A stretch of DNA of 24,000 nucleotides, from assembly GCA_045606105.1 (NCBI GenBank), contig JAZURI010000003.1:129647-153646 (forward strand), in the 5' to 3' direction. The stretch's first letter is position 1, and the number at the start of each line of letters is the position of its first letter. Both the position numbers and the translations under genes were made by a program. Source of the DNA: Spirochaetia bacterium. Its GTDB lineage: Bacteria > Spirochaetota > Spirochaetia > CADAEX01. Below, in pieces: positions 1-24,000 of this stretch. The notes under the pieces were generated by a model. The model was not told where the DNA came from. It ran no database searches and saw nothing but the letters and a program-made list of their open reading frames with translations.

Positions 1-22
1 GTTTTCAGATTATGTTGAAGCC

Positions 23-574
23 ATGGAGTCTGCATATGTTCCGGGAAACATCATATCATTCCACGGCTTTGCCTCCACCGGCAAGAACAGGATCGGCAGG
101 GCTGTTGCCGGAAAGCTGGGTATCCCTTTCATAAGGCTGGATGATGAGATAGAGAAGGAAACCGGCCGGGAAATAATTGATATCATCGAGGAGGAGGGGA
201 CAGAGGTTTTTGTCTCCTGTGAAAGAAAAATCCTTGAAAGAATCATTGAAAGGGGAGAACGTGTTGTTCTGTCCTGCGGAAGCGATACCCTTTTCTCTTC
301 GGAAAACAGGGAACTGCTGAAGCGTTATTCCTGTCCTGTATGGCTGGTGGCAAATTCGGAGCTTATACTCAAGAAAAGATTTTTTCTCTCATACAAGCCT
401 GTGGAGGGGGAAAGCATGATAGATGCGGTAAACAGGCTTTATGAAACCAGACGGATAAATTATGCCGGTTTGTCGGAGCTCATTGTCAGGAGCGATATTG
501 CGGATACCGAAAAAACGGCAGAAAAAATTGTAAACGAGCTGTCGGCAATGACCGAAAAATATTCATCACGATAA
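23..574 (+). CDS. aroK: shikimate kinase-like P-loop kinase
   Basis: 183-aa ORF. N-terminal Walker-A-like 'GFASTGKNRIG' followed by 'IPFIRLDDEIE..TGREI.DI', which matches the size and layout of shikimate kinases. Walker A reads GK-N rather than GK-S/T. The ORF begins close to the window edge. Confidence 0.55.
   Translation: MESAYVPGNIISFHGFASTGKNRIGRAVAGKLGIPFIRLDDEIEKETGREIIDIIEEEGTEVFVSCERKILERIIERGERVVLSCGSDTLFSSENRELLKRYSCPVWLVANSELILKKRFFLSYKPVEGESMIDAVNRLYETRRINYAGLSELIVRSDIADTEKTAEKIVNELSAMTEKYSSR
196..206 (+). repeat. GGGGACAGAGG motif copy (in aroK-like CDS, read as G-T-E)
   Basis: Exact 11-mer. Codons are gaG GGG ACA GAG Gtt. Confidence 0.95.
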
Positions 575-775
575 TCTCTTACCGTCCAGCAGTCCGAAAA
601 GCTGCCCTCTCCCGCAGTAACGGTTACAGTAGCCCTTTGTTCCCGATACAACGGAAATGATCAGAGGGACAAAGAAGCATACAAGGCCGGCCCATGCAAA
701 AAGTATATTGAAGAATCCCAGAGTCAGGTAAATCAGCGATACAATCCACAGATAATCATACCAATGCTTTTTCAT
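566..775 (-). CDS. small two-TM membrane protein with C-x3-C motif (function unknown)
   Basis: I take the start at the internal Met 'MKKHWYDYLWIVSL...', whose ATG overlaps the ferredoxin stop (ATGA at 772-775). Two hydrophobic segments are followed by 'YCNRYCGRGQLF'. The 3' end overlaps the convergent aroK-like gene by 9 nt. Confidence 0.45.
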   Translation of the reverse strand: MKKHWYDYLWIVSLIYLTLGFFNILFAWAGLVCFFVPLIISVVSGTKGYCNRYCGRGQLFGLLDGKRLS

Positions 776-978
776 ACTGCTGTCTCCTTCAGGGTAATGA
801 CACCGGCAGGACATTCCAGGGCACAACGGCCGCATCCTATACATTTTTCATGATCTACCTGAGCCATGATCCCTCTGAAAACCTGAATTGCCCCCTTGGG
901 ACAGACTTTCATGCAGCATCCGCAGGCAACACACTCTTTCTGATTTACATAAGCTTTTCTTTTTTTTCTCTCTGCCAT
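772..978 (-). CDS. 2x[4Fe-4S] ferredoxin
   Basis: 68-aa ORF with two cluster motifs, 'CVACGCCMKVCP' and 'CIGCGRCALECP' (C-x2-C-x2-C-x3-CP). Confidence 0.85.
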   Translation of the reverse strand: MAERKKRKAYVNQKECVACGCCMKVCPKGAIQVFRGIMAQVDHEKCIGCGRCALECPAGVITLKETAV

Positions 979-1034
979 ATAAGAACAATAACAGGTTTCC
1001 GATTTTTTTCAGTGATATTGTTACAAAGCTTCAA

Positions 1035-1658
1035 TCATTGAAAATGGATGAATATAAGAACTGAAATAAAGTTGAAAAGGAAGTGAGCTACCGTATTTAC
1101 TATAATACTGCCGTATTTCCTGAAAAAATATCCTAAAAGCAGTCCCATGATGAAAATCAGGATAACATTGAAGATACCCTGGTATATGTGTCCGGAGGCA
1201 AAGACCAGGGCGCTTGCTGTCATGGCGGGGACAGAGGATATAATCTTTTCAAAGGACCTGAACATATATGCCCTGAAGAAAAGCTCCTCTGCCAGGCCGG
1301 CAACTATGAACATGGGAATCAGCAGGAGTTCCGTATCTCCGGAAACTTTCATAAAGTCTCCTCCTGTATCGGGAAGAATAAACCGGCCGGCAATACCGGT
1401 CAGGTACAATGTTCCCAAGATTAAGGCAGTTCTTTGAATATCCCTGACCTCAAGAGCTCTGAAACCCATTTCCTTGAGAGTATATTTCTTTATTTTAAAA
1501 ATAAATATGAAAAGAAGAAGCAGCTGTATCGATGCCACTGCAGTTGCTTTTACTGCGTATGAGGCATTGATTTCAAGAACCGAACCCGATTTCATGAACG
1601 GGTTATAAAGAATGAGAAAAATAATGAGGGGTTCTGCTGCCGGTAATATTTTTTTCAT
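1035..1658 (-). CDS. CPBP family intramembrane glutamic endopeptidase (CAAX protease/Abi family)
   Basis: 207-aa polytopic ORF with the three CPBP motifs: 'EELFFR' (EExxxR), 'FASGH' (FxxxH) and 'HFLFN' (HxxxN). The start ATG overlaps the stop of the upstream gene by 1 nt. Confidence 0.85.
   Translation of the reverse strand: MKKILPAAEPLIIFLILYNPFMKSGSVLEINASYAVKATAVASIQLLLLFIFIFKIKKYTLKEMGFRALEVRDIQRTALILGTLYLTGIAGRFILPDTGGDFMKVSGDTELLLIPMFIVAGLAEELFFRAYMFRSFEKIISSVPAMTASALVFASGHIYQGIFNVILIFIMGLLLGYFFRKYGSIIVNTVAHFLFNFISVLIFIHFQ
1227..1237 (+). repeat. GGGGACAGAGG motif copy (antisense to minus-strand CPBP gene, which reads S-S-V-P)
   Basis: Exact 11-mer on the + strand. The gene strand reads TCC TCT GTC CCC. 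Confidence 0.95.
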
Positions 1659-3196
1659 TAAATATCGTATTTCTTATGGGACAACCTGAGCTTGTCGGCA
1701 CCATCCAGCTTAGGAAGGACATTTTCACTTTTATCCTTGAACTTTTCCATTCTGCGGAGAATCTTATCAAGCATCTTGATGGCAGTGACGATATATTTTC
1801 CCTTATTGAGCATTACACAGGAGGCCCGCTGGGAAAGGGCTGCATCGGTTATTTCTGCCCTGGTTGGAACTCCGTCCTTGGCCAATGTCTCCAGAACCTG
1901 GGTTGCCCAGATCAGAGGAATATTGGCCGCTTCCGCAATCCTGATTATCTCCTCCTGGATGGTGGCATAGTTTTTCCAGCCTGTCTCAATGGCAAGATCT
2001 CCCCGTGCCAGCATGATTCCGGCCGGATATATCTTCATTGCGGAAAGGATGATGTCAGGAAGGTTTTCAAAAGCTTTTTCAGTCTCTATTTTTACAATTA
2101 TTCCTGTACTCAGACCCATTTCCTTCAGGTCTGAAATCATTTTGTCCAGTTCCCCGGCACTGTTTACGAAAGAGAGGTTGATGGCATCTATGTTCCAGCT
2201 GTCGCTGTGTCTGATGATGGTTTTTATATCCTGTCTGTCCTTGGCTGTGAAACCTGACATTTCCATGGAGGTGTCGGGAAAGTTTATTCCCTTGTCCGGC
2301 TTGAGCTTGCTTCCTCCGGTCTTGGAGTTTGTTATCCTGATGGTTGCCCTGTCGCAGGAAACCTCTTCTGTTATCCCTTCTATCTTGCCGTCATCGAAAA
2401 AGACCCTTTCTCCCGGCTTCAGGAATCTGAAGATTCTTTTATGGGTACATGAAATGGTTGCCGGCTGAAATCCTTCGGCTGTTTCTGCTGCATTTCTTCC
2501 CGGTTCACTGTTTTTGGAAAGAACAAGAATATCTCCTGTCTTAAGGAGGATGAATTCTCCTTCCACTGAGCCTGTCCTGATTTTAGGGCCTGCGATATCC
2601 ATGATGACAGAGCATTCACGGCCTGTTTTCTCAGAGGCTTTTCTGATGTTTTTTATAATCCTGTCCCAGATACGGCTGTTGTCATGGGCACAGTTTATTC
2701 TGGCACAGTTCATTCCTGCATCCAGCATCTCTTCTATTAAGGTGTTGTCTTCGGCTGCAGCTGCAGGCATTGTAACCATGATCCTGGTTTTTCTCTTTTC
2801 CGGTTTTTTCCTGAAAAGATCCCTTGTCCTTTCTTCTATAAGCTTTGCGCTTTTCCGCGGTGAAAGGAGACTTCCGTCGGGATGGACTGTTTCACGGCCT
2901 GTTATTGTATCGGCAATTTCCTTTACCGAAAGCAGGGTATGCATTACATGGGAATTGACATTGGAAAGGTCTGAAAAACCGAGCTTCAGCATCTTTCTCT
3001 GGAGCTTGTCGATATCAAAGCTTCTGAATGCCAGATAATCGAGAAGGTTAAGGGCGCTGACCCTGAATTTCGGATTTACGGCCTTTACCTCTTTCCTGTA
3101 TTTTCTTTCGGTCTTGTAAGCCTTTGTTATTACTTCGTTGAGCTTGTCTGCTATAAAAAGGACCTTCTGTTCCAGAGGTTTTCTTTCGGTACTCAT
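1658..3196 (-). CDS. pyruvate kinase family protein, divergent (N-terminal extension, no C-terminal regulatory domain)
   Basis: 512 aa. PK core motifs are 'MDIAGPKIRTG', 'VKIETEKA', 'MLARGDLAIE', 'ATQVLETL' and 'PTRAEITDAA'. About 135 aa precede the barrel start 'RIMVTMP'. The protein ends soon after the A-domain. Confidence 0.75.
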   Translation of the reverse strand: MSTERKPLEQKVLFIADKLNEVITKAYKTERKYRKEVKAVNPKFRVSALNLLDYLAFRSFDIDKLQRKMLKLGFSDLSNVNSHVMHTLLSVKEIADTITGRETVHPDGSLLSPRKSAKLIEERTRDLFRKKPEKRKTRIMVTMPAAAAEDNTLIEEMLDAGMNCARINCAHDNSRIWDRIIKNIRKASEKTGRECSVIMDIAGPKIRTGSVEGEFILLKTGDILVLSKNSEPGRNAAETAEGFQPATISCTHKRIFRFLKPGERVFFDDGKIEGITEEVSCDRATIRITNSKTGGSKLKPDKGINFPDTSMEMSGFTAKDRQDIKTIIRHSDSWNIDAINLSFVNSAGELDKMISDLKEMGLSTGIIVKIETEKAFENLPDIILSAMKIYPAGIMLARGDLAIETGWKNYATIQEEIIRIAEAANIPLIWATQVLETLAKDGVPTRAEITDAALSQRASCVMLNKGKYIVTAIKMLDKILRRMEKFKDKSENVLPKLDGADKLRLSHKKYDI

Positions 3197-3200
3197 GTCT

Positions 3201-4433
3201 TTATGTGAATTTCCTTATGTTTATCTCTTTTCTGAGAGATGCCTGATGGGTAATCACTGCATTTATGAAGCCCATTACAATAATATCAATCATCACGCTG
3301 AAGCTGATGAGCAGGAACATTACAGGCTGTATAGCAAGCCATCCGTTTTCGATTCCGTGACCGTAGGCGGAACAGAGCATGGTTACGGATACTGCGGTTC
3401 CGACTCCAGGAACAGCACCGAGGATGAAGGAAATAAGGAATGTGTTCAGCATGAGAAAAAAGAAGCTCTCATAGGTGATTTCAATTCCTGTATAGGATCT
3501 GATGATGATAATGATGGCAGCACCTGAAACCATGGCTGTACCGCTTCTGCTGAATACAGTCAGGAACCCGATGATAGGGGCACTGGCCTTTCTTTTTGCA
3601 CCTATGTTTTCAAAGGAGCTTTTTACCAGTGTGTTGGCAGCAAAGTAGATATCGCCGGAAAAGAATGCAGCCATTGCAGGGGCAAGCATGGCGTAGACAG
3701 CCTTGAACGGATTTTCAGTTCTTCTGCAGCAGATGAGAAGCCCCAGCGGAATCAGTATGAAAATCACCACTGCCGAAGCAGCCGCCACAGTTATGAAAAG
3801 ATAACTGTAAAGTCCCATCTGGGAGTTGTTCATGACATAGGCGGTCATGGATGCCGAAAGGAAAACTATACCCAGAGGCATGAACTCTATGATGAGGCTG
3901 TTTATATCGTACATTATCCTGGACATGGAATCAAAGATCTGGCTTATAGGTCTGGTATAGAGGTTTGCATAATTCATGCTGAGACCCATGAGTACGGCCA
4001 GAACCAGCACCGGCAGCAGATAGTTGCCCGATGAAGTGAATATCTCAAAGAAATTATCGGGAAATATCATGGCTATATGGGATGCCAGCGAAGGGAGCAC
4101 ATATCTTGTATCGGTTTCTGCAATAAGGGGGATTCTTCCCTGGAAAACAAGAAGTGCGGCAGCTCCGCCCAGAAGAGTCAGGATCAGCGATGAGGCAACG
4201 GTGAAGGATACAGTCTTGATAAAGATTCCCAGAAGCCGTTTTTCAGTCATCAGCTTTGAAACCGAAAAGGCTACGGAAAAGAGAATCATCGGGAAAAATG
4301 TATATTTTCCTATGCACAGGATTATCCTGTGTCCGGTATCAAAAACAACCGGATCGGAGAAGAAATCCTTCATGGTTATCCCCAGGACAGCTCCCACTAC
4401 AGCTCCCAGAAGATATTTTATCCATATTTTCAT
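3201..4433 (-). CDS. polytopic transporter, probably dicarboxylate/amino acid:cation symporter (DAACS) family
   Basis: 410-aa highly hydrophobic ORF. Length and Gly/Pro-rich re-entrant-like segments ('AVPGVGTAVS', 'FSRSGTAMVSGAA') resemble the SDF/GltP family. The assignment is by recollection of family features only. Confidence 0.5.
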   Translation of the reverse strand: MKIWIKYLLGAVVGAVLGITMKDFFSDPVVFDTGHRIILCIGKYTFFPMILFSVAFSVSKLMTEKRLLGIFIKTVSFTVASSLILTLLGGAAALLVFQGRIPLIAETDTRYVLPSLASHIAMIFPDNFFEIFTSSGNYLLPVLVLAVLMGLSMNYANLYTRPISQIFDSMSRIMYDINSLIIEFMPLGIVFLSASMTAYVMNNSQMGLYSYLFITVAAASAVVIFILIPLGLLICCRRTENPFKAVYAMLAPAMAAFFSGDIYFAANTLVKSSFENIGAKRKASAPIIGFLTVFSRSGTAMVSGAAIIIIIRSYTGIEITYESFFFLMLNTFLISFILGAVPGVGTAVSVTMLCSAYGHGIENGWLAIQPVMFLLISFSVMIDIIVMGFINAVITHQASLRKEINIRKFT

Positions 4434-4548
4434 ATAAAAAATGATAACTTATATTAATTGCATAGTCAATAATAAGGTTTTTTCGAGTCTTGAAACTTTC
4501 GTGTAATTTTGTTTTAATAAAAAAAATTTTCCACTTCAGGAGATTAAA

Positions 4549-5844
4549 ATGATTGTATGCAAGTTTGGCGGAAGCTCTGTAGCAGATGCCGTACAGATTT
4601 CCAAGACACAGAATATCGTGAAGGGCAATCCTGACAGAAAGATTGTTGTTGTATCGGCTCCCGGCAAAAGGGATAAGGAAGATGACAAGATTACGGATCT
4701 GCTTTATAAATGTCACAATCTTGCAAGCAATGACAAGCCTATAGATTCCGCATGGGAAAAGATCAGGAACCGCTATCTCCAGATTGCGGCAGTTCTCGAT
4801 ATCACATGGGATCTGAAGGAGGAGCTTGATTATATTGAAAACAAGCTTGCCGGAAAATGCAGCTCAGACTATGCAGCAAGCCGCGGGGAATATCTTAATG
4901 CCAAGCTTATCTCACTTTATTTCGGATTTGAGTTCCTGGACAGTGCAGAGGTGATAAGACTGGGGGACAGAGGTGAGATTCTTCCTGAGACCTACGACCT
5001 TATAAGGGAGGCTGTGGATCCTGACAAATATTATGTGGTACCTGGCTTCTACGGACTGGGACCTGACGGAGAGATAAAGACCTTCTCCAGAGGCGGCTCC
5101 GACATTACCGGAAGTATCTATTCAAAGGCCCTTGAAGCGGATATATATGAAAACTGGACCGATGTTTCGGGTATCTATACCACAGACCCTAGAGTTGCAG
5201 AGGCCGCAAGACCTATCGACGACATTACATACAGGGAAATGAGGGAGATGGCATATCTCGGAGCAAACGTGTTCCATGAAGAGGCCATTGCACCGGCCCG
5301 CCAGGCAGACATTTCCATCAATATCAAGAATACAAACGCACCCGGGGACAGAGGAACCTTCATCAATTCCGTCAGGGATGCATCAAAGCAGGCGGTAGCA
5401 GGAATTGCCGGCAAGAGACATTTCCGCCGTATTACTGTTGAAAAATATAAGCTTGAGGACATGCACGAGCTTCATTTTGAGCTCAAGAAGGCACTTGGTG
5501 CTCTCGGTCTTATCATTGCATTCGAGCTTAAGGGAATTGATACCCTCAATTTCTATGTTCAGGATGAAAAGATGATTGACTGGGATTCCTTCGGTGAAAA
5601 GCTCAAGGCTGATCTCGATGTGGAGAAGGTGGTATATTCCGAGGACCTGGCTGTAATCGGAATAATCGGCGAAGGACTTGCCGTTTCATTCTCACATGTG
5701 CTTGAGATTCTCAATGCTGTCGGAAAAGAGGGCATCAACATAGAAAACATCAACTGCGGTGGTTCACCTATTTCTGCCGTTCTTGTTATCCGTGACGAGG
5801 ACTATGTAAAGGCAATGAATGTCATTGCTTCCGTTATTGCCTGA
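4549..5844 (+). CDS. lysC: aspartate kinase
   Basis: 431 aa. N-terminal 'KFGGSSVA' amino-acid-kinase motif, 'VVVSAPGK', 'FSRGGSD.TG' and a C-terminal ACT-like region. RBS 'caggag' lies upstream of the ATG. Confidence 0.9.
   Translation: MIVCKFGGSSVADAVQISKTQNIVKGNPDRKIVVVSAPGKRDKEDDKITDLLYKCHNLASNDKPIDSAWEKIRNRYLQIAAVLDITWDLKEELDYIENKLAGKCSSDYAASRGEYLNAKLISLYFGFEFLDSAEVIRLGDRGEILPETYDLIREAVDPDKYYVVPGFYGLGPDGEIKTFSRGGSDITGSIYSKALEADIYENWTDVSGIYTTDPRVAEAARPIDDITYREMREMAYLGANVFHEEAIAPARQADISINIKNTNAPGDRGTFINSVRDASKQAVAGIAGKRHFRRITVEKYKLEDMHELHFELKKALGALGLIIAFELKGIDTLNFYVQDEKMIDWDSFGEKLKADLDVEKVVYSEDLAVIGIIGEGLAVSFSHVLEILNAVGKEGINIENINCGGSPISAVLVIRDEDYVKAMNVIASVIA
4963..4973 (+). repeat. GGGGACAGAGG motif copy (in lysC, read as G-D-R-G)
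   Basis: Exact 11-mer. Codons are GGG GAC AGA GGt. Confidence 0.95.
5344..5354 (+). repeat. GGGGACAGAGG motif copy (in lysC, read as G-D-R-G)
   Basis: Exact 11-mer. Codons are GGG GAC AGA GGa. Confidence 0.95.
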
Positions 5845-5851
5845 ACCTGAT

Positions 5852-7096
5852 ATGAAAAAAACAGCTGCAGCCATACTGTTTCTGCTCATGCTTGCGGTTT
5901 TTCCCACATGGGGGGACGGTATCATGCCGCCTGAGCCGGTGCTCAACTGCAGGGCTGCTGTCCTTATGGACTATGATACGGGGACAGTGCTTTTCAGCAA
6001 GAACCCCTCGGCTGAAATTCCCCCGGCCTCAATGACAAAACTCATGACCTCCTTTCTCCTTTTCGAAAAAATAGAGAGGGGAGAGCTTTCACTTGATGAT
6101 ATCTATACCGTTTCCGAAAAGGCCGATTTCAAGAATGCACCACCCAGGTCGTCACTGCTTTTTCTGGAACGGGGACAGAGGTTGACAATAAAGGAGCTGG
6201 TTACAGGGCTTCTTGTGGTTTCCGGCAATGATGCGGCCACGGCAGTGGCAGAGCTGGTTGCAGGGGGACGGGAGGAGTGTGTCGCCCTGATGAACAAACG
6301 GGCCGCGGAGCTTGGGTTTCCTTCCTTTCATTTTGAGGATGTATCCGGGTACGACAGCCGCAACAAGGTCAATCCCCTTGATTTCTGCCGTTTCTGCAGG
6401 CTCTACATAAAAACCTGCTACGATTATTTTGCCGACATAGTGGGAATCGAAACATTGGGATATCCCGAAAGAAAGCATCTGGCAGGGACCAAGCCTACCT
6501 ACGGAAAAATTGTCCAGAACAATTCCAACGAGCTGATAGGGCGGTACGACGGAGTCGATGGCATTAAAACAGGTTATATAGATGAATCCGGCTATAATGT
6601 GGCCCTGACAGCCCGGAGGGACGGAATGAGGCTTGTGGCCGTGATAATGGGAATCGATGCCTCCAAACCTTCGGAGGGAAAGCTTCTCAGGGGAATAGAC
6701 GGATCTGCCCTGATTACCTATGGCTTCAGCACTTTCAGAACCTTCAGACCGGCTATGGGTGAAAAGCTTGAGATTCCGGTTTATCACTGCAGCAGCAAAA
6801 AAGCGGAAATAGTTCCGGTAATAGATACACCTGTCACTGTCCCTTACAGCCGTCTCGGAGAGCTGGTTTTCAATGTGAGCATGAAACAGGATATGAAGGG
6901 GGAAATGGCTGCGGGGACAGAGGTTGGCCGCTATACCCTGACTCTCGGGGACAGAGGTTTGGCAGAAGGTCCCATGGTTCTCAGTGAAGGGACAGAAAAA
7001 TGTTCACCTTTGCAGAATATCCCCGAATTCTTCCGCTTCCTGTTTAAAAAGTCAGTTGCAGAAAGGAAAATATCTGCTATAATATCACAGTTATGA
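5852..7096 (+). CDS. D-alanyl-D-alanine carboxypeptidase (PBP5/6-type serine peptidase)
   Basis: SxxK 'SMTK', SxN 'SGND' and KTG 'KTGY' motifs occur in the correct order. I chose the start at 'MKKTAAAILFLLMLAVFPTWG' (signal peptide) rather than the ORF-track start at 5819. Confidence 0.9.
   Translation: MKKTAAAILFLLMLAVFPTWGDGIMPPEPVLNCRAAVLMDYDTGTVLFSKNPSAEIPPASMTKLMTSFLLFEKIERGELSLDDIYTVSEKADFKNAPPRSSLLFLERGQRLTIKELVTGLLVVSGNDAATAVAELVAGGREECVALMNKRAAELGFPSFHFEDVSGYDSRNKVNPLDFCRFCRLYIKTCYDYFADIVGIETLGYPERKHLAGTKPTYGKIVQNNSNELIGRYDGVDGIKTGYIDESGYNVALTARRDGMRLVAVIMGIDASKPSEGKLLRGIDGSALITYGFSTFRTFRPAMGEKLEIPVYHCSSKKAEIVPVIDTPVTVPYSRLGELVFNVSMKQDMKGEMAAGTEVGRYTLTLGDRGLAEGPMVLSEGTEKCSPLQNIPEFFRFLFKKSVAERKISAIISQL
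6171..6181 (+). repeat. GGGGACAGAGG motif copy (in carboxypeptidase CDS, read as R-G-Q-R)
   Basis: Exact 11-mer. Codons are cGG GGA CAG AGG. Confidence 0.95.
6913..6923 (+). repeat. GGGGACAGAGG motif copy (in carboxypeptidase CDS, read as G-T-E)
   Basis: Exact 11-mer. Codons are gcG GGG ACA GAG Gtt. Confidence 0.95.
6947..6957 (+). repeat. GGGGACAGAGG motif copy (in carboxypeptidase CDS, read as G-D-R-G)
   Basis: Exact 11-mer. Codons are GGG GAC AGA GGt. It shares the 14-mer cGGGGACAGAGGTT with the copy 34 nt upstream. Confidence 0.95.
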
Positions 7097-7347
7097 CACG
7101 GGAAGATTTTATTTTTACGATAGGTTTTGACGGAGACGGTCCTGTAGTTGACAAGCTGAATGCAAAAAAATTCGGAAAACTGGGGACAGAGGATTTATTC
7201 AGGGAAGGTTTTTACAAGTCGGCAGTATGCTCTGCGGTCTTTTCAGGCAGTGAAGCGCAGGAAAAGCTGATTCTTGATCTCTACAATGAAAAATCGGACA
7301 GAAAGGTAGGTTCCTTTGCCGAACTGAAGGCTGTTTTCGGAGTCTGA
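7093..7347 (+). CDS. hypothetical small protein
   Basis: 84-aa ORF whose ATG overlaps the upstream stop (ATGA). It is on the same strand as its neighbours. I recognise no motif. Confidence 0.4.
   Translation: MTREDFIFTIGFDGDGPVVDKLNAKKFGKLGTEDLFREGFYKSAVCSAVFSGSEAQEKLILDLYNEKSDRKVGSFAELKAVFGV
7182..7192 (+). repeat. GGGGACAGAGG motif copy (in 84-aa hypothetical ORF, read as G-T-E)
   Basis: Exact 11-mer. Codons are ctG GGG ACA GAG Gat. Confidence 0.95.
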
Positions 7348-7422
7348 ACTTTCTTTATTGACTAGAGACTTATTTAGTGATAATTATTATAAGATAATTA
7401 ATTTTTTCTTAAAGGAAACAAC

Positions 7423-7797
7423 ATGAACAGTATTCTTATGGACATGCCTGTACTTCAGGGCGCAGGAAACGGACTTACAACTTTGTTCACCTTTGGTGGT
7501 GTAATCCTCATTTTCTACTTCTTTATTATTCGTCCTCAGAACAAGAAGAATAAAGAGACACAGAAGATGCTGGCCGGACTCAAAAAATTTGACAAGGTTG
7601 TAACAATCGGCGGTATCAGAGGGGTTGTACAGACAGTCAAGGAGCAGAGTGTTATTGTCAAGGTTGACGATAATGCAAAGATTGAGTTCACAAAGGGTGC
7701 AATTGCACAGGTTCTTGAAAGTCACGAGGCAAAACTTGACGGTGACGGAAAAGAGATCGAAAGCGACAAAGAAAAAAATAAAAAAGAAGATAAATAA
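7423..7797 (+). CDS. yajC: preprotein translocase subunit YajC
   Basis: Single TM segment followed by 'FFIIRPQNKK..E..KML..LKK.DKVVT.GGI.G.V', the YajC signature. It lies directly upstream of secD and secF. It has a Lys/Glu-rich C-terminal tail. Confidence 0.9.
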   Translation: MNSILMDMPVLQGAGNGLTTLFTFGGVILIFYFFIIRPQNKKNKETQKMLAGLKKFDKVVTIGGIRGVVQTVKEQSVIVKVDDNAKIEFTKGAIAQVLESHEAKLDGDGKEIESDKEKNKKEDK

Positions 7798-7817
7798 AAC
7801 ACCGGAGAAATGATTTT

Positions 7818-9545
7818 ATGAGTAAAAGAGCCAGATTTTTCATAGTACTTCTGGTTGTAGGTATTGCTTCTGTTTTTCTCTATCCTACCTTCAAGTGGTA
7901 TTTCGGAACAAGTGAAGACAGCAAGGCAATTGCAACAGGCTCAAGAGAGCAGATCAGAACCTATTCACAGGCCAAGGCAGCAGAGGATTTGGAATATCTC
8001 GAATCCCTGGTAAAGCAGAACCCGGGCCAGACAATTCCTGAAAAGTACAATTTCCTCAGGGATATGGCTGCAGCAAACTACAAGCTGATCAAGAAAGATG
8101 CACCGTCATCCTGGTCGGTAGAAAGTGTTCTGAGCAGTTTCAAGAACAAGAAACACCTTTTTAACAGTATTGAAGGTTATTACAGAGACAATGTAATGGC
8201 ACTCAAGGAACAGAGCAAGAATATCCTCCAGCTGGGTCTCGACCTTTCCGGCGGTATGAATGTACTGCTTGAAGCTGACATGAACAGCCTCGGTGAAAAG
8301 CTGGGCAGAATTCCAAGTGCAGAGGACAAGAAGGGGGCCATTGACAGAGCCATCGAAATCCTCAATAACAGAATTGACAGATTCGGTATCACAGAGCCTC
8401 AGATCAGAAGACAGGGCGAAACAGGCATTACAATTGAAATTCCGGGTGCAGCCGATCCTGAAAGGGTAAATGCATTCCTCATGGGAAAAGGCAAGCTCAA
8501 TTTCCATATCGTTGATGATGATGCCACAATGGCACTCAGGGATTATATCGACAGGAATCCGGGAAAAGCTCTTGATGCAGAGGGTCAGCCTGTGGACAAG
8601 TCACTTCTTCCTGCAGGAACAGTATGCAGACGCTTTGTACAGAAGGACAGATACGGTATTGACTATACAGCAAACTATATAGCTATCAGGGAAGAGGTTG
8701 GACTTGACGGTTCACATATCGTTGATGCACAGGTTGGAAACGATCCTGTAACCGGCCGTCCTGTTATCAACTTCACACTTGACAAGGAAGGTTCTGATAT
8801 CTTCTTCAAGCTTACAGCTGCCAATGTAAACAAGACCCTTTCCATCGTTCTTGATGACAATGTAAAGGCCGGTGCCACAATTCAGGAAGCTATTTCCGGA
8901 GGACAGGTCAGAATGTCAGGACTTGACAAGCAGGAAGCACAGGATATCGCTCTCGTTCTCAGAACAGCAGCCCTTCCTGTAACACTTGAAATTTCCAACC
9001 AGCAGGCTGTAGGTGCTTCCCTCGGTGAAGACTCCATTCGTCAGGGTGTAAGAGCCATGCTCCTCGGACTTCTTCTTGTAATTATCTTCATGGCTATCTA
9101 TTATAAGGGTGCAGGTCTTATTGCAGACTGTATGTTGCTTCTCAACCTTTTCCTCATGGTAGGTATCCTTTCAGCATTCAACCTTACACTTACCCTTACA
9201 AGTATTGCAGGTCTTATCCTTAATATCGGTATGTCAGTGGATGCAAATGTCGTAATCTTCGAAAGAATCAAGGAAGAGTACAGACTCGGTAAGACAGCGG
9301 CAGCAGCAGTCAAGTCAGGTTTCAAGAAATCATTCTGGGCAATCATGGACTCAAACATTACAACCTTCATAGTTGCAATCTTCATGTCTCAGCTGGGAAC
9401 AGGTCCTATCCAGGGCTTCGCCTATACACTGGCTGTAGGTATCGTAACATCCATGTTCTCTGCAATCTTCGTTTCAAGATTGGTTTTTGACTTCTGCATT
9501 GATGTGGGCAAAATGAAAAAATTAAGCATCGGATGGGGGAAATAA
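7818..9545 (+). CDS. secD: protein translocase subunit SecD
   Basis: 575 aa with an N-terminal TM segment and a large periplasmic domain ('LGLDL.GG', 'NR.D.FG..EP.I..QG'). The C-terminal 6-TM block follows. Position is between yajC and secF. Confidence 0.92.
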   Translation: MSKRARFFIVLLVVGIASVFLYPTFKWYFGTSEDSKAIATGSREQIRTYSQAKAAEDLEYLESLVKQNPGQTIPEKYNFLRDMAAANYKLIKKDAPSSWSVESVLSSFKNKKHLFNSIEGYYRDNVMALKEQSKNILQLGLDLSGGMNVLLEADMNSLGEKLGRIPSAEDKKGAIDRAIEILNNRIDRFGITEPQIRRQGETGITIEIPGAADPERVNAFLMGKGKLNFHIVDDDATMALRDYIDRNPGKALDAEGQPVDKSLLPAGTVCRRFVQKDRYGIDYTANYIAIREEVGLDGSHIVDAQVGNDPVTGRPVINFTLDKEGSDIFFKLTAANVNKTLSIVLDDNVKAGATIQEAISGGQVRMSGLDKQEAQDIALVLRTAALPVTLEISNQQAVGASLGEDSIRQGVRAMLLGLLLVIIFMAIYYKGAGLIADCMLLLNLFLMVGILSAFNLTLTLTSIAGLILNIGMSVDANVVIFERIKEEYRLGKTAAAAVKSGFKKSFWAIMDSNITTFIVAIFMSQLGTGPIQGFAYTLAVGIVTSMFSAIFVSRLVFDFCIDVGKMKKLSIGWGK

Positions 9546-9548
9546 GAG

Positions 9549-10508
9549 ATGAAAAACAAGATTTACGAATTCATAAAACTCAGATATATTGCTCCTGTAA
9601 CTTCCGTTGTTATCATAGTTATCCTTTTTGCAATCACAGGCGTAAAGGGTGGTTTTAACCTGGGAATCGACTTCCTGTCAGGTCTCAACATGCGTGTTCA
9701 GATTGCTCCGTCTGCAGTAAAGACTGATATTTCAGATATGAGAAATGTTCTTTCAGCAGCAGGTGCCGCTCAGATTCAGGTAATCGGAGATGCGGCTGAT
9801 CAGGAATTCAGCATCAGGGTAAGAGAAACCGGAGAGCAGACCGGTGCTGCGGTATCCGGCAAGGTTACAGACCTTCTTGAGAAGAAATTCGGTGCTGCAA
9901 ACGTTACAGTAAAACAGTCAGAGTTTTCAGGTCCTAGATTTTCACAGGCTTTGAGTCTTCAGTCTGTTTCACTTATCTGTTTCTCACTGGCACTCATGCT
10001 TGTATACATCTGGATCAGATTCAGGCTTGCATATGGTATATCCTCAATCCTGGCCCTGACACACGATGCCCTGATTATGGTTGGTGTAATCGGTGCACTT
10101 CAGCTTGAAGTTGATGTAACAACAATTGCGGCCGTGCTTACAATTATCGGTTATTCCCTCAATGCTACAATCGTTATCTTTGACAGAGTAAAGGAGAATG
10201 TTATACTGCTCAAGGGAAATCCGCTCAAGCATATCCTTAACACAAGTATTTCACAGTCACTTTCAAGAGGTGTCATCACATCCCTGACCACATTGATTGC
10301 AGTACTTGCCATTTATCTGTTCGGTGTGGGAGTTATCAAAAACTTCGCATTCAACCTGATAATCGGTATCTGTGTGGGAACCTATTCCTCATTCTTCATC
10401 GCCCCTTCTATCCTCTATATCTGGATGGCTAAGGTTCAGAAGATCAAGTTCGAGGGAGATGCCGCTCCTGTACAGGCTCAGCCTGAGACAGCAGCAGAAA
10501 CAAAGTAA
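9549..10508 (+). CDS. secF: protein translocase subunit SecF
   Basis: 319 aa with 'GIDF.GG' near the N-terminus, 'HD..I..G' and 'IGYS.N..IV.FDR..E' motifs. It lies immediately after secD. Confidence 0.92.
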   Translation: MKNKIYEFIKLRYIAPVTSVVIIVILFAITGVKGGFNLGIDFLSGLNMRVQIAPSAVKTDISDMRNVLSAAGAAQIQVIGDAADQEFSIRVRETGEQTGAAVSGKVTDLLEKKFGAANVTVKQSEFSGPRFSQALSLQSVSLICFSLALMLVYIWIRFRLAYGISSILALTHDALIMVGVIGALQLEVDVTTIAAVLTIIGYSLNATIVIFDRVKENVILLKGNPLKHILNTSISQSLSRGVITSLTTLIAVLAIYLFGVGVIKNFAFNLIIGICVGTYSSFFIAPSILYIWMAKVQKIKFEGDAAPVQAQPETAAETK

Positions 10509-10531
10509 TCTGATAATTAAGGATTATCCGG

Positions 10532-10561
10532 TCCCGCGGTTCAAGCCGCGGGATTTTTTTT
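10532..10561 (+). terminator. rho-independent terminator after secF
   Basis: 8-bp GC-rich stem: tcccgcgg (10532-10539) pairs with ccgcggga (10546-10553). The loop is 6 nt and an 8-T run follows (10554-10561). Confidence 0.85.
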
Positions 10562-10601
10562 ACTTGACAAAAATGTTGCTATAAATATAATTATCACAAA
10601 C

Positions 10602-10675
10602 GGGCCTATAGCTCAGTTGGTTAGAGCCCTCGACTCATAATCGAGTGGTCCCTGGTTCAAGTCCATGTGGGCCCA
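10602..10675 (+). tRNA. tRNA with CAU anticodon, either elongator Met or more likely Ile2 (lysidine-modified)
   Basis: 74-nt cloverleaf. The acceptor stem pairs GGGCCTA with TGGGCCC. The D-arm is 'AGCTCAGTTGGTTAGAGC'. The anticodon loop is CT-CAT-AA with CAT at 10636-10638. The T-arm is 'GGTTCAAGTCC'. No CCA is encoded. C4-G69 and C5-G68 match known TilS determinants of tRNA-Ile2, so I lean towards Ile2. It has no initiator features. Confidence 0.9.
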
Positions 10676-10677
10676 GA

Positions 10678-10708
10678 AATCTCCTGTCTTGCAGGAGATT
10701 TTTTTTTT
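10678..10708 (+). terminator. rho-independent terminator after the tRNA
   Basis: 9-bp stem: aatctcctg (10678-10686) pairs with caggagatt (10692-10700). The loop is 5 nt and the T-run extends to 10708. Confidence 0.85.
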
Positions 10709-10730
10709 GCTCTTTTGCGGTGAGTTGCGT

Positions 10731-10741
10731 GGGGACAGAGG
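10731..10741 (+). repeat. GGGGACAGAGG motif copy (intergenic, upstream of RAYT)
   Basis: Exact 11-mer in the context TTGCGTGGGGACAGAGGATATTGC. Confidence 0.95.
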
Positions 10742-10762
10742 ATATTGCTTGGTGATTGCTTG

Positions 10763-10773
10763 GGGGACAGAGA
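10763..10773 (+). repeat. motif variant GGGGACAGAGA (intergenic, upstream of RAYT)
   Basis: Context is TTGCTTGGGGGACAGAGATATTTG. It equals the upstream copy with one G deleted. A 9-nt direct repeat ATTGCTTGG (10744-10752 and 10755-10763) links the two copies. Confidence 0.85.
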
Positions 10774-10826
10774 TATTTGAAGCAGAACTTCATTAATTTT
10801 GTTTAACATTGTTAAAGGAGAAAACA

Positions 10827-11300
10827 ATGGGAAGAAGAAACAGAATCACCGTTGATGGCGGAACCTACCATATTATTAACAAAATTAATGAAGAAAAGAT
10901 GCTTCTTGAATCGTCATTGATCAAGACTTTGTTCATGAAAATAATCAAAGAGGCAAAATTTCGTAAAAAATTTAGGTTTAGTCTCAAAAATATTACAATT
11001 ATGGACAATCATATTCATATGATTATAAAAATGGAACAAGGAGAAAGCTTATCCAGGTTGATGCAGTGGATTTTTTCTGTCTTTGCCCTTCGTTATAATC
11101 GAAGATTTAACAGAAAAGGTCATCTTTGGATTGATAGATTCAAAAGTAAGCTTATAGAAACTTTATCTGCATATAGGGCAATATTTGAATATATCTGTAA
11201 TAATCCGGTTAAGGCAGGTATTGTAAAAAGTGCTGAGGATTATATTTTTGGGTTCTGGCAATTGAGAGGCAACAGCGAATTTCAGGCACTTTTTACTTGA
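10827..11300 (+). CDS. rayT: REP-associated tyrosine transposase (RAYT; IS200/IS605-like Y1 HUH transposase family)
   Basis: 157 aa counted from the ATG at 10827, with RBS aaggag at 10815-10820. It has 'YHI' near the N-terminus, the HUH motif in 'DNHIHMII', 'YNRRFNRKGHLWIDRF' and the Tyr-bearing 'FEYICNNPVKAGIV'. The gene is much more AT-rich than its neighbours. Confidence 0.8.
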   Translation: MGRRNRITVDGGTYHIINKINEEKMLLESSLIKTLFMKIIKEAKFRKKFRFSLKNITIMDNHIHMIIKMEQGESLSRLMQWIFSVFALRYNRRFNRKGHLWIDRFKSKLIETLSAYRAIFEYICNNPVKAGIVKSAEDYIFGFWQLRGNSEFQALFT

Positions 11301-11331
11301 AAATCTGACATGGATTAATTAAATTAAAGTT

Positions 11332-12123
11332 ATGAACCGATTGGAGCTTCTTGATAAGGTTTATAATGAATATCATCGGGAGGAGTACATATATCCTGAT
11401 CCTCTGTCCCCGGTATTATCCTATAAAAACGCCGATGACAGGGAAGTTGCAGCTATTATTGCATCTTCTCTTGCTTTAGGACGGGTTGATCTTATCCTTA
11501 AAGCGGTAAATTCTGTGCTTTTACCACTCGGCTCTCATCCGGCTTCTGAACTTGATTCTCTCTCGGTGTCGGATTTGAGAGAAATTTATCATGATTTCGT
11601 TTATAGATTTTTTAAAACCGATGAAATAACCGGTTTTTTATATGCAATTAAGGTGATACGCGGGGACAGAGGAAGCCTCCAAGCCCTTTTTACCACAAAT
11701 TACACCCAAGGAAAGGGCATTACAAGCGGTATTACAGCTCTCAGCAATGAAATTGCCAGGATTTCAGAGGGTAAATCGGCTATGTTGCTCCCATCTCCTG
11801 AAAAAGGCAGTGCCTGTAAAAGGGTTAATCTTTTTCTTAGATGGATGGTCCGGCATGATAACATTGATCCGGGAGGATGGTCTGATATAAATACCTGTGA
11901 TTTGTTGGTTCCGGTTGATACCCATATGTATGATATTGCAAAACGTCTCAGGTTTACATCCAGAAAGACTGCAGATTTCAAAACAGCAGTTGAAATTACT
12001 GCCGGTTTTGCAGAAATTGTTCCTGAAGACCCTGTAAAATATGATTTTTCACTTACAAGATTGGGAATACATCCTGATCTTGATAAGGAAATATTTAAAA
12101 ATCTTGATTTTAAAGGAGAATAG
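11332..12123 (+). CDS. DUF2400/TIGR02757-family protein (uncharacterised; HhH-glycosylase-like fold by recollection)
   Basis: 263 aa. 'DP...Y....DRE.AA.IAS.LA.GRV', '[12 protein letters not shown]' and 'L..P.DTH' match my memory of the TIGR02757 family. I cannot confirm this without an HMM search. Confidence 0.6.
11401..11411 (-). repeat. GGGGACAGAGG motif copy, inverted (in DUF2400 CDS, read as P-L-S-P)
   Basis: Exact reverse complement CCTCTGTCCCC. It lies 101 nt past the RAYT stop. Codons are CCT CTG TCC CCg. Confidence 0.95.
11662..11672 (+). repeat. GGGGACAGAGG motif copy (in DUF2400 CDS, read as G-D-R-G)
   Basis: Exact 11-mer. Codons are GGG GAC AGA GGa. Confidence 0.95.
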
Positions 12124-12124
12124 C

Positions 12125-12280
12125 ATGAAGTATATCTGTAATCTTTGCGGCTATATTTACGATCCTGCAACAGGAGATCCTGACAGTGGAGTCAAAGCTG
12201 GAACAAAATGGGAAAATGTTCCTGCCGATTGGTGCTGTCCTGTTTGCGCAGCATCAAAAGACCAGTTCAGCCCGGCATAA
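12125..12280 (+). CDS. rubredoxin
   Basis: 51 aa from the internal Met '[14 protein letters not shown]...[14 protein letters not shown]'. It has two CxxC pairs and the conserved 'W..VP.DW.CP.C' motif. The ATG begins 1 nt after the upstream stop. Confidence 0.92.
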
Positions 12281-12292
12281 GCTGCTTTAACC

Positions 12293-12327
12293 GGGGACAG
12301 AGGTTTATCTGATAAACCTCTGTCCCC
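12293..12327. repeat. perfect 35-bp palindrome built from two inverted motif copies (possible terminator or REPIN/DUS-pair-like element)
   Basis: GGGGACAGAGGTTTATC-T-GATAAACCTCTGTCCCC, giving 17-nt arms around one central base. It starts 13 nt after the rubredoxin stop. No T-run follows. Confidence 0.9.
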
Positions 12328-12352
12328 ATGCCTTTCTTTCCCCTTATCTTTG

Positions 12353-12381
12353 TTGACATTCCCATTCCTTTACTCTATTAT
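12353..12381 (+). promoter_or_regulatory. sigma70-type promoter for the gap-pgk-tpiA-secG cluster
   Basis: TTGACA (12353-12358), a 17-nt spacer, then TATTAT (12376-12381). RBS aggaga is at 12405-12410 and the gap ATG is at 12418. Confidence 0.55.
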
Positions 12382-12387
12382 ATATAA

Positions 12388-13425
<1,038 letters not shown>

Positions 13426-13444
13426 TAAAGCTAAGGGTAGGATA

Positions 13445-14626
13445 ATGGTACTCAATACAATCAGGGATGCAGATCTGACAGGTAAACGTGTTCTCATCCG
13501 TGTCGACTTCAATGTGCCTCTCAAGGATGGTATAGTCAAGGATGATACAAGAATCCGTGCGGCTGTTCCTACTATTGAATATATTCTTTCTCAGAAGGGA
13601 ACTTCTGTTGTGGTCATGAGTCATTTCGGTCGTCCTAAGGGACAGAAGAATCCGGAATTTTCCATGGCTCCTATCGGAAAGAGATTCCAGGAGATCATCG
13701 GGCGTCCCGTAAAGGTTGCTTCAGATGTCATCGGTGATGCCGTAGCAGCAGAGGCTTCTGCTCTCAGAGAGGGAGAAATCCTTCTTCTTGAAAATGTCCG
13801 CTTCTATCCTGAAGAGGAAAAGAACGGTACAGAATTTGCCAAGGCACTTGCATCTCTCGGAGATGTTTATGTGAACGATGCTTTCGGTACTGCCCACAGA
13901 GCCCATGCCTCCACAGAGGGTGTTGCCCATTTCCTCCCTGCATATGCCGGATTCCTCATCGAGAAAGAGGTAAAGTTCATGGCTCCTCTTCTTGAGAATC
14001 CGGCTCATCCTTTTGTCGCCATCATCGGCGGTGCAAAGGTTTCCTCCAAGATCGGAGTTCTTCAGTCGCTTCTCAGAACCTGCGATACAATGGTTATCGG
14101 CGGGGGTATGGCCTATACATTCCTCAAGGTACAGGGATACAGTGTAGGTAAGTCTCTCGTGGAAGCTGACTATATCGATACAGCAAAGGCTTTCCTTGAA
14201 GCTGCAGCTGCCAAGAATGTAAAGGTAATCCTCCCGGTTGACCATGTGGTTGCCGCTTCATTTGCAGAGGATGCCGCACCTGAGCTTATCAGCTCTCCTG
14301 ACATTCCTGAAGACAGGATGGGAATGGATGTGGGACCTGAAACCATTGCCCTTATCAAGGAGGCTCTGGCTTCAGCAGCAACTGTTGTATGGAACGGACC
14401 TCTCGGTGTATTCGAGTTTGACAGCTTCGCAAAGGGAACTCTTGAAATTGCCAGATCTGTTGCTGAATGCAGCGGCATTACTGTTGTAGGAGGGGGAGAT
14501 TCTGTAGCGGCTGTAAACAAGTTCGGCCTTGCAGACAGACTCAGCCATGTTTCTACCGGCGGCGGTGCTTCATTGGAATTCCTTCAGGGACTTCCGCTTC
14601 CGGGAATTGTTGCTTTGGAAAAATAG
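13445..14626 (+). CDS. pgk: phosphoglycerate kinase
   Basis: 393 aa with 'RVDFNVP', 'SHFGRPKG', 'GGAKVS.KI' and '[11 protein letters not shown]'. Confidence 0.97.
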
Positions 14627-14634
14627 GGGGATTT

Positions 14635-15390
14635 ATGTCCAGAATCAGATATATCGCAGGTAACTGGAAAATGAACAAGCTTTCAGGCGAAGCAGTTACA
14701 CTTGCAAAGGAAATAGCAGAAGGTGCAAAGGATCTCGGATGCAGAATCATGATCGCACCTCCTTTTACAGCTCTCTCTGAAGTGAGCAAGGTTGTCAGGG
14801 GAACAAATGTTCTTCTCGGTGCCCAGAATATGTCAAATGCCGTTTCAGGTGCATACACCGGAGAGGTTTCACCGGACATGCTTATCGATCTCGGTGTTTC
14901 CGTTGTTATTCTCGGTCATTCCGAAAGACGCACCCTTTACGGAGAAACAGATGCTTTCATCAATTCAAAGGTGAAGCTTGCCCTTGAAAAGGGTCTTGAT
15001 GTGATTCTCTGCGTAGGTGAGACTCTTGCTGAAAGAGAAGCAGGAAAAGCTGCGGAAATTGTATCTTTTCAGGTTGAAAACGGTTTGAAAGATATAAGTG
15101 TTGATTTTATTGAAAAAATTACGGTTGCCTATGAGCCTGTATGGGCTATCGGTACCGGAAAGACAGCAACTGCCGAAGATGCAGAGGCTGTTCATAAGGT
15201 TATCAGGGAAAAGCTTGCTGAAATGTACAGTTCAGAGGCTGCAGAAAAGGTACTTATCCAGTACGGCGGTTCCATGAAGCCTGAAAATGCTGCCGGTCTT
15301 CTTGCAATGCCTGACATTGACGGCGGACTTATCGGCGGTGCAGCCTTGAAAAGCGAAAGCTTTTTGGCTATACTGAAATGTGCTGAATAA
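14635..15390 (+). CDS. tpiA: triose-phosphate isomerase
   Basis: Start taken at 'MSRIRYIAGNWKMN' (ATG at 14635, G-rich RBS just upstream) rather than the ORF-track start at 14467. Motifs include 'GHSERR', 'AYEPVWAIGTG' and 'YGGS'. Confidence 0.95.
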   Translation: MSRIRYIAGNWKMNKLSGEAVTLAKEIAEGAKDLGCRIMIAPPFTALSEVSKVVRGTNVLLGAQNMSNAVSGAYTGEVSPDMLIDLGVSVVILGHSERRTLYGETDAFINSKVKLALEKGLDVILCVGETLAEREAGKAAEIVSFQVENGLKDISVDFIEKITVAYEPVWAIGTGKTATAEDAEAVHKVIREKLAEMYSSEAAEKVLIQYGGSMKPENAAGLLAMPDIDGGLIGGAALKSESFLAILKCAE

Positions 15391-15404
15391 TTAAAGAGGT
15401 AAAT

Positions 15405-15731
15405 ATGGGAATTTTAAGTATTATTTTGCTTGTTTTGTTTGTTATTGCATCACTTCTGCTTATTCTTCTTGTTCTTGTGCAGGATGATCAGGGTGACGGT
15501 ATCGGAGGGATCTTCGGAGGCGCAAGCTCAACTCCTTTCGGTTCAAAATCAGGAAATGTCCTCACAAAGTTTACATCTATTCTGGCGGCATTCTTCCTTA
15601 TCCTTTCTCTCGGTCTGGCATGGGTCAACAGAAGTACTGAACAGGACGACCTTCTCGGTTCTGTAAAAAGCGCTGAAGCAGCTGAAGCAGCTGAATGGTG
15701 GAATGAATCTGCCGAACAGGGAAATAAATAA
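15405..15731 (+). CDS. secG: preprotein translocase subunit SecG
   Basis: 108 aa with two TM segments flanking the Gly-rich 'GDGIGGIFGGASS' loop. It sits in the conserved position after tpiA. The acidic Ala/Glu tail contains a short 9-nt tandem repeat. Confidence 0.85.
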   Translation: MGILSIILLVLFVIASLLLILLVLVQDDQGDGIGGIFGGASSTPFGSKSGNVLTKFTSILAAFFLILSLGLAWVNRSTEQDDLLGSVKSAEAAEAAEWWNESAEQGNK

Positions 15732-15746
15732 TCCGGGGTTTCTGTC

Positions 15747-16763
15747 ATGAAAAAGTTTCTTCTTGCGGTTTTCCTTACATTAGTGTGCCTCGGTGACGGT
15801 TTTGCTCAGGAATCCCTTGATTCAAAGGTTGCCATAGTAAATCTCACCAAGCCTGAAATCATATCCAGAAAACAGCTGGATCAGACTGTCAAGCTTCTGC
15901 AGGCTACCGGAATCAACAAAAGCGAACAGGAAATTCTTGAAGTCATGATTGACGATGTTCTTCTTAAACAGGGAACAGAAAAAGAAGGAATTAATATTTC
16001 AGAGGCTGAGATTATTTCAGCTCTCAGAAAGGAAGTAGGAGCTTCAGGCCAGGCTGCAACCGATGACCAGCTCAAGCAGTTCGTTGAACAGCGGATGCAG
16101 GTAAGCTGGAACGTTTATGCCGACAGAAGCAAGACTACTCTGGGAATCCAGAGATATATCAGGAAGGTAAAGGGAAGCAAGCTTTCCAATATCCCTGCAC
16201 CGTCTCAGCCTGAAATCCAGCGTTTCTACGACAGCAACTCAAAGCAGTTCTTCGTTCCTAAGACAGTTACACTGGACCATATCTATGTGGACACCAGATC
16301 CCTTACTGCCGACGAAAAGGCAAAGGCACTGGAGCGTATAAATGAATACAGCACCAAGATAAAGAAGGATTCAAAGGAATTTGACAAATATGTTGAATTC
16401 TCCGATGATTCCGCTTCCAAGTACAACAACGGAAGATTCGGTACTCTCCGTATCGACGATGTCAACAGGAAGAAATTCATGGGCGAAGATTTCTTTACTG
16501 CAGTTTTTGCAATGAACAAGGGCGATATCAGCTCTGTCATCACATCCAATGTAGGATATCACATTGTAAGGGTTGCAGATGTTTCCGAACCAAGACTTCT
16601 CGGTATCCATGAAAAGATTTCCGAAAATCAGAAGCTTACCGTAAGCGATACAATCAAGCAGTATCTCACAGCCCAGAAGCAGGACATGATTTTCAAGGAA
16701 TGTGTAAAAGAGGTCACAGAAGATCTCAGAAAAAAAGCTGACATCAAATATTTTCTGAAATAA
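15747..16763 (+). CDS. secreted/lipoprotein parvulin-type peptidyl-prolyl isomerase (SurA/PrsA-like)
   Basis: Signal peptide 'MKKFLLAVFLTLVCLG'. The C-terminal PpiC-type domain has 'F..VF.M.KGDIS.V..S..GYHIVRV'. Confidence 0.75.
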   Translation: MKKFLLAVFLTLVCLGDGFAQESLDSKVAIVNLTKPEIISRKQLDQTVKLLQATGINKSEQEILEVMIDDVLLKQGTEKEGINISEAEIISALRKEVGASGQAATDDQLKQFVEQRMQVSWNVYADRSKTTLGIQRYIRKVKGSKLSNIPAPSQPEIQRFYDSNSKQFFVPKTVTLDHIYVDTRSLTADEKAKALERINEYSTKIKKDSKEFDKYVEFSDDSASKYNNGRFGTLRIDDVNRKKFMGEDFFTAVFAMNKGDISSVITSNVGYHIVRVADVSEPRLLGIHEKISENQKLTVSDTIKQYLTAQKQDMIFKECVKEVTEDLRKKADIKYFLK

Positions 16764-16766
16764 GCT

Positions 16767-17186
16767 ATGGGTGCAATGCATAAGGCAAGGGTTCTTGCAT
16801 TTCAGATAATTTTCAGCTGGGATTTTGAGAGGCGGGCTGTACCCGAAAATCTTTTTGACTCGGTAAGGAATCTTTCCAACGAGGAGTTTGATATTGCTTC
16901 CGAAACATATGTCAAGCTTACTGTCTGCGGTACTATTGAAAATATCGATAAAATAGACAGCATGATCAGGGAGCATCTCCGTAACTGGAAATTCGACCGT
17001 ATTGCCAAGGTAGATCTGGCTATTCTCCGTCTCAGCGTATACGGGCTTCTTTTCCAGAAAGATACGGATGGGAAGATTATTATCAATGAGGCCGTGAAGA
17101 TTGCCCAGGAATACGGAAATGATGATTCCTATAAATTTATAAACGGTCTTCTGGATTCTATTTACAAGAAAAATGATAAGACTTAA
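16767..17186 (+). CDS. nusB: transcription antitermination factor NusB
   Basis: 139 aa with 'AR..AFQ..F', 'W...R....D..ILR...YEL-like (LRLSVYGLLF)' and 'INE.V..A..YG......F.NG.LD'. Confidence 0.88.
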   Translation: MGAMHKARVLAFQIIFSWDFERRAVPENLFDSVRNLSNEEFDIASETYVKLTVCGTIENIDKIDSMIREHLRNWKFDRIAKVDLAILRLSVYGLLFQKDTDGKIIINEAVKIAQEYGNDDSYKFINGLLDSIYKKNDKT

Positions 17187-17919
17187 ATCAAAGAAAGATA
17201 TTTCCGGTATCAGGGATGCCGGTGCCATTCTTGCAGAAACACTGGACAAGATAAAAAAAGAGCTTCAGGCTGGAATGAAGACCTCTGACATTGATGATAT
17301 TGCCAGGGAGTATATCATTTCCAGAAAGGCCAGACCGGCTTGTCTCGGTTATATGGGCTATCCTGCCAGTATCTGTGTTTCGGTTAACGAAGAGGTAATC
17401 CACGGTATTCCCGGTAAAAGGGTAATCAGGGAAGGTGATATTGTAAGCTGCGATCTCTGTGTGGATCTCAAAGGTTATATTGCTGACAGTACCGTTACCA
17501 TTCCTGTTGGAAAAATCTCTCCTCAGGCCGAAAAGCTTCTTAAGGTTACCGAAGAGTCCCTTTATCTGGGTATCGAGAAGGCAGTGGCCGGAAATCGTGT
17601 CATGGATATTTCCAGATCGGTTTTCATTCATGCCAAGAAACATGATTTAGGTGTTGTTCGTGATTACTGCGGTCACGGAGTAGGCTTTGATATGCATGAG
17701 GAGCCTGCTGTTCCCAACTACATTTTCAGAGGGGCAAATCCTCATCTCAGGGAAGGAATGGTTATTGCCATCGAGCCTATGATTACATTGGGATGTGACG
17801 ATATTGATGTTCTTGATGATGACTGGACCGTAGTTACAGCTGACGGTTCCCTTGCAGCTCATTTTGAACATACCGTAGCCATCCACGACGGTTATGCCGA
17901 AATACTTACAAAACTATGA
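17173..17919 (+). CDS. map: type I methionine aminopeptidase
   Basis: 248 aa with 'GYPASICVSVNEEV.HGIP', the metal ligand context 'D.....GY..D' and 'GHG.G...HE.P'. 'EPM' and 'HFEHT' are also present. It overlaps the nusB end by 14 nt. Confidence 0.93.
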   Translation: MIRLKSKKDISGIRDAGAILAETLDKIKKELQAGMKTSDIDDIAREYIISRKARPACLGYMGYPASICVSVNEEVIHGIPGKRVIREGDIVSCDLCVDLKGYIADSTVTIPVGKISPQAEKLLKVTEESLYLGIEKAVAGNRVMDISRSVFIHAKKHDLGVVRDYCGHGVGFDMHEEPAVPNYIFRGANPHLREGMVIAIEPMITLGCDDIDVLDDDWTVVTADGSLAAHFEHTVAIHDGYAEILTKL

Positions 17920-18521
17920 AAGAATTCCTCGATTACTATGTTGTCAGAAACAATGCCATAAAGCTTGCTCACAGGATGTTCAGTGAGGGCTTTGTTCCCG
18001 ATATCATCTATGTACCTCTCAGAGGAGGTGCCTATCTGGGAAATGTCATCAGCGAATACTACAAGATAGCTCTCAGGAATACAGACCATAAGCCGGTCCG
18101 TTATGCTGCTCTGGTGGCAGGCTCCTATTCCGGAGTAAAGAACCACGGCGATGTTGTTATACAGGGCTGGACCTATCCGCCCGAAAAAGTGAATCCTGAC
18201 GAAAAGATTCTTTTTGTGGATGATATCTTTGATTCCGGAAGGACCATCAATTTCATTATAAAGCATCTTATTTCTCTGGGGCTGAAACGGGAAAATATCG
18301 TCATTGCTGTCCATGACTACAAGATTCAGGAATATAAGAACGAAATGCCTGAAATTCTTCCCGACTATTACTGCAGAAAGCATGTCATCAAGAGGGAAGA
18401 GGACGAAATCTGGATCAATTATCAGAGCCACGAGCTTGTGGGGCTTTCAAAGGATGAGCTTGAAAACCATTTCTATAATGAAGATCCTACTCTCCGGGAA
18501 GCTCTTTCGATTCTGGAATAA
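17916..18521 (+). CDS. phosphoribosyltransferase family protein (purine PRT-like)
   Basis: 201 aa with the PRPP-binding motif 'ILFVDDIFDSGRT'. The start overlaps the map stop (ATGA). Confidence 0.7.
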   Translation: MKEFLDYYVVRNNAIKLAHRMFSEGFVPDIIYVPLRGGAYLGNVISEYYKIALRNTDHKPVRYAALVAGSYSGVKNHGDVVIQGWTYPPEKVNPDEKILFVDDIFDSGRTINFIIKHLISLGLKRENIVIAVHDYKIQEYKNEMPEILPDYYCRKHVIKREEDEIWINYQSHELVGLSKDELENHFYNEDPTLREALSILE

Positions 18522-19876
18522 ACCATTTTTTTCATCGTGATTATGAAGCACACATACAGGGCCAGGAAGGTTATGGTCCAGGATATGCTGTATACTGCAT
18601 AAATTGTCTCCAGCTTATGGAATGCCGGTATCTGAAACACGGTAAAAACCCAGAGAATCCTGAAGGCACAGGCTCCCAGCAGCGATGTTACGGTAGGGAT
18701 TATGGAGTGGCCCATTCCCCTCAGTGTACCTGATATGATTTCCATCATTCCACACAGGAAATAAGGAAGACAGAGATATTTCAATCTCATCATTGCAGAT
18801 GATATTACATCCGGATCTGTGGAATAGAGTCCTGCTATCTCGTTTCCGAAGAATACCACCGCCCCTCCCACCGAGGCACCTGTCACTATTACACAGGCCA
18901 GAGCCGTAAGCTGTACCCTGATTATCCTTCTGAAGTTTCCGGCTCCCATGTTCTGGCCCGTAAAGGAGATGGTGGCCTGATAGAAGGCGTTCATGGCAAA
19001 ATAGACAATATATTCGATATTCATGGCAGCTGCGTTTCCTGCCACCACTATTGCTCCGAAAAGATTGATTGAGGAGAGGATAACCACATTGGAGAGGGAA
19101 AATACCATGCCCTGGATTCCGGCCGGTATTCCTGTTCTCATTATCATGTAAAGCTGGGCTCTGTGGAATCTGATTCTGCTGATAACCAGGTTTACGGCTC
19201 CTTTGTCCCTGATCATGCAGCTGACTATGAGACAGCTGGCTACAGCCTGGGAAATGACTGTGGCCAGGGCAACTCCTGCCACATCCCACCTGAACTTTAT
19301 TACGAAAAGCAGGTTGAAAAGAACATTGATGATTCCGGCAATGATAAGGAACATGAGAGGTCTTCTGGTATCGCCTACAGCTCTCAGCACAGCGCTTCCG
19401 AAATTATATACGATGGTGGCTATTATTCCGAGGAAATAGATACGGAGATAGAGGGTTGCAAGATCGAGAATCTCTTCCGGAGTGCTCATCCATATGAGAA
19501 AAATCCTGGCAAACAGCGTACCGAAAACGGTAAGTATGATACCGCCCGCAATACTGAGGGCCATGGTGGTATGTATTGTCCTGCTGAGCTCTTCACTCTT
19601 TCTTGCGCCGTAATATCTTGCAGTGACTATATTTGCACCGATGGAGAGACCTACGAACAGATTGACCATCAGGTTTATGAGGGAGGAATTGGCACCTACG
19701 GCTGCCAGGGAATTGCTTCCTGCAAAGCGTCCTACCACTATGATGTCGGTGGCAGTGAAGAGTAACTGAAGGATGGATGAACACATCAACGGTAAAGCAA
19801 ACAGGATTATTTTCTTTAAAATCGGACCATTGCACATGTCGATTTCATAACTTTTTCCCATAAGAAAATTTTCCAA
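18473..19876 (-). CDS. MATE family efflux transporter
   Basis: 467 aa with 12 predicted TM segments. The N-terminal 'GPILKKI..FALP......LQ.LF...D...VGRF.G' is typical of MATE/NorM proteins. The true start may be the Met at 19861. The 3' end overlaps the convergent PRT gene by 49 nt. Confidence 0.85.
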   Translation of the reverse strand: MENFLMGKSYEIDMCNGPILKKIILFALPLMCSSILQLLFTATDIIVVGRFAGSNSLAAVGANSSLINLMVNLFVGLSIGANIVTARYYGARKSEELSRTIHTTMALSIAGGIILTVFGTLFARIFLIWMSTPEEILDLATLYLRIYFLGIIATIVYNFGSAVLRAVGDTRRPLMFLIIAGIINVLFNLLFVIKFRWDVAGVALATVISQAVASCLIVSCMIRDKGAVNLVISRIRFHRAQLYMIMRTGIPAGIQGMVFSLSNVVILSSINLFGAIVVAGNAAAMNIEYIVYFAMNAFYQATISFTGQNMGAGNFRRIIRVQLTALACVIVTGASVGGAVVFFGNEIAGLYSTDPDVISSAMMRLKYLCLPYFLCGMMEIISGTLRGMGHSIIPTVTSLLGACAFRILWVFTVFQIPAFHKLETIYAVYSISWTITFLALYVCFIITMKKMVYSRIERASRRVGSSL

Positions 19877-19933
19877 CTAACTTTCTGATTTGTCAATAGT
19901 TGTATAATAAAGTATTTGATGATATTTTAAGGT

Positions 19934-20695
19934 ATGGAAAAATATGCTGTTGTCGGCAGCGGCTCTTGTGGTAATTCATACATTTTCAAAACGGCGGAGT
20001 CAGGCTTTGTTGTGGATAACGGCTATTCCTTTTCAGAATTTTCCCGCCGTATAAAGTCCATGGATTTTGATATCAGAGATATAAGATACATTTTTCTTAC
20101 CCATAATCACAAGGATCATATATCAGGTATGGAAATTCTTTCCAGAAAGCTGCAGATTCCGGTTTTCGTAGCTGAAAATCTTGATCTTTCAAGCAGTCTT
20201 AAGGAGGGCTTTTTCAGGACTGTAGAGGTCACTCCGGGCAATACCTACAGGGTGGACGATTTTACATTTACCGTTTTTTCCACTACTCATGATGCACCCT
20301 GTTCCGTGGGATACAGCTTTGCCACATCGGAATCCAGATATACTATAATTACAGATACGGGAAAAACCTCCGAGCTCATGAGAAGCCTTGCGGATCAGTC
20401 AGATGTGCTTTTCCTGGAGGCAAACTATTGTCCCGAGATGCTGAAAAAAGGTCCCTATCCCTATTTCCTGAAAAAAAGGATTTTTTCGGATCACGGCCAT
20501 CTTTCAAACCATGATGCGGTCGATTTTATCAAAAAACTTGATTCAGGTAAAAAAAGAAGTATATACTTATGTCATATATCAGATAAGAATAATTCTCCCG
20601 AAAGGGTAAAGGAAGTCTTTGACTCTGAATTTTCGGGAGATCTGGATTATCATATTTGTAAACGAGGTATTCCCGTTTTGGGAAAAAGGAGTTGA
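19934..20695 (+). CDS. MBL-fold metallo-hydrolase
   Basis: 253 aa with the 'THNHKDH' (HxHxDH) motif and a later 'HDA...G' and 'DHGHLSN'. Confidence 0.8.
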   Translation: MEKYAVVGSGSCGNSYIFKTAESGFVVDNGYSFSEFSRRIKSMDFDIRDIRYIFLTHNHKDHISGMEILSRKLQIPVFVAENLDLSSSLKEGFFRTVEVTPGNTYRVDDFTFTVFSTTHDAPCSVGYSFATSESRYTIITDTGKTSELMRSLADQSDVLFLEANYCPEMLKKGPYPYFLKKRIFSDHGHLSNHDAVDFIKKLDSGKKRSIYLCHISDKNNSPERVKEVFDSEFSGDLDYHICKRGIPVLGKRS

Positions 20696-21255
20696 TCATG
20701 GATAAAAGAATTCTTGTTCTTCTTGCAGAGGGCTGCGAGGAAATGGAGGTTGTGATTCCTTCCGATCTGGCTGTAAGGGCAGGTCTTGATGTTGTAATGG
20801 CAGGAATAGAAGGAATCGATATAACAGGTTCCCACGGGATTTCCCTTATTGCAGATTGCGAGATCGTTGATATTGCAGATGAAATCTTTGATGCCGTAAT
20901 CATTCCGGGAGGAATGCCGGGTGCCGAGAACATTGCAAACAATGAGGTTGCCATGGAGGTAATCCAGAGGCATGCAGACAAGGAGAAGCTTATCTGTGCC
21001 ATCTGTGCCGCGCCCGGTGTAGTTCTGGGAGATACCAGAATTCTTGATGACCGTATGGTTACCTGCTATCCAGGCTTTGAAAAGCATTTCAACCGTACTG
21101 TAACCTATATCGAGGATAAGGTTGCTGTCAGCGGAAATGTCATTACTGCAAAGGGCCCGGGAGCAGCTTTCCTGTTCGGCCGTGAAATTCTCAAGGCTCT
21201 TCTGGGAGAGGTTGTGGCAGACAAGGTTCTGCAGGGAACTTTCTATTCATGCTGA
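20692..21255 (+). CDS. DJ-1/PfpI family protein
   Basis: 187 aa with 'ILV.LA.G.EE.E' at the N-terminus and the nucleophile elbow 'AICAAP'. It overlaps the upstream stop (ATGA). Confidence 0.85.
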   Translation: MIMDKRILVLLAEGCEEMEVVIPSDLAVRAGLDVVMAGIEGIDITGSHGISLIADCEIVDIADEIFDAVIIPGGMPGAENIANNEVAMEVIQRHADKEKLICAICAAPGVVLGDTRILDDRMVTCYPGFEKHFNRTVTYIEDKVAVSGNVITAKGPGAAFLFGREILKALLGEVVADKVLQGTFYSC

Positions 21256-22688
21256 GTATAAACGGCAAAAGCTTTTATCTTGTTGGGATAAAGGGTACAG
21301 GGCTTTCTGCCTTTGCCGAGCTTCTGCTTAAATCGGGAGCCAAGGTTACGGGAAGCGACACAGCGGAGAAATTCTATACCGACGAGGTGCTCCGTTCCCA
21401 GGGGATAAGCTTCAGGGAGGGTTTTTCTTCCGAAAATATCCCTGCCGGTATCGATTATGTAATTTATTCCTCTGCCTATAATCCGGCTGAGAATCCTGAC
21501 CTTGCGGAAGCGGTCAGGAGAGGTATTCCCATTATGGAGTACACAAAGGCACTGGGGGCTTTTTCTGAGGCTTACGATGCCGGGGGAATTGCCGGTGTCC
21601 ATGGCAAGACTACAACAACTGCAATTACTGGAACACTGCTGAAGGCCCTTGATGCACCGGCTGCAGTTCTGGCCGGTTCTGCGGTATCCAACTTCGACGG
21701 CCGTTCCACCTTTGTGAACGGAAACCGTTTTTTTGTGGCTGAAACCTGCGAATACAAGCGCCATTTCATGTCATTCCGGCCGTCCAGGATAATAGTTACA
21801 AGCATCGAGCCGGATCACCTGGATTTCTTTCCCACATATGCCGATATTTTCAGCGCATTTGTGGATTATGCCTTGCTGCTGCCGGAAAACGGGGAGCTGA
21901 TTTACTGTGCCGATGACAGCGGATGCCGTGAGCTGGCTGCCGTTATCAGGGAAAAAAGAGCCGATATAGTACAGATTCCTTACGGATTCACTGCAGAAGG
22001 GGATTACAGGATTACATCTTCCGGAATCAGGGAAAGCCGTAACTGCTTTACATTGGCAGGCTTTGATACGGAATTTGCCCTGAGGATACCGGGAGAGCAT
22101 ATTGTTCTTGATTCTGCCGCCGCATTGGCCATGACAGTTTCCATCCTTAAGAAATGGAAAGGGGAGCCGGGGACAGAGGAACTGGAAAAAATAAGGAACG
22201 GCTTTGAGGAGTTCAGAGGAAGCAAGAGACGCAGCGAAATTCTCGGTACTGCCGGAGGAATCCTGTTCATGGACGATTATGCCCATCATCCCACAGCCAT
22301 AAGACTGACACTTGAGGGAATCAGGAGCTTTTATCCGGGAAGGAAGCTGGTGGTGGATTTCATGTCCCATACCTATTCCAGGACCGAAGGACTTCTTGAG
22401 GAATTTGCCTCTTCTTTCGGGGCTGCGGATGAGGTTATCCTGAACAATATATATGCTTCGGCCCGTGAAAGGAATACGGATTCCGATCTGGACAGCCGTT
22501 TTTACCGGGCCCTGTGCCGGAATCACAATAATGTAAAGTATTTTCCGAAGCCTGCCGACGGCTTTGATTATCTTAAAACACATTTACAAAGGGACCACAT
22601 ATTCATTACTATGGGTGCTGGAGATAACTGGACTGTGGGAAAAATGCTGTATGACTATTTTTCCTGCAAAAAAGAGGCTTTAACATGA
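21249..22688 (+). CDS. murC: UDP-N-acetylmuramate--L-alanine ligase
   Basis: 479 aa with 'GIKGTGLSAFAELLLKSGAKVTGSD' Rossmann-like N-terminus, P-loop 'GVHGKTTTTA', 'D.YAHHPT' and 'GAGD'. An Mpl-type paralogue cannot be fully excluded. Confidence 0.82.
   Translation: MLSINGKSFYLVGIKGTGLSAFAELLLKSGAKVTGSDTAEKFYTDEVLRSQGISFREGFSSENIPAGIDYVIYSSAYNPAENPDLAEAVRRGIPIMEYTKALGAFSEAYDAGGIAGVHGKTTTTAITGTLLKALDAPAAVLAGSAVSNFDGRSTFVNGNRFFVAETCEYKRHFMSFRPSRIIVTSIEPDHLDFFPTYADIFSAFVDYALLLPENGELIYCADDSGCRELAAVIREKRADIVQIPYGFTAEGDYRITSSGIRESRNCFTLAGFDTEFALRIPGEHIVLDSAAALAMTVSILKKWKGEPGTEELEKIRNGFEEFRGSKRRSEILGTAGGILFMDDYAHHPTAIRLTLEGIRSFYPGRKLVVDFMSHTYSRTEGLLEEFASSFGAADEVILNNIYASARERNTDSDLDSRFYRALCRNHNNVKYFPKPADGFDYLKTHLQRDHIFITMGAGDNWTVGKMLYDYFSCKKEALT
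22169..22179 (+). repeat. GGGGACAGAGG motif copy (in murC, read as G-T-E)
   Basis: Exact 11-mer. Codons are ccG GGG ACA GAG Gaa. Confidence 0.95.
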
Positions 22689-23551
22689 AAAGTATGACTG
22701 GGTACAGCTTCGGTGAATTTCAGGATGAAACCATCAAGCTGGCTGCTGAACTTAAATCCTATAACAACCGTTTTCTTGACATAAACGTAAATGCTCCCTC
22801 ATCGCTTCAGGGTTGTGAGAATGCCATAAGAAAATTTCTTGGAGAAAGGATTGCCCGCGGAAAGATTGAATTTTATCTCAAGATAAAGGAGCTTAAATCC
22901 GATGTTGCCATTCAGGTTGATGAAAATGCAGTAAGAGGTTATGTGGATGCAATCAACAGGGTGCGTGAGATTGCCGGAATCAAGGAAGAGATAAAGATTT
23001 CCAACATAATCAGGGAGGAGGGTGTTCTGTGCAGGAACAGCGAACCGGATCCCGAAATCTATGACAAATATGTTCTTCCGCTCCTTAACAAGGTTTTTGC
23101 AGGCTATGAGGCCACATGTATTGCCGAGGGGGAAAATACGAAGAAGGATATTCTCCGTCATCTTGCGGTGATTGAAGAAAACGTAAGCCGGGTAGAGGCC
23201 TGTGCCGGGCGTTTTGAGGAGCTTATAAAGAAAAATATTCAGGAGCGGTTCTATCAGCTTCTGGGAGACAATGCGGACGAAGGTAGGGTTTATGCCGAAA
23301 CTGCCGTCATGCTGGTAAAATATACAATCAACGAGGAGCTGGTGAGGCTCAGATCCCATCTTCAGGCCTTCCATGAAGCAGTGGAGTCGGATGAGCCGGT
23401 GGGAAAGAAGCTGGATTTCATCTGTCAGGAGCTGAACCGGGAAATAAATACCATCGGTTCCAAGAGCATGATGGTGGAAATCGACCAGTCTGTTATCAAT
23501 CTCAAGGATGCCCTTGAAAATATTCGTGAACAAGTGAGGAATGTTGTCTGA
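22685..23551 (+). CDS. yicC: YicC family stress-induced protein
   Basis: 288 aa with 'MKSMTGYSF' at the N-terminus and 'QELNREINTIGSKS' near the C-terminus. Confidence 0.88.
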   Translation: MKSMTGYSFGEFQDETIKLAAELKSYNNRFLDINVNAPSSLQGCENAIRKFLGERIARGKIEFYLKIKELKSDVAIQVDENAVRGYVDAINRVREIAGIKEEIKISNIIREEGVLCRNSEPDPEIYDKYVLPLLNKVFAGYEATCIAEGENTKKDILRHLAVIEENVSRVEACAGRFEELIKKNIQERFYQLLGDNADEGRVYAETAVMLVKYTINEELVRLRSHLQAFHEAVESDEPVGKKLDFICQELNREINTIGSKSMMVEIDQSVINLKDALENIREQVRNVV

Positions 23552-24000
23552 TGATAATTGCAATTTCAGGAAAAAGCGGATGCGGTAATACTACCGTAAG
23601 TACAATGCTTGCAGAAAAGCTTAATCTTACCTTGGTGAATTATACATTCAGGAATCTGGCACAGGATACGGGAAAGGATTTCAAGGAAATCTGTCAGGCT
23701 GCAAAGAGCGATCCCTCCTACGACCGTTATATAGATAATCATCAGGTGGAGCTTGCCGAGAAGGGAAACTGTGTTCTTGGTTCAAGGCTTGCAATCTGGA
23801 TGGTAAAGAAGGCTGATCTCAAGGTTTTTCTTACAGCCTCCACCGAGACAAGGGTAGGGAGAATCCACAACAGGGAGGGTGGTGATATCAATGATGTCCG
23901 TGAGGCCACAATCCGCAGGGATGCTTCCGATTCAGCCCGTTATATGGAGCTTTATTCCATTGACAACAGCAAATATGATTTTGCCGATCTGGTGGTGGAT
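23551..24000 (+). CDS. cytidylate kinase family protein (archaeal-type CMP kinase-like), 3'-truncated by the window
   Basis: I translated this manually because it is not in the ORF track. The ATG at 23551 overlaps the yicC stop (TGATG), and 150 codons run open to the window end. The sequence is 'MIIAISGKSGCGNTTVS..LAEKL.L......FR.LA...G........DP..D..ID..Q.ELAEKGN.VL.SRLA.WM...ADLKV.L.A....R..RI..REG'. Confidence 0.7.
   Translation, partial: MIIAISGKSGCGNTTVSTMLAEKLNLTLVNYTFRNLAQDTGKDFKEICQAAKSDPSYDRYIDNHQVELAEKGNCVLGSRLAIWMVKKADLKVFLTASTETRVGRIHNREGGDINDVREATIRRDASDSARYMELYSIDNSKYDFADLVVD

Follow-up and report, generated by a model that had tools for sequence, protein, structure and literature searches.

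Introduction

TIRtrons, or TIRYT elements, are tyrosine transposase genes lying between terminal inverted repeats (TIRs); they were described by Di Nocera et al. 2013 (PMC3733652), and Quentin et al. 2018 (PMC6006769) discuss them with subclass 2.1. Their TIRs have the sequence GGGGWSAS in common (PMC3733652; PMC6006769). The locus studied here resembles them in that a RAYT-like Y1 HUH gene lies between inverted repeats with a core, GGGGACAG, that fits GGGGWSAS, with further single copies and dimers of the repeat at other sites in the genome. However, published TIRs are described as long and as forming moderately abundant families, whereas the unit examined here is 11-14 nt, occurs at 0.1-1 copy per kb and is intragenic in about two thirds of copies, as in-frame replacements, and the associated protein of 157 aa has no C-terminal HTH.

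REP/REPIN-RAYT systems (Bertels & Rainey 2011, PMC3116915; Messing 2012, PMC3479197; Nunvar 2010; Ton-Hoang 2012) share with this locus a single-copy, vertically kept RAYT gene (here at the same locus in two species), with inverted copies of a genome-wide repeat on either side, the repeat co-varying with the RAYT, and long hairpins formed by intergenic inverted pairs. Here, however, the unit lacks a GT[AG]G head and is non-palindromic, singletons lack hairpin potential, and copies are mostly intragenic and did not arrive by insertion. Surveys that used 16-mers in extragenic flanks (PMC5581495) are blind to an 11-mer. Intragenic REPs and Rickettsia palindromic elements (PMC3733652) are likewise repeat members in functional genes with the frame intact, but these are insertions adding 20-30 amino acids, whereas here codons have been rewritten and none added. 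The DUS of Neisseria and USS of Pasteurellaceae (PMC3630211, PMC2817400) are similar in density, in occupying all frames via substitution at variable positions, in having dialects and in forming inverted pairs 3' of genes. In contrast, the motif described here shows a link to a transposase gene and is concentrated around it, its presence varies among close relatives, and related words track the transposase family across phyla.

Copy number and extent of the repeated word

The window, which is the whole 24,000-nt stretch of DNA analysed, contains 14 exact copies of GGGGACAGAGG, 12 on the + strand and two on the - strand, plus one variant. In 100 dinucleotide-preserving shuffles, sites with at most one mismatch numbered 0.37 (~0.4) on average and three at most, confirming the over-abundance claimed in the original prediction, in which every coordinate and strand was also found to be correct on recount. 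The one-base-deletion variant at 10763 (GGGGACAGAGA) is present and corresponds to the unit at 10731 minus one G, as ATATT continues both, and the look-alikes reported at 5980 (GGGGACAGTG) and 6989 (GGGACAGAAA) are also present.

The sub-word GGGGACA was found 14+2 times, nearly always within the full 11-mer, and a search of sub-words for the true core returned 11 nt with sharp edges. The flanking bias noted previously was recovered, with C at -1 in 9/14 copies, A/T at +1 in 14/14 and T at +2 in 10/14. When copies from four genomes are pooled and redundant ones removed (35 in all), a pyrimidine precedes the motif in 28/35, A/T follows in 33/35 and T is next in 26/35. The true unit is the 11-mer, extended as Y-GGGGACAGAGG-W-T. 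In the aligned copies, conservation ends outside -1 to +2, and the copies are therefore not fragments of a larger multicopy element, which is ruled out as their source.

Copies are spread unevenly, with 13 in the first 12.3 kb versus one between 12.3 and 24 kb. The original prediction placed ten copies within genes; most are indeed intragenic, but the count is 11 of 14, ten in Pfam-supported genes and one (7182) in a conserved 84-aa ORF. Intragenic copies occupy all three reading frames, and exact copies outnumber one-off copies by ~5:1.

The RAYT gene and its flanking repeats

The features of the region around the transposase gene are as follows.

10602..10708, + strand: tRNA-Met and terminator hairpin/T-run (10681-10708), directly after which the RAYT unit starts
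10709..11331, + strand: RAYT unit of ~620 bp, present in the window and a sister species, and lacking at the same site in the syntenic relative L090
10731..10743, + strand: left inverted repeat of the RAYT gene, GGGGACAGAGGAT, 96 nt upstream of the start codon
10763..10773, + strand: second upstream copy with one base deleted (GGGGACAGAG-ATATT)
10827..11300, + strand: RAYT gene, 157 aa, with HUH as NHIH and the catalytic Tyr in YICNNPV
11301..11313, - strand: probable decayed original right repeat, AAATCTGACATGG, directly after the RAYT stop codon
11399..11411, - strand: copy ATCCTCTGTCCCC in DUF2400 codons PLSP, forming a 13-bp inverted repeat with 10731

A Shine-Dalgarno sequence (AAAGGAG) precedes the ORF at 10827-11300, which matches Pfam Y1_Tnp (3.8e-15) and the NCBIfam equivalog REP_Tyr_transpos (85.9 bits versus a cut-off of 80), and has E. 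coli TnpA-REP (4ER8) as its best PDB match. The RAYT alignment shows no variation at the HUH and Tyr residues, and on these matches the ORF is judged to be a genuine REP-associated tyrosine transposase (RAYT). It is without a C-terminal HTH domain, and its NHIH and YIxNNP motifs look more like those of subclass 2.4 than 2.1 when compared by eye, with no phylogeny, to Table 1 of Quentin et al.

The gene lies between GGGGACAGAGGAT, at -96, and the complementary sequence, at +98. At the right-hand site (11399-11411), L090 has CCGCTTGCCCC and the sister species has CCTTTATTCCC, which indicates that this copy arose in situ, and its role as right-hand repeat from inside a conserved gene may be coincidental. 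Related loci L086 and L087 carry tCCTCTGTCCCC where the window has AAATCTGACATGG after the stop codon, and this site is probably, though with low confidence, the decayed original right repeat.

In the spirochete MAG GCA_024402405.1, a ~625-bp unit arranged as CCTCTGTCCCC-N19-GGGGACAGAGG-70 nt-RAYT-CCTCTGTCCCC was identical at two unrelated loci, where the same word was present 9 and 8 times per 20 kb. The motif has thus been co-duplicated with the RAYT gene as its ends. This argues against the word being a pre-existing host sequence that is the target of RAYT insertion and not its product, as in the case of IS elements entering REPs. All four RAYT units examined lie at one stereotyped spot, directly after a terminator T-run, and the right-hand copy in the window sits in pre-existing DUF2400 codons, as a target would. 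However, the duplicated unit includes the motif at both ends, the word is wholly absent from the RAYT-less syntenic relative, and dialects shift with the RAYT orthologue (see below), making an insertion target a distinctly unlikely explanation.

Copies within genes and in related genomes

The other copies in the window were compared with the orthologous sites in the sister species, which has a RAYT gene at the same locus.

196..206, + strand: copy in the shikimate kinase gene, sense, frame GTE; no copy at the orthologous site in the sister
1227..1237, + strand: copy in an Rce1-like gene, antisense; window-specific
4963..4973, + strand: copy in aspartate kinase, GDRG; 11/11 in the sister, no indel
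5344..5354, + strand: copy in aspartate kinase, GDRG; conserved in the sister, no indel
6171..6181, + strand: copy in D-Ala-D-Ala carboxypeptidase, frame GQR; conserved in the sister
6913..6923, + strand: copy in the carboxypeptidase, frame GTE; conserved in the sister
6947..6957, + strand: copy in the carboxypeptidase, GDRG; window-specific, the sister having GGGGATGAAAA
7182..7192, + strand: copy in the conserved 84-aa ORF, GTE; conserved in the sister
11662..11672, + strand: copy in DUF2400, GDRG; conserved in the sister
12293..12327, both strands: perfect 35-nt palindrome of two inverted motif copies, just 3' of a rubredoxin gene
22169..22179, + strand: copy in murC, frame GTE; no copy in the sister's murC

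Seven copies are kept 11/11 in the sister species, in which third codon positions are only 55% identical. Synonymous sites are thus near saturation, yet seven copies are perfect. The Rce1-like gene of the sister carries its own copy at a different position, and in the sister a hairpin with both arms altered to GAGC/GCTC occupies the position of the palindrome, which follows the 51-aa rubredoxin gene (12125-12280).

The comparison with relatives that had been suggested found the word present in the sister, and no copies across 16 kb syntenic to the window in L090, where aspartate kinase is 77% identical and the DUF2400 gene directly follows the tRNA-Met terminator. A further relative (78%) has decayed copies only. 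The 4963 site reads GGAGACAGAGG in the 78% relative and GGGGAGCAGGG in the 77% relative, the 5344 site reads GAAGAATCAGG (EESG) in the latter, with 6/11 bases different, and a 2-mismatch remnant of the 6171 copy is retained in the former. The correlation between RAYT and motif applies to loci and not to whole genomes, including for L090, L093 and Rectinema.

Codon alignments revealed no indel at any of 10 intragenic copies. These alignments indicate that the gene-internal copies replace pre-existing codons in frame with length unchanged, and are not inserted elements. Singleton copies folded no better than random positions when hairpin potential was assessed.

Dialects of the word and proximity to RAYT genes

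RAYT proteins with 62% and 64% identity, at loci L088 and L175, go with GGGGACAGAGCA and GGGACAGAGCT, respectively. In 80 metagenome loci chosen by RAYT homology alone, the commonest 9- to 11-mers in many were GGGACAGAGCT, GGGACGGAGG/C, GGTGTCAGAGC and GGGGACAGACC, again with unconserved flanks. One dialect host is Bacteroidota-like, as a T9SS sorting domain is present, and an Opitutaceae MAG with a RAYT homologue carries the same 11-mer within ~95-nt palindromes.

Across 25 loci, motif density was 3.8/kb within 250 bp of the RAYT gene versus 0.2-0.28/kb at 4-10 kb. With clusters collapsed, 22 loci had 57 motifs at 0.5-4 kb versus 19 at 4-7.5 kb (p = 1.5e-5). The motif dialect therefore changes with the RAYT orthologue, and each dialect is enriched beside its RAYT. 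The GGGGACAGAGG group alone showed no clear distance gradient past 0.5 kb (8 near, 6 far), and a ~7-kb Rectinema stretch has six copies and no RAYT.

The original prediction drew an analogy with DNA uptake sequences. In such a system a competence receptor would prefer the word, uptake and recombination would enrich it genome-wide, and the RAYT unit would carry copies that aid its own spread. As a description of the pattern the analogy is apt: the copies are dense and in all three frames, were made by substitution at variable protein positions, have a weak flanking preference, an inverted pair 3' of a gene, dialects in relatives and an exact to one-off ratio of ~5:1, and are kept between species. 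Intragenic orientation and frame biases are also known for USS/DUS (PMC2346458, PMC2817400). As an explanation it is unlikely, because the word is tied to the RAYT family. Loci selected by RAYT homology, one in the Bacteroidota-like host, have related words clustered at the RAYT, GGGGWSAS is a published feature of this transposase family's ends across several phyla (PMC3733652), and the 77% syntenic relative has no copy and the 78% relative decayed copies only, whereas DUS/USS are family-wide.

Orientation

A replication-polar signal, either Chi (RecBCD/AddAB) or KOPS/SRS (FtsK/SpoIIIE), had also been proposed. The word is G-rich, and copies lie 12:2 on the positive-GC-skew strand of the window and 27:11 by skew when pooled. 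However, the gene strand fits at least as well as skew, as intragenic copies are 31 sense to 6 antisense; in minus-strand genes 4/7 copies are oriented against skew, and L086 has a 5:4 orientation despite positive skew. With 11-14 specified bases at up to ~1 per kb, the motif is far longer and denser than polar signals of 5-8 nt, and such a signal would leave the RAYT link, the dialects and a close relative without the word unexplained. It is very unlikely indeed.

The sense bias could instead reflect a site acting at the RNA level or through a host factor, with the word selected for a host protein or small RNA independently of the RAYT. Conservation of copies while synonymous sites are saturated, and a complementary word in the RAYT 3' flank, are consistent with this. 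However, at 3-4 mismatches from the motif, sequences already show a ~2:1 sense bias, which stems from coding-strand composition, and the other dialect groups have no sense bias (23:36 and 22:15). An Rfam search gave no match, and neither the bracketing of the RAYT gene nor the enrichment beside it would be explained, so that selection of this kind is quite improbable.

Discussion

Of the three readings originally offered, the link to the RAYT gene, then listed as a third option, is the one favoured by the evidence, whereas DUS/USS and Chi/KOPS were not supported as explanations. It is borne out by the bracketing of the gene, co-duplication, dialects, enrichment at the RAYT and absence from the syntenic relative. 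It is therefore probable, though by no means certain, that GGGGACAGAGG is the cognate sequence of the RAYT/TIRYT-class HUH nuclease encoded at 10827-11300, constituting its inverted repeats and a dispersed family in RAYT-carrying lineages. All features of the pattern other than the RAYT link fit uptake sequences equally. For the exact 11-mer, the original claim of no previously described signal is correct, but bases 1 to 8 of the word match the published GGGGWSAS (PMC3733652).

The RAYT may bind the G-rich strand as single-stranded DNA and then bias the repair of look-alike sequences, or their short-patch templated conversion, in favour of its own site. The outcome would be a molecular drive, strongest near the RAYT gene, with copies afterwards retained by continued drive or by a benefit to the host, and intergenic inverted pairs could act like REPIN or terminator-type hairpins. 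We know of no HUH chemistry that rewrites 11 bases in place, and the proposed drive is therefore without precedent. What sets this family apart is a transposase-linked word that is found mostly inside genes, by the rewriting of codons, and without hairpins.

Abundance and extent of the 11-mer

Fourteen exact copies of the 11-mer GGGGACAGAGG (YGGGGACAGAGGWT in the form named for oligonucleotides) had been predicted in the window, 12 on the plus strand and two on the minus strand, and every one was found at its predicted coordinate, together with the variant at 10763 (GGGGACAGAGA). The over-abundance claimed for the motif was borne out by dinucleotide-preserving shuffles, which gave a mean of 0.37 sites at one mismatch or fewer and a maximum of 3. 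The 11-nt unit proved to be sharply bounded, as its sub-word GGGGACA occurs 14+2 times, nearly all within the full GGGGACAGAGG. In a pooled 72 kb from four genomes, 38 exact copies were present where 0.03 are expected, and 8 copies one base off where ~1 is expected; at two or three mismatches the excess is gone. Alignment of 35 non-redundant copies pooled from four genomes identified three biased positions flanking the 11-nt core, giving the extended form Y-GGGGACAGAGG-W-T (28/35, 33/35 and 26/35, respectively). The sequence beyond positions -1 to +2 is unconserved, which rules out the copies being pieces of a larger element.

Motif density was 0.1-1 per kb in stretches of 24-38 kb, from which genome-wide statements are extrapolated, and copies are genic as well as intergenic. 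They are unevenly spread, with 13 in the first 12.3 kb of the window and one in the other 11.7 kb, where glycolytic and further conserved genes are located. By its gene content and named homologues, the window is assigned to Spirochaetia. The sister species, a relative with a REP-associated tyrosine transposase (RAYT) gene at the same locus, has 9 copies in 16.3 kb and 2 in the next 21.9 kb (0.09/kb), and the lowest density is still ~200 times that expected by chance. A motif-free region of 9.8 kb (12328-22168), which includes gap, pgk, tpi, secG, nusB, map and genes for a PpiC-type rotamase, a phosphoribosyltransferase, a MATE transporter, a beta-lactamase-fold protein and a DJ-1 family protein, recurs as a gap in the sister species, and tighter constraint on the proteins may be the reason. 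A full-text search of the literature for GGGGACAGAGG and its complement returned, among the matches listed, only eukaryotic primers and promoters and none that was bacterial.

The RAYT gene and its flanking repeats

The ORF at 10827-11300 encodes a 157-aa protein that matched the NCBIfam REP_Tyr_transpos equivalog (85.9 bits; cut-off 80) and Pfam Y1_Tnp, with E. coli TnpA-REP (4ER8) as the top PDB match. It retains the HUH motif (NHIH) as well as the catalytic Tyr (YICNNPV), both of them conserved. The locus therefore resembles REP/REPIN-RAYT systems in encoding a RAYT-class Y1 HUH protein, and also in the inverted repeat copies that flank the gene, GGGGACAGAGGAT being located 96 nt 5' of it and the complement 98 nt 3', where the right copy is intragenic. 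Similar arrangements were found at loci carrying RAYT orthologues (L086, L087 and L088).

Inverted repeats flanking RAYT genes, and terminator-RAYT junctions
Window, 10731 (+) and 11399-11411 (-): inverted repeats, right copy within a gene
L086/L087, -82 (+) and +1 (-): inverted repeats
L088: inverted repeats, arranged as in L086/L087
Window, 10681-10730: terminator-RAYT junction
L086, ~9850-9870: terminator-RAYT junction
L087, ~9850-9870: terminator-RAYT junction
L088, ~6570-6610: terminator-RAYT junction

A RAYT orthologue with 61% identity was encoded twice, at two unrelated loci, in the spirochete MAG GCA_024402405.1. Both loci carry an identical unit of ~625 bp, CCTCTGTCCCC-N19-GGGGACAGAGG-70 nt-RAYT-tgat-CCTCTGTCCCC, and 9 and 8 copies of GGGGACAGAGG, again mostly intragenic, were found in the two 20-kb sequences. 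At all four independent RAYT loci examined, the unit starts directly after a Rho-independent terminator hairpin and T-run, in the window that of tRNA-Met, suggesting a stereotyped insertion site. The tRNA was the sole Rfam match. In L086/L087 one motif copy (10081-10091) is located within the RAYT gene itself (LLGTEESK), resembling the in-frame REP copies published for subclass 2.4 tnpA-REP genes.

The repeat differs from a REP unit, an imperfect palindrome with a 5' GT[AG]G head, in that the 11-mer is not self-complementary and lacks GTAG/GTGG, and in that 11 of its 14 copies are intragenic whereas REP/REPIN copies are extragenic. It is closer to TIRtrons/TIRYT, tyrosine transposase genes with inverted repeats sharing GGGGWSAS, some of which have moderately abundant repeat families (Di Nocera et al., PMC3733652; PMC6006769). 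The core GGGGACAG, read as GGGG-A-C-A-G, fits GGGGWSAS, inverted repeats flank the transposase gene as in TIRtrons (PMC3733652), and the terminal repeat recurs elsewhere as a family (38 exact copies in 72 kb). The system is of a known kind, a RAYT/TIRYT with a cognate repeat; the term TIRYT itself occurs in just two papers of the literature searched.

Motif copies within genes

Ten copies are in Pfam-supported genes, encoding shikimate kinase, an Rce1-like protein, aspartate kinase (two), an S11 carboxypeptidase (three), DUF2400 (two) and MurC, and one more, in a conserved 84-aa ORF, brings the intragenic total to 11 of 14. In a pooled 74-kb sample, 26 of 39 copies were within ORFs of at least 120 aa. 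All three reading frames are used (GDRG, GTE and GQR), and the motif is therefore a DNA-level feature; the use of all frames and of both strands rules out a protein motif.

Codon alignments of five genes against L090, a syntenic relative with 77% identity and no RAYT at this locus, revealed no indel at any of the ten intragenic copies. Existing codons have instead been replaced, with GGGGAGCAGGG changed to GGGGACAGAGG (GEQG to GDRG), GAAGAATCAGG to GGGGACAGAGG (EESG to GDRG) and CCGCTTGCCCC to CCTCTGTCCCC (PLAP to PLSP). These alignments rule out RPE-like insertions, and the origin of the intragenic copies is non-insertional. The intragenic REPs and RPEs described so far are insertions by which residues are gained (PMC3733652), whereas the copies in the window replace codons with no residues added. 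Folding of motif singletons gave no excess over random positions (-14.8 versus -13.6 kcal/mol; p = 0.14), ruling out hidden half-hairpins, and hairpin potential above random was confined to inverted motif pairs.

Comparison of related genomes at the locus

The sister species, from the ENA ERZ27247112 bin, shares 81% nt identity with the window over 14 kb (aspartate kinase, 88% aa and 80% nt), and its 160-aa RAYT occupies the same place in the order SecF-tRNA-Met-RAYT-DUF2400. Seven window copies (4963, 5344, 6171, 6913, 7182, 10731 and 11662) are retained 11/11 at the orthologous sites, and an eighth conserved copy lies just past the right end of the window in a mevalonate diphosphate decarboxylase-like gene (contig L001, position 3105). 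The sequence flanking these copies is not the same, and in aspartate kinase just 55% of third codon positions agree. As six copies are specific to the window and two to the sister species, the motif also undergoes turnover.

An intergenic palindrome (12293-12327) directly 3' of a small rubredoxin gene has a counterpart at the same place in the sister species, where the hairpin arms are GAGC/GCTC rather than GAGG/CCTC, both sides having changed with the stem preserved. The 51-aa rubredoxin gene (12125-12280), located between DUF2400 and gap and under the usual ORF threshold, is present in the sister species and missing from L090. A sigma-70-like promoter for gap (TTGACA at 12353) follows the hairpin. 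Further downstream, the longest triose-phosphate isomerase ORF (14467-15390) begins ~170 nt within pgk, and translation probably starts instead from the internal ATG at MSRIRYIAGNWKMN.

In L093, a relative with 78% identity, near-motifs with 1, 3 and 2 mismatches were found at all three orthologous sites covered, consistent with decay or incomplete build-up. L090 is syntenic over 16 kb, with DUF2400 directly after the tRNA-Met terminator, and neither the motif nor any over-represented word was found in those 16 kb. Polymorphism of motif sites at the strain level was looked for in 13 contigs with 98.3-99.8% identity, and in the five in which copies were checked (L001, L002, L078, L079 and L085) each of these copies corresponds in position to one in the window.

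Word dialects accompanying RAYT homologues

Other RAYT orthologues are accompanied by variant words, GGGGACAGAGCA at L088 (RAYT 62%; six copies in 9.3 kb) and GGGACAGAGCT at L175 (RAYT 64%; five copies in 7.4 kb, each of them sense and within a gene). A further 80 metagenome loci were chosen by RAYT homology alone (33-58% identity), and in many of the longer ones the commonest non-trivial 9- to 11-mer was related to the motif and lacked conserved flanks. The words include GGGACAGAGCT (up to 32 copies per 20 kb), GGGACGGAGG, GGGACGGAGC, GGTGTCAGAGC and GGGGACAGACC (19 copies per 20 kb), and one GGTGTCAGAGC host appears Bacteroidota-like as it encodes a T9SS sorting domain. Density fell from 3.8/kb within 250 bp of RAYT to 0.2-0.28/kb at 4-10 kb (25 loci). 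With clusters collapsed (22 loci), 57 copies were at 0.5-4 kb and 19 at 4-7.5 kb (p = 1.5e-5; 14 versus 3 sides). This kb-scale halo holds over the pooled RAYT loci and was not seen within the GGGGACAGAGG group alone, and is therefore not claimed for the window.

A connection with the RAYT gene, the third option in the original prediction, is favoured by the inverted repeats that bracket the gene and by the concentration of words at RAYT in loci chosen by homology. The main rival is that the motif is a DNA uptake sequence (DUS/USS), because every feature of the pattern except the RAYT link fits; uptake sequences, which are bound by a sequence-specific receptor of the competence machinery and bias uptake, are likewise hyper-abundant short words, at roughly one per kb, in genes and between them. 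However, they are family-wide and need no mobile gene, whereas the motif is missing from 16 kb of the 77% relative, is present only as near-copies in the 78% relative and is enriched around RAYT genes. Uptake also cannot explain why related words concentrate at RAYT across phyla in loci chosen by RAYT homology only. The link between transposase clade and word family is well supported and independent of host phylogeny, given these loci, the phyla they span and the published GGGGWSAS repeats.

A scan of genome contigs for inverted motif pairs revealed Rectinema, and palindromes in Opitutaceae and Bryobacterales; most matches came from other phyla (Dysgonamonadaceae, Coriobacteriales, Pyrinomonadaceae) and were left out as hairpin or tandem arrays unrelated to the motif family. 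An Opitutaceae MAG carries a RAYT homologue and, within palindromic elements of ~95 nt, the exact 11-mer, which is also present in hairpins of a Bryobacterales MAG. In the Opitutaceae (L013, L023, L027, L029, L051, L057, L058, L070) and Bryobacterales (L011, L020, L022, L036, L045, L048, L066, L069, L073) loci, the 11-mer forms the inner stem of palindromic repeats of ~50-95 nt whose outer parts are conserved (as in TGACAGGGGAAT-GGGGACAGAGGAAT...), one per locus, and in L070 a RAYT homologue is 1.5 kb from the palindrome. The Dysgonamonadaceae MAGs (L014, L028, L043; termite-gut style names) contain tandem arrays, of ~42-nt period, of GGGGACAGAGGC...CCTCTGTCCCC hairpins that look like BIME or REP arrays. 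Tandem arrays of the GGGACAGAGCT dialect with 30-39-nt spacing, which also yield spurious ORF calls, were found in contig L124 (6850-6973, 12464-12640, 15584-15762 and 16963-17079); the lineage of the window has no such arrays.

A ~7-kb Rectinema stretch without RAYT has 6 motif copies and a second word, GGGGACGGAG. In the Rectinema subterraneum contig L059 (1-4465), this word is over-represented as GGGGACGGAG(C/G), with 4-5 copies, beside GGGGACAGAGGTT, a combination that a genome with two RAYT/repeat pairs would be expected to show. Contig L065 (JAKAJY010000078.1, 'archaeon isolate WY4.bin39') is nearly identical to L059 over ~1.9 kb and has bacterial-type genes, and is probably a mis-binned spirochete contig within an archaeal MAG.

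Orientation of the motif

The 12:2 strand bias holds up, although preference for the sense strand describes it better. Among independent intragenic copies of the motif and two close dialects, 31 are sense and 6 antisense. Orientation follows local GC skew in 27 copies and opposes it in 11, and of the 7 copies in minus-strand genes, 4 run against the skew. A sense bias of ~2:1 is seen even in sequences that differ from the motif by 3-4 mismatches, because coding strands are purine-rich, and this accounts for much of the bias of the motif, if perhaps not for the whole of it. In dialect groups further removed from the motif, sense bias is lacking. The orientation data give no call for the suggested Chi/KOPS reading, under which the motif would be strongly co-oriented with replication and would switch at the origin and terminus. 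Such signals are 5-8 nt long and are targets of RecBCD/AddAB or of the FtsK gamma domain, whereas the core here is 11 nt with 3 biased positions.

A possible mechanism and its significance

The motif is associated with RAYT, co-varies with it, originates in genes by means other than insertion and is maintained over the long term. RAYT would bind the G-rich word on transiently single-stranded DNA, candidate sites being the lagging-strand template or, in transcribed genes, the non-template strand. Where look-alike sequences occur, it might then bias repair or short-patch templated conversion. The outcome would be a molecular drive, analogous in its result to uptake bias, with copies afterwards kept by continued drive or by host benefit. 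That a RAYT-class HUH nuclease, besides moving hairpin elements, drives the in-place rewriting of the chromosome, including housekeeping codons, into its own 11-14-nt word is a tentative and rather unlikely proposal. If true, hyper-abundant genomic words would have a third way to arise, beside transposition and uptake bias, and a domesticated transposase would be shaping protein sequences (GDRG, GTE and GQR patches).

About one bacterial species in four has RAYTs, and their function and the multiplication of their repeats are unsettled. Current models are built on extragenic hairpins (REP/REPIN) that move as pieces of DNA. In this lineage the cognate repeat of the RAYT is a bare, non-palindromic 11-mer that enters genes by indel-free codon rewriting, persists on a long evolutionary time scale, forms dialects in step with RAYT and degenerates where the system has apparently been lost. 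Such a unit of 11-14 nt, mainly intragenic and derived from codon rewriting, appears to be an undescribed variant. If confirmed genome-wide, the species together with its sister and with the relatives at 78% and 77% would form a tractable natural series on how repeats arise and stay. RAYT surveys based on extragenic 16-mers (PMC5581495) would miss the 11-mer, and those based on such words or on hairpins overlook some of the repeats that accompany RAYTs. For hyper-abundant intragenic words, an uptake signal should not be the default reading.

Follow-up and report, generated by a model that had tools for sequence, protein, structure and literature searches.

Copies of the word in the carboxypeptidase gene and the window

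The stretch of spirochaete DNA that was analyzed, 24,000 nucleotides in all and called the window below, contains a carboxypeptidase gene in which one short word recurs. Gene calls in this analysis were made by an ORF heuristic, and the longest ORF was taken for this gene; the public gene calls place its start at 5852, giving a product of 414 aa. The features of the gene are as follows.

5819–7096, plus strand: CDS of a PBP5/6-type D-Ala-D-Ala carboxypeptidase (longest ORF; Pfam Peptidase_S11, E=1e-52)
5980–5990, plus strand: near-cognate site with 2 mismatches, T-G-T-V, similarity at background level
6171–6181, plus strand: exact word copy at codon position 2, R-G-Q-R, no gap relative to 23 orthologues
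6913–6923, plus strand: exact word copy at codon position 3, (A)G-T-E(V), gap-free, in variable columns (93rd–95th percentile)
6947–6959, plus strand: word copy (13-mer with TT) at codon position 1, G-D-R-G, a recent gain
6988–6998, plus strand: look-alike with 3 mismatches, indistinguishable from chance and variable among strains

The 11-base word GGGGACAGAGG is present exactly at 6171, 6913, and 6947, one copy per reading frame, as an earlier note on this DNA had claimed; with 5819 as the start of the CDS, the exact GGGGACAGAGGTT begins at codon position 2, 3, and 1, respectively. The same note was correct that the copies at 6913 and 6947 are spaced by 34 nt and have a 14-mer, CGGGGACAGAGGTT, in common, and that the ORF is intact: it is unbroken, and its SMTK, SGN, and KTG motifs are present in 23 strain and species variants. 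Two further sites, which the note had counted as truncated copies, did not hold up. They differ from the word at 2 (5980) and 3 (6988/6989) positions, and this is background-level similarity; two-mismatch sites are found at about 29 per 100 kb everywhere and three-mismatch sites at about 2.5 per kb genome-wide. The T-G-T-V peptide at 5980 is present in many orthologues without the word, and at that site the variant GGGGACAGAGC is found in the sister species.

The proposal that copies sit at tolerant sites was right for 6913 and 6947, where the alignment columns are at the 84th–95th percentile of variability, but not for 6171, where the word is placed on an invariant Gly-Gln whose codons already fit the word core, as judged from the orthologue columns. 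The 6171 word is unaltered in both G005 and the sister species, where its flanks differ, and the 6913 word is common to the sister species. Other word copies in the window, apart from those near the transposase gene described below, are these.

196–206, plus strand: lineage-specific copy, E-G-T-E-V; G005 has D-G-F-E-A at this gap-free position
1227–1237, plus strand: copy antisense to a minus-strand Rce1/CPBP-like gene, S-S-V-P
4963–4973, plus strand: copy in lysC, G-D-R-G, no gap relative to 9 orthologues (G-E-H/R-G); also in the sister species
5344–5354, plus strand: copy in lysC, G-D-R-G, gap-free; also in the sister species
7182–7192, plus strand: copy in an 84-aa ORF, L-G-T-E-D, no gap relative to 8 orthologues; also in the sister species
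22169–22179, plus strand: copy in the 21249–22688 ORF, P-G-T-E-E

At the 5344 site, the orthologues have E/D-E/D-S/A/P-G with invariant residues on either side. A recount agreed with the earlier tally of readings: GTE four times (196, 6913, 7182, and 22169), GDRG four times (4963, 5344, 6947, and 11662), RGQR once, and the antisense readings SSVP (1227) and PLSP (11401); a further three copies are intergenic. Chance is excluded as the source of these copies, because the window contains 14 copies of the 10-base core where 0.01 is expected, and 25 sense copies were seen genome-wide where about 0.46 is expected from codon frequencies.

The transposase gene and the distribution of the word

The features around the transposase gene, on which the genomic distribution of the word is centered, are listed next.

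10731–10741, plus strand: left flanking word, the upstream inverted repeat
10763–10773: one-mismatch word copy left of the transposase gene
10809–11300, plus strand: RAYT/TIRYT-type Y1 (HUH) transposase gene, 4 kb from the carboxypeptidase gene
11401–11411, minus strand: right flanking word, inverted, within the DUF2400 CDS, P-L-S-P
11662–11672, plus strand: copy in DUF2400, G-D-R-G, unchanged across 15 strain variants; present in the sister species as well
12293–12327, strandless: perfect 17-1-17 palindrome of two inverted words directly 3′ of the rubredoxin gene, a terminator-like or REPIN-like doublet

The ORF at 10809–11300 matched Pfam PF01797 (Y1_Tnp; E=4e-15) and scored 85.7 bits with NCBIfam NF047646 (REP_Tyr_transpos; cut-off 80), as against 32.6 with the IS200 model (cut-off 55). 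The sole PDB match of the protein was 4ER8 (TnpA-REP), with which it aligns at its H-I-H and at the Tyr of F-E-Y-I, and 18 homologues retain the HUH and the catalytic Tyr. By its predicted fold, its family model, its HUH motif and Tyr, and its fixed locus, the product would be a member of the RAYT family. The gene is present as a single copy in G000 and is found at the syntenic locus of the sister species, where the nucleotide identity is 81%; because it is thus vertically inherited and fixed in place, it is domesticated. G001 is an exception, with five transposase copies, and there the gene and its repeats have been duplicated as a 665-bp unit.

The word flanks the gene as inverted repeats at 10731 (plus) and 11401 (minus), both beginning GGGGACAG, and in the sister species the transposase flanks are identical inverted 15-mers. 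The exact and one-mismatch left-flank copies (10731 and 10763) are exchanged in the sister species, and its 11401 word has three mismatches and no gap. All members of the DUF2400 cluster are at least 98% identical, with both word sites invariant. The word itself is a non-palindromic 11-mer that forms no hairpin, and no conserved sequence was found beyond 11–13 nt. Taken together, the sequence comparisons indicate that the word is the cognate end, and putative recognition word, of the neighboring RAYT/TIRYT-family Y1 transposase.

The 1.46-Mb genome contains 34 core copies, 32 of them full 11-mers, and their distribution is strongly local. Thirty-one lie on one contig in a stretch of about 110 kb, leaving three in the other 1.23 Mb. 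Thirty copies are no more than 60 kb from the transposase gene and 20 are within 20 kb (P=5e-23), giving a word density of 24 per 100 kb inside this cloud and 0.22 outside it, a 108-fold difference. Two-mismatch sites showed zero enrichment near the gene, and exact copies there outnumbered one-mismatch copies by 29 to 4. The cloud is patchy and its decay with distance uneven, with five copies between −53 and −56 kb and few at 20–40 kb.

The presence of the word followed that of the gene. Within the genus, the transposase gene was found in G000, G001, and G005 only, and word enrichment in those only; six of the eight other genomes of the same genus had 0–2 word copies. G021, from another family, has both the transposase gene and a richness in the word. 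The form of the word also followed the gene: in G001, paralogues with flanks ending in AGC are surrounded by clouds of words ending in AGC, and those with flanks ending in AGG by clouds ending in AGG. Homologues in the spirochaete genomes G011, G012, G014, and G015 have GGGGACGGAGG flanks and local clouds of that same word. The picture of a genome-wide, USS-like signal unconnected to any mobile element was therefore not borne out, since the word flanks a Y1-transposase gene and is enriched only in genomes carrying that gene.

The note had likened the word to the uptake signal of Haemophilus. Copies of such a USS/DUS-like signal would accumulate genome-wide through biased uptake and recombination. 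Copies in all frames at tolerant sites, together with inverted terminator pairs, are typical of USS and DUS, and the present word resembles them in being intragenic, in using every frame where the protein is tolerant, and in having one inverted pair that could form a terminator-like hairpin. The likeness stands for the occurrence in all frames by substitution; it fails for the distribution, with so few copies in the genome, almost all in one stretch and almost none in most congeners, and with a presence that follows the transposase gene and a variant that follows the paralogue. We consider an uptake signal very improbable. Import by recombination from a word-rich donor was also considered and was rejected, because the cloud is centered on the transposase gene and orthologous sites are common to the sister species.

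At C3:141950 the prevailing strand of the copies changes from plus on the left to minus on the right, as would be expected of a polar, chromosome-organizing motif of the KOPS, Ter, or parS type that points toward a chromosomal landmark. However, orientation corresponds to the coding strand of the host gene. Twenty-eight of the 32 copies are intragenic, and 25 of those 28 (89%) are in the sense direction, compared with 75% of near-cognate background sites, an excess that is not significant. There is no switch in GC skew at C3:141950, and in most congeners the word was not found. Neither the genome-wide density of USS/DUS nor the polarity of KOPS/Ter is found for the word, and a chromosome-organizing role seems to us highly unlikely.

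Origin and maintenance of the copies

The sense bias might suggest a signal at the level of protein or RNA, either a selected peptide (GTE or GDRG) or a site in mRNAs for pairing with a small-RNA seed. Arguing against such a signal, that bias does not significantly exceed the background, three different peptides are encoded, as well as two antisense ones, and some copies are intergenic; moreover, a trans-acting RNA or peptide would not yield a cloud centered on one gene. Orthologues without the word do not conserve the full peptides, in agreement with the earlier statement that no single peptide explains the word. In six words common to the sister species, 21 of 21 third-codon positions were identical, whereas the value for the genes as a whole was 64% (P=7e-5). 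Eleven words were perfectly kept between the species, and their 44-nt flanks were 29% diverged. Whether codon choice at the word departs from the norm had also been asked, and the word indeed uses rare codons (GGG 11%, CGG 11%, and TTG 4%). Because the copies occupy three frames, both strands, and intergenic positions, use rare codons, and have synonymous positions that are frozen between species, the data support selection or drive acting on the DNA word and not on the peptide. The probability that a peptide or RNA signal is responsible is, in our estimation, very small.

If each copy were a miniature insertion element (a REP- or MITE-like unit) or a transposon footprint, added residues would be expected. 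In favor of this explanation, the gene to which the word belongs derives from a transposase, that gene and its repeats have been duplicated together in G001, and REPs inserted in frame within genes are known (PMC3733652). Against it, residues flanking the word align one-to-one with those of word-less orthologues, and conserved sequence ends at 11–13 nt. No multi-codon insertion was found at the word at any of the intragenic sites examined (the PBP5 gene, lysC, the 84-aa ORF, and the lineage-specific sites of G000 and G005), where the only gap was of one codon, adjoining C3:155687. The extra residues that mark intragenic REPs or MITEs thus appear to be missing at these sites, and we regard an insertion element as extremely unlikely. 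At several lineage-specific sites, 5–9 of 11 positions are unlike the sister sequence, and the divergence of the word at such sites (43%) is close to that of the local flanks (41%). With flanks and word diverged alike, a block event is unnecessary, and these sites are no evidence for copy-paste. These alignments support the production of copies by in-place base substitution, as the note had proposed, instead of by insertion of a unit.

The copy at 6947 was examined in a series of strains that is small (7 contigs). Strains of about 95% identity have GGCGACAGAAAGC (G-D-R-K-L) at this position, and the sister species has G-D-E/D-K. Five of 13 nt differ between the 95%-identical strains, and every change, including those in the TT extension, is toward the word; two of the five are synonymous, to rarer codons. 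This comparison shows the 6947 copy to be a recent gain. One strain of 99% identity has four of the five changes and also ancestral alleles nearby, an intermediate haplotype, although its intermediate state at 6957 could instead reflect a back-mutation. A second 13-nt cluster of strain differences (6658–6676) has no relation to the word. When the SecD protein of the 95%-identity strains was looked up to extend their contigs, only the same contig came back, and a metagenome scan for nearer relatives of the PBP5 region returned a single locus that was 36% identical.

These changes raise the possibility of templated writing, in which the enzyme, or repair after its nick, copies the whole 11–13-mer over a stretch of equal length in one event. 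So many changes within 13 nt between strains 5% apart, the excess of exact over one-mismatch copies near the gene, and the lineage-specific sites with 5–9 changed positions would fit such an event. The 99% strain suggests at least two steps, however, and the flanks at lineage-specific sites are diverged like the word. To our knowledge, no templated writing activity has been described for HUH enzymes, and this counts against an explanation that we think quite unlikely.

We consider it likely that the word is cognate to the domesticated transposase and that its local cloud was made by in-place substitution and is held exact by an enzyme-dependent force. Words arise through base changes at positions that are near-cognate or that the protein tolerates, in any frame and on either strand that the coding sequence allows, and this accounts for a single gene with copies in each of its three frames. 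Consistent with this, the frame and strand usage of the copies mirrors that of the near-cognate background. Substitutions probably accumulate stepwise under directional pressure, and a complete copy is then held letter-perfect. The force that fixes and maintains the copies is, we think, a selection or drive that depends on the enzyme and is limited in cis. The enzyme would bind or cut the word on single-stranded DNA, acting mainly in cis so that the force weakens with distance; selection for binding sites and a biased-fixation drive are both candidates for this force. We know of no mechanism that would limit the effect of a diffusible enzyme to about 60 kb, and this counts against the proposal.

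A stronger version, that the domesticated HUH/Y1 enzyme writes its own 11-base word into nearby DNA with length unchanged, as cis-limited, sequence-directed editing or drive, is one that we put forward tentatively and think rather doubtful. If true, it would provide a non-insertional route for the birth of RAYT-associated repeats and would bear on the dissemination of REP-type repeats, the route of which is unknown (PMC8266576). The repeat in this system is a plain linear word whose birth can be traced base by base within alignable genes. Origin by substitution, restriction to the neighborhood of the enzyme gene, and co-variation of word and paralogue are all measurable from sequence. Annotators should note that a k-mer strongly over-represented in every frame is not necessarily a signal for uptake or chromosome polarity, and that such a k-mer can impose rare codons on essential genes.

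Comparison with known repeat systems

The closest likenesses are to TIRtrons, with their TIRYT genes (Di Nocera, De Gregorio & Rocco 2013; PMC3733652), which correspond roughly to TnpA-Y1 subclass 2.1 (Quentin et al. 2018; PMC6006769). TIRtrons have a RAYT-like Y1 gene, non-hairpin inverted repeats with the published consensus GGGGWSAS as their core, and repeats that form moderately abundant families in some genomes. The inverted repeats flanking the gene described here carry GGGGWSAS, and the GGGGACGGAGG flanks of the G011 homologues differ from it at one position. Unlike TIRtron repeats, the copies here are mostly bare intragenic 11-mers, local, without length change, and exact between species; a search of the TIRtron/TIRYT literature (PMC3733652 and PMC6006769) did not find these in-gene and local features, and a search for the word itself returned unrelated eukaryotic primer sequences only. 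Members of subclass 2.1 have been described with a C-terminal helix-turn-helix domain, whereas Pfam reported Y1_Tnp alone (residues 16–132) and no such domain in the 163-aa protein; the subclass assignment is therefore left open.

As in REP/BIME–RAYT systems (REPtrons and REPIN–RAYT; E. coli TnpA-REP), the Y1 HUH enzyme here is domesticated, and its gene, single-copy and vertically inherited, has short cognate repeats on either side. REPs are GTAG-tagged extragenic palindromes of 20–40 nt present in hundreds of copies genome-wide, whereas the word is linear, mostly intragenic, and local; it is not a GTAG-tagged, hairpin-forming repeat of that type. Substrates of the characterized RAYTs and of IS200/IS605 TnpA form hairpins, unlike this word. 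Intragenic REPs bring additional residues by insertion, and the copies here are non-insertional. With USS (Haemophilus) and DUS (Neisseria), the word has in common its shortness, its occurrence in all frames at protein-tolerant positions, its origin by substitution, and inverted pairs as terminators; those signals are genome-wide at about one per kb and are tied to the competence machinery, whereas this word clusters locally around a gene of the transposase family. The likeness to REPINs and terminators lies in the single inverted doublet 3′ of a gene, the 12293 palindrome. In one strain its loop has been replaced with the arms kept, and in the sister species both arms have the form ending in AGC.

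Word copies in the carboxypeptidase gene

The 11-base word GGGGACAGAGGTT had been reported in all three reading frames of the PBP5-type carboxypeptidase gene (5819 to 7096, plus strand), and the sequence confirmed this. The exact copies are as follows, with codon positions counted from the CDS start at 5819; gene calls throughout were made with an in-house ORF heuristic.

6171: exact word, first base at codon position 2, read as R-G-Q-R
6913: exact word, first base at codon position 3, read as (A)G-T-E(V)
6947: exact word, first base at codon position 1, read as G-D-R-G

The gene product is a Peptidase_S11 carboxypeptidase (Pfam), and its ORF is intact as claimed, with SMTK, SGN, and KTG all present. 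The tally of translations in the window (GTE four times, GDRG four times, RGQR once, and antisense SSVP and PLSP) also matched exactly. The 10-base core of the word occurs 14 times in the window, with 0.01 copies expected from shuffled sequences. The two "truncated copies" described at 5980 and 6989 depart from the word at 2 and 3 positions, a similarity no higher than background; the T-G-T-V encoded at 5980 is retained by many orthologues that lack the word.

The proposal that copies were made by substitution, not as an inserted unit, held at every gene examined by alignment. All five sites in the PBP5 gene were free of gaps against 23 orthologues, as were the lysC sites 4963 and 5344 and site 7182 in orf84 (an 84-aa ORF) against 8–9 orthologues; in lysC and orf84 the words replaced 2–3 variable residues between invariant flanks. 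Lineage-specific intragenic sites, compared between the source genome (G000) and its relative G005, were all equal-length in-frame replacements, save for a one-codon gap adjoining one site. The flanks beyond the word showed no conservation except a weak W-T. We conclude that word copies arise by substitution. That these sites are tolerant was true of 6913 and 6947, whose columns lie at the 84th–95th percentile of variability, but not of 6171, which sits on an invariant Gly-Gln with codons already matching the core.

DNA-level constraint and a recent gain

The contig of a sister species (L074) shows 81% identity and complete synteny, and its transposase gene lies at the same place. Six exact words are common to the aligned 15 kb, and inside them 21 of 21 third-codon positions were identical, versus 63.6% gene-wide (P = 7e-5). 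With the G005 contigs added, 11 words were kept perfectly, and their 44-nt flanks diverged by 29%. The word also imposes rare codons (GGG, 11% of Gly; CGG, 11% of Arg), and its extension at 6947 uses TTG, 4% of Leu codons. The DNA-level part of the suggestion is thus borne out: the copies are constrained as DNA.

Strain contigs, recovered as Logan assemblies, formed a small series with 99.3%, 99.1%, 97.7%, 95.5%, and 94.5% identity; a metagenome scan for related sequences found nothing close. At 6947 the ~95% strains have GGCGACAGAAAGC (G-D-R-K-L) and the sister species encodes G-D-E/D-K. G000 has therefore altered 5 of 13 nt, each in the direction of the word. The synonymous changes among them, GGC to GGG and CTG to TTG, were both to rarer codons. 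In the 5.4 kb compared, only 6947 and 6658–6676 were this dense in differences per 13 nt. The latter contains seven mostly third-position differences between G000 and the 95% strains, unrelated to the word; at several of these positions the 95% strains agree with the sister species, and recombination over a short patch may account for the micro-cluster.

In one 99% strain, L078, four of these five changes at 6947 are present, with the ancestral A at 6957 and ancestral alleles also at 6563 and 6983. This state suggests a stepwise path in preference to a single copy-paste event, with back-mutation also possible, and so weighs against templated writing of the word. Elsewhere, lineage-specific sites lie in patches with flanks as diverged as the word itself, giving no support for block copying. 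We consider templated writing unlikely.

The transposase gene and the local cloud of copies

The ORF at 10809–11300 (plus strand) belongs to Pfam Y1_Tnp and passed the NCBIfam REP-associated tyrosine transposase model (85.7 bits; cut-off 80), falling below the cut-off of the NCBIfam IS200 model. In the PDB its sole relative is TnpA-REP of E. coli (4ER8), with which the HUH motif and catalytic tyrosine align; both are conserved in 18 homologues. The gene is bracketed by the word in inverted orientation:

10731 (+): left flanking word, exact
10763 (+): second left copy, one mismatch
11401 (−): right flanking word, inverted

The word agrees with GGGGWSAS, the published repeat core of TIRtrons/TIRYTs (PMC3733652; PMC6006769), and the gene with its inverted repeats is a TIRtron, an already known kind. 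In-gene length-neutral copies, tight locality, and cross-species freezing were not found in that literature (PMC3733652; PMC6006769).

Directly upstream of the gene is a tRNA-Met gene with a terminator (10602–10675); a tRNA-like sequence and hairpin are recognizable at the same place in the sister species. Strain L072 (99.3% identical) has a 12-nt tandem duplication at 10721, abutting the left flanking word. The word–word hairpin at 12293–12327, 3' of the rubredoxin gene, has kept its 14-nt arms in one strain (L073) whose loop was replaced and became longer. In the sister species (L074:16443–16476) both arms have the ...AGC variant, a paired change preserving the stem.

The G000 assembly (1.465 Mb, 11 contigs) contains 34 core copies, 31 of them between 44 and 195 kb of C3, the contig holding the window. 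Exact copies at 80–200 kb of C3 are 108 times as dense as in the rest of the genome; two-mismatch look-alikes there are not enriched (ratio 0.9). Within this cloud 29 copies are exact versus 4 with one mismatch. Counting outward from the transposase gene, nine copies are reached by 5 kb, 20 by 20 kb (P = 5e-23), and 30 by 60 kb. The copies are local, and a USS-like distribution is excluded.

The coding strand of the host gene carries 25 of 28 intragenic copies. Two-mismatch background sites are 75% on the coding strand, with frame proportions similar to those of exact copies; the strand and frame of the copies thus mirror the places in coding sequence that can take the word. A second G000 gene, C3:84098–85405, also has three exact copies, one per frame (G-D-R-G, G-G-Q-R, and P-G-T-E-V); it lies 55 kb from the transposase gene, and two of its three copies are common to G005. 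A polar chromosome motif, suggested by plus-strand copies lying mostly to the left and minus-strand copies mostly to the right, was rejected; GC skew has no switch there. The commonest 12-mers of G000 form one family around AATTTCTACTGTTGTAGAT (24 copies, outside the window), which looks like a Cas12a-type CRISPR repeat; a CRISPR array lying elsewhere in G000 is thus its probable source.

Association of word and gene across genomes

In a comparison with 31 relatives, the exact 11-mer was abundant only in G000 (32), G001 (33), G005 (14; 74% complete), and G021 (48; another family), and exactly these four have close transposase homologues. Six other genomes of the genus (92–99% complete) have 0–2 copies each, and no close homologue was found in them. 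Of the five paralogues in G001, the C4 and C6 ones have ...AGAGG flanks and ...AGAGG neighboring words, and those on C2 and C50 have ...AGAGC in both. In G011, G012, G014, and G015 the homologues are more distant, and inverted GGGGACGGAGG brackets them. This word clusters too: G011, a complete genome, has 20 of its 26 copies no more than 30 kb from one of its five genes, and G015 has 16 of its 31 no more than 150 kb from its single gene; in G017, without the gene, GGGGACGGAGG is at control level. These relatives likewise have most of their copies inside genes, with all three frames and both strands represented, and single genes with the word in all three frames recur (G021:C2 178629–180752; G001:C36 2810–4060). 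The word belongs to the RAYT/TIRYT gene.

The dissemination of RAYT-associated repeats is described in the literature as being of unknown mechanism (PMC8266576). We propose that the enzyme would recognize the word on single-stranded DNA, and that an enzyme-dependent advantage, by site selection or biased-fixation drive, would pull near-cognate sites to the exact word. The same advantage would keep completed words exact, and would act mainly in cis.

In G001, the transposase gene and its flanking words are duplicated as a 665-bp unit (98% identity) at C4:11430–12093 and, inverted, on C6; the unit ends 9 nt past the right word and has moved or been copied in this genome. G021:C22:23799–23884 contains five tandem 18–21-nt repeats, each with the word (CACCGCCGGGGACAGAGG...), which are probably a coding repeat and raise the word count of that genome.

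Follow-up and report, generated by a model that had tools for sequence, protein, structure and literature searches.

RAYT-like Genes and Their Repeats

RAYT-type enzymes are found in about one quarter of bacterial species. In the literature, the largest RAYT group (Bertels Group 1, or Quentin subclass 2.1 and its relatives) is characterized as lacking associated repeats.

The closest described arrangement is the TIRtron, in which a RAYT-like Y1 gene is flanked by inverted repeats that are not REPs. The terminal inverted repeats (TIRs) of these TIRYT genes share GGGGWSAS, i.e., GGGG[AT][CG]A[CG] (Di Nocera, De Gregorio, and Rocco, 2013, PMC3733652; PMC6006769). TIRYTs were equated with TnpAY1 subclass 2.1 (Quentin et al., 2018; PMC6006769), the proteins of which have ~238 aa, a C-terminal HTH-like domain and the Y-motif YIELNP or Y[IV]HLNP (PMC6006769). 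The published TIRtron work includes no examples from Spirochaetota and describes neither intragenic nor dialect behavior of the repeats.

REPtrons (Nunvar, 2010; Bertels and Rainey, 2011; Ton-Hoang, 2012; Messing, 2012, structure 4ER8) resemble the locus described here in their domesticated Y1 enzyme with a co-evolving flanking repeat, in having several RAYTs per genome, each with its own repeat family, and in their inverted doublets. However, the unit here lacked both a GT[AG]G tag and an internal hairpin, the copies were not extragenic, and 16-mer-based detection (Bertels, 2017) would miss a 10- to 12-mer. Insertion sequences of the IS200/IS605 type (IS608, ISDra2) share the Y1/HUH chemistry on single-stranded DNA, block duplication and short specific end sequences, but they are multicopy and near-identical, possess the Y-x3-Q motif and subterminal hairpins, and have no dispersed solo words. 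The DUS/USS of Neisseria and Pasteurellaceae are also exact 10- to 12-mers that are hundreds-fold over-represented, occur without indels in genes and in all frames, favor weakly constrained sequence, form inverted pairs behind genes and show dialects in related lineages. They are spread evenly with no transposase gene and no strong sense bias, whereas the word described here flanks a Y1 gene on both sides, varies along with that gene, appears to be enriched nearby and is uneven in density. Chi and KOPS are likewise G-rich, strand-biased and over-represented, but they have 5–8 nt and follow the replication direction. Here, the word was tied to a specific gene and its orientation flipped with gene orientation within a locus; a replication-oriented reading of this kind, which was also considered, appears less likely.

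The locus lies in a 24-kb stretch of DNA from a gut spirochaete, which is called the window here. We interpret it, with a probability of about 0.7, as a TIRtron-type unit that comprises a RAYT-like Y1/HUH gene and its cognate word GGGGACAGAG(G), which belongs to the GGGGWSAS family. The consensus was matched by GGGGACAG and by the variant GGGGTCAG, and GGGGACGG deviated at one position. Terminal inverted repeats were represented in the window by a 13-nt repeat, the right arm of which was absent from the sister species. As in TIRtrons, the repeats lie at roughly fixed distances from the gene, the copy number appears to be low with occasional duplicates, and some families of the repeat occur in moderate numbers elsewhere in the genome. 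The sequence-only reading had compared the locus with RAYT genes flanked by REPs, and the TIRtron/TIRYT class with its GGGGWSAS repeats (PMC3733652, PMC6006769) fits better. The locus differs from described TIRtrons in its unit of only 10–12 nt and in its solo copies, which are mostly intragenic, indel-free, sense-biased and conserved between species. It also differs in its protein of 157 aa, which has no C-terminal HTH-like domain and carries YICNNP. The subclass assignment is by motif only. The YICNNP and NHIH motifs look more like those of subclass 2.4 (PMC6006769). Membership of the TIRYTs at the protein level is thus tentative, because the domain and Y-motif of subclass 2.1 are missing and the motifs resemble subclass 2.4.

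The RAYT Gene and Its Flanking Copies

The features of the window are as follows.

196–206, + strand: solo copy in the shikimate kinase gene (GTE), window-specific
1227–1237, + strand: solo copy on the antisense strand of an Rce1-like gene, window-specific
4963–4973, + strand: solo copy in the aspartokinase gene (GDRG), kept in L211
5344–5354, + strand: solo copy in the aspartokinase gene (GDRG), kept in L211
6171–6181, + strand: solo copy in the D-Ala-D-Ala carboxypeptidase gene, RGQR over an invariant GQ, kept in L211
6913–6957, + strand: two solo copies in direct orientation, 34 nt apart, both within the D-Ala-D-Ala carboxypeptidase gene but read in different frames (AGTE and GDRG), the first kept in L211 and the second window-specific
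7182–7192, + strand: solo copy between the carboxypeptidase and yajC genes, within a called 84-aa ORF of L001, kept in L211
10602–10675, + strand: tRNA-Met (CAT) gene (ARAGORN, Rfam), 100% identical in the sister species L211, with the RAYT unit directly downstream
10675–10709, + strand: terminator-like hairpin and T-run after the tRNA gene, with the RAYT unit starting just past it
10725–10746, + strand: upstream copy 1, unit TTGCGTGGGGACAGAGGATATT with core GGGGACAGAGG at 10731–10741, kept in L012 and L211
10756–10777, + strand: upstream copy 2, core GGGGACAGAG at 10763–10772, 54 nt before the ATG
10827–11300, + strand: RAYT-like Y1/HUH gene (PF01797, NF047646, 4ER8, alignment)
11332–12123: DUF2400 gene, containing the downstream inverted copy
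11401–11411 (10-mer 11402–11411), − strand: downstream inverted copy CCTCTGTCCCC, DUF2400 codons 24–27 (P-L-S-P)
11662–11672, + strand: solo copy in the DUF2400 gene (R-G-D-R-G), kept in L012 and L211
12293–12327: inverted pair in convergent orientation, GGGGACAGAGGTTTAT-CTG-ATAAACCTCTGTCCCC, past the rubredoxin gene
22169–22179, + strand: solo copy in gene 21249–22688 (GTE), the sole copy within 12.4–24 kb

The RAYT ORF was intact (157 aa) and preceded by a good ribosome-binding site. Its protein matched Pfam Y1_Tnp (PF01797) over residues 10–126 (E = 3.8e-15), with no further domain in the Pfam search, and passed the NCBIfam model NF047646 (REP_Tyr_transpos) with 85.9 bits against a cut-off of 80. 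The HIH motif (residues 62–64) and Y122 were invariant across the homologue alignment. E. coli TnpAREP (4ER8) was the sole PDB match, and its HMH and YIYINPVKHG aligned with HIH and YICNNPVKAG (residues 122–131). The protein thus combines the Y1_Tnp fold, the HUH motif and the catalytic Tyr of the Y1 (HUH) superfamily, and its Y-motif YICNNP carries the Y-x3-NP signature of RAYTs rather than the Y-x3-Q of IS200. The original gene call, with its coordinates and both motifs, was confirmed. Exact-protein look-ups returned no match, either for the RAYT translated from each of its two start codons or for the Rce1-like protein.

The 10-mer GGGGACAGAG occurred 15 times in the window (13 on the + strand, 2 on the − strand) against 0.06 expected, with a single one-mismatch variant. 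Conservation past it ended at an 11th base G (14/15) and a 12th base A or T. Rfam found only the tRNA in the window, and the reading of the word as an RNA family was set aside on that result. A literature search for the literal words returned only eukaryotic primers and similar sequences.

Two direct copies upstream of the RAYT gene and one inverted copy downstream had been described in the sequence-only reading. That layout stood, as did the position of the right-hand copy inside DUF2400 codons 24–27; only the start coordinate of the extended units was one base off. The outer upstream copy and 11399–11411 had 13 nt (GGGGACAGAGGAT) in common in inverted orientation. With 15 copies placed at random, at least two upstream and at least one downstream copy would occur with P ~9e-5, and an inverted pair bracketing the gene with P ~1e-3; such a bracket would seldom arise by chance at this motif density.

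This bracket did not recur in the sister species (L012 and L211), where the downstream copy was missing. There the DUF2400 site reads CCTTTATTCCC, with three substitutions, a Phe/Ser difference and no indel. In other relatives, the downstream copies lie 2–25 nt past the RAYT stop codon, and the window copy is not an ortholog of these. The downstream inverted copy of the window is a solo copy missing from the sister species. Of the copies at the window RAYT, the upstream pair alone is ancestral.

As single-stranded DNA, the RAYT flanks in the window did not fold (z = +0.6 and +0.7). The absence of an internal hairpin from the unit, noted earlier, stood. Relatives do form a hairpin, from an inverted pair of copies upstream of the gene; the extended stems of these pairs were lineage-specific. 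The only REP-like structure in the window was the pair at 12293–12327, a perfect 16-bp hairpin (z = −8.5), which was kept in L211 with the inner stem and loop changed (GGGGACAGAGCA...TGCTCTGTCCCC). When metagenomes were scanned for convergent copies with the pattern GGGGACAGAG-N0-30-CTCTGTCCCC, at least 120 matches were obtained. Nearly all of those listed were unrelated single hairpins; none of the listed matches lay with a RAYT, and nearly all had no further copies.

Homologous Loci and Block Duplication

Every homologue with at least 56% identity was flanked by the same 10-mer GGGGACAGAG, and copies were kept on both sides of homologues (56–74% identity) that lay in no fewer than five other genomic contexts. 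The layout was repeated at independent loci (L003, L004, L014 (=L006), L013 (=L008), and the window (=L012/L211)) and was degenerate in L005. It comprised a (+) copy 54–136 nt upstream, a second copy farther upstream and, in the relatives, the copy past the stop codon; upstream copy 2 of the window is the positional counterpart of the first of these, which lay 58–127 nt upstream in every homologue. Inverted copies were present on both sides of the RAYT in L003, L004, L006/L014, and L008/L013.

L003 and L004 were identical over ~630 bp with motif-bearing ends and unrelated flanks, and the RAYT unit lay directly past terminator T-runs at three loci (the window, L003, and L004). The gene and its flanking copies were thereby shown to be able to move as a ~630-bp block that lands just past terminators. 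Pyrophosphatase orthologues were used to look for an empty site corresponding to the L004 unit, but the downstream synteny differed.

Such mobility, together with at least four RAYT copies of three types in one MAG, two of them identical and sharp-edged, would fit an active IS200-like insertion sequence, with the words as its ends or preferred target and the solo copies as footprints or targets; Bertels' Group 1 RAYTs are also the most IS-like. We nevertheless consider this explanation improbable. The RAYT gene was syntenic between the window and L211/L012, with 73% DNA identity in a surrounding region of 80%, and on this synteny appears to be vertically inherited. The protein failed the IS200 model (32.6 bits, cut-off 55) and passed the RAYT model. 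No subterminal hairpins of the IS200 type were found in the window, and the single identical pair was seen in another genome. Nor are the solo copies footprints left by indels; they are conserved, either through selection or through drive. Finally, a protein scan of viral contigs yielded only two distant relatives of the RAYT (32–33% identity), and a pattern scan of viral contigs for the word found single hairpins only.

Covariation of Gene and Word

Distant homologues (33–50% identity) from Spirochaetota, Leptospira and Bacillota were flanked by related words, including GGGGACGGAG, GGGGTCAGAG, GGTGTCAGAGC and others. These words, assessed from explicit lists of top k-mers per locus, were also the top k-mers of the loci, and the related-word signal was higher in RAYT flanks than in random flanks (Mann-Whitney p = 3e-7). 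The top 9-mers of the loci were shifted in register relative to GGGGWSAS.

The MAG from horse faeces contained three RAYT types, the flanks of which carried ...GAGG, ...GAGCA and ...GAGCT, respectively. Among its solo copies, GAGCA was found in 5/13 near the GAGCA type and in 0/14 near the GAGG type (Fisher p = 0.016). At the level of sequence comparison, the gene and the word were thus shown to co-occur and co-vary down to paralogue-specific dialects. Related genes elsewhere carry their own versions of the word; therefore, gene and word probably belong together. The covariation check suggested by the sequence-only reading was positive, with the same 10-mer at 56% identity or above, variants beyond, and dialects matching paralogues in one genome. 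Of the two options left there, an atypical RAYT–repeat relationship was favored by covariation and dialects over a by-product of density.

Solo Copies

Ten of the 15 window copies (67%) were intragenic and occupied all three reading frames, in agreement with the earlier remark that most dispersed copies lie in genes. Ten of 14 motif sites were conserved in the sister species L211 (80% DNA identity) against a baseline of 18.6% (P = 2.4e-5). At four comparable sites, solo copies differed from homologous sequences by substitutions only, with no indel, and in the carboxypeptidase gene the copy at 6171–6181 showed no indel against 13 homologues, nor did those at 6913–6957 against theirs. On this evidence, the solo copies are most likely not insertions. 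The sense strand carried ~54:12 of the intragenic copies (~82%), a bias that tracked gene orientation within loci. In minority-strand genes, word orientation followed the gene at ~13:6, where replication direction was inferred from GC skew only. Solo copies were enriched in weakly conserved genes.

Two RAYT-less loci (L212 and L214), one from a RAYT-bearing genome and one from a relative, contained one copy per ~21 kb each. Motif density appears to be highest around RAYT genes, among motif-rich loci that were, all but two, sampled for containing a RAYT. The genome-wide mobilization mentioned earlier is unproven for this word: the solo copies are not insertions and the two RAYT-less loci were nearly empty. 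An argument for block conversion, based on lineage-specific sites that differ at 5–8/11 positions, was dropped, as the flanks of these sites have diverged almost as far and an outgroup is lacking.

Exact, indel-free intragenic copies in all frames and terminator-like inverted pairs are a signature of the DUS/USS type. This pattern, in weakly constrained genes, and the presence of copies in three of the six larger intergenic regions of the window are what would be expected if GGGGACAGAGG were a host signal unrelated to the RAYT (uptake-like, Chi/KOPS-like or RNA-level) and the gene merely lay in a motif-rich intergenic region. The bracket itself (P ≤ 1e-3) argues against such a by-product of density, as does the three-copy layout at unrelated loci; in L003, L004, and L006 all intergenic copies belonged to the RAYT flanking set. 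Moreover, the word changes with the RAYT lineage across phyla, and in one genome three dialects match three paralogue types, the local dialect being that of the local RAYT. An orthologous block without RAYT in the horse-faeces MAG had 0 copies, compared with 8–9 in the window and L211, and orientation tracked genes rather than the locus-wide skew of Chi/KOPS. This explanation was largely refuted and is very unlikely.

Scarcely tenable is a classical REP/REPIN–RAYT system, in which the 11-mer would merely represent that half of a normal REP hairpin which is conserved: the hairpin at 12293–12327, the REPIN-like upstream pairs of relatives and the match to the NCBIfam RAYT model would suit it, but the unit had neither a 5′ GT[AG]G tag nor a palindrome, the RAYT flanks did not fold, conservation was confined to 10–12 nt, 12/15 window copies were unpaired, L212 and L214 were too sparse for an extragenic genome-wide repeat, and the 67% of copies in genes were free of indels, in contrast to the intragenic REPs in the literature, which are 20- to 30-codon insertions.

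Proposed Explanation and Significance

Under the TIRtron-type reading, the protein would bind the word in single-stranded DNA and probably nick and rejoin it there. A hairpin of two inverted copies may be the form recognized at the upstream end of the gene in most relatives. Exact solo copies would persist and multiply through something tied to the enzyme, either selection for sites that it uses or a bias in short-patch conversion. They would accumulate where proteins tolerate G-D-R-G, G-T-E or G-Q-R, preferentially near the enzyme gene. Against this explanation, we know of no Y1 reaction that makes an 11-nt intragenic word without an indel. The sense bias and the enrichment in weakly conserved genes would also be expected from a DUS/USS-like drive unrelated to the enzyme. 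The unfolded flanks and the non-ancestral downstream copy of the window also count against it, as do the protein features that differ from subclass 2.1.

A more speculative extension, which we regard as doubtful, is that the Y1 enzyme surrounds its gene with a halo of its word, which it would either generate or keep up. Exact copies of 10–12 nt would enter nearby coding sequences without insertion, through replacement of short patches or strongly biased repair. They would lie on the sense (non-template) strand, match the dialect of the local paralogue and fade with distance. This would be a cis-acting, transposase-driven sequence drive, for which there is to our knowledge no precedent, and it would account for the failure of 16-mer-based surveys to find repeats for this RAYT group.

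The TIRtron arrangement is already known and has been described once before; the 10- to 12-nt unit and its spread inside genes are new. These results suggest that the repeats of the largest RAYT group were missed because they are 10–12 nt long and mostly intragenic. In practice, there is a risk of taking words of this kind for uptake signals or Chi-like signals. If the TIRtron-type reading is correct, an uncharacterized enzyme family would gain a defined, testable DNA target, there would be a case of a short word kept up within coding sequence alongside a particular enzyme gene, and there may be a process that rewrites neighboring genes without insertions.

The RAYT gene and the word in the window

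The sequence-only reading had described a RAYT gene bracketed by copies of one motif, and its description of the region matched the sequence. Upstream, SecD and SecF come first; next are a terminator and a promoter-like site, and then tRNA-Met with a second terminator behind it.

Features around the RAYT gene in the window
10602–10675, tRNA-Met
10675–10709, second terminator with T-run, directly after tRNA-Met
10731 and 10763, two direct copies of GGGGACAGAG, each within a ~22-nt unit, upstream of the RAYT ORF
10827–11300 (+), RAYT ORF, 157 aa, with a good ribosome-binding site
11332–12123, DUF2400 gene, starting 31 nt past the RAYT ORF
11401–11411 (−), inverted copy CCTCTGTCCCC, codons 24–27 of the DUF2400 gene

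The ORF matched Y1_Tnp in Pfam (E 3.8e-15) and passed the NCBI curated RAYT model (85.9 bits; cut-off 80), and it did not reach the IS200 model (32.6; cut-off 55). The sole relative of its protein among solved structures was E. coli TnpAREP (4ER8); in their alignment, HIH fell on the HUH motif and Y122 on the catalytic Tyr motif.

The word GGGGACAGAG occurred 15 times in the 24 kb (13 on the + strand; 0.06 expected), with just one 1-mismatch variant. The copy flanks were unrelated apart from G at the 11th base (14/15) and A or T at the 12th. Ten copies were intragenic and spread over all three frames; eight were sense, encoding GDRG (four), GTE (three) and GQR (one), and two antisense. Five were intergenic, though non-coding DNA made up only ~7% of the window. 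Two convergent intergenic copies (12293–12327) formed a perfect 16-bp hairpin (z −8.5), directly 3′ of the rubredoxin gene and ahead of a GAPDH promoter-like site (12353–12381); this hairpin may serve as a terminator or be the word in a REP-like form. In the window, the sequences on either side of the RAYT gene showed no fold (z +0.6 and +0.7). Zero copies were found in the 10 kb at 12400–22100, compared with 14 in the 12 kb upstream; the copy-free part comprised highly conserved genes (GAPDH, PGK and TIM, through SecG to NusB and beyond).

The same layout at unrelated loci

By random placement, at least two upstream copies plus at least one downstream copy would be expected with P ~9e-5, and any inverted pair with P ~1e-3. 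Homologues of the RAYT protein formed a small Spirochaetia clade (56–99% identity), and the same copy layout recurred at loci with wholly different neighbour genes.

Comparison loci and the neighbour genes of their RAYT
L003, SSF / DUF401
L004, pyrophosphatase / PTS-EIIA
L014 (=L006), POR / M20
L013 (=L008), EF-G / unknown

In these four loci, a (+) copy was located 58–127 nt ahead of the ATG and a second, inverted copy 22–99 nt further upstream; one copy followed 2–25 nt past the stop codon. The layout copies were the sole intergenic copies of the word in L003, L004 and L006, and they were degenerate at another locus, L005. The upstream inverted pairs displayed lineage-specific extended complementarity (CAACCTCTGTCCCC/GGGGACAGAGGTTG in L003 and ATGCTCTGTCCCCC/GGGGGACAGAGCAT in L006) and formed hairpins when folded as ssDNA (z −4.3 to −4.6).

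L003 and L004 both belonged to one horse-faeces MAG (GCA_024402405.1). They were identical over ~630 bp (9865–10495 in each). The shared stretch extended 26 nt beyond the outer upstream copy on the left and 9 nt beyond the downstream copy on the right, and the flanks outside it were unrelated; the unit comprised the gene, three flanking copies and one copy within the gene. Therefore, the gene and its ends moved recently, and they are mobile as a block. Both units begin immediately after the T-run of a rho-independent terminator, as does the window unit (after 10709), which suggests that the RAYT unit inserts next to terminators.

A conserved AATTTGAATCA(G/A)AA stretch, with a small hairpin after it, was observed between the (+) copy and the RAYT start codon (window 10773–10800; L003 9935–9975; L006; L008; L010), and the stretch was found even in a 44%-identity clade without the word. 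The stretch may represent a promoter or operator of the RAYT gene. L001, whose strain was 99.3% identical to the window, had a tandem duplication of 12 nt, GAGTTGCGTGGG (~5610–5640, window 10720–10731), adjoining the first upstream copy, an instance of small-scale instability at the word itself.

Covariation of gene and word

Scanning one genome per species yielded 79 loci with RAYT relatives (33–74% identity). Their commonest 10-mers were lineage-specific words related to GGGGACAGAG and were also the top k-mers of the RAYT flanks. Compared with flanks taken at random from these loci, RAYT flanks were richer in frequent k-mers (p 3e-7).

Lineage-specific words at loci with RAYT relatives
GGGGACGGAG, several Spirochaetia and Oceanispirochaeta
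GGGGACGGTG, loci L034 and L049
GGGACGGTTC, Bacillota
GGTGTCAGAGC and GGGGTCAGAGC, Leptospira and other Spirochaetota
GGGGTCAGAC, loci L087 and L037
TGGTGCCAGA, termite-gut Treponema
GGCACAGAGC, Gallitreponema

The sequence-only reading had proposed covariation as a check, and the word indeed changed with the RAYT lineage: exact GGGGACAGAG was enriched at all loci of the clade with at least 56% identity and, outside it, only in L061, where the gene is partial and lies at the end of a contig. The horse-faeces MAG contained three RAYT types, flanked by words ending in GAGG, GAGCA and GAGCT, respectively, and all three dialects were represented among its solo copies. GAGCA accounted for 5/13 solo copies near the GAGCA-type gene vs. 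0/14 near GAGG-type genes (Fisher p 0.016). The dialect was GAGCT throughout in L005 and L061, and GAGG in the window.

Two explanations had been proposed for the bracket: a by-product of very high motif density, or an atypical RAYT–repeat relationship. The former was rejected because gene and word covaried across lineages and paralogue dialects and the layout was repeated at unrelated loci. The latter was borne out, and the gene–word link proved stronger than was visible from the window alone.

Origin and maintenance of solo copies

In a sister species, 16.5 kb of a 127-kb contig (L211; also L012) showed synteny with the window, at a DNA identity of 80%, and the RAYT occupied the same position (74% amino-acid and 73% DNA identity). 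Of the 14 window copies that fell within the alignment, ten were exact in L211 (binomial P 2.4e-5), against a baseline of 18.6% for all 10-mers and 22% for purine-rich ones. Solo copies are thus conserved between species, and the conserved ones included copies within otherwise diverged intergenic DNA. The rubredoxin-side hairpin kept its arms, and its inner stem and loop were changed (GGGGACAGAGCA...TGCTCTGTCCCC).

Four copies were specific to the window (196, 1227, 6947, and 11402) and three to L211. Site 11402 was CCTTTATTCCC (P-L-F-P) in the sister species, three substitutions away with no indel. The word–gene finding is real, and the bracket in the window is only half ancestral: the + upstream copies are ancestral, and the − downstream copy is lineage-specific.

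An alignment of the carboxypeptidase and 13 homologues placed no indel at any of its three motif sites, and the word overlay ordinary residues, e.g., an invariant GQ. Copies clustered in less conserved genes, namely carboxypeptidase (70% DNA identity; three), DUF2400 (71%; two) and aspartokinase (80%; two), and zero were found in SecD/F, GAPDH and PGK (82–92%). Word orientation follows the gene: ~54 copies were sense vs. 12 antisense across the clade, minority-strand genes included (two mis-called ORFs were corrected by hand). Where comparison was possible, the alignments indicated that solo copies are of substitutional origin and not insertions; published intragenic REPs are insertions adding 20–30 codons. 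The solo copies are maintained by selection or a continuing bias.

At L014 (17145–19153), a FabF-like ketosynthase gene and a convergent SpoU-like methyltransferase gene carried three sense copies each within 1.6 kb.

Density around RAYT genes

Nearly all motif-rich loci had been chosen for holding a RAYT, and two samples were not so chosen. The first, L212 (GCA_024402405.1 contig 6, 36047–57273), covered 21 kb at 31–52 kb from that contig's RAYT. It was orthologous to the window block from shikimate kinase to SecF, with no tRNA-Met, RAYT or DUF2400 after SecF, and is a natural RAYT-absent control. It held one copy of GGGACAGAG in 21 kb (Poisson P ~0.004 against 0.36 copies/kb at the four RAYT loci of this MAG) and none in the orthologous block, which had eight copies in the window and nine in L211. 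The second, L214–216, from a related species (pyrophosphatase 87% identical), had no RAYT in 22 kb and one copy.

Pooled over 37 loci, the density was 2.2/kb within 1 kb of the gene, 0.58 at 1–2 kb, ~0.4 at 2–5 kb and 0.13–0.3 at 5–10 kb; chance density was ~0.008 per kb. The fall beyond 1 kb was not clear in the window clade alone, and L013 was a RAYT locus with almost no solo copies. The uneven density and the local dialect match hinted at a neighbourhood effect of RAYT, which we flag rather than claim because samples were few. A sequence drive that acts in cis around the RAYT gene seemed an unlikely reading.

Possible mechanism and relation to known systems

Y1/HUH enzymes bind and cut ssDNA at specific sequences, usually beside a hairpin. 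Based on this family knowledge, the RAYT protein would recognise the word on ssDNA, the relevant strand would be the sense (non-template) one, and the upstream inverted pair might be the hairpin form of the recognition site. Exact copies in genes could reflect selection for enzyme-usable sites or short-patch conversion bias; both would fit, and to our knowledge neither has biochemical precedent in this enzyme family.

RAYT-like genes flanked by terminal inverted repeats (TIRs), and not REPs, were described previously; the arrangements were named TIRtrons and the proteins TIRYTs, many TIRs shared GGGGWSAS and lay a fixed distance away from the gene, and only in some genomes did TIR families reach moderate abundance (Di Nocera et al., 2013; PMC3733652). 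TIRYTs mostly correspond to TnpAY1 subclass 2.1 (Bertels Group 1), with the repeat consensus GGGG[AT][CG]A[CG] and "no REP" (Quentin et al., 2018; PMC6006769). Group 1 flanking 16-mers occur only ~12 times genome-wide (Bertels et al., 2017; PMC5581495).

The GGGGACAG of the window matches GGGGWSAS and the architecture is shared, which makes the TIRtron the closest known system; the earlier frame of a REP-mobilising RAYT gives way, as TIRtron fits and REPtron does not. In this TIRtron unit, gene and word co-occur and covary. The window protein is short and lacks a C-terminal domain, unlike subclass 2.1, and its YICNNP/NHIH motifs resemble subclass 2.4. The unit would be a TIRtron at the level of architecture, and its protein a putative TIRYT.

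Other repeats were observed at loci with RAYT-like genes. The RAYT loci L033 and L057 were very rich in words that do not belong to the GGGGWSAS family, namely AGGCTAGTGT (28 copies, all intergenic) and GTACCAGGTG (20 copies). In L022 (termite-gut Treponema), a dense TGGTG(T/C)CAGA array with 10–30-nt variable spacers (14478–15399) was located ~5 kb from a RAYT-like gene, seemingly within an ORF. The viral-classified IMG/VR contig 3300008418_000052 (L228) had a RAYT-like gene that was only distantly related (32% identity), together with at least 17 copies of palindromic GGGAC(A/T)GTCCC, which is self-complementary and related to the word.

In the literature, the term TIRYT was confined to the Di Nocera and Quentin lines of work. 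We found no description there of a minimal 10–12-nt unit, of mostly intragenic, indel-free, sense-biased solo copies and their between-species conservation, of dialect–paralogue matching, or of a possible halo. None of these features, from the 10–12-nt unit to the possible halo, would be picked up by a census based on 16-mers.

Follow-up and report, generated by a model that had tools for sequence, protein, structure and literature searches.

A 35-bp palindrome lies between a rubredoxin gene and the gap (GAPDH) gene in the window, by which we mean the whole 24,000-nt stretch of DNA analysed here (C3:129647-153646 of the 1.46-Mb, 11-contig genome G000). What keeps it there: the ending of a transcript, the marking of DNA for uptake, or the transposase-like gene about 1 kb upstream? 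The preliminary description took it for an inverted pair of a word dispersed through the genome, standing where a terminator is expected, and likened the arrangement to the inverted DUS pairs of Neisseria and to REPIN doublets. We examined the fold of the palindrome, its alleles in related strains, the history of the site and the distribution of the word in this and other genomes.

Structure and position of the palindrome

The repeat finder placed the palindrome at 12293-12327, with arms of 17 nt each (12293-12309 and 12311-12327) that are 100% complementary and 1 nt apart. Its sequence is GGGGACAGAGGTTTATC / T / GATAAACCTCTGTCCCC, and this sequence and the inverted-repeat listing agree on the perfect arms around a 1-nt centre that had been described before. 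The listing, the RNA and DNA folds and the conserved alleles together identify it as a head-to-head doublet of the RAYT (REP-associated tyrosine transposase) word around a central T. By word search and allele comparison, the left arm (12293-12303, plus strand) is the word GGGGACAGAGG, whose 10-nt core GGGGACAGAG is invariant in two species, and the right arm (12317-12327) is a minus-strand copy of it. The inner part (12304-12316) varies between strains and species. As the preliminary description stated, the word stands on the minus strand at only two sites in the window, 11401 and 12317.

The palindrome is predicted to fold into 16 pairs with a 3-nt loop, at -28.5 kcal/mol (z -7.5) as RNA and at -17.6 to -17.8 kcal/mol (z -8 to -9) as single-stranded DNA of either strand. 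Immediately 3' of the stem comes ATGCCTTT, with no T-run. The absence of a U-tract noted earlier thus holds, and the terminator scan makes no call here; the two canonical terminators that it calls near the palindrome lie at 10530-10555 and 10675-10703. An Rfam search at the hairpin gave nothing above threshold.

The distances given earlier to the neighbouring features also proved right. The palindrome begins 13 nt past the stop codon (TAA at 12278-12280) of the rubredoxin gene (12125-12280, plus strand; 51 aa; Pfam PF00301, E 1.3e-23) and ends 26 nt before the -35 box of a promoter-like site of gap (12353-12381, plus strand; TTGACA, 17 nt, TATTAT; 11/12 matches in the promoter scan). The gap gene follows at 12418-13425 on the plus strand, identified by gene and domain annotation and by comparison with relatives. 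With about 33 copies of the core in 110 kb, we estimate that about 0.07 head-to-head pairs within 30 nt would be expected; since six more complementary bases extend beyond the core pair, a chance origin of the palindrome is negligible.

The word and the RAYT gene

The word is not dispersed genome-wide, as had been supposed. G000 holds 32 copies, 29 of which are confined to 110 kb of contig C3 (84.8-195.4 kb) around one RAYT gene, with a density peak at 125-142 kb; 8 of the 11 contigs have no copy at all. In the window there are 15 copies with at most one mismatch, against 0.37 expected. Uptake signals of the DUS/USS type would be expected at roughly one copy per kb genome-wide, and 32 copies in 1.46 Mb fall short of this.

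The RAYT gene (a Y1 HUH transposase of 157 aa, single-copy; 10827-11300, plus strand) was identified by profile and structure matches. Its product matches Pfam Y1_Tnp (E 3.8e-15, residues 10-126) and NCBIfam REP_Tyr_transpos (NF047646; 85.9 bits against a cut-off of 80, residues 4-141), and its closest solved structure is that of E. coli TnpA-REP (4ER8, E 1.2e-5), with the HUH and Y-x-x-x-NPV (catalytic Tyr) motifs aligned. A domain search of the 157-aa protein found no C-terminal HTH extension, a trait of TnpA-REP subclass 2.1. Two direct copies of the word lie 5' of the gene (10731-10773, plus strand), one exact at 10731 and one with a single mismatch at 10763. The gene is flanked by a 13-nt inverted pair, at 10730-10743 (the left terminal inverted repeat) and 11399-11411. 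On the right, the inverted word (11401-11411, minus strand) lies within DPLSP codons of the DUF2400 gene and, by word search and repeat comparison, closes the RAYT unit as its right terminal inverted repeat; in G001 these conserved codons already agree with the antisense word at 9 of 11 bases. The sister species (G005) lacks this right repeat.

Genes of the TIRYT (RAYT-like) kind have on either side terminal inverted repeats with GGGGWSAS in common, further copies of which occur as singles, dimers or groups (PMC3733652; PMC6006769), and GGGGACAG fits this end motif, GGGG-W-S-A-S. Among nine genomes of the genus, the word-rich trio (G000, G001 and G005) are exactly the three with a RAYT gene; most congeners have 0-2 copies of the word. 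G021, from another family, has both the word and the gene. In G001 the words cluster around five RAYT gene copies and come in two variants, ending in G or C. The family relatives G011 and G014 show the order word (GGGGACGGAGG), gene, inverted word, with arms of 14-21 nt lying 780-880 nt apart in the same inward orientation as the doublet. The palindrome shares word-inward orientation and arm length with the gene-flanking repeats, with only 7-14 nt between its arms.

Most of the other copies are coding. The word was found inside many genes unrelated to gap, and the intragenic copies of G000 occupy all three reading frames (GDRG, RGQR and GTE), 22 of 25 on the sense strand; over three genomes the ratio of sense to antisense was 73:14. 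Purine-rich coding strands alone predict a sense bias of 2.5-3:1 for this purine-rich word, and the observed bias appears to be largely this effect. A sense copy within DUF2400 (11662-11672, plus strand) arose by substitution without an indel, the codons LRQYG being replaced by RGDRG at unchanged length. In the spirochaete of another family, one gene carries five tandem 18-nt coding repeats, each with the word (L190:4799-4884; G021:C22). A polarity flip of the word near C3:153 kb led us to suspect a KOPS/dif-like polar word converging on the terminus. We rejected this candidate, since GC skew is positive throughout 35-231 kb with no change at the flip, the words do not converge around the gene copies in G001, and polarity tracks gene strand. 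Near 35 kb of the same contig, the skew passes from about zero or negative to steadily positive, which may mark a replication origin or terminus.

The RAYT cassettes themselves showed a common placement. All those examined, in G000 (window 10675-10730), in the G005 species (L192) and in the five copies of G001 (L018, L026, L029, L031 and L033), start right after the hairpin-plus-T-run terminator of the upstream gene. In the window this is the canonical terminator (hairpin and T10) behind tRNA-Met, found by tRNA and terminator scans (10602-10703, plus strand). The sequences suggest that RAYT units insert behind intrinsic terminators. Two of the G001 units (L029:1329-1992 and L031 in reverse, on contigs C4 and C6) are 98% identical over 665 nt, with sharp edges 20 nt outside the outward-facing word on the left and 9 nt past the inverted word on the right, which indicates that the entire unit was recently transposed or duplicated. 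In one conspecific strain, 12 nt, GAGTTGCGTGGG, are duplicated in tandem across the 5' border of the word that precedes the RAYT gene (L176:1083-1106, about window 10718-10733).

Conservation and variation of the hairpin

An exact-protein look-up recovered the locus in seven further contigs, making eight with G000, from two species. Four are conspecific (L176, L177, L195 and L196), and full comparison of two of these gave 97.8-99.2% identity to the window; three belong to the G005 species (L192-L194) and are 77% identical to it. The word doublet occupied the same position in all eight contigs, in four alleles. Allele A1 (G000 and L176) has the core followed by GTTTATC, T, GATAAAC and the inverted core, and A1' (L196) differs from it in having a central A. 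Allele A2 (L177 and L195) has GTTT and AAAC inside the cores, around a 14-nt loop, CCCCTTCCCCAAGC. Allele A3, of the sister species (L192-L194), has CACA, TGAAAT and TGTG between the cores. Every allele folds strongly as RNA and as DNA. Look-up of further strains by exact GAPDH, DUF2400 and RAYT proteins yielded no new alleles.

Both 10-nt cores were the same in every allele (20/20 bases), and between the species the intergenic DNA flanking the hairpin shares only 33-42% identity. At arm positions 11-14 the species of the window has GTTT paired with AAAC and its sister species CACA paired with TGTG, so that all four differ and full complementarity is kept; within them, 12304-12306 and 12314-12316 (TTT/AAA) pair in all conspecific strains and covary with ACA/TGT in the sister species. 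At the apex (12307-12313), strains that share 98-99% identity have ATCTGAT, ATCAGAT or, in two strains, the 14-nt loop, and this block was replaced between strains whose surrounding 170 nt are identical. The invariant cores and the covarying extension suggest that sequence and pairing are both constrained, with the loop either free or actively turned over. Selection for the stem would here be read from one compensatory event in two species, and concerted copying from arm to arm would look alike.

No donor template for either apex or loop was found in G000. The idea that the inner segments derive from the flanks of the RAYT ends was not retained: A1 gave no signal and A2 only a weak likeness to the inner flank of the left RAYT repeat, which 3% of shuffles equalled in score, uncorrected for four tests. 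Twenty consecutive bases of the palindrome centre, GAGGTTTATCTGATAAACCT, recur in the coding sequence of a PemK/MazF-like protein of a congener (L015:1501-1528; G004:C51:4826-4853), a match that is unlikely by chance.

History of the site

In six congeners the gene order is secF, tRNA-Met, DUF2400, gap, with the -35 box of gap overlapping the end of DUF2400, and in none of the six was a hairpin found between DUF2400 and the gap promoter. The DUF2400 gene (11332-12123 in the window, plus strand) is ancestral at the site, as judged by its domain match and the comparison with relatives. Against these congeners, G000 and its sister species share two insertions: the RAYT cassette, directly past the tRNA terminator, and the rubredoxin gene with the hairpin, between DUF2400 and the gap promoter. 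The second is specific to this lineage. The expectation that a terminator belongs at the position of the palindrome is therefore not borne out: six relatives run DUF2400 straight into the gap promoter without a hairpin, and a terminator here is no ancestral requirement. Elsewhere, just one distant doublet locus had a rubredoxin gene nearby.

Two further features of the interval stood out. The 65-nt stretch that runs from the gap promoter up to the ATG (12353-12417) is 100% identical in the sister species (L192), and the neighbouring genes are 72-82% identical; in the alignment this is a sign of either strong constraint or recent exchange with its end near the hairpin. Assembly breaks fall in or beside the rubredoxin-hairpin-gap interval at the start of G005:C69, the end of G005:C111 and the ends of L193 and L198, and the G005 reference genome therefore lacks the hairpin.

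Doublets in other genomes

We searched for doublets as the 10-nt core and its inverted copy with 1-30 nt between them. The palindrome is the sole such close inverted pair in G000, and none was present in 400 further genomes sampled from the class. Inverted pairs are thus not enriched behind genes, an outcome that the preliminary description had itself named as refuting its reading; across 401 genomes of the class the palindrome stands alone. No doublets of the relatives' word, GGGACGGAGG, turned up in the family either.

In large collections the exact doublet occurred at 71 genome loci and 70 metagenome loci from many phyla, among them multi-copy families in a Bryobacterales MAG (SJ613) and an Opitutaceae MAG. 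On a contig of a Rectinema-like spirochaete the arrangement seen here recurs, with a Y1 gene, 11 words over 10.6 kb and a single doublet where two genes converge. A Y1 gene lay within the retrieved stretch at 2 of the 141 doublet loci from other organisms, a count that speaks against the reading of the palindrome as a RAYT hairpin. Most of the intergenic doublets elsewhere belong to longer hairpins. Outside the multi-copy families, with which the Rectinema-like contigs are counted here, some of the single hits world-wide may be chance terminator stems.

Comparison with terminators of the genome

We surveyed hairpins at the 365 gene ends of G000 with at least 40 nt of non-coding DNA downstream, a set to which rubredoxin does not belong. 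The strongest reached -24.3 kcal/mol, compared to -28.5 kcal/mol for the rubredoxin hairpin; it is a 39-nt near-perfect palindromic hairpin between convergent genes (G000:C9:9567-9645). About half of the surveyed hairpins at or below -12 kcal/mol had at least 5 U in the 8 nt that follow, and in others the U-run was absorbed into an A/U-extended stem. Terminators of the canonical hairpin-plus-U type are common in this genome and carry 6-10 U. Behind the palindrome the tail of the sister species reads GTACCATC, and the U-tract is absent in both species, which makes efficient intrinsic termination unlikely. A protective 3' stem-loop or a partial block to transcription would be a plausible effect of the hairpin.

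Discussion

By its sequence, the palindrome belongs to a known class, the TIRYT/RAYT repeats. It is best read as two terminal inverted repeats of the adjacent RAYT/TIRYT gene with no gene between them, the local equivalent of a REPIN doublet. We believe it is probably, though far from surely, a hairpin that the RAYT protein recognises, with a secondary effect at the mRNA end. Characterised relatives of RAYT bind hairpins. The hairpin would be maintained as the target of RAYT, a single-strand-DNA enzyme, with recognition on either strand when the DNA is single-stranded, and the enzyme or hairpin repair would act at the apex or the foot of the stem. The DUF2400-rubredoxin transcript would, as a secondary consequence, end in, or pass through, a very stable stem-loop, which should protect the mRNA 3' end and damp read-through into gap, though it is no canonical intrinsic terminator. 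The hairpin probably shields the mRNA 3' end as well. Single words, which cannot form a hairpin, far outnumber the doublet, and the hairpin may therefore not be the form that the enzyme needs.

Could selection on the RNA alone account for the palindrome? It would then be a U-tract-poor intrinsic terminator or insulator that separates DUF2400-rubredoxin from the gap promoter, with the RAYT word as the raw material of its stem. Its place 13 nt past a stop and 26 nt ahead of a -35 box suits this, as do the very stable RNA hairpin, a stem kept by compensatory changes, and the intergenic doublets of other organisms, 26 of which lie between convergent and 4 between divergent genes, about a third with T or A runs. 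We nevertheless consider it unlikely, though worth keeping in view, since neither ATGCCTTT here nor GTACCATC in the sister species offers the 6-10 U of the genome's other terminators, six relatives tolerate DUF2400 directly before the gap promoter, and selection acting only on RNA would not hold both 10-nt cores invariant. That invariance also weighs against a relic without function, left behind by a former RAYT unit or by snap-back repair, tolerated between genes and persisting by shared ancestry. The palindrome is a singleton with no sign of spread, its apex is as unstable as that of a perfect palindrome would be, and the inner part of A2 weakly resembles the inner flank of the left RAYT repeat (3% of shuffles equal). 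A neutral relic should, however, decay at the rate of its flanks, and these are down to 33-42% identity while the cores are kept at 20/20 and four stem positions are compensatory; we regard this explanation as unlikely.

We hold it quite doubtful that the doublet is the smallest active RAYT unit, two ends around an exchangeable "cargo" of a few bases. The apex swaps and the 12-nt duplication beside another word would then be footprints of RAYT that cuts and rejoins single-stranded DNA at its word, and this activity would also introduce the word into nearby genes with no indels; if this were true, the hairpin would record, in nature, a RAYT reaction that otherwise goes unobserved. A signal pair of the DNA-uptake type (DUS/USS-like), or an operator of a gap regulator, is highly improbable. 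The palindrome does lie just upstream of a promoter, and inverted DUS pairs are found behind genes in Neisseria. Yet 29 of the 32 copies in 1.46 Mb fall within 110 kb, most congeners lack the word, and the arms consist of the word that goes with the adjacent RAYT gene, a word also present in many genes that have nothing to do with gap.

These comparisons separate the two analogies of the preliminary description. The one with REPINs stands, the palindrome being an inverted pair of a word with a RAYT gene 1 kb upstream, and it is apt because that gene is itself flanked by the word; the one with DUS falls with the confinement of 29 of 32 copies to 110 kb. With the inverted DUS pairs of Neisseria the palindrome shares its make-up, a short non-palindromic word repeated in inverted orientation behind a gene, but its word is not genome-wide and is tied to a transposase-like gene and not to competence. 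It shares with intrinsic terminators a stable stem-loop a few bases past a stop and before the next promoter; in contrast to them it has no U-tract, its stem is far longer and stronger than the genome's own, and its sequence is fixed by the RAYT word.

The REPIN-RAYT systems of Pseudomonas and enterobacteria (Bertels and Rainey 2011, PMC3337134; 4ER8) have in common with this locus two inverted units that form one hairpin, an intergenic position behind a gene, and a single-copy, vertically inherited RAYT in the genome. Unlike theirs, an imperfect palindrome with a 5' GTAG tag, the unit here is not self-complementary and no such tag precedes it; there is no dispersed population of doublets (one in G000, none in 400 others), and the doublet adjoins the RAYT gene. 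That the RAYT characterised so far recognises a GTAG-tagged REP hairpin counts against the reading of the palindrome as a RAYT hairpin. The likeness to TIRtrons (Di Nocera, De Gregorio and Rocco 2013, PMC3733652; TnpA-REP subclass 2.1 of Quentin et al. 2018, PMC6006769) lies in a Y1 gene between inverted GGGG[AT][CG]A[CG] repeats, in copies that occur as singles, dimers or groups, and in doublet arms of 14-17 nt oriented as in the gene-flanking repeats. The locus differs from them in its short protein (157 aa), in which no C-terminal HTH domain was detected, in copies that lie within about 110 kb of the gene, mostly in coding sequences and written by substitution, and in having one dimer only, conserved at one site.

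What is new here is a hairpin kept at one site in eight contigs of two species, with fixed cores, compensatory arms and a replaced apex. What sets the locus apart is that its single doublet has stayed beside the gene in both species, the cores unchanged, the adjoining positions covarying and the apex hypervariable. The result corrects the readings of the palindrome as an uptake signal or as a genome-wide terminator motif. RAYT/TIRYT genes are very common, and their role in the cell and the form of DNA on which they act are known chiefly from E. coli and Pseudomonas. This locus is a compact case, with one gene and one conserved hairpin of its word, and it offers clear substrates for binding and cleavage.
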